Source: Plasmodiophora brassicae
Taxonomy: Eukaryota
Reading direction: 5' to 3'
NCBI GenBank assembly: GCA_036867785.1
Contig: CP145412.1
Span: 1,426,001 to 1,490,000 of the forward strand
DNA: 64,000 nucleotides
The translations under genes were made by a program, and so were the position numbers. This document shows positions 1 to 64,000 of the stretch, piece after piece. The notes beneath the pieces are model-generated. The model searched no databases. It was not told where the DNA came from and was given only the letters and a program-made list of their open reading frames with translations. Numbering within the stretch: the stretch's first letter is position 1; each line of letters begins with the position of its first letter.

Positions 1-482
1 GGGGGCGGGATATCCCATCGCATATTATCGAACGTTAATCGCACACACGCCCGTCCGTTTGGCCACCCCTCGAACACTGCGACATGGATTTCGACCAAAT
101 GGAGCCCTGGTTCGCGTCTCTGGGCGAATGCAAACTCGTGCTGACAATGGATACCGACCTGCAGAACCCGGTGTCAACCGTCACCGATGATCATCTGCTA
201 CCGATCGACCCGCTTGCCGAATCGACATTGCCCGATCACGGGTTCCTCAGCCTCGACGAATTCGGGTTGTTTCCCGCTGATGCCCCATCTGAACCGGCTC
301 CGGTCGCACCATCACGAGTCGTCCTCCGCAGCGAGGCGCCCGCGGTCGGCTTGCAATGGACGCTTGAGCTCTGATCCAGCCCCCAACTCATACTACTAGA
401 TAATATATGTCACAAAGGGTTTAACTATACGTATCGACCAGGTGCTCTGTGACTGGGGCCTGGAGGAGTCCACAGTTCGGAG

Positions 483-1341
483 ATGGTCGTCGACTACAGT
501 AAATGGGAGACGCTCGCCAACGAAGAGGCCAAGAGCGAGGAGCTGGAGCGGCAGAGGCTCCGGGACGAACGGCACGCCAAGTACCTGAAGCAGCAGCAGG
601 AGAAATGGGAGAAGGTCGGGTCGACCTGGACGGAGATCCATCACATTAGTGACTCGTAGCGCAGTATAAGGACGAGCACGGCGATCACGACCACCATCAG
701 GAGCATTCGTGCGGCTGTTCTATGATGGATCAGGAGCGGATAGAGCGCGCCCGCAAGGCCAAGAAAGACGAGATGCCAATCGCTGAACGCAACCTCCTCA
801 AACTTGAAGCCATCAAAGCCGCCAAGACAGACGGCAATCGTCTGTTCAAAGAGGTTTTGTGCTGGAGTAACTCGATACTGCTATTGGTTAACGTCTGTCG
901 AAGGGCAATCTGGACGTCGCTTACGCTGTTTATGAACGGGGCGCCCTAATATGCAACGGTGTCTACAAGATGACTGACGAGCAGTACGATGAGGTTAGTC
1001 GGTTGGAGCTGATGCTGGATCTGAACATGGCGGCTGTACGCCTGAGACAAGAAAAGTGGTTGGATGCGATCTCGTTGTGCAAGCAAGCGCTCGACATCGA
1101 CGCGAAGTGCAGCAAAGCGTATTACAGGATGGCGTGTGCCTACGTTGGTATGGGCGACTACGACCAGGCGCTCGACGTGCTCTCCAAAGGTGGCCATGAT
1201 GCCGAGTTCGAACGGAAACGCCAGGATATACTCGCCCTGAAACGGAAGCAGGAGGAGAAAGCGCGCAAGGTCATGCAAGCGATGAAGGGCGTCTTGGTCA
1301 GGAAGCCGGGACAGGACGAGGCGCAGCCGACGCAAATATAA
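483..1341 (+). CDS. TPR-domain co-chaperone-like protein (spliced, ~3 exons)
   Basis: Starts MVVDYSKWETL. Later exons give KTDGNRLFKE...LNMAAVRLRQEKWLDAISLCKQALDIDAKCSKAYYRMACAY, an FKBP/cyclophilin-type TPR triplet. Confidence 0.75.
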
Positions 1342-1929
1342 TTAAGCAACCTGGTGCGCGGTTGAAGACGCTGCCTGAGAACGCGAGTATGGCGTATAGG
1401 CCCATACAGGTCAGTTAGCAGATCAGCCGCGAATGTTACCAACGATGCTTGGCATGTGCCAGCGTTGGGCAATAAGTCGTGGACGGCAGCAAGTGCCGCC
1501 GCCGCAAGTAGCGGCATTGCGACCCTACCCATCGACGTGAATGTTGGCCAGAACTGTTGTCGACAATGAGCAACTTGGGCCTGCCGCCAAGTCGACACAA
1601 TCGACTCATGTCGGCAGGGTAGCTAGACCTCTCGCGAATTTACCATTTGACAGGACTCCTGTACATAGAGCGTGCGCGTTCAAGCCGGAGCCCGCCATAG
1701 TGCATGCATGACGTCCCAGTTCCGCTCTGAATGGCAACGGCGACTGGTTGAACAGACCGGACGCGAGCAGCCGCTGCAAATGACACAGATCCCGCATGTC
1801 GTTGCTGCGATGCTTCGCGCACGCACGTGCTCCATGTGACCTTTCGGGAGCAGTGAAGGGCACCGCAAGGAAGTACGACGTACGTATCGTCAACGCAGAT
1901 CCGAGATTGGCGTCGCAAGTCGCAACACC

Positions 1930-3180
1930 ATGGGATCCGACAATGAAACGATCGAGTCTTCTGAGGACGAAGGAGCACGGAGGAGCTTCAAACCGTTTAG
2001 CCGCAAGACGGCTATACGCAAAACTCGATCGCATGGGCGTGCCTTCAGCCTTCCGTCCTGTGTCCAGGACGCTATCGAGGCGCGAGTCAACGAGCAGGAG
2101 GTAATGGATGCTAACGTCAATGTCAGGTCCATATACTTGTACATCAAGGGGTCAGGCAGGCGTCTGTATTGTGCATTCTAGCATTTACTTATATAACCGA
2201 GCTGGCTAGGGCTTTCCCAGAGCACGCCGGCGGCGCAGAAAATCCGACGCTTTCTCAACAACAATGGCAGGCTGGTGACGCGACGGTACACGCGTACCGC
2301 TCAAAACACCCGGCACAGCGAGGCGGTTGCTACCGAATACATACCTGAAAGCGACGACAGACCTGACCGACGTGCTCGGCATCCGTGTCCCACGAATGGT
2401 CTTCAAGATGAATGAGACGCCTTTGCCATTTGATATGCCGAAGGCATGGGCCCTTGCCAGAAAAGGCAGCAGAAGCGTCCCTGCACGACCACCAGCAACG
2501 CCAATCGCGTGACGGTGTCCATCAGCGTCTCAATGGCAGGAGACAAGCTGCCTCTTCTGGTCATCTTTAAAGGCAAGACTGCTTCGTCTCCATGGTTCCT
2601 CGAAATGTATCGTTATGATGGGTTTGTAGGCAAACCGGGGGGCGCATGTTGACAAGGAGCTGAAGCGCTTGGACGACCAGATGAACGGCGGTCACCGCTG
2701 CATAGTCCAGCCTTCCTCCTGGAACGATGAAAAGGGCATGCAGGTGTACGTGGACGAGATATTTGGTCCTTGAATTGGAAGGCGTCCAGTGACGTCGTCG
2801 CTGATGCTGTTGGATGAGTTCGCTGCTCACAAGTGCACCTCAGTGAGAAACGGATTTGCCAAGTATGGTGCAGAGGTGGACATCATCTTGCCATCGTACA
2901 CCTGACGTCTTCAGGTGGTGGATGTGGGCATCAATAAGCCGTTAAGGACAAGATTTGAACTCTATGGGACACCTGGTTGATTGCAGAGCTGGCGGCGCGA
3001 CCAGGACCGACGCCGCGCTCGGACCCTGTCCTTGAATGGCTTGTTAATTCCGACGTCTACCACCTGGAGTCGTCCGGCATACGACAGGGGATGCGAAAAC
3101 TTGGCGAAACTGTCTATCACTGAGGTGCACTTGTGAGCAGCGAAGACATCCAGCAGGCAGCAGCATCAGCGAGGTCAATG
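1930..3180 (+). mobile_element. Degenerate pogo/Tigger (DDE_1, CENP-B-like) transposase, followed by an inverted fragment of a related copy
   Basis: Frameshifted motifs: IRRFLNNNG..VTRRYTRTAQ, MNETPLPFDMP, RVTVSISVSMAGDKLPLLVIFKGK, LLDEFAAHK, YT*RLQVVDVGINKP. Stops and frameshifts are present. Confidence 0.85.
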
Positions 3181-3221
3181 GGATATTTTAGGGAACTGCG
3201 GGCACTGATTTACCGCGATGA

Positions 3222-3765
3222 CGTGGCAAGGCTGACGTCGTCGTCGTGGAGACGTGGATCGATCAACGTCATTCTGTAACTGTGTTATTGCGTACCGTCA
3301 AGAGTCTGCAGACACGGGACTACAGACGTCCCCGTGGCTCTTCTTCGTCGATCCCAGAACCTTCTGCTTCAGCTCATGTCGCGAGTGGCTCATGCGATCC
3401 GCGATCACTTTGGCAACCTTGTCCAGCGTGTGTTTGGTCGCTGCAATCTCCGTATTCAGCAGGCACTGCCCGCTGCAACCTCCGTGTTCAGCAGGCACTG
3501 CTGGCCGTGACGTTGGCAAGTACCGGGCAGTGCCTGCTGAATACGGAGATTGCAGCGACCAAACACATGCTGGACAAGGTTGCCAAAGTGATCGCGGATC
3601 GCATGAGCCACTCGCGACATGAGCTGAAGCAGAAGGTTCTGGGATCGACGAAGAAGAGCCACGGGGACGTCTGTAGTCCCGTGTCTGCAGACTCTTGACG
3701 GTACGTAATAACAGAGTAACAGAATGACGTTTTCCCGTCTCCACGACGACGTCAGCCTTGCCACG
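3222..3765. repeat. Long inverted repeat (arms ~3222-3472 and ~3524-3765)
   Basis: The arms are near-exact reverse complements. ORFs 3246+ and 3298- encode almost the same peptide. Confidence 0.95.
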
Positions 3766-5741
3766 GCTAGTCGTGGTCCTTTCGGTGCCATACTCTGACA
3801 CTCACAACAGCCACGCATCATGGAAGCTGTTAGACAAATGCATATGATGCTGGCAATTTGTGCAATCGGTCTGGTGGCACACAAGACGATACCATGGGCA
3901 GCGGCGTCTTGTGACGGGATTGCCCTGGTCCGGTGGCCGTCAACGGGTGACCACGTTGTTTGCTCGGTGGAGTTTAAAACGTGTGTAGCCCCAGGTACGC
4001 TCGAACAGGCCTTTGCAGTGCGCGAGCACCTAGGGGAACTCATCGTCGTTGAGAACGTTGGCGATCCACGGTGGTTTGAGAGCATTACAGAGGACCACCG
4101 AGCTCAAGTCCTGCATCAAATGTTCGTGTCAGGTCTCAAGCACTTTGTGTATGTACGGGCTTCGATGACCGACATTATCTATTGTGTCCTCGGACGGGCT
4201 TCGGACGACGCTATTGACCGCTTCGGGAGGGCTGTTCTATCTGTCGGTGAGTCGCTTCTCTCGTGGGCCCATCCGACTGGAGACACCAGCGAGGTAGTGA
4301 TTCCGAACTGGATTGACGAATCGGACAAGCGTCTTCTCCAAAGTCACCTTCCCTTTGGCGAATGGTTCAAGAGCACGTCAACAGAAACGGTCCTCTGGTT
4401 CCTATCGAGACGTTCAAGCACGCCGCTCAGGTCCTGTACTGCAGGATCAAAGGCGGCGTCGATAAGGCCACATTCGACGTCAATAAAATTCGATATCCAA
4501 AGTCGAAGCTTGGATTTGAGGCCAAATACGTGACCCATTTGCTGTACCAGGCATGTGGCCTCAACGCATGCATTGCCTACAGGTGACTTGTGTACTGATC
4601 TGTACGGGATCTCCGCTGATACATACTTTGTCTGTCAGGTACTGGACGTACCAGAAGGAATTAAGCGACCAAAATAGATCGCTTCCAAGTCTGAAGAGCG
4701 TCCGGCGTGAGCTCTCGTCGATGGAAGCGTTTGAAGACTTCGTCATCGAGGCAGGTCAGGAGATTGTCCGCCGAGGTGATGACCTCGGGGCACTCTTGTC
4801 CGGAAAGGGCGTGGAAGAGCAGCGCCCCAACCTCAGCGAGCAAGCTGTCGCTGACCTGCAAGCGAAGATTCCCAAAGGACGTGTTTTGCGCTTCTTCAGC
4901 ACTGACGATGGATGGCTGCTGAGGTTTACTCAATTGCATCCCGGTCAGTTGTCATACTAATACCACCTTTAGGAGCTCTGGAACGCACAGAATGGAGAGG
5001 ATAACCCGAGATCCTCTGACCGACATGCCCTTAACCCGGTCTGTACGACGTTGTGCGCTCTGCGTTCGCGAGACCAGTAACTACTGTCATGTGTGCCGAC
5101 AATTCCTGTGCAACGTTGCGCCCAAAGACGGCACCCACCGGGCCTGCTCCACAGATTTCCATTTCTTGCGGGAATTGCCGTCAACGAAGAGGAAGGACAT
5201 CGTCAAGCGCGCTTACCGTATGAAGCCGGGTGAGAGGGAAGAACGGTCACGGCGCGCTAGCCAACTCGCTGCATCAAAGAAAGCTGTTGCGAATGATAGC
5301 GCCAGCGTCGATACCGCCTCCCCTGCCAATGAATTACAAGTGGAACAGCTTGTTAAGCGCCGCAGAGGCCGCCCGAGAAAGCGTCCCCGGCCAGGCACAT
5401 CCGATGAAATCGCTGTTGCGCCAGGTATGTCCCTTCGGAATATTCGTCGTTCAATGATTTCGATTAGCACACTTACTTTTGGCCTAGATTCTGGAGGTGT
5501 ACCAGCAGATGCTCAGAGTAGAAACCGAATTGATGCACCGGCAGATTCGGCTCCGGCAACAACCAGTTCAGGCCACCTTGCCGGCACACCTGCTCGGGCA
5601 GAACGCCCAGAAGCTGTTGCCAACCTCGAGGACAGCCGTGTGCATAAGCGTCAGTGTCTAGAGGCATCTGACGATGTCCCTTCCACCCCCGGTACTTCTA
5701 GAATGATATATATTGAAGAGAGGATGTGGACTGAGCTCTAA
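3524..5741 (+). mobile_element. 5'-truncated piggyBac-like transposase relic with YqaJ-like nuclease domain, C-terminal Cys-rich domain and AT-hook
   Basis: AASCDGI..VEFKT..HRAQVLHQMFVSG (YqaJ/lambda-exonuclease motifs); YCRIKGGVDKA (piggyBac-type YNxxKGGVD); CALC..YCHVCRQFLC..CSTDFH; RRGRPRK. There is a 1-nt frameshift near 4355. Confidence 0.7.
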
Positions 5742-6301
5742 TTTGTTCTCGGTTGCTCTCGTTCAGGAGGGACTCAGGCAGGAGCCCACTATGCGACGGA
5801 TGTTAGTGGTCGCCGACCAACTACCCGCTCTGCTACGCGAGGAGGCTACAACTGAATCTTCTGACATGTTACGGTTGCATGAAGAATGTCCATGAATGAA
5901 TGAAAATTCTCTCTTTTTCTACGCAGGTCGGAGTTGCACGGGCTTTGTGAGGGACACTCGAAAAATCGTAGTGTCGCCATCGAGCGCAGTCATGACTTCG
6001 TTCTTGCGTCCAGCCGCAGTTATCGGCATGGAGTCTATGCCTGGATTCACAATCGAAATGCTGTCTTCAAGGATGCGTCCGTTTCTGCATTCTATGAGAC
6101 CAGATACAGGCAGAGGTAGGTATAATCATCCCAATACTCATGCCAGTGCTGACATGTCTCTTCTTTCACCCGATTCACATTTCTCAGGAGATGGTTCCGA
6201 CAGAATCGAACCTAGCGAACCGCCGCCCCCGAACGCAACGACAAACGGTCTCACTAGTGAACCGTTCGGATCGGAGCTGGAGCGCTGGAAGTTCTAAACG
6301 T

Positions 6302-9300
6302 TTATGAGATGATCGCGTTCATAGCGTGTTGGAGGTACCGGCTGAGTTCAGGATTGTCGGTCGCGGTGTCATGCAGGTCAGATAGGGCCGCGAACAGGGC
6401 CACATCCGCCTGCGCTCGACAGCAACGAGAAATGGCTTGCGCGATGATGGCCAGGGAGCCGCCATCAGATGCCGGGCATAGCTGCAGCATTCGTCCCAGG
6501 ACGATATGACTGGACGAGTCAGCCTGCAGGTGGCCACACAGCCTCATAATAGCGGGCAGGTCACCTTCGTTATGCTCCTGCGTTGACATGTCAGGGGTCC
6601 AACAAGGGCACCCAGTGCATGCAGAATATCAGCACATACCATGGTTCCCTCGGCATCGGTTAACCAGTCGGTTAGAGTAGCGGATGTCAGTGCAAGGTCG
6701 ACATGGAGATCACCGACGACCCGAGCTAAGCGGGCGGCAACCGGGAGCGACAGCCGGTGTCGCAGCGACCGAAGGCGATGGAAGAGCAGAGCGCACTGAG
6801 CGCGAACGCCCGCCGAGCAGGACATGGACAGGAAATGGACCGTCACCCGGGCTAGGCACGACATCGCACCTGAACGTGATACCGTCAGCGGCAGCTGGAC
6901 ACGAGGCGCAACGTTGCAGCACATTACCGTCTTCTTCGATGTTGGCATGAATGAACGACAACAACGAATGCTTCTCAACCAGATCGGAACGGCTTCTCTG
7001 GACGTCGACGGCGGCTTCAAGAAGAGCCCACAACTAGCAACGTCGTTAGCGAGCACGTAATACAACGAGGCCGGCACCGTACCGGCTGTATGTCTCTGCC
7101 AACAGCATTGCTGTTGGCCAGCTGGGCATGCAGCGTCAGGATTCTCGGCCATAGTCCCGATTTCGCCATCGTCCGGGCCGAAGTATAATCAGACAGGCCG
7201 TCCGCCCAGCATTGCACGATCCACTGCATCTGACGCACCGGTTGGAAGGGATCGTTCATCTGGAACTCGTCTGCGGATGCGCTGCGTCAGCTGAAGGAAT
7301 CGGCGAGGGTCAGCAGGTGGCCCTACCTGGGATCTTGCGAACAGGCAGCCAGGCCCGGCGGGCGAGTATCGTCGACACGGTCTTGTACATCGGGTGGGCA
7401 GTACCCTTTCGCGAAACAACGCATTCGAACAGCGAGGCCCACAGCGATGCTGTTAACGAGGGGATCACAGGCAGGTCGGCTTCCCCGTCGTTGACGTCAC
7501 CGTCATCATCCTCGTCCGTCGTCACGACCGAGTTCCGAACAAGTTCGAGCAGGAGACGCGCCTAGCATTCAGTCAAACGACCGGCGATGAACAGATGGGT
7601 TCCGCGTTGCACCTCGCTGCTTAAAGACGTCGAGCCGCACGACTGGACGCGATGCAAGAACGCGTACGAGCACGAACGGACATCGATACAGGCACTGCAC
7701 AGGCCACCTCGAATCACAAAACTGATGATGCCACAGTCTGCCAGAGGAAGCACATTTAGTCCAGGACGCTTCACGGGAACGCCGAAGTACCAGAGATCTT
7801 GGCTGGCAGGGGACCGTTCAGGTCCGATCGGTCGAGAGCCGCTAGTGCCGCGGGGACTATCCAGCGTGGGTCGCCTCGGTTCTTCTTCACAATCGGGCGA
7901 ACGCAATCCCAGAACCACTCGTTGTTGTTCCTTCCCGTCTTGTCACCGTCCAGCACCGAATACCCTTCGGCTGCGCTGCCGAATCGACGACCATGCAAGT
8001 CGAACGCCAAATGCCGATCTATTCATCAGCGCACTTAGACTGGGCGTGGTTATTCGGCAAACGGTGTTGGTACCTGCGGCCGCGAGGCAATCATATCGTA
8101 GCAGGTCCAGTTCAGACAATGTCGCCCCATAGGCACGTAGCACCTCGTTGACGAGCTCAGCCGTAATTTCGGACCGTGTTTCCCAGGCAAGACATGCCTT
8201 TCGCAAAGCGTCAGGGTTGTGAACCCATTCGATACTGTCGCCTGCGTCCTAAGGCCTCCGTCAGCACCGTTGTTTGCAAACTGAACATGCGCCACCTTGA
8301 ACCGTACCATTTCGTCTTCTAATACTCCGATGACACGATTCAGTTCATCGTCCATCCATTGGGGGACTGCAATTCCGATTGAAAACAGATCCTGGATATC
8401 CACTTTAGAGAGGCGACAGCGCAATTTGCCACAGGCACACCTTCTTAGCCTTTCCAAAGCGTTGGGGGCCTCCCTCGGCCAGGTATAGTTGACGAAGAAA
8501 CTCTTCAAGTGGTTCGTTATCGAAACAGGTCCTGGTCAGAGTCGACAGCACGTCGCGGTCCAGGTCGCGAGACGCAATGAAATCGTCAACAGAGGGGGCA
8601 TCGCACGCTAGGACGCTTTAGTTGGTTGTTCCTGAACGGCAAATCATCACGCGAAGTGTACCTTGCCACCGCGTCGGGACCAATGCTCGAACTAGAGGGA
8701 AGTGTGCCAGATGCTGCTGGGCCAACTTCAAACGATGCAGCACCGGGATTGACGGTGCTTGAATAATGATGGCAGAGCAGCAGGCCTCGTCAGACAGTTC
8801 CGGCACAGGGAACCGTAGTGAAGGGAACCGTCTGGCGACAAGCGCACGCACCATCTGTACGAATTGTTGGTTCAGACACGCTACCTATTGCCGGATGAAC
8901 GCCTGCACCCACCTGCGAGTGCACGTTACTGGAACTCGGGTTGTGCTCCTTCCATGCACGTGCAAGTTCGTCATTGACAGTGAGAAGCAATGCGACGTAT
9001 TCGTCATCTGCCGATACAGGATTCTTCCCCAGCAGTCGAACGAGAAGCTCGTGACGATCGACACTGCGGAATGCTGTCGTCGACTAAGATACGATGCCGG
9101 CAGGGTAGGACAAGCATAACAGACCTTCCGTGCGCAGATTGACAACGTCGTCGTCGCTGGGCCGAACTCGTTTCGACATGCGTGCACCTTCGTCATCAGT
9201 CGGCGTGGCCAGTCCAAGGGCGCGCACAAGTGCAGAGACTCTCACGAACACGCGCGGGTCACAGGTGGTAACCAGGGAACGTAGAAGCTCCTCCCCAGGG

Positions 9301-11063
9301 ACGTTACCTAGTTCCAAGCGTGTCAGAATCGGCCGGTCTAATTACTCTGGCAACACAAACGAACCTGGGCGTGGCGCATTGCACAGCATTTCGAGGCGCA
9401 TGAAGTCGGCAATGCGATCTCCGCCAACGATACGAGATGCAAACAGGGACCAAGGGGCATCACGGGGCAGCAATGAGGCCTCGATGTAGGCCCGAATGCA
9501 GGACAGCCACAGGGGGTCATCGGGAGACGAGGCGCTCCTAATGACAACCTGCGAATCAGGTAACATCGCCAGCGCCTACTCGCACGGGTTATGAACGATA
9601 TGAAGAGACGTCCCATAGCGACATACCTGTTTTGAGCAACGACGCGCGAGTGTGACAACGATGCGTTGTGCAAGATGCACGACGAGGGGACTCTGTCGTT
9701 GGAGGGCAGACGACAGGACAGCCTTTGTTACTGGAGCCGGGAGCGCATCCTTGTCGGCATTAGATGGTAACGGCAGGCTTCGAAGCAACTGGTCCACAAA
9801 GGTCGCGTTGCAGACGTAGCGGAAGGACAGACGTGGCTCAAGAGAGAATCGAAGGGCGGCCAGGTACGCAGACAGCACCACTGGGGAGCACAGATCCGAC
9901 TAGCGTTCGGGAATGAGGTTCACGATTCGACGCGATTCGCAGGCAACGGCGTACCTTGACCCAGTCGAGAACGATGGATCGCTGCTGGTTCGATGTGAAC
10001 ACGTCGAGGCTAGTGGCAGCGCGAACGGCGAGCGCGGTCGGCGTCTGGTTCGTCAGCAGTATATCTTGGAACAGTTTCAAGGCAAGCTCAGCCTAACTGG
10101 GCAGTTAGCACACTCATAATAGCGACAGCTAGCGAGCAAGCTGTCACCACCTTTCTGTCACCACCAGCGAGCAGATTTGTGCAACGACTCAGTACCGTCC
10201 CCGACAGCACAGGCGCCTACAAGCAGGAAGAATCATAAATCACGAGCGACGAGAAGGCATATTCTGCGCATACGAAAAGCTTGGTGTGGTTCGCAACCGC
10301 GTCGACGAAGACGCTCATTTGCGGTGCTGACAAAGTTTCCACATTCTGAAGCGTTAAGCGGGCCAACGCAGCAGCACCGTCAATTGTGAGCGCGACTCTG
10401 TCAGAGACCATGGGCACTGGTTACATCCCGATGCCTGGACAGAGAAAACAGTGGACGTACCTCGGGCATTCTTGAAGAGCGTTGATAATCACATGAGTAG
10501 TCGCCGGCGTACTATGGCGCCACACGCGCTGGCTCCTGGAATCAGCATCAGAGAGGGTGTCCTGGTGTAGCAAGAAGGAGCGCTGACCAGTTGATCCGAC
10601 GCAGGATGTTGTGGCCACAGCGCTTTACAACAAGGCTGCACAGCTGGACAGCATTCCTTCTAACGTTCTTGTCGTCTGACGCTAGATGCGACGCGATCTG
10701 CCCGTAGACTTGAGCGGAACAGCAGAACTCGGCGACGGTCCTATTAGCCGTTATTGTGGTTCCATACGACGGTATGGGTAGCGATTATTACCTGATCTGT
10801 TCTCGACATGTATCACAGCTGTGCATCAGGAGCGAAGAAATGCAATAGAATGTGGCAGAGACGGTTGCAACCGGGACACTAGGGCCTCGCGTAATAACGG
10901 AAAACAGTTCGGTCGCGCATGGCGACACCTTGAGGTAGGCATGCAGGGTACGGTAATTATCGTCATGCATAGACCGCGATAGACGCTCAACATTGGACCG
11001 TATGCGGTCAGAGGGACTGCCCTGAATACCCACAAGAATGTCATGCAGACTTTCGTCGGCCAT
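6302..11063 (-). CDS. URB1: Nucleolar pre-ribosomal-associated protein 1 (Npa1/URB1), multi-exon
   Basis: N-terminal YLKVSPCATELF. NopRA1-like C-terminal motifs YGATLSELDL, IPSLTASLWA..HPMYKTVSTIL..KIP and WIVQCWADGL. Confidence 0.75.
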
Positions 11064-11900
11064 GGTGTTGTTACCGTGTCCGCAATGACCGCCACGGAGT
11101 CCGCCACGGAGTCCTCAGTCAGAGGGCAGTAATGGAAAAGGTCGCGGCCTCGCTCAACCCCTGGGTGCCCCCAATGCATCGTCCATCCTCCGGGCCATCG
11201 GCCATTGCCAATTGCCCATTCGTATTGCCAATTGCCCATTCGCAATCGTCCAAATGCCCACCGATTCCTTATTACCCGTTGATCACACACCACTGCCAAT
11301 CGCAATCTGATTCCATCGTCTTTGCCCAATTGTCGTTATCCGTTGGGTCGGATAGTACGATGCAATTTCCCAGGTTGACTGTATACGCCGAATGGACGGG
11401 AAGTCGGGGCGTGGCAGATCGGGCAGTGCGTCATGGTTAGTTCGCCCATTTGGCAGGTTGGCATTATGAATGTGCACCTTACGTTTGCCTGGCGTGCAGA
11501 ACAACTTCAAGCAGAGGACGCGTTGGCCACGTGATACTTTGCTTCGTCGAATCCATTGGCATTACTGGAATCCCTTTTGAGCCGCCTGGAGTTCCTGACG
11601 TCTCAAAACGATTTTGGGGTACTGATCGATAGGTAGCGTCAATCTCCTCATCACACTCGTGGGGGGAACCGTCGAGCACTTGGACTCGTCGAAGCGACTC
11701 AGAGCAGCACGACATCTACCTAGTCGCGTATGGTGCATGACTGAGCGAAAGTGAGGTAAGTGACGCTATCGCTCCTGGAATGGGCTGATAACACCCAGCA
11801 CGTCGTGCAGTACAACACGTCACAGCCAACCCGCTTCACGTATGTGTTTGAATAAAGGCGCCTGCATTCCACTGTCTATCTAGATTGGACACTCAGGCGC

Positions 11901-28590: not shown

Positions 28591-29043
28591 TCAGCATTGG
28601 TCGAGGCGCATCAGAAGCGCATGACGGCCGTCGCAATAGTAGTCGCAGATCTGCCCATGTGCCGTAAAGCCCTCGGACCGGTAGAGCGCCACGGCGGCAT
28701 GTCGTTCTGGGTCGACATGGAGCGACAACGTCTGGTACCGCGATCGCGCCCAGCGTAGCAGCCACCGTCCAACCCCATTCCTTTGAGCGGCGGCCGCCAC
28801 AGCGAGCTTGACAATGTGCCCAGTCCGACTGACGATCATGTACCCGACAGCGCCGCTGCCGTCGACAACGGCAACCACCATCGTCTGCGAGCGTTTCATC
28901 GCCTCCCTTTCCAGCTGCCCGGTCAGCGACTCGTGTTTCGGGAACAGACGCCGCTCAATGACGTCGCACTGCGCCACAAGCGCGGCATCGCCAGCAGGCA
29001 GGCGACGTTTGCTGCTGTCGATCTCTCTCAGGGCGCACTGCAT
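28591..29043 (-). CDS. RimI-like GNAT acetyltransferase
   Basis: HIVKLAV...QRNGVGRWLL (motif A), LSLHVDPERHAAVALYRSEGF, DYY.DGRHALLM. Confidence 0.88.
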   Translation of the reverse strand: MQCALREIDSSKRRLPAGDAALVAQCDVIERRLFPKHESLTGQLEREAMKRSQTMVVAVVDGSGAVGYMIVSRTGHIVKLAVAAAAQRNGVGRWLLRWARSRYQTLSLHVDPERHAAVALYRSEGFTAHGQICDYYCDGRHALLMRLDQC

Positions 29044-29290
29044 GCCACTGGCGGACCCGCCAACGACGTGTGGCAGCTGCAGCGGCCAGCGTGGCGGCGC
29101 ACCGGAAATAGCGCACCATGCCGTGGCGCGAACAGGCGCCAGGGGCCACCCCCCGGCTTGGTCCGACCCGCGCGCTATGCACGTACGATAACATATATAC
29201 AATCGAGACATCGTTGGCGCTTGGCAGTCCGCGCGCATGCATCATACTTAACAAACGCATAGGACATTGGACACGGCCGGGCCACCTTGC

Positions 29291-30205
29291 TCACGCGATG
29301 TCAAGCTGCCCCATGCAGCACTTTTGCAGTAAGAAGTTGACGTTGACCCAGGGGTGCGTGGCATCTGCAATCGGCGCCGTTAGACGGGCAGCAGCAGATC
29401 ACAGGCAGGCGCGTTCCCCACCGAACAGCTGTGTTGCGTCCCGGCCGACGCCCCGCATGATCTCAGACGGACCTGTGACAGCAACGTCGCGTCAGAGCGC
29501 GACCGGCAGCGTCACCGATGACGACAACGACGACACGTACCGCCAGGATGGAAGTCGACGTACCTGGTGACGTCATAGACGAGGCCGTGAAGGACGATCC
29601 AGGCGTCATTCCGCGTGCAGTGCTGGGCGACCTGCGCCATGGTGTACCTGGTCCGGTTCGGCGTCGGCATGGCGGACGTGACGCGCACCCAGTCCATGGC
29701 GCTGTGCCCAGGTGCCAGCGGCACCTTCTGGACGCCCGTAATCTCCCCTCTGAGAGCAGGCCTGGCCGCCGGCGACGCTGGGGACGACGGCATCGGCGGC
29801 GGCGACGACGTTAACGACGACGACACTGGCGGCGGCGGCGACGTTAAGAACGGCGGCACTGGCGGCGGCGGCGAATGACCGCTCGGAACCGTGGACCTCG
29901 ACCCGGCAGCAGCATATTCGCCAACATAGTACTTGTCCATGTCCTGCCGCGCCCTTCGCGTATGCCCTACGATTGAGGTCAGCGCCGACGGGCGGGCCCG
30001 GTTCGCGCGAACACGCCCGGGGCCGTGTACCGATCTCCTCGAACTGGGCGGTGGCGTCCTTGCCGGCCTCGTACCGCAGGATCTCCATGCCGCCCGGGTG
30101 GTCCTCGAACCTGCCGAGGTCGTAGACCTTGCCGTGGATGGCGACCCAGACATCGTCCTTGCGCTGACGAAGTTCAGCGTCCGTGATGAGGCGCCGCGCC
30201 GCCAT
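29291..30205 (-). CDS. Protein with two cytochrome b5 heme-binding domains
   Basis: Two HPGG domains (VYDLGRFEDHPGG; VYDVTRYVDFHPGG..HPWVN). The linker KVPLAPGHSAMDW is Irc21/CYB5R4-like. Confidence 0.85.
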
Positions 30206-30291
30206 CCGCCAATGATGCGGACCGCACCTGCGAGCGCCGCACGCACCCCGCACCCGCAGTTGAGCAGACCGCACGGGCGCGCCGGCGCGTT

Positions 30292-31218
30292 TTACTTCGG
30301 TTTGACGAAGACGGCCTTGCGCAGGTCGACGACGACCTTGACGGTTTGCGACTGGACGAACAGCCGGTACGGCCAGGACAGGAGGAGGACGCTGGCGGCG
30401 ACGCAGGCCAACGGTGTCATGTACCAGGGGACGTGCTCGTGGTACGACATGATGAAATGGCGCCGGAACCCGGGCGTGTACATGCGCTGCGTGTAGTCCA
30501 TGTGGGTGTCGCGGCCGGCGTGCTCGCTGCGGAACCTGGCGACCCGGTCGTTGAACGCGTTCTCGGTCCACGCGTCGCCGAACGTGATCCGCTCGTTCAG
30601 CTGCAGGCGGACCGTGTCGAACGGCAGGGCCGCGTCGACGCTGGACAGGAACCCGTCGTCGTGCGTACAGTACGAGTACGCGAACGACTCGGTGGCGCTG
30701 TGCGTATCGACGCGCACGTCGTACGATTCCGTGTGGGTGTGCTGACGACCCTCGGAATCGGTCGTTGTCACCGTCCGATGCCGGGTCTGTTACGCACCCA
30801 GGTCGTCCGTCACGAGGCATGGCACGGCACGCAGACGACCAACCTCGTAGTGGTAGCACCTGACAGCCATTTCGATGACAGGCGGCGTGTTCTGCAGCTC
30901 CTGGATGCGATGGATGGCCTGCGGCGCCGATTGCGGTTCGCCGGCGAGGTACCGCATAGGCGACGCCGGACAGCACAGCGCTTCGATCAGGTACACGGCG
31001 TACACGACAATGGCCAGCCAGAAGGTGCCCACGTCGGCGGCGAGCAGGACGACGGCCGCGACGGCCGCCACGTCCAGCACGAACGCCACCGGGTAGGTCC
31101 GCTTCGGCTCAATGATATGCGCGCGCGCCGACCGCTCCGCCTCCACGTCGTACAGCGGCGGCGGGCTGTCCCCGGCGTCGTCAACAGCGCTGTAGTCGGC
31201 GCCTGCACCGTGGTGCAT
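30292..31218 (-). CDS. TMEM151-family membrane protein
   Basis: YAVYLIEALC..PVIEMAVRCYHYE..RVDTHSATESFAY; C-terminal LLLSWPYR. Confidence 0.75.
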
Positions 31219-31375
31219 GACTTACGTATCAGTGTGCAGGTGGACGAGCCGAAGAGGTTCGTCGTCCCGCGGCAAAAAAGGCGCACCGCATTTTAGTTGC
31301 AGTCGCGGCAACAGCCAGCGACCCCCTCCTGATGACGTCATCACTGGGCCCCGTGCGAGACAGCCCACCGTCTAT

Positions 31376-33264
31376 CTAACCGGACGAAGCGACGTTTAGT
31401 GCCAGGGGTCGTTTCGACGTTTCGAAGGCGAAGGGCGTCGAGGCGTCGAGGCGGATTTCATCGTCGTAGGCGCATGCGTGCAGGTTGGCGGATTGCAGGT
31501 CGGCGAGGACGCCGGGGACGTCGTCGGGCGCGGCGGCTCGGAAGACGGTGCGCGATTGACGATGGCAGACGGGTGTCAAACATGGAAGAGGGGCAGGCAG
31601 CGGGACGCCGTTATTGTCAATGGCGCCGCCGATAACGACGATTAAGGAGCGTGCGTCATCGTCGACAGCGGCCGTGCCGCTGCGATCTTGGCCGACAGCG
31701 AGAGACAGGCACGTTCCCGGAATCGAAAGGGACCCCTGAGGTAGCGACAGATCACAACCGATTGCGAGTGCCCTCTGCAGAGCGATACGCCCAGCGTCAA
31801 GCGACGCGCTCGGCATTGCAAAGTCAGCAAAGTCAGGGGACAGCGAATCGCTAGCGCTTCTGACAGGCGGGCGTACCACGCCCGTCGTCTCGACCAGGGA
31901 GCAGTTCGCCCAGCGAGATCGAAGCTCATCTTGCAGATCCGCGGCTGTCCTTGGAAGGGCGCCATTGACGACAAATTCGAAATGCAGCAGCAACTCGAGT
32001 AGGTCGTCTCCAAAGATCTGCGATGGCCGCGAACGAGAATCAGTTTAGGCCAGCATGGCTACAAGACAATCCCCGTCTACTGGTTTCGATGAAGTGGCCA
32101 GCAACTCGACCACATGTCTCAGGCCGACATTATCCTGTAGGGATTCACGCTGGCGTTCTCCTTCATCCTCCAGGTCTTGGCGTTGCCGCGCCAACCTCGC
32201 CGCCTCCCGGTCGCACGCACCGTCGCCAACGGCGGCCACCGCGACAAGCACGCCTGGACGTCTCGGGTCACTGGTCGGGTACTTTTGTGGCTGCAGCAGC
32301 GGGTGGGCTGCGGAAATGTCAGCTTCTCGCCACTCCAAGGCGACGCAGACGATGAACACACGTACACTGCAGCGCCTGATAGACGAGCCGACGAAGATAC
32401 GAGTTGCCGGCGGTGATAATTAGCCGATCATCGTCACTTGCCGACAGCGTCAACAGGTTCTCATGGGACGGGACTGAACAGACAGGCATGCGTGTTAGAC
32501 GGTCGAGCCATGCACGAACACTGCGCGTACCAACTCTCGTCAAGCAGCGGTTGCCCGGCGGCAATCGCCTTGGAAGCCGACCTAAGAGCGACCAATCAGC
32601 GCACACCAGACCGGGCAGTGATACACGGGGGACGTACTTGCTGAATTCGAACGTCTTCAGGGCCAGGCTGGTTATGTCGAACACCTTCTGATCCCTGGGG
32701 GCGGTGATCACAATGTCGGTGCGCTTCTCGGTCAGGGCACTCTCTTGAGCATCTCGCTTGGAGCGCAGCGTCGCCTCGATCAGTCGTTCATCGGTGGTCG
32801 ACAGCCAGTTCATTCCATTGCGGAACACGCGGTTGAAGTCGAACCCGTTGCGAGCCAGATCGGCCATGTGGGCGGCATCCGACCAGAATACCGATTTGCT
32901 CAGCAGGAGCCGGTCGCCGACGGCCGCCTGCAGGCTGGCGCCGCTGATCACCGGGAACACATCGATCGTGAACGGGCGGCACTGACCATCGCGCCGCACA
33001 GCGCACACGCCGACCTGGAGAATGGCGAACTTCCTGGCCGCCTGCCCGATGCAGGTCAACGCCTGATGCGCGGACGCGAACGGCGCGCCGGGCGGCACCG
33101 ACGGACGCCCACTGTGCACCCGTTCGTCAGGCACGCGATCCAGTGCATATGCGACGGATCCCGGACCTATAGACAGCGGCGACGACGACGGTGTCGCACC
33201 ATTCGACGGCCGCACGGAGCGCATCGAGCGTGTGCGCCGCCGACGACAACGCCGTCGCCGTCAT
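31376..33264 (-). CDS. PARN/CAF1-family ribonuclease-like protein with R3H, divergent, multi-exon
   Basis: KFAILQVGVC, LARNGFDFNRVFRNGMNWLS, NSYLRRLVYQ, GLRHVVELL. Confidence 0.75.
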
Positions 33265-33483
33265 CAACGACGCAGTTTCCCAAATGCCGACGCTGGCCGT
33301 GGTGCAGCTCGCAAAAGTGTGCCGCCCGCGTAACGGGTACCATTGCGCAGCAACGACGTGCTGTTACCTACCGGGGGGGCGGATACCTGTGCCGCGCAGG
33401 CGCGCTGCAGATATTTCAAAGTCAGCGGCACGCAAACCGTGCATATCTCGCTGACTGGGCGTGTCATTGCCAGACGCAAACGA

Positions 33484-35062
33484 ATGCGCCAGGCGTGGCA
33501 GACGGCGATTGTCGCGGGTGTACTGCTGATAGGGGCGAGCGCTGGCGATCCAGGAACGGGGTACGTCTATGTCGCGAACGTGACGTACGGCAGCAGAGGT
33601 CAGTCGTTTCATCCGTGGCCACCTTTGCCGTCGAATGTCACCTCGGTCCACGACTTCTCGTACACCGTGCTGCTGTGGGTGGACCCTGCCGCCGTGTCTT
33701 CGACGGCGCCCGCCTCGTCGTCTGTCCTGCAGGTCGGCACCGGACTCGGTGTGACGCTTCAGAACACGCGATCGGTCTGCGTGTACACCACGGCGGCGAA
33801 CGCGACCGCCGACCAGATCCAGACCGCGTCCTGGATGTTCCTTGGCATTACCGTCTACGGCGGGCCTCGCAGGAACATCACGCTGAACCTGATCGGATCG
33901 GACGGCACCGTCGTCGAGCGGGCCGCCCGACTCCCATCGGACCTGAGCGTACCCAATTCGACGGTGTGGCTGACAGGCCCGTCGCCATCGCCGCCGCCGT
34001 TCTTTGGCGTCGTTGCCGACCTGCGCCTCTGGGCGCATGCGCTCAGCGTGTCGGACCTGATGAAGGTCAGAGCGTCCGTGATGCCGTTGGCCACGACGAC
34101 GCCGCAACCGGGGGTGACCGGCGGGACGGCCTACCAAGGATACGCATTGAACCTGACGTGCGATCGCGGCCTTCGCATCGCATCGATCCGGTTCGCATCG
34201 TTCGGGACGCCGTCGGGCCTGTTCCCCGCGTTCGCAATGGGGCCATACCACGCGGCGAACTCCAGCGCGATCGTGCGGAATCGGTGCGCCGGCCTGCCGT
34301 CGTGCAGCGTGCCGGTGGCCACGAGCCTGTTCGGCGACCCGGCGTCAGGACAGCAGCCGATGCGCCTGAGCGTTGTGGCGCAGTGCTCGATAACGACAAC
34401 GCGGGCGGTCGTCAAACGCGCCGTGACGGTTCGGCACACGTCGGGGACCAGGCCAGGCCTGCCGAGCAAACCGTTGACCTCGGCACCCGTGAACAGGTAC
34501 GTGAGGGGACTGTTTCGTTCCACGTCGCGGATGGTTGACGATCAGGTGATCCAGCACGGGGGTCGCGGCGATGGACGTTGTCGACGAGATCACTGGCAAC
34601 CCGGCGGTGCTAGCCCTGATGATACTCGGCGTGATAGCGGTCATCGCGATCGTCGGGACCGTCGCGTACGCCGTTCGAGGCGTGACAATGCGGAGAAGGA
34701 GCGTCGAACCGAAGATTGTTGCTGAACGGGTGGTGCCGTACTTCCCGCCAAAGCAGCCGGCCGTAAAGGCGCAATCGCTGCCTGTGGCGGCGTCCTACTG
34801 GCTGGACGACGAGCAGGCGCGGGGCGACCGGAAGCCGCGCAGCAAGTCCCACCAGGGGCGCAATCGGCCAAAGCCGTCCATCAATCCCAGGTACGCGAAC
34901 CGGGACCCCAGGGCGTCCCATCAGCGAGGTTCGCAGCCTCCGGAGCGGCGCTCGCGATCCCCGGGACGACCGTCGCAACCGCGGGGGCAGATGAGCATCG
35001 GGGCCAGGCAACCATCGAGGAAGATACCACGGCAGCCTCCAATCGAGGAACACTTCTTCTGA
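33484..35062 (+). CDS. Type I membrane protein with LamG-like and SUEL/galactose-binding lectin domains
   Basis: Signal peptide; FFGVVADLRLWAHALS; LTCDRGLRIASIRFASFGTPSG..C..SCSVPV..FGDP; one TM helix followed by a basic tail. Confidence 0.75.
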
Positions 35063-38000
35063 TACAATGGTGTATAGTTAACGGGTAGAGCAACAGGTGC
35101 CAGGGCGCGTGTGGCCTTCGGCTTGCCGCGCCGCTTACCTGGCGTCTGCCTGGAGAAGACGGCTAATGTCTGCACTGGCGGGTATGCGACGAACCATTTC
35201 GACAACGTACGCCGACTGCATTGGGCTGAAGGCGCTGCAGCACACAGATACCCGTTGGTGGTCCAGCAAACGTCGCAGCTGAATAGCACAGCGGTCAGCG
35301 CATGCGGCATAAACACGTCGAGCAGTACCGGCGGACGCTGTACCATAGTCTGGATAGGAACGTCGCCAAGGCCGGTCGAGTCGAACTCCTGCCGAACACA
35401 GCTGACAGGAATGACGAGCCGCTTAGCGGTAACGCCATTGTTGATTTCGATAGATGCGAACGCGTGGTTGAGAAGGTCCAGGTCGTGGGCCATCAGCTGG
35501 CCGCGTAATATGCAGGACAGGGACGCCAACTTGGGATCCGGGAACTCGGCCTCAAACTGCACGCGGTGGACACAGGACGATGGTGACAGAATCTGACTGG
35601 CACGCAAGGCTTGAAGGTCGTATTCTGGGTTTCGAGACCCTCCCGTGCCTGCGACCGGCGACACTGATATCTCGCCAACGTCCAGCATGTCGCACACCTG
35701 CAGCCCCATTCGCTGATCCGCTCGATCGTACACGACATTGCGGACATCGACAGCCTAACGAAAGACATCAGTGAGTCCTCGATATGACCAGGGTACGCGC
35801 GGGGCCCACCACCTGTCCTGGAGACAACGCAGGAAGCGCCCAGTGGCCTTTGTCATCGAGGCGGACCAGAAGAATCTCGGACGAAAGCGGCGAGCAGAGC
35901 ATGATGCTTTCTCGGGTTATGGCAGCAACAGACACGCCTTTCATAGATCGCAGGGCGTTACTTGTGTCGTCAGGTAAACGGGCACGCCTGTCTCGTTGCC
36001 GTTTCGACGAGTATTTTGTTCGGTTGTTGGCCTTCAGCACCAAGATGTTGCCTGATTTCTTCACGACGTTCGCAATGGAGTGCACGGTGACGAAATCGTC
36101 CACTTGCAAATCCGCCGCGAACTCATTGTCGAAAACCTCCAGCAGATAGGCGCGAGACGCCCTAATTGTCAATGCATTGAATTTCGGCAATGCGATCAAT
36201 AAGTTTGACACCCACCATCGACCTGGACGTCCTCGGACGACATGACCGTCTGACACTTGAAACCGATGATGAACTCGAATGGACCGACTGCAAACCGTGT
36301 TTTGAAGAAATGATTCAACCTGAATGATATTGATTTGTGCGCGAAGGGCCATACGAATCCGAAACGCGAACCTGGTTGAATTGCATATCCGAGTCGGTGA
36401 TTTCAAAACGGATCCAATCTATGGTGTCTCGGTCTACGCCTGCAAGTGAGCACCTCGCCAGGCGACTGAGAAACCCAGGAGTGGAAGGCGAGTATGACGC
36501 AATTTCATCACGCAGGCATGAGGTAACCGCACTGACAAGCCGACGATGTTGAGCGTTCGCACGGCTTTCTCCAAGCTGATTACGAACGATCCGCTGATCG
36601 TATCGTTTTCCAGTATCAAGGTCAACTCTGGCCACCTAGACACAAGTTGAATGGACATCGAGATGGCAAAGTGATAGACAGCTTACGCGCTCGACGAACA
36701 ACCTCGGAAGTGTTTGCACAACGCGAACTTGGACTCTGGGCACGACGCCCCCATTGATGGCCAGACTGCCGAGGCTCACAAGAAAGGGCAGCTTCTGCCG
36801 TGATTCACACAAGTGAGCATGCAGCAATAGTCACAATCGTAACTATATGGACTAGCCTTTTGAAAACCTAACCTTGAATGCCAAAGGGCTCGTCGTGTAG
36901 AATTGACGCTCAGCCGTAGACGCGTCTTTGCCGCATTGTTCTCCAGAGGCGTGCAAGGAGATAAGACCCCTGATAGGCTTGCGCCGAATATACGAAGCTT
37001 GAGCCCCTCAACGAGTTTGCCCTGATGCATTACCGATTAGCCACCACCTTCTGTATTGCACAAGGGCAATTCCCACCTTCCGCAATCCATCCTGCAATCC
37101 TGGATCGAGGTCGGCAAAGACAGAGTACCTGATGGACCTTTGATTAACCCCGGCACGCACGAGAACAGTGAACAGTACCATCCATCCGTCAGTTCAAGAC
37201 GTTCATTGACAGTGTCTATACCGGCAATGCAAAGGATAAGGTAGGACGAGGATGCCTACACACAGAATTCAGTTACTCAAAAAGCACATTCCTGTACATG
37301 CACAGCTGACCCTATCTTGCTCTAGAATAAGCTTTATAGCGGAGCGCTTAGATTGAACAATTTCTGCCACACAGACACTGAGATGCGTCACGGTTGGAAA
37401 GCCACATTCGGACCTCGATCGTATCGCAACAGAAGCTTCCGAAGTACTCGTTCGTACGTTGTCGCAACTGGGATCGAACCGTAAAACGTTCGGTCTAGCG
37501 AAGCAAGCAGCCACACGACCCATCGATAATGGTTGGAGACCCACTCGCGAGAAATCCTGACACCCCTCAGTATGCTTCAGATTGAGAGGACATTGTCTAC
37601 GTACCAGTCCCAACGAGCACCTTGGTGAACGAGGTCGTCCATGAGCTTGGAGATTCCATGAATCTCATCGAACTGAAAGAACTCGGCCGACCGGGATGTC
37701 ATTGTCGCAATGGCCGGCGACAGACCTTGACCAATAACAGAATCGAGACGTTTCTGCAACGAAATTGAAACTTGGTATCACTACTACGTCGCGTACAGTA
37801 CAAACCTGGGGCGGCCCATGCTTCGCAGCGAATTCTTTCAAACTGATTCTCGGGCCATGAACAGGTTCCGGTGGCCTGAACGGAACTGACGGCCGGCGAG
37901 GTGACGCAAGAGGGCGAGCAGGAACGGGTGCCGGTGGACGGAAGGGAGTTGAAGACAGCCTTCGAGGAGGCGTCTCCAACATCGATTGCAAATGTAATGG

Positions 38001-39219
38001 CCGCAGGGGCTGCCGGCGACGTTTAGCAGCAGGCTGATCCGGTGTTACGAAGTCAAGGTTATTGTCAAGTGCACGCTCGCACGAAGACGCCGCATCGTGT
38101 ACCGCAGCGGACACGCCTGAGCGTGGGCGCAAAGGACGAAACGGGGTCTTTGGCGTACCGCCTTTTCCTGACTCAAACACGACCTGAGGAAGGTCGCGAT
38201 CGCGACCCGTTGACGCCGCTGGTGACGTTCTTGGTTGAAGAGGACGAAATGGCGTGGAGGGGGCGCCTCCTAATCCCGATTCGAATATAGCGTGGGTCGA
38301 CGGTCGGCCTTGGAGCACAGCATCCGAACCGGAACCCAGGGACACGCCAGGATCAGGTTTCGTCAACGCCCTTCCTGGACTGTCGAGCGATGGTGATGGC
38401 GGGACACCACGCTGTTCATGCAAGCCAGCCGTCGTCGCTGACATCAGTCCATTGCGAGGACAACACATGTCCAGGTGGGCGTTTTCGTCAACGGGATGGA
38501 CGGCATGATGGTGATCTGGTTTTCGTACGGCACGAGGAGGTTGAAATCCAATATTCAAGTCCAAGTTTCCCGATCCCGTCGTAAATACAGTCAATCCGGA
38601 AAGCCGTCTGCTGGGTACGATTCGCTATGGCGTAGCATTAGCCATGTCAGCGGTCAAGTGTCATTACGATTAGTACCTGATGAAGGTCGCCAGCATCCAC
38701 ATTTATGCCGCTTGTGCCTGCATCCAGCTTGAATCCAGACGAACCGTTGCCACTGATACCGTCATCGCGGTAGATTTCCTTCGATTCCGGGACGGCATCT
38801 GGCATCAGGCTTAAGTCACTCGTAGACTGACGGCAGACATCCACATCGGCATGGCAGGTTTGCTGATGGATGTCGGTCTGCATGACCTGCTGTACAGCAT
38901 CCTGGTCTGCGAAAAGATCCTTCACTACAGTCTGATAAGCTATTGAGGCGCAGACACAGCGGTTCGGTATCTTACGCTGCTGATCCAGACCTGGATCCGG
39001 CCGGTGCGTCCCGCCGTTCGGAGTCAGTACAACGCCATGGTTGCACGACGTCATCGTCGGTACGCGCCACGTCTGCCCGGTCCGACCGTCGCAGCGTCGC
39101 CGTCGCGTCGACTCCGCGCCTTTTCACTGTCTCATGGACAACCCGGTCGAATTCAAAGATGTCCAAAACTGCAATGGCGCGCGAATCAGAAAGCGCGCTC
39201 AGCGCCGTTCACCCGACAT
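34921..39219 (-). CDS. BRCA2: BRCA2 homologue, multi-exon; both ends approximate
   Basis: BRC-like VFTTGSG; helical/OB1 motifs (KRSAIKLILEQD, ELTDGWY, GKLVEGLKLRIFGA, LSVNSTRRA.W..RLGF, VPRVQVRVVQTLP). Confidence 0.85.
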
Positions 39220-40413
39220 TGCAAAAAACGGACGGCAGGAGGACATCGGCTCGAGCACCTGTGACCGTTCGCAGTGCCAGTGGGAATTTGCAGATTGGTA
39301 CTGGCCTATAATGCCATATGAATGTTCAGCCCGCGCGATGGAGTGTTTCGTAACCATGCTGAGAGAGCGCGGCTGGGTGCCAACTTGGCACGTACTTGGA
39401 CATGTTGAGCTGAAGGCCCGCGAAGAAGCGGCCAGCATTACCGTAGTATTCTTGACCTAGGGTCGTCGTTTTCACCCTCCTTGGCAGCGAAGGTCGTGAC
39501 GCGGGCGGTTAGAAACAACACGCTAGTTGCACGCAACCAGCGGTGGCCTGACCATCTAGTCCCGAGTCCGCTCCAGCAGCAGGACCATTGTCGGCAGGTC
39601 GGCAATCAAACTCGTGATCGTTCGAATATCACGTCAACAGTCCGGCTTGCAGTTATGAACTGATAAACTGATTTATTTGCTACGATCTGATTTCGTTGTC
39701 CGTCTGAGACGATACATGTGGTGATAGTTGGACCGCAAACACGTTCTTGTTGCTTCGCAGGATGGCGATCCTTGTTCCGTCGCCGTACGTCGCTGAATGC
39801 GAAACATCAGTTTGCGCATGACCTACGATATCGGTCAGCTTTCCTTACCTTCAATACGACGGACTGGGTTATCGTTCAATGCGCCCTCGACGACGAGCGC
39901 TGAGCAACGCAGGATATCGGACACGGCAGCTGCCGTCGTTGCTGACGCAGCAAACGTCCCGGACGCCTACAACGAGGCCGGTTCACAAGTGCCTCCTCAG
40001 TGCAGTTCATGTGCGGACCTGCTGAACGGTGCCGGATAGATCCATTACGATGAAGCCCTCATGGGTAGGCAGGCCCTGGCACCAAGCGGACACGTCATCG
40101 ACACTCATGGGCGCACACTCCAACACCCGAACTGCGCAAGTCGCGGTACAGGATACGCTGTGTTGGATTTCATAGTCCCGAGTTTACGTACATAGTTAGC
40201 CGTCTACCCTGGGTCATTGGAGCGTCTTGGTTGCTTGGTCCCACGCTTGCGGCGGGCTAATGCCGGATCCCGCCGCTCGCTTCTGCCACTGCCAATTACT
40301 CCTGGCACGCCCGGTCCGAGCGACATTCTATTCAGGAAAAGCGCCATTTTTTGGTGCCTTCAACCAGACGCGCCCTCGCAGGTACAACTCCGCGGCATCA
40401 TCGTCACTTATCA

Positions 40414-41604
40414 ATGCTGGCGGGACGAGCCGTGGTCGGTCGCGGTCTCAGACGTTCGGCACTGGCCGTCGTCATCGGCCTTGGCCTGGTGTTATGCTAC
40501 GTCATGTTGACGTTCCTGATCGCACGGAATTTACCGATGAGTACGAACGGAATCGGGAAACCGCGGATCGCCAACGTTGTGGGCAGCGACGCCGGCTCCA
40601 ACCACAGAGTCGTCGCTACGGGGAATACGAAGGACGACGGTGCCGGCGTTCTTTCCATACTGGTGTTCTTCGAGACGTTGCGCGATAGTGAACGAAAGTT
40701 CCGTTCCGGCGGGCCGGGCGGCGAGCTGCGCGTGCTAGGGTCCTTGCTGGAGTCGGCGAAAGACCTCGGCTTCAGTGTACGGTTATGCCCATCGCCAGCA
40801 GAACTGAACGCCATCCATGATTTCGACGTTTTCGACCTGATCATACTGGATGAATCTGGCATGAACGCGTTCGCCGATCGCCTTCCTGGCGCCTTCACGA
40901 CGCCATCGATCGCATGCCGCCTGCGGTTCCTAGATTTCTGGGGCACACCGCCCGAACAGAACCACATCAAATTGGACCTGTCGCAGTATCTGGTCCCGTA
41001 CCCGAACCCTTGGAACACGTTCATTGGGTTTCGGCAGGAACCCATCCCGGCACCCACGGGCGAACGGAAGCGCATGGGCGTCCTGCACGGCAAGGAGGGT
41101 CGTTACTGGATCGACCACATTCCGCTCCTAGAGCGGATTTCTCAAACGTTTGACCTCGTCGCTACGATTCCCGATGAACGCCTAGGCGGCCTGAGATTAC
41201 CCAGCCGGGTTCGTAACCTTGGCATGGTGAGCAGGGAAACCTGGCTAACCACCTTGTCGCAATCCCGATTCGTCATATCGTTTGGTGACCCGGTCCTGGC
41301 CCCAACCGGCGTCGAAGCCATCGCCGCCGGGTCCGCCTACATCTTCGCAAAGTACCCCACGCCCCGTTCTATCTCCAATATTCCCGCGCACCCGCTTCGC
41401 TCGCAACACGACTTCCTTCTCGACACGCTCGGCGAGCCGTACGCGTACGCTGTCGACGTCGGCGACCCTGGCGCCGTCCTCAACGCCATTGACAAGGCCT
41501 GCCGAACCACGATCCCCAACCACGTCCCTGACCTGTTCACGGCCGAAACGCATCGAGCACGAACCAACACCATTTTAACTACCGATATATGCGCCAGCAA
41601 TTAA
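40414..41604 (+). CDS. GT18 / GnT-V (MGAT5-like) N-acetylglucosaminyltransferase, intronless
   Basis: Type II TM anchor. SGGPGGEL, CRLRFLDFWGT, NTFIGF, LHGKE..YW, EAIAAG and LRSQH parallel MGAT5 motifs. Confidence 0.75.
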   Translation: MLAGRAVVGRGLRRSALAVVIGLGLVLCYVMLTFLIARNLPMSTNGIGKPRIANVVGSDAGSNHRVVATGNTKDDGAGVLSILVFFETLRDSERKFRSGGPGGELRVLGSLLESAKDLGFSVRLCPSPAELNAIHDFDVFDLIILDESGMNAFADRLPGAFTTPSIACRLRFLDFWGTPPEQNHIKLDLSQYLVPYPNPWNTFIGFRQEPIPAPTGERKRMGVLHGKEGRYWIDHIPLLERISQTFDLVATIPDERLGGLRLPSRVRNLGMVSRETWLTTLSQSRFVISFGDPVLAPTGVEAIAAGSAYIFAKYPTPRSISNIPAHPLRSQHDFLLDTLGEPYAYAVDVGDPGAVLNAIDKACRTTIPNHVPDLFTAETHRARTNTILTTDICASN

Positions 41605-41757
41605 GAAGACGTAATAGCTGTGGAACTACCGCAATTTCCGCCCCAGTACCGCAATTCTCAACCTCAACTCTCGGACAGGGACTGTTTGCGGTCGTGACTC
41701 GGTTTTTGTGGTTCGCCGGGGACAGAATTTTTGCCTGGGGAGTCGGAGGAGGACAGG

Positions 41758-41946
41758 ATGCCAGCGCCGGTACCGTCGCCGTCGTCCAACATATTGGTCG
41801 TGGGCCGAGTCGTGGCCGTCGCCGTCGGGATCGTGTATGGGTTCAGCCGTCAGACGTACCTGAACATGAAGTACGGGCCGGCCCAGGTGAAAGCGGGCGA
41901 CACGGCGGCGGCAACTCACGGTGTCGCGGCCCCGGCGCACCATTAA
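41758..41946 (+). CDS. Mitochondrial ATP synthase subunit e-like protein
   Basis: 62 aa; MPAPVP..ILVVGRVVAVAVGIVYGFSRQTYL with a GxxxG TM helix, as in subunit e. Confidence 0.65.
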   Translation: MPAPVPSPSSNILVVGRVVAVAVGIVYGFSRQTYLNMKYGPAQVKAGDTAAATHGVAAPAHH

Positions 41947-42290
41947 TCGTATGGCCGTCACTCCGTCTGCACGCTCGTCGTAACTGTATATCGTTCTAAT
42001 ATATTTATGCGCGATTGCAGACCCGCAATGCTGGCGATATCGCAACGAATGTCGAGGGATGATAAAGCCGAGAACCTCATTTGGTACACGAGAAATGTAA
42101 ACCACAAACAACGTGGCCCTGCGTCGTTTGCTGCTTCGCCTTGTCTATCTGCAGTCGCGTTGCGCTCAGAGCGTTCACGTACGCTGCCCCCTTCCCCCCA
42201 AATCTTCTCCATCTGACCGTCATGTCTCAACAATATGGCATTGGGGTACGCATTGCCCGTCACAGAGCGGAGACCAGGACGGGTTGAATA

Positions 42291-44380
42291 ATGTCGTCGT
42301 TGTCGCTGGAAGCGGTGATCGGGTTCGCCGGCGACGTCAACGAAGGCCTGCTGCTGCACAAAGACGACGAGCACCTCATCTACCCGCTGGGCTCCAATGT
42401 CGTCATCAAGAACCTTCTGCGGAGCACGCAGCGATTCCTGCAGAAGGACGGGCACGACCGCGCCATCAGCTGTATGACGATGTCGCACTCGGGCAAGATG
42501 CTGGCAACGGGCCAGGTCACCCATATGGGGTTCCCCGCCGTCGTCATCGTCTGGGACCTGGAATCCGGGGACATCATCCACAAGCTCGTGCTCCACAAGG
42601 GGAAGATCCAGTCCTTGGCCTTCTCGCACAACGACACCTACCTGGCCACGCTCGGCGGTGAAGATGACAACAAACTCGTCATCTGGTCGATTGAGACAGG
42701 CGATCCCGTGTGCGGCGCGCCGGCATCCAACGATGCCGCCCACACCGTCAAGTTCCTGAACACGAACGAATTCAGGCTGGTTACGGCCGGCAAGTACAAC
42801 CTTCGCGTCTGGGAGTTCGACGTCACCAACCGCAAGATACGCCCGACCGACTGCCGCTTGGGATCCATCAAGCGCATCGCTAACTGCATCCAGATCGACC
42901 CCAACGACCAGTTCGTCTACGTTGGCACCGGCAGCGGTGACCTGCTCCGCGTTAACCTCAAGGTACCCTTCCTCCCTATCGCCTTGGTAGCGACATTACT
43001 CACACCAGCGGCGCATCCAGGTGCACATGTTCCAAGACGCCGGTCCGAAGAAGAAGCCACTTGCGAATGGGATCCGAGTCGTAAAGCTGACGCCGGATGG
43101 GAACGTGCTTGTTGGCGCTGGGGACGGGACCGTCGCCCTCCTTCGCAGCAAGGACCTGTCGATCGTGCGGTCCCACCAGTTCGACGGCGCCATCTCGTCG
43201 ATCGTGCTGAACAAAGCGGGCGACCATTTCTTCGTCGGCACCGCCAAGTGCAACATCCACCTGGTCCACCTGAAGTCGTTCGACCAGGAGCTCCGGTCGA
43301 CGTGTCATTACGGGCGCATCAATGACGTGTGCTTCCCGGACGGGTACAGCGAACTCTTCGTCACCGCGTCCGTGAACGACATTCGCGTCTGGAACACCCG
43401 CCTCCGTACCGAGCTCCTTCGCATCCACATCAAGGGCCTGGAGGCGCTCTGTGTCGCGCTGACGCGTGACGGCAAGCAGATCATCAGCGGGTGGAACGAC
43501 GGGAAGATCAGGGCGTTCCTGCCGCAGTCTGGCAAACTGATCTACGTCATCCATGACGCGCACGACGACGGCGTTACGGCCATCACGACGACCAGCGACG
43601 GCAAACGGATCGTTTCCGGTGGAGGGGACGGGCGCGTTCGCGTCTGGAAAATCGGTAGGGCGTTCCAGCTCGCGGGTCCTCTTGACGATGTGCTGATCGA
43701 CCGGCGATGCGTCAGGCGAGCACACGCGCACGATGGTGGCCAGCCTGAAGGAGCACAAGGCGAAGGTGACGCTGATCTGCATCAAGAGCGATGACAGCGA
43801 GTGCGTATCGGCCTCGTTCGACGGGTCGTGCATCATCTGGGACCTGGTGCGGTACCTGCGCGTGAACGCCATGTTCGCGACGACGCAGTTCAACACGATC
43901 ATCTACCATCCGGACGACAGCCAGTTGCTGACCAGCGGGACGGATCGCAAGGTCACGTACTGGGACGCCGTCGACGCCAACGCCATCCGGATCGTCGACG
44001 GTTCCAGCGCGGGCGAAATCACGTCGCTGGACATCTCGGCGGACGGCGAGATGTTTGTCTCGGGCAGCGCCGACAAGCTGATCAAGCTCTGGGGCTACGA
44101 CGAGGGCCACTGCTACTACTTTGGCATGGGGCACAGCGGTGCCATCAAGCGCGTCGCCATCAGCCCCGACCAGCGGAACGTGGTGTCCGTCGGCGAAGAA
44201 GGCGCCATCTTCATATGGAAGATGCCGCCGCCCGGGTTCATCAAGCCGAGCGAGGCCGTCCCCGCGCTGACGGCCGCGACCAAGGACCTGAAGATCGGCG
44301 GCGAACCGGACGCCCATCACGCCAAGGTCGAGCAACAGTCGCAGGAGGGCGAATCGTTCGCATCAGCCGCCCATGTCTGA
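42291..44380 (+). CDS. CFAP52: Cilia- and flagella-associated protein 52 (WDR16)
   Basis: LEAVIGFAG.V..GL..H, LIYPLGS, ATGQVTHMGF, IISGWNDGKIRAF.PQSG; WD40 repeats; two introns. Confidence 0.95.
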
Positions 44381-44412
44381 CCCTGGTCCGCACATACATC
44401 ACGAATACACGA

Positions 44413-45134
44413 TCAGCGCTCGCTGTATTCGTGCACGACGAGGTCGACGACGAAGTCGTGCTCGGCGACGGGGACCTCCTCGACGACCTGCTGGTGCAGC
44501 GTCAAGCCGACGAGTCGTGGCATGGGCGACCCTCGCGTCAACGACGCCGCCCGCAACTTGGCCAACCATCGATCGTAGTACCCGCGCCCATGGCCTGTTC
44601 CACACGTTCAGAAACGAGGCACGACGTCGGCGACGTTGCTCTGTACCAAGGCGACGGTTGCAGGCGTCGAACGCAAGCCCAGGCACGAAGACCACTAATG
44701 GGGAATCAGTTGCGGGTTCAGCCAGGGTTGCAGGACACGGTTGTACCGTCGAGGTCGCCAGCGTGTAGAGCGTCGTGCCGGTCAGCGGGCGGTTCACGAA
44801 TGCCCCATTTCGACTTGGGCAGCGCGTGTACGTCGTCCATGGAGTGCACCTGGACGACGGACATCTCGGGGAGGCCGTGCGCACGCGGCAGGTAGACGCG
44901 TTTACCGTCGAGGAACGCGCGTTCGATCAAGGCGGCGGTCTGGATCTCGCCGGCCGGCATCGAGTCGAACAAGGCGATGGCCGTACTGCTTCGCCAGTAA
45001 TCGGCCCGCGTGACACGCTCGGCGAGCAGCGCGCTCTGACGATGGATCTCTGACAGTTCCACCGCCTGCAGCGACCGACGCACCTGGTCCCGCATCGCCC
45101 TCTTCATCGCCGCCGATCGGTCTGCGGTCGCCAT
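44413..45134 (-). CDS. MTHFS: 5-formyltetrahydrofolate cyclo-ligase
   Basis: EIQT..LIE, GKRVYLP, WGIREP, VPGLAFD..RLG, DFVVD. Confidence 0.9.
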
Positions 45135-45634
45135 CGGACCCGGCCTGTGGTAAAATAGCGCGTTAATGTATGTTTTGGCCTCGGCAGACGGACACGTGAC
45201 GCGTGTTGGCTTGGCTGAGATGTCCCACGTGTGCAGATGGGTAGTCCGTGCGTGCGTACGCGTCTACGAGAGCAGTGGCAGCTGCATGATGTCGCGGCGT
45301 ACGTATTCTATAATTGGCGCCTGCTACTGGCGAAGCAAGCCCGCGCGGCTGCCCGTCGTGAATGGTCGTTGCTCTGCGGATTGTGGCCGTGTTCATGTGG
45401 GGCGCTTCGTCGTCGAAGCGCACCCGTCCTTACCGTTTCGGCAGCGCAGCGCCGTCCTGCTGCAGGACTACTGCTTGGCGATGGGCGCTCGTCGCGCAAC
45501 TTCAACGAGCTGCGGATGCGGCGCGTCTCGCACGTCGTAAACGCCGCTGCCGTGGAGATGCGGCCGCGTTTCGAGGATAAGGGCATTGGCGCATTGCGTT
45601 TGCGTACCTGAATCTGCGGATCAGCGACAAACCG

Positions 45635-47480
45635 TGTAACGAACTGCGGCGCACTTTCCGGCAAACTACGCCGTGGCGGGGTCCGTGGCGGCATTCCTGC
45701 GGCCGTCATTCTTGTTGAGTTTGCATTAAACCAGGCATCCTGTCTGTCGTCAGTGTGAGGCTCTCGCCAACACGGATTCAAAAGCCATCCCCGAGTCCCG
45801 TGTTCAGCACACGCAAACCCAACAAGAATTCGGGTTCATGACGACCGAGAACGGCGGTGATCGATGGCGCAGGCGCGCAGACCATTGGGGTCAAGGTCGA
45901 GGACATACTCAAGATCCAGTCGACGCTGGACGTCATCCTGGAGCGGCTAGAAGCGGTGAACGCGGGCAGGGCGGCCACGGATGCGACGGTCGCAGCGCTC
46001 GGGCTGGACATGAAGGACATCAAGGAGGTTGTCAGGAACCGGGCGGCGCCGCCGCAGGGACGAGACAACCAGGAAGTGGATGCAAGGGCGGATGGGAGCG
46101 GCGGGGACACCACAGAGCCCGGGACCAGACCACGAGCATCCTTGCGAGGAAGCGCTGCGCGTGCCTCGGAGCAACAGCATCAGCGGCGAGGAGTACGGAG
46201 GTGAAGGGCGTCAGGAAAGGAGGGGCCGCCGCGAAGGCTACGAACGTGACGACTGTCGTTAACCTCCACTCAAGATCCCGCTCAGGGAATGCGTGAGTAA
46301 TCCCTGGAGAAGCAAAGAGGAGGCAAAGACGTGGCTAAACGGAGCCATCGCGACGGTGCGACGGTTGAGGGCCTGTCGAGACGACATACAGGACTACGTC
46401 GTCAGTAAGCTGATGGAGCCGCAGCTACGTGCCCATGTGCTGGCGTCGGCCCGGCAGCTGCCGGACGCACCGTTCGTCGAGGTGCTAATCGACGCCAGGG
46501 ACAAGTTGATGGGTACCATGGAGACCCGGACGTGACGTTCCTGGAAGAGTGCAGCGCGAGCGCTGAAGCAGGGCGAACAGGAGACCATGACCGAATTCCT
46601 GCCGAAGTTGGAGACGGTGATTAACGAGTTCGTCGAAAACGATCCGGATCACGCCGGCGACGAGGAAATTTTCGATATCTACCTGGCAGCGATCAACACG
46701 GACACAAGGGCGGCCCTGGAGACGGAGCACCTCCTGTGGGCCCACCTGGACGTACGAGAGACCTATCTCGACAAGGTGGCGTACGTCCGAGAGTGCCTAT
46801 ACGCCAAGCGCGCCAAGGAGGACGACAAGCCGAAGAAACGGACGCTGGTCGGGGCGGTCTCACGGCCACCCGTTTGCAACACTTGCAACAGTCGGGACCA
46901 CTCCTGGAGAGACTGCGACCATGCGCGCGCCAAGGAGAGTTGCAGAGCATGTGACGGGGCGCAGCACTGCCGGTTCGAGTGCCCAAAGCGTAATGCCGGT
47001 CCGCAAGGGAGCCAAGACGCGAGGGCGAGCGGACCGACGGCACCGACAGCGGCAGCGGAGAGGCGGCCAGCAGAGGAGGCGCAAACGGGCGCGACGGCGC
47101 CCGCTGTGTCGTCCGGCTGACGGGGCGGGGCGGCCGCAGCCGCCCCAATCCCCGGGAGGACAAGGGGAACTGCGATCGGTCGCAGCGATCGAGAACGAGA
47201 TCGTTGGCGACCACGTGCACGCGGCAGTGGACATCACGGTGGGCGGTCTGCGCATGACGGCGTTGCTCGACACGGGGGCCGCGGTCAACGTCGCCAGCGC
47301 GGCCGGTGTAGGGGTAGGTAAGGAAAGGGGCGCTTCAGCTGGAGAACTCCGCTGTTCCGGCGTTCTCGACAGCTTGACCCGCGAAGTCCTCCAGCTGAAG
47401 CGCCCCTTTCCTTACCCCTACACCGGCCGCCAGCACTGCGCGCTGGCTCGCGACGTTGACCGCGCCCCCCGTGTCGAGCA
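45635..47480 (+). mobile_element. Truncated LTR (Gypsy-like) retrotransposon: putative 5' LTR, gag and start of protease
   Basis: Begins TG, ends CA and is flanked by an ACCG duplication (45631-34 and 47481-84). Two CCHC knuckles (CNTCNSRDHSWRDC, CRACDGAQHCRFEC) and protease ALLDTGA. Confidence 0.88.
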
Positions 47481-47487
47481 ACCGTCA
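47255..47487. repeat. Inverted repeat (arms ~47255-47344 and ~47389-47487)
   Basis: For example gtaaggaaaggggcgcttcagctggag pairs with ctccagctgaagcgcccctttccttac. Confidence 0.92.
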
Positions 47488-48095
47488 CAACGGATTTCGC
47501 AGCACTTTGACGAGGCTATTGCCTTGATGGAGCACGCCAGATCCGTCAATGGCACCGTGTTGGTCCACTGTGCGGCAGGACGTCAATATCGTTTCGCTAT
47601 GTGCACTGTTCCTGTTGCCAAACGAGATGGGTTCAGGCGTTAGCCTGTCAGCGACCATCGTGCTTGCGTATCTCGTGTCGCGTGGCTGGTCGTTAGCGTC
47701 GGCAATCGTGCATTAGCGTCGTATCCGGCTTAAAGTCTGGCCCAACCGCGGGTTCCAGGAACAACTGATTGAGTTCTCACAGCAATACCGCAAATCTACG
47801 CTGCAAACGGGCGTCATGCCTGTCGGATTCAACTCTTTGTTTCCAGTTCGTGATGTTCATAACCAAACCGTTCTGGGCGATTCCTGCCCCGTTCATCCAG
47901 CTGATCCCCGAGCAGGACTTGCCTGTACTGGCCGACGCTCTTCTCGCATGGATCGTCAACCCTGGCAAAGCCTGCCTCTACGCCGGTCGCACATAGGGCC
48001 CTTCTACGGAACGGCGCCATAACGTACAGCGACCTGACCCTGTTCTTCTCTGCTGGGGTATCTTCTGATATCCAGCACGACGTCCCACGGTTCCG

Positions 48096-50505
48096 CTAGC
48101 ATCTGGGCGTGTTTGTCAAGGCATTCGCCAGCGACAAGTTCGACTCGTTCTCCGGCGGGTCCTGCCCGGACAAGATCACAGACATTGATACGTATTTATC
48201 AATTACTTCCAACCGCTCGCATCGTACGTAACTCAGGACGCTGTTCTTGTCAGAACTGCCCCACAATGGTTTGATTGTCCAGTCGATGTCAAGAAGGGTT
48301 AATGCACGTTCGATACACAATGTTCTTAGGGACACTAGGCCTGGGTCCTACGTGCGGAAGAAGTTCATGACGGACAGGTCGAGTAGCGTATCTTGATTCC
48401 GCTCCACGAGGTCTTCCAGCAACAGTTTGCTGAATTGGCGATCCCGCGGTTCGTCTGTATCCCGCTGCAGATTGACAGCGAACAACTGGATGTGGTGATC
48501 CAGTCCACTTGTGGCAACACAGCTGACACCAAGAGCAGGATGCGCTCGGACACAGTTCAACCCTTCGAGAGAGTTTTCTCCCGCTTCGAGAAGGGCGATT
48601 GTTTCAGCACTCTCCGCGTCGTATACGAACACGGATCCGCAATCACTGGCGACGCCGACAATATCCTGGAGGAGCGATCAGGCCCTAGGCAACAAATCAC
48701 CGTGTCTGTACTCACTAACCTCAGAGAGGAACGTTGCCTCTTTGATAGATGTTCGAAAATTGCAGTGACCGGCCAGACGAGAAACGCTGCTCCCGATAAC
48801 CTGGGTCGCTGGGGACGGGGGGCGTTCGTCATCCCGAACCAGGAACCGCCGACGATCCGACGTGTCAGAAACGGCTCTGGCAAGATGAGTCGCAATGTCG
48901 GGATATTCCTTTGCGTACTGGATGCCCAGTCGGCGCGCTGCCTCGCATTCATGAAGCCCTGCCAGCGCTTGAACCCGTCTCAAAGCGGCCTTTGCACGAC
49001 CCATCCTACTGTCTACAGTAAACTCACAGTGGGACGACACTCACATCATCCGTCCTACCTGACTGATTCCGCTTCGCCAGTCAGAAGCTCCAAAGAGCGT
49101 TCAGCGTCGCTGAGCGCCATCGGAAGATCTCCCACCCATCTCCGTTTCTGAAGAATCAATATGAGGCTGGGGTCTTCCACAAACCCAGCTTCAATCTGCC
49201 TTACCAGAAGGGCGGTAGAGCGATTCGTTAACAACGTCGCACGAAGCTGCGGGCTCAGCTGGTGACTTCTCAGCAGGGCCTTCGAATACAAACCAATAGC
49301 GTCCAGCCAGCGCTCCTGGTGGAACCTGAACACACACCGGGTTGGGCACGTGGCGACGAGTGCGTGCATGGGCGTTCTTACTTTTCATTTCCTGCGGTTT
49401 TGAGTTGGAGACAGTAGGGCTCACACAGACGTTGATCACTGCGAGACGCAGAGTGCCGACGGCGACGCTTCCCCAGTCTAGCCGCACACGTACACGCCTG
49501 GTCGCAGGGCTTTACCGAATCAACGGGCCGGTCGTCTCCATTGACATCAAACACGAACGCATCGTCAGGATTGTAGTTCAGGACGATGCGCTTACCCGAT
49601 GGCGATATGTTAACACTAGTGATGGCAGCCACGCGTGAATTGCCATGGCGTACAAGGTGCCGTGCAACCCATCGCTTGACGGGCACCGTTTCACGGGACG
49701 AAGACCCGCCCAGGGAAAGCATCCGCCGATCCCACATGTCGGCATGAATACCGCTGGCCGTTACGATCAGGTTCGAGTCGAACGGCATCGCGGACACAGC
49801 CCTGAACTCCCATCGTTGACGTCGTTGGTCGATCAGCACGTTCCGCTGGCAGGATAAGGCCGCTGTGACATCGGTGCACAGCGACCCGCACGGTTTCAGC
49901 CGGTCATCCCATTGCCGAACAGTACCGTCTTTCGACGCGGACCAGAACACGTGTGACGGCTGATCCAGCGACTGCTCGATCTCGATAACGAAATCACGGT
50001 GGCACCTGTACTTGACCGGGGCCGACTGGTCCCCGTTCGTAATGCATACGGCGTGATCCATGGCGCCCGTCGCCATACGAGGCATCTCATTCGGCGCGTT
50101 CAGGAACCGGACTCCCAGGATATTGTGATGGTGCTCCTGACGTCGACCATGAATGACCCGGCCGCAACAGAGAAACCGAGCGCTTACGGTCTGGATTGTG
50201 TGCTGCAGGTTGAGGGTGGATCCGTCATCAACAGACCAGAGCCGAACCGTCCGATCATCGGACACGCTGGCAAGAACGTGTCCAGTCTTTGGATACCAAT
50301 GCAATCGATTGACGCACCCGGTATGGTGGATCTGGATCCGATCCTCCAGCGTCACCTCCGCCGGGGCCAGCCGCTTCGCGAATGTCCGATGATCCCGCAT
50401 CGCCTGGTACACGTCGCGTCCGACCGCCTCCCGTTCATGCAGCAGCGACGACAGGTGCACTCGGCCCGCGCACCCGCACGGCGGTATCAGATCGCCCGTC
50501 GTCAT
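48096..50505 (-). CDS. WDTC1: WD and tetratricopeptide repeat protein (adipose/DCAF9); 3' end uncertain
   Basis: HTGCVNRLHW..LASVSDD, FWSASKDGTVRQWD, a central TPR (KTAGNEK..AIGLYSKAL), GHCNFRTSIKEATFL, ATSGLD. Confidence 0.85.
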
Positions 50506-51298
50506 CGCAGCAACCACCGACTACGGTAGGGTACCAAACGGGAATGACCGGCTGGGAATATTCCGCAGGTGCGGGGCTGCCGTTTGCGGGGGCCACCGGC
50601 CACCCGCGCGGCGCGCCCTGCGGCATCATCCGCGGACTCGACGCCCGACGGGACTTGCGCGCACTCCAACCAGTCGGACTGGTCCGAATTGCGCGTTAAA
50701 GTGGCGACCGGGCCACGCAAAGATAACTACCGTACCTACAGTAGGTAGTAGGAACCTGGGCATTGTATGTGCGTGTCGCGGCTACGCAGACGTGGACGCG
50801 GAACGAGCTGCTGCCCATCGGAGGGGGGGGGGGGGGGGCACGAGATGCGGCCAGCAGGTCCAGCCGGTCACCGGGCTGACTTGGATCCATCCGCTGACCG
50901 ATGACGACATTCGGTGGCATAAGTCTGAGCTTCGTGATGGGCCGCCGCCAAGTACCTATACGCACCACCCGTGCGCACATGGCGTTTGTTCGATGCATTT
51001 TCGGGAGCATGGCGTTCTCACTGGGGCCCTGCAAGTTCTTGTCGCGGAGCATTGATGACGTCGGCGTCCTCGAGGTCCATAGCGACCTCTTGCACTCAAA
51101 GCGCTGCGCGGCGCTCCGCGATCTCGGCCTCGAGCAGCGCACGGCGGTCAGGGAGAGACATCGCGATGAGTTCGAGTCGCAGCGCGCCGCGCTAGACGTG
51201 GAATACGAGAACCGCTCGTTCGTTCCCGTTGTGTTCGATTGGTGGGACCCGTCAGACGCAGAAGGTTCTCCAGACTCTAGAGCAGTGCCTATGGTTCA

Positions 51299-51948
51299 AT
51301 GTCCGTGACGGGACGGTCTCCGGGATCTCATGACGTTCGACACCGCCCAATGAGGTCCTCCATTGATCTCCAGTCGTCAAAGAAGCCATCTTCATGTTGG
51401 AGAACATGCTGCTGCATATTTTTGCCCATTGCTGTCATCGCCGGCGCGCTAATGGCAGTCTACTTTCCTGATACGCATCCACCAGCAACGTTGTCGTTCG
51501 TTGCGAACGGATTCGTGGTAACGCCACGGCAGGTCGAGTTGTATGGTGAATGTGACCTGCTGCTCACTAATCGCAATGCCTACGACTTCGAAATACGTCC
51601 ATCGATCATCCGGGTTAGTCACAACGGTACGTGCTGTGCGATACATTCATACAATACGCGGGCTGAAGGATGCCAGGTGCCCTGTTGCGAGAGCTGGAGA
51701 CCGGAACAGAGGTCTTCCCAGCGGGGCAAAGAACAACGATGAAGATCCCGGTATCGGTATCCGCCAATGTCGCAACGCTGGACGTCGCCGCCTCCATCTT
51801 GTACAATTGCCAGCTGGTCGACAACGCTCCCGTCCGGTTCGACATCGATGGCGTCATCTTCGTAACAACTTGGTTCTTACCCTTCAATGTGAGGATCCCA
51901 TTGTCGACCTACCGGAACATCCCCTGCCCGCCTATCACTGGACGCTAG
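51299..51948 (+). CDS. LEA_2-like single-pass membrane protein
   Basis: Cys-rich CCC before a TM helix, an N.NAYDFEI motif and a beta-rich domain; one intron. Confidence 0.55.
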
Positions 51949-52078
51949 TCACAACCACGACCTACACAGGTAGGTGGTTAAAGCAGACTACCTAAAGACT
52001 TGTGAGTTAACACTTCATAAGGCTCATCTTTATGGAGAGAGTTGGAGGCATTCCGTATAGGTTGTTTGACCCGGACAA

Positions 52079-53515
52079 TCAGCGACGGGCGCGAGCGTTC
52101 CTCGCGCCACGAGCTGAGCCACCGCCGCGCTTGCTCGGCTTCGCCTTTGCGCTACGTTTCGGGCGATAGTCGTCATCGTCAGAATCGTCGCTGTAGTCGT
52201 CGTCGCTGTCATCATTGTCATAAGCACGAGCACGAGCCTTTGAACGGCGACGGCCACGAGGTTCGTCATCGTCAGAGCGATCACCGTCACTGTCATAATC
52301 GCGGGCGCGCACCTTGCGTCGGCCGCGGCCACGAACATCTTCGTCGCTGTCATCGCTCTCGTAGTTATCGTCGTCACGAGTCGTAACGGCCCTCTTGAAG
52401 TTCGGCGCCCTGTTGTCGAAGTTGTTGTTGTAATAGCTCCTTTGAGGGCGCCCTCCGCGCTGCTGAGGGCCACGCCAGTTGCCACCGCGACCCCGGAACC
52501 CACCACGGCCGTAGTTGTTGTTGTAGTTGTTGTTGTAGTTGTTGTAGTACCCAGGCTGGAAGAACCGGCGCGGCTGTCGCCGCTCATCCGGTGCATACGA
52601 GTCGCGCTCCTTGTGGGCCATGCCGAGCCGAACGTCCGCGTTGTTGATCTTCAACGGTTTGTCGCGAGGTGCCAGGACGGCCTGCGCCGCTGCTGCCCTG
52701 TCGAACAGGACGTAGCCGAACACAGTCGCCTCGGGAGTCCCGACCTTGTGGGAGATCAGGCGCACGTTCAAGACCTTGCCGTTCGGAGACAGAGCGTTGT
52801 ACAGCATCTTTGGTGTTGTCGATTCCGGCAAATCACCGACGAAGACGGTTCGCTCGTAGTCGTTCGGGTCCTTGACGATGTCGGTCGCTGCAGAACCCGC
52901 TTCCGACGCATCGTCAGCCGCAATAGCACTATCGGCAGCCTGATCGCCATCCGCATCGACCACCTCGTTCTCTTCTTCGGCATCGAACGCAGCAGATTCT
53001 TCATCGATGTCATTCGCCTTGGCGACGCCCTCTTTTGATGACTTCTTCTTGCGGAACTTGTTCCATTTCTTCTTACCGCCTTCTTCCTCAGCGTCATCAT
53101 CGTCAGGCATCTCTAGATCTTCATTGTCCAGCGCATCGCGCGCTTTCGCGACCGTCCGTTGCGTTTCTTTGCTCTGGCGCTGGCCGGTGGCCGGTATTGC
53201 GTCATCGTCATCCTCGTCGACATCCAAATCGGCCGTGTCAAGGTCGTCCTCGTCGATGTCGTCCTCCTCATCGGACCACACGATCTGCTCATCGTCGTCG
53301 TCATCGTCATCATCGTCACGCAGGGCACCGAACGCCGGCTTCGTCGACACCGCCGCGAAATCATCATCGTCCTCGTCGTCGGCCGCACGTGCCAGCGCCG
53401 CCTTCGGGCCGCTCGTGCTCAGCGATGCGAACTTCGCTGACAGGTGGCTGGCGATCGACGTCGATCGTAGGGCGGTGATACCGCGGCCCAGGCGGCGCGC
53501 AACGATGCCGTGCAT
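52079..53515 (-). CDS. Acidic RRM/RGG RNA-binding protein with possible mitochondrial presequence
   Basis: RNP2 TVFVGDLP, RNP1 FGYVLF, RGG boxes, Asp/Glu tracts, and an Arg/Ser/Ala-rich acid-free N-terminus. Confidence 0.8.
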   Translation of the reverse strand: MHGIVARRLGRGITALRSTSIASHLSAKFASLSTSGPKAALARAADDEDDDDFAAVSTKPAFGALRDDDDDDDDDEQIVWSDEEDDIDEDDLDTADLDVDEDDDDAIPATGQRQSKETQRTVAKARDALDNEDLEMPDDDDAEEEGGKKKWNKFRKKKSSKEGVAKANDIDEESAAFDAEEENEVVDADGDQAADSAIAADDASEAGSAATDIVKDPNDYERTVFVGDLPESTTPKMLYNALSPNGKVLNVRLISHKVGTPEATVFGYVLFDRAAAAQAVLAPRDKPLKINNADVRLGMAHKERDSYAPDERRQPRRFFQPGYYNNYNNNYNNNYGRGGFRGRGGNWRGPQQRGGRPQRSYYNNNFDNRAPNFKRAVTTRDDDNYESDDSDEDVRGRGRRKVRARDYDSDGDRSDDDEPRGRRRSKARARAYDNDDSDDDYSDDSDDDDYRPKRSAKAKPSKRGGGSARGARNARARR

Positions 53516-54359
53516 GGGTCCGTGCTGCGCGTTTGCTGAAGACGACCGCGGGCCCCCCACAAACCGAATGGCCCGACGCCGCAACCCCCCACGGAGTGTG
53601 CAGCGGCACTATACCGTACAGCTGCAGCAGCTGCAGCCTCGCAAGTCCGCCTACGGCAGTACGTACCTACAACCACGGCGGCGGAGGCCGGGGACCGCCC
53701 ACGGCGCAGCGTGCACACGTAACGTGACGACGGATGATCCCGGACCGGGCCCATGATCCGTTTCGTTACGCACGGCGATTGCCGTCGAGCTGTTTTGCCG
53801 TCTGCCGTCTGTACGAGGATATGCTTGTCGCCGGCACGTTCCCTCGGCGGGTACACAGGCGCTGCCGGTCCTCTGAAGGCCATGGCTGCAGCTGTATCAA
53901 TACACGTGGCAGTTCGATGAGCGACATGTGTATTGACGAGGTATTCCGGCTGGCAAGTACTATGGGAAGGGCTGCCGCCCTCAGTCCTGACATGCGATGG
54001 CCACGAGCACCCCCCTTGAAGCGCTGAGTGTCCGGAAGCGGTCACCGCTGCAATCGACGCTCACCGTCTGGACATATACCTACCCAGCGAGATCCGAGAC
54101 AGTCAGCACAAATACAATGGCAAGTCGCGCAGGGTGCAGGTGCCGGCCGAGGTCGTCACGATGATCCTGCGCGATACGTACGCGATCCTGCAGGAAATGA
54201 AGAAACGCGTAATCCGATGGTTTTAATGCATAGATCAGCAGCTGCTGAAGATCAGGACCTATGCGGACCTGCGCTGCACCCACCACTATCTGACGACGTT
54301 CTACCGGCCAAGCGCCGTCATCGATACCCGACAGTCAACATAAGTACGACGGCAAGCCG

Positions 54360-54678
54360 CAGAGCATGAAGATGACGATCTACGTAGGTGGATTTTCGAT
54401 AGCCGGGACGCAGGGATAGGTACTACTTTAAACTACCGCCGAATTTCTCTGCAGTGGGACTCATGAACCCTTCGTCTAGGAATTTCGCTCAATAGCCTGT
54501 AGATTGGAGCAAGTTGACATACATGCTGCTTCCGGCTATTGAGCGAAATTCCTAGACGAAGGCTTCATGAATTCCACTGCAGAGAAATTCGGGGGGGGGG
54601 GGTAGTTTAAAGTAGTACCGATCCCTGCGTCCCGCCTATCGAAAATCCACCTACGTAGATCGTCATCTTCTTGCTCTG
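54360..54678. repeat. Inverted repeat (arms ~54360-54497 and ~54534-54678)
   Basis: gaagatgacgatctacgtaggtggattttcgatag pairs with ctatcgaaaatccacctacgtagatcgtcatcttc, and the rest of each arm pairs likewise. Confidence 0.95.

Positions 54679-64000: not shown

Follow-up and report, generated by a model that had tools for sequence, protein, structure and literature searches.

Inverted duplications primed by fold-back of a DNA strand at a break are established in yeast (accessible text of PMC11724301 and PMC7467729), and snap-back synthesis is known from alternative end joining in Drosophila (accessible text of PMC5728401). In maize, Mu killer, as described in the available part of PMC3440606, provides the precedent for a hairpin small-RNA locus. 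According to published work, Plasmodiophora brassicae has RNAi and lacks an RNA-dependent RNA polymerase (RdRP). Here we describe inverted duplications (fold-backs) in the window, by which we mean the whole 64-kb stretch of P. brassicae DNA that was analysed. They are probably scars left at different times by fold-back-primed break repair and surviving in dispensable DNA.

Fold-backs of the 64-kb window

The window is a gene-dense stretch. Its few dispensable patches are made up of truncated fragments, namely the pogo-like, piggyBac-like and Gag-protease relics, an orphan ORF and fragments of 28S rDNA and of a phosphatase gene. At five of the fragment ends, the sequence doubles back in a significant short-loop inverted duplication: I4, IR1, the 27.6-kb hairpin, IR2 and IR3. 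The features are as follows.

2200–2975, plus strand: pogo-like (DDE_1) transposase relic, degenerate, with stops and frameshifts and two collinear sub-threshold Pfam DDE_1 matches
2790–3172 (core span 2807–3156): fold-back I4; arms about 2790–2975 and about 2985–3172, almost no loop
3222–3765: fold-back IR1; left arm 3222–3471, loop and right arm about 3498–3765
3672–3725: 54-nt multi-copy stretch of the IR1 right arm, mirrored at about 3271–3324 in the left arm; ~16 copies
3805–5282, plus strand: piggyBac-like transposase relic, 5'-truncated, with an embedded YqaJ/lambda-exonuclease-like domain; located by tblastn with protein P0006
27652–27733 (core 27656–27729): small fold-back, the 27.6-kb hairpin; arms about 32 nt, E 4e-9
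27773–28671, plus strand: 28S (large-subunit) rRNA fragment, degenerate (RF02543, 382.9 bits, E 1e-100)
45842–47366, plus strand: Gag-protease relic, LTR-retroelement-like; two CX2CX4HX4C knuckles, then a D-T-G-A protease motif
47255–47487 (alignment 47262–47482): fold-back IR2; left arm contiguous with the Gag-protease relic, right arm its inverted copy
47490–47640, plus strand: dual-specificity-phosphatase fragment, 5'-truncated, directly abutting the IR2 copy arm
54360–54678: fold-back IR3; right arm contiguous with a 124-codon minus-strand ORF, left arm its inverted copy
54539–54910, minus strand: orphan ORF of 124 codons, the 3' third of which forms the IR3 arms

Each fold-back consists of two inverted arms and a short spacer, set in flanks that are unique within the window. 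The arms are about 35–270 nt long, with identities between 66% and 98%. In none of five block-shuffled copies of the window did an ungapped, symmetric scan (score >=14, loop <=300) recover an inverted repeat, which excludes chance, and there are no direct repeats within the 64 kb at E 1e-5. As RNA, all five fold into long stems, with z values against shuffles of -7 to -40. The four large fold-backs each touch coding sequence of repeat origin. The 14 ORFs with a host-type Pfam family, a set that excludes the phosphatase fragment abutting IR2, are clear of all five, in agreement with the earlier note, which saw no such structures in host genes. The inverted repeats that it had reported at 3222–3765, 47255–47487 and 54360–54678 are likewise present, although its count of three has to be raised to five by the addition of 2807–3156 (E 4e-19) and 27656–27729. 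Its description of the repeats as near-perfect fits only the IR1 core, at 98%; IR2 and IR3 are about 78–86% identical.

Relics and parental arms

The pogo-like relic is cut off about 20 codons past the third catalytic Asp motif, as read in the translations, and it is single-copy: one 21-kb contig of baseline depth crosses it in two isolates. Its sub-threshold Pfam DDE_1 matches have E values of 0.024 (profile 2–34) for 2434–2649 and 0.027 (profile 81–134) for the inverted arm. Translation reveals that the same DDE_1 segment is encoded by both arms of I4, which align with a gapped identity of 66% over 366 columns, including a 58-nt core at 86%, and fold with z = -11.9. In I4 the parental sequence is on the left and its inverted copy on the right, and this fold-back is the oldest of the set.

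A gap of 50 nt separates I4 from IR1, and the two face each other. The ungapped core arms of IR1, 3265–3472 and 3524–3731, are 98% complementary with 51 nt between them, the gapped identity over the whole structure is 88.6–91.5% and the RNA fold has z = -39.7. The homology fades outwards, with indels: the core contains at most one mismatch in about 180 nt, and the outer 75 nt harbor three substitutions and four indels. At the turn, a 32-nt unit, A (3440–3471), is repeated as A' (3472–3503). Two paralogous proteins, P0001 and P0002, match the right arm (81% over 48 aa, extending up to 66 aa through the loop). Their homology ends near 3498, the hairpin centre, where both proteins continue with other residues. 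Since the homology takes in the right arm and loop and goes no further than the centre, these are the parental part and the left arm is the copy. What IR1 duplicates is a multi-copy coding segment. The contig of the 54-nt stretch, which has four differences from the window, reaches a depth of 2712 versus about 165 in isolate X10 and 1104 versus about 70 in isolate X8, and loose contig ends at the mirror places 3325 and 3671 lead into other sequence. In the flanks read, neither IR1 nor IR3 shows a target-site duplication or a sharp terminus.

Beside IR1, tblastn aligns residues 465–918 of P0006 (1091 residues) to 3805–5282. A profile of 32 relatives matches the piggyBac structure 6x67 (E 1.6e-16), piggyBat 9c0f (E 1.4e-14) and the exonuclease 3syy (E 7e-5), and the resemblance to piggyBac-type transposases of solved structure, which extends to the C-terminal Cys-rich domain, points to membership in the piggyBac superfamily. 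Single relatives alone gave no PDB match to piggyBac-type transposases, and Pfam assigned no piggyBac family to the relic or the relatives scanned; Pfam YqaJ was present in four of the eight proteins scanned. The relic carries a frameshift at 4353–4356 in this isolate, is single-copy as judged by its baseline depth and has degenerate ends that are not recognisable. RNA contigs lie over it at 3935–4494 and 4971–5422.

The Gag-protease relic is truncated just past its D-T-G-A motif. Pfam matches to it fall below cut-off (Asp_protease_2, E 0.042; RVP, E 0.066), with no zf-CCHC match, and the nearest named Atlas clusters, zf-CCHC and Retrotrans_gag at 0.92, serve as a lead only. Neither reverse transcriptase nor integrase was found in the ORFs scanned around 45.8–49.4 kb, and the window contains no direct repeat that could represent an LTR; none of these would be expected if the element was truncated after the protease. 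Both arms of IR2 encode the protease motif in translation. They show a gapped identity of 77.6% (E 2e-30), with best ungapped cores of 90% over 41 nt, differ by indels of 4 and 11 nt, enclose a loop of 18–28 nt and fold with z = -18.9. The adjoining phosphatase fragment matches DSPc in Pfam (E 7.4e-6, profile 48–84 of 133), below the gathering score.

In IR3, the arms have a gapped identity of 84.7–86.4% (E 4e-89 at 84.7%) around a loop of 26–36 nt, with a G10 run in the right arm; tblastn with the orphan ORF matches both arms, and the RNA fold has z = -33.7. The ORF, at most a putative transposable-element protein, resembles a helix-turn-helix domain by eye only. It matched no Pfam family at E<=0.1 (best, BrkDBD at 0.18) and no PDB entry, protein searches at near and longer lengths returned no relatives, and its AlphaFold model (pLDDT 39) is unusable. 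No support for a pogo/Tc1-mariner DDE_1 identity of IR3 came from the Pfam, protein or PDB searches; the DDE_1 signal sits in the relic at 2200–3172.

The remaining fold-back, the 27.6-kb hairpin, lies 40 nt upstream of the rRNA fragment, which corresponds to model positions 665–1888 of 3401 and is situated between host genes. Its RNA fold has z = -7.3 and -9.4 on the two strands, and Rfam returned only sub-threshold miRNA-shaped matches to it.

Probable break repair and its alternatives

In fold-back-primed repair, a DNA end would be resected and its 3' single strand would fold over and pair with a few complementary bases on the same strand; a polymerase would then copy that strand outwards for about 35–270 nt, and the extended end would be joined to whatever lay across the break. 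The expected product is a parental arm, a short parental loop and an arm copied in inverted orientation, beyond which the DNA is unrelated. We infer the break and the priming microhomology themselves. In I4, IR2 and IR3, one arm reads on in frame into the remainder of the relic and its partner runs out into unrelated sequence; in these three as in IR1, one arm and the spacer are parental and the other arm is a copy. At the turn of IR1, A' followed by A would represent the first 32 copied bases made twice, which fits two priming rounds at the same template start, and the facing arrangement of I4 and IR1 is like two ends of one break region. Because arm identity spans 66% to 98%, such events would have recurred at different times, and the scars would persist since the DNA is under no constraint.

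The earlier note had proposed that a repeatable repair or template-switch process caps breaks in transposable elements (TEs), each repeat lying at the truncation point of one. The anatomy, with the IR1 homology stopping at the centre and five structures at graded identities, favours the repair process. The element labels fared unequally: the piggyBac-like label beside IR1 holds, the Gag-protease label draws on motifs, sub-threshold Pfam matches and the Atlas lead, and no search confirms the pogo-like label for IR3. The process may not be TE-specific, as one fold-back lies 40 nt from an rDNA fragment and a phosphatase fragment abuts another, and a simpler null is that scars survive only in dispensable DNA. 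Genes make up 66% of the genome (PMC4471660) and TEs 5–14% (PMC11191646; preprint 10.64898/2026.10.14.759018), so TEs would account for about a sixth to two fifths of the non-genic DNA. That three of three or four of four fold-backs touch TEs is mildly above this neutral-survival null (p about 0.005–0.07, a rough, post hoc estimate) and counts against simple repair scars. So do three further observations. A single neutral event does not account for the contrast between the core and outer parts of IR1, for which a further event, gene conversion or selection is required; five fold-backs within 64 kb are more than one would readily expect of rare repair accidents; and the arms are longer than most snap-back insertions on record, which in the accessible text of PMC11724301 are mostly 5–34 bp.

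A reading that keeps the same repair origin, and that the earlier note had put forward in outline as an anti-transposon memory, holds that the hairpins are retained as small-RNA loci: read-through transcripts would form dsRNA, the Drosha-like PbDRL would cut it to 21-nt siRNAs and AGO would use these against related elements, amounting to a heritable memory of the Mu killer kind in a species that lacks RdRP. The siRNA idea is plausible because RNAi is present, RdRP is absent and the source of dsRNA is unaccounted for. If transcribed, the long hairpins could be cut by a Drosha-like nuclease, as a by-product and not as a demonstrated function. The long stems of all five structures (z -7 to -40) would suit this role, as would the IR1 core, a nearly perfect stem of about 180–208 bp that is far better kept than the outer part. 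As in a silencer locus, mobile-element coding sequence is inversely duplicated, namely the DDE_1 segment in I4, the protease motif in IR2 and the multi-copy segment in IR1; part of each IR1 arm matches the ~16-copy repeat, and the two paralogous proteins match at 81%. In addition, an RNA contig (2257–3122) takes in the whole left arm of I4, together with most of its right arm, at a depth of 3.5, at which genomic DNA carry-over is possible, and 21-nt phased small RNAs from loci that are mainly intergenic, then TEs, are described in the available part of PMC13547706. However, no RNA contig is listed over IR1, where bin depths are 1.6–5.5 compared with 50–120 for genes. K-mer depth shows the pogo-like and piggyBac-like relics to be single-copy, leaving I4 with no close target, and the relatives of the IR1 arm, only 81% identical at the protein level, would share few perfect 21-mers with it. 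Moreover, the arms of IR2, IR3 and I4 carry many mismatches and indels with no bias to wobble-compatible changes. We therefore consider retention for small-RNA production rather unlikely.

Extended to the organism as a whole, the idea would make genome-encoded fold-backs the missing dsRNA source in P. brassicae, which has Argonautes and a Drosha-like nuclease, and neither Dicer nor an RNA-dependent RNA polymerase. Young and still nearly perfect ones, such as IR1, would yield siRNAs against their parent families, and old and decayed ones, such as the 27.6-kb hairpin, would be the loci scored as "palindromic" microRNA loci. We regard this proposal as doubtful. Were it true, break repair would have produced these sources at mobile-element fragments and at other ectopic ones, and if the whole genome, at 25 Mb, carried five per 64 kb, it would contain on the order of two thousand hairpins.

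It is quite unlikely that the hairpins were made by the elements' own machinery, whether as transposase hairpin intermediates resolved off-centre, by abortive gap repair after excision or by self-primed reverse-transcriptase second strands on aborted cDNA captured at a break. Four of the five fold-backs do involve transposase or Gag-protease coding sequence, a genomic rRNA fragment is most easily made via cDNA, and its hairpin lies at the sense-strand 5' end, where self-primed cDNA would fold. Alternative transposition is also reported, in the accessible part of preprint 10.1101/2020.01.07.897926, to have started siRNA-mediated silencing of Ac/Ds. The orientation, however, is inconsistent, with the fold-back at the sense-strand 5' end in IR1 and the rDNA case and at the 3' end in I4, IR2 and IR3. 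The same product would be needed from three unrelated enzymologies, the turns lie inside coding sequence, far from transposase cut sites, and no reverse transcriptase or integrase was found in 30 further ORFs away from the fold-backs or in the ORFs scanned beside them.

Long arms around a short loop are the form of Foldback-type elements. The inverted repeats could accordingly be small MITE- or Foldback-type mobile elements, bounded by long terminal inverted repeats and inserted beside older relics, and the ~16 genomic copies of the 54-nt part of each IR1 arm would fit such elements. Yet both of the relatives found (two of two) read straight on where the window copy turns back, no arm has a second copy within the window, I4 lies on a single-copy contig and no target-site duplication was seen in the flanks read. 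The arms consist of coding sequence for transposase or protease that runs on into the relics. Several paired-arm copies, sharp termini and target-site duplications, by which a Foldback or MITE family would be recognised, did not appear in the window and the two relatives, and we consider this origin very improbable.

I4 and the loop and flanks of IR1 are present in independent isolates from other studies, X8 and X10, which are roughly 1% diverged from the window (20 other letters per 3320 nt over I4/IR1 in X8, 35 per about 3320 nt in X10). Contigs of both isolates run straight through I4, crossing 2807–3156, and carry the IR1 loop: a 111-nt contig covers 3443–3553 in each, and the contigs of the flanks break off at mirror positions, the behaviour that identical arms impose on a k-mer graph. 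The flanks of I4 and IR1 lie on single-copy contigs of other isolates. All runs covering the place carry the structures, with no ancestral unfolded allele in the four read runs, and metagenome scans gave no matches. Thus, because I4 and the IR1 loop occur in contigs of two isolates and the other arms are too diverged, the fold-backs are not assembly errors. Displacement amplification and missed adapters are known to generate inverted chimeras, but such an origin is scarcely credible here: I4 and the IR1 loop and flanks recur across studies, the arms of IR2, IR3 and I4 differ by 14–34% with indels that an artefact would not yield, and unique sequence continues on both sides.

Comparison with known systems

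With Foldback and MITE transposons, the fold-backs share long inverted arms, a short loop and a multi-copy part of one arm. In contrast to those elements, they show no target-site duplication in the flanks read and no copies of the same hairpin within the window, and their arms are made of internal coding sequence that is continuous with a relic. A partial inverted transposase duplication by host genes and a potential read-through hairpin are shared with Mu killer of maize and natural TE inverted duplications (available parts of PMC3440606 and 10.1101/2020.01.07.897926). The Mu killer hairpin, however, is about 4 kb long, with proven siRNAs and a proven active target, whereas the arms described here are at most 270 nt, most of the relics are without close copies and any small RNAs from the arms are putative.

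In the model of plant microRNA birth by inverted duplication (accessible text of PMC3237417), young, long, near-perfect hairpins derived from coding sequence decay to imperfect short ones, and the fold-backs here, ordered as IR1, IR3, IR2 and the 27.6-kb hairpin, look like such a decay. The sources here, though, are mobile-element relics rather than target genes, and a microRNA output would be hypothetical.

The break-repair fold-backs comprise SD-MMEJ, Pol-theta-type snap-back synthesis and the foldback insertions and inversions of yeast (accessible text of PMC11724301, PMC5728401 and PMC7467729). Known insertions of this kind are mostly 5–34 bp, whereas the arms here reach 35–270 nt and are fixed in a natural population. 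Yeast foldback inversions run to the chromosome end; the fold-backs here are deduced from sequence, with no break or microhomology observed. What the two have in common is an inverted copy beside a break, a short parental spacer and an unrelated junction, and the repeated 32-nt unit of IR1 resembles repeated priming.

Inverted repeats in and around truncated elements

Inverted-repeat scans recovered all three repeats that the earlier note had placed in the window (IR1, IR2 and IR3) and added two that the note lacks, I4 and a small hairpin at 27.6 kb, bringing the fold-backs in 64 kb to five. The fold-back observation is thus real and larger than first reported.

Fold-backs of the window and the sequences beside them
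2200–3172, pogo-like relic, carrying I4
2807–3156, I4: globally aligned arms ~2790–2975 and 2985–3172, with hardly any loop; 66% gapped identity, E 4e-19
3222–3765, IR1: core arms 3265–3472 and 3524–3731, 98% complementary, ungapped, 51 nt between them; gapped identity over the full span 88.6–91.5%
3805–5282, piggyBac-like relic downstream of IR1
27656–27729 (27652–27733), small hairpin: E 4e-9
27773–28671 (+), degenerate 28S rRNA fragment of ~900 nt
47262–47482, IR2: gapped identity 77.6%, E 2e-30; inner cores 90% over 41 nt, 18 nt between them
47490–47640, 5′-truncated dual-specificity-phosphatase fragment (DSPc, E 7.4e-6)
54360–54678, IR3: identity 84.7–86.4%; 26–36 nt between inner arms

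The original description of these repeats as near-perfect applies to the IR1 core but not to IR2 or IR3. When the window was block-shuffled five times, a symmetric ungapped scan (score ≥14) returned no inverted repeats in any of the shuffles, and no direct repeats were found within the window at E 1e-5. A marginal inverted pair at 45708–45829 (17 nt with an 88-nt loop), just upstream of the Gag-protease relic that carries IR2, had a score of 14, the lowest kept.

The window consists mostly of host genes, with Pfam host-type families in 14 ORFs (G-alpha, cytochrome b5, lectin, glycosyltransferase 18, five WD40, RhoGAP/MyTH4, F-box, ankyrin, RRM and a weak TPR). None of the fold-backs overlaps these 14 ORFs, in agreement with the earlier note, which saw none in host genes. 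Pfam also assigned no transposon family to any of 30 ORFs away from the fold-backs, a blank that counts for little because Pfam is weak on the known relics of the window too. Contigs of one sequencing run, X15, skip introns of 53–84 nt at 6576–6926 and 17989–19866; the latter are GT..AG introns, indicating that X15 is RNA, while the former read CT..AC, indicating a minus-strand gene. These lengths are consistent with the introns of 60 bp reported for P. brassicae (PMC4471660).

Over 48 residues, the segment encoded by the IR1 arms shares 81% identity with P0001 and P0002, two paralogous proteins annotated in P. brassicae. On the plus strand the match reaches 66 residues by way of the right arm and loop and ends near 3498, beyond which P0001 and P0002 carry on with unrelated residues; the right arm and loop are thus parental and the left arm is the inverted copy. 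A unit of 32 nt at the turn (3440–3471) recurs at 3472–3503 with a few changes. A 54-nt stretch of the outer arm, 3672–3725 (mirrored at 3271–3324), has a contig depth of ~16-fold in two DNA runs, X8 and X10; the loose ends of its contig lead elsewhere, and its other copies are preceded by different sequence. The IR1 arm is therefore a patchwork of two repeated sequences. The 54-nt stretch begins with TG, homology to P0001 and P0002 stops just before it, and the stretch may represent the terminus of a different element. The IR1 core holds at most one mismatch in ~180 nt, compared with three substitutions and four indels in the outer 75 nt. Because the core is so much cleaner, we read the centre of IR1, from its sequence, as probably renewed later; gene conversion or selection would be the alternatives. 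Further copies of the IR1 arm repeat were absent from metagenomes by an exact 24-mer scan, and a metagenome protein-pattern scan with a three-sequence alignment matched 83 stretches, none of which was confirmed.

The relic at 3805–5282 aligns with residues 465–918 of a 1091-residue relative, P0006; the N-terminal 460 residues are missing from it. A profile built from 32 relatives matches the structures of the piggyBac transposase (E 1.6e-16), piggyBat (1.4e-14) and a lambda-type exonuclease (7e-5), and Pfam YqaJ was found in four of the eight relatives scanned. Thus, the earlier assignment of a truncated piggyBac-like element beside IR1 stands for the truncation and, at superfamily level, for the label, but its extension to the IR1 arms found no clear support: profile–profile comparison of the arm family (P0001, P0002) with the piggyBac-like family by hhalign gave a probability of 0.2% and E 0.33, and pairwise BLAST gave weak, inconsistently placed matches (best E 0.005 in a 152-sequence database). 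The relatives P0005–P0152 form a widespread family of ~1000–1400 residues that matches piggyBac at both ends and a lambda/YqaJ exonuclease in the middle. None of the papers listed on piggyBac and YqaJ describes such a fused protein, ISL2EU elements being reported to carry a separate YqaJ ORF (PMC4122938), and an Atlas search with P0006 led to one unnamed, oomycete-rich cluster and was uninformative. An extra T after 4353 is present in X8 and X10 and absent from the window and from a further run, X7, so the frame of the relic is polymorphic among isolates; with the extra T it stays open, like that of the 249-residue protein P0004.

The pogo-like relic at 2200–3172 gives two collinear, sub-threshold DDE_1 matches (E 0.024 for profile positions 2–34 and 0.027 for 81–134). 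In translation both arms of I4 encode one DDE_1 segment. The left arm is continuous with the part of the relic upstream of it; the copy is the right arm. In IR2 it is likewise the left arm that continues upstream, here as part of an ORF in which two CX2CX4HX4C knuckles are followed by D-T-G-A. These motifs and an Atlas lead to Gag/zf-CCHC would fit the LTR retroelement that had been proposed at IR2, but the Pfam protease matches are sub-threshold (0.042 and 0.066). The phosphatase fragment is joined directly to the IR2 copy arm; by eye, its Cys-X5-Arg spacing seems disturbed. In IR3, the right arm makes up the 3′ third of a minus-strand ORF of 124 codons, for which a pogo-like origin had been suggested. 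That label found no support: the ORF has no Pfam family, no significant match in protein searches (144 candidates at longer lengths, 3 at near lengths) and no PDB match, and an AlphaFold model made without an alignment is unusable (pLDDT 39). The copies of the IR3 arm differ in length by 7 nt at a G run, where ten Gs in the right arm (54585–54594) face five bases in the left, and the frame is shifted between the arms. The small hairpin lies 40 nt upstream of the 28S rRNA fragment (RF02543 model positions 665–1888, E 1e-100), between host genes.

Fold-backs in other isolates

The first 9.5 kb of the window was matched in 20 of 24 runs among those listed, from eight studies. Positions 1–20000, a region that covers I4 and IR1 and ends before IR2 and IR3, were compared with the contigs of four runs. 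X8 and X10, from different studies, differ from the window by 20 and 35 letters within the first 3.3 kb and are thus other isolates. In both, a single contig of ~21 kb starts before the window, spans the whole of I4 and ends at 3320/3324; a 111-nt contig covers the IR1 turn (3443–3553), and more contigs begin at 3524 or 3676 and continue into unique sequence. The contig ends around IR1 fall at mirror positions, as identical arms behave in a k-mer graph. Together these contigs place I4 and IR1 in independent isolates, and IR2 and IR3, whose arms differ by 14–22% with indels, cannot be chimeras. The concern that the hairpins are assembly or amplification artifacts is thereby largely answered by recurrence for one pair and by arm divergence for the other. 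No unfolded allele was seen in the four runs over 1–20000.

Proposed break repair, possible silencing and known systems

The four large fold-backs share a common anatomy, in which a parental arm and a short parental spacer are followed by an inverted copy that runs into unrelated DNA. The best-supported reading, which we consider reasonably probable, is that the fold-backs are scars of break repair. A resected 3′ end would fold onto its own strand and prime synthesis, giving this anatomy, and two rounds of priming at one template start would give the doubled 32-nt unit of IR1; we infer this mechanism throughout, including the break and the priming microhomology. Fold-back-primed synthesis is reported as established for short insertions and foldback inversions (PMC11724301, PMC5728401, PMC7467729). 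With arm identities of 66%, 78%, 85% and 89–98%, the events were probably separate and spread over a long period. The copy arms of I4 and IR1 end 50 nt apart, which prompted the idea that both came from a single two-ended break. It was dropped on the basis of arm identities of 66% versus 89%, though it would be viable given a later renewal of the IR1 core. Because genes are reported to make up 66% of the P. brassicae genome (PMC4471660) and TEs 5–14% (PMC4471660, PMC11191646, 10.64898/2026.10.14.759018), the TE share of non-genic DNA comes to about one sixth to two fifths. Three or four independent fold-backs, all within TE-like sequence, are only mildly above what survival in neutral DNA would predict, with IR3 classed as TE-like only provisionally.

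It has also been proposed that fold-backs which arose by repair were retained as hairpin sources of 21-nt siRNAs against related mobile elements. The idea is more attractive here than elsewhere, since P. brassicae is reported to have phased 21-nt small RNAs, two Argonautes and a Drosha-like nuclease, to lack Dicer and RdRP, and to produce small RNAs from a palindromic locus, and since the authors of that report, RdRP being absent, left the origin of siRNA precursors open (PMC13547706). Long RNA hairpins are predicted for all five fold-backs (z −7 to −40). Nevertheless, two of the relics are single-copy, which argues against a present-day target, and we regard retention for silencing as unlikely. 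The arm mismatch spectra show no wobble bias, and I4, with four SNPs among isolates, offers too few to judge selection on RNA structure. One RNA contig covers 2257–3122, at a depth of 3.5 versus 50–120 at neighboring genes. No RNA contig covers IR1 among those listed, which is not evidence of silence, as 274 further pieces lie outside that list and identical arms collapse in contigs.

Element-specific enzymology as the maker of the hairpins is quite unlikely, as the fold-back is 5′ in IR1 but 3′ in I4, IR2 and IR3 relative to the sense strand, one fold-back adjoins rDNA, and the patches that hold the fold-backs are pieced together from truncated fragments of unrelated origin. The repeatable repair process envisaged at the outset is supported by the shared anatomy and several ages of the fold-backs, but may not be restricted to TEs.

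The genome of P. brassicae is compact, at 25 Mb, and 64 kb of it hold five fold-backs that differ in age and are fixed across isolates. Under break repair, this suggests that the parasite either carries out snap-back repair with unusual frequency or tolerates it unusually well. Whether repair scars supply double-stranded RNA is a question raised by RNAi that operates without RdRP in this organism, the agent of clubroot, a major crop disease against which RNAi is under development. The word "inverted" does not occur in the P. brassicae pangenome preprint (10.64898/2026.10.14.759018) or the T2T paper (PMC11191646), nor does "hairpin" in the preprint. Repair fold-backs and hairpin-forming transposon duplications are both known, so these structures do not constitute a new class. 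They show two of the three defining features of fold-back repair scars, fall outside the Foldback/MITE transposons as judged from the window and the two IR1 relatives, and are alike in form to hairpin loci of the Mu killer type, as these are reported (PMC3440606).
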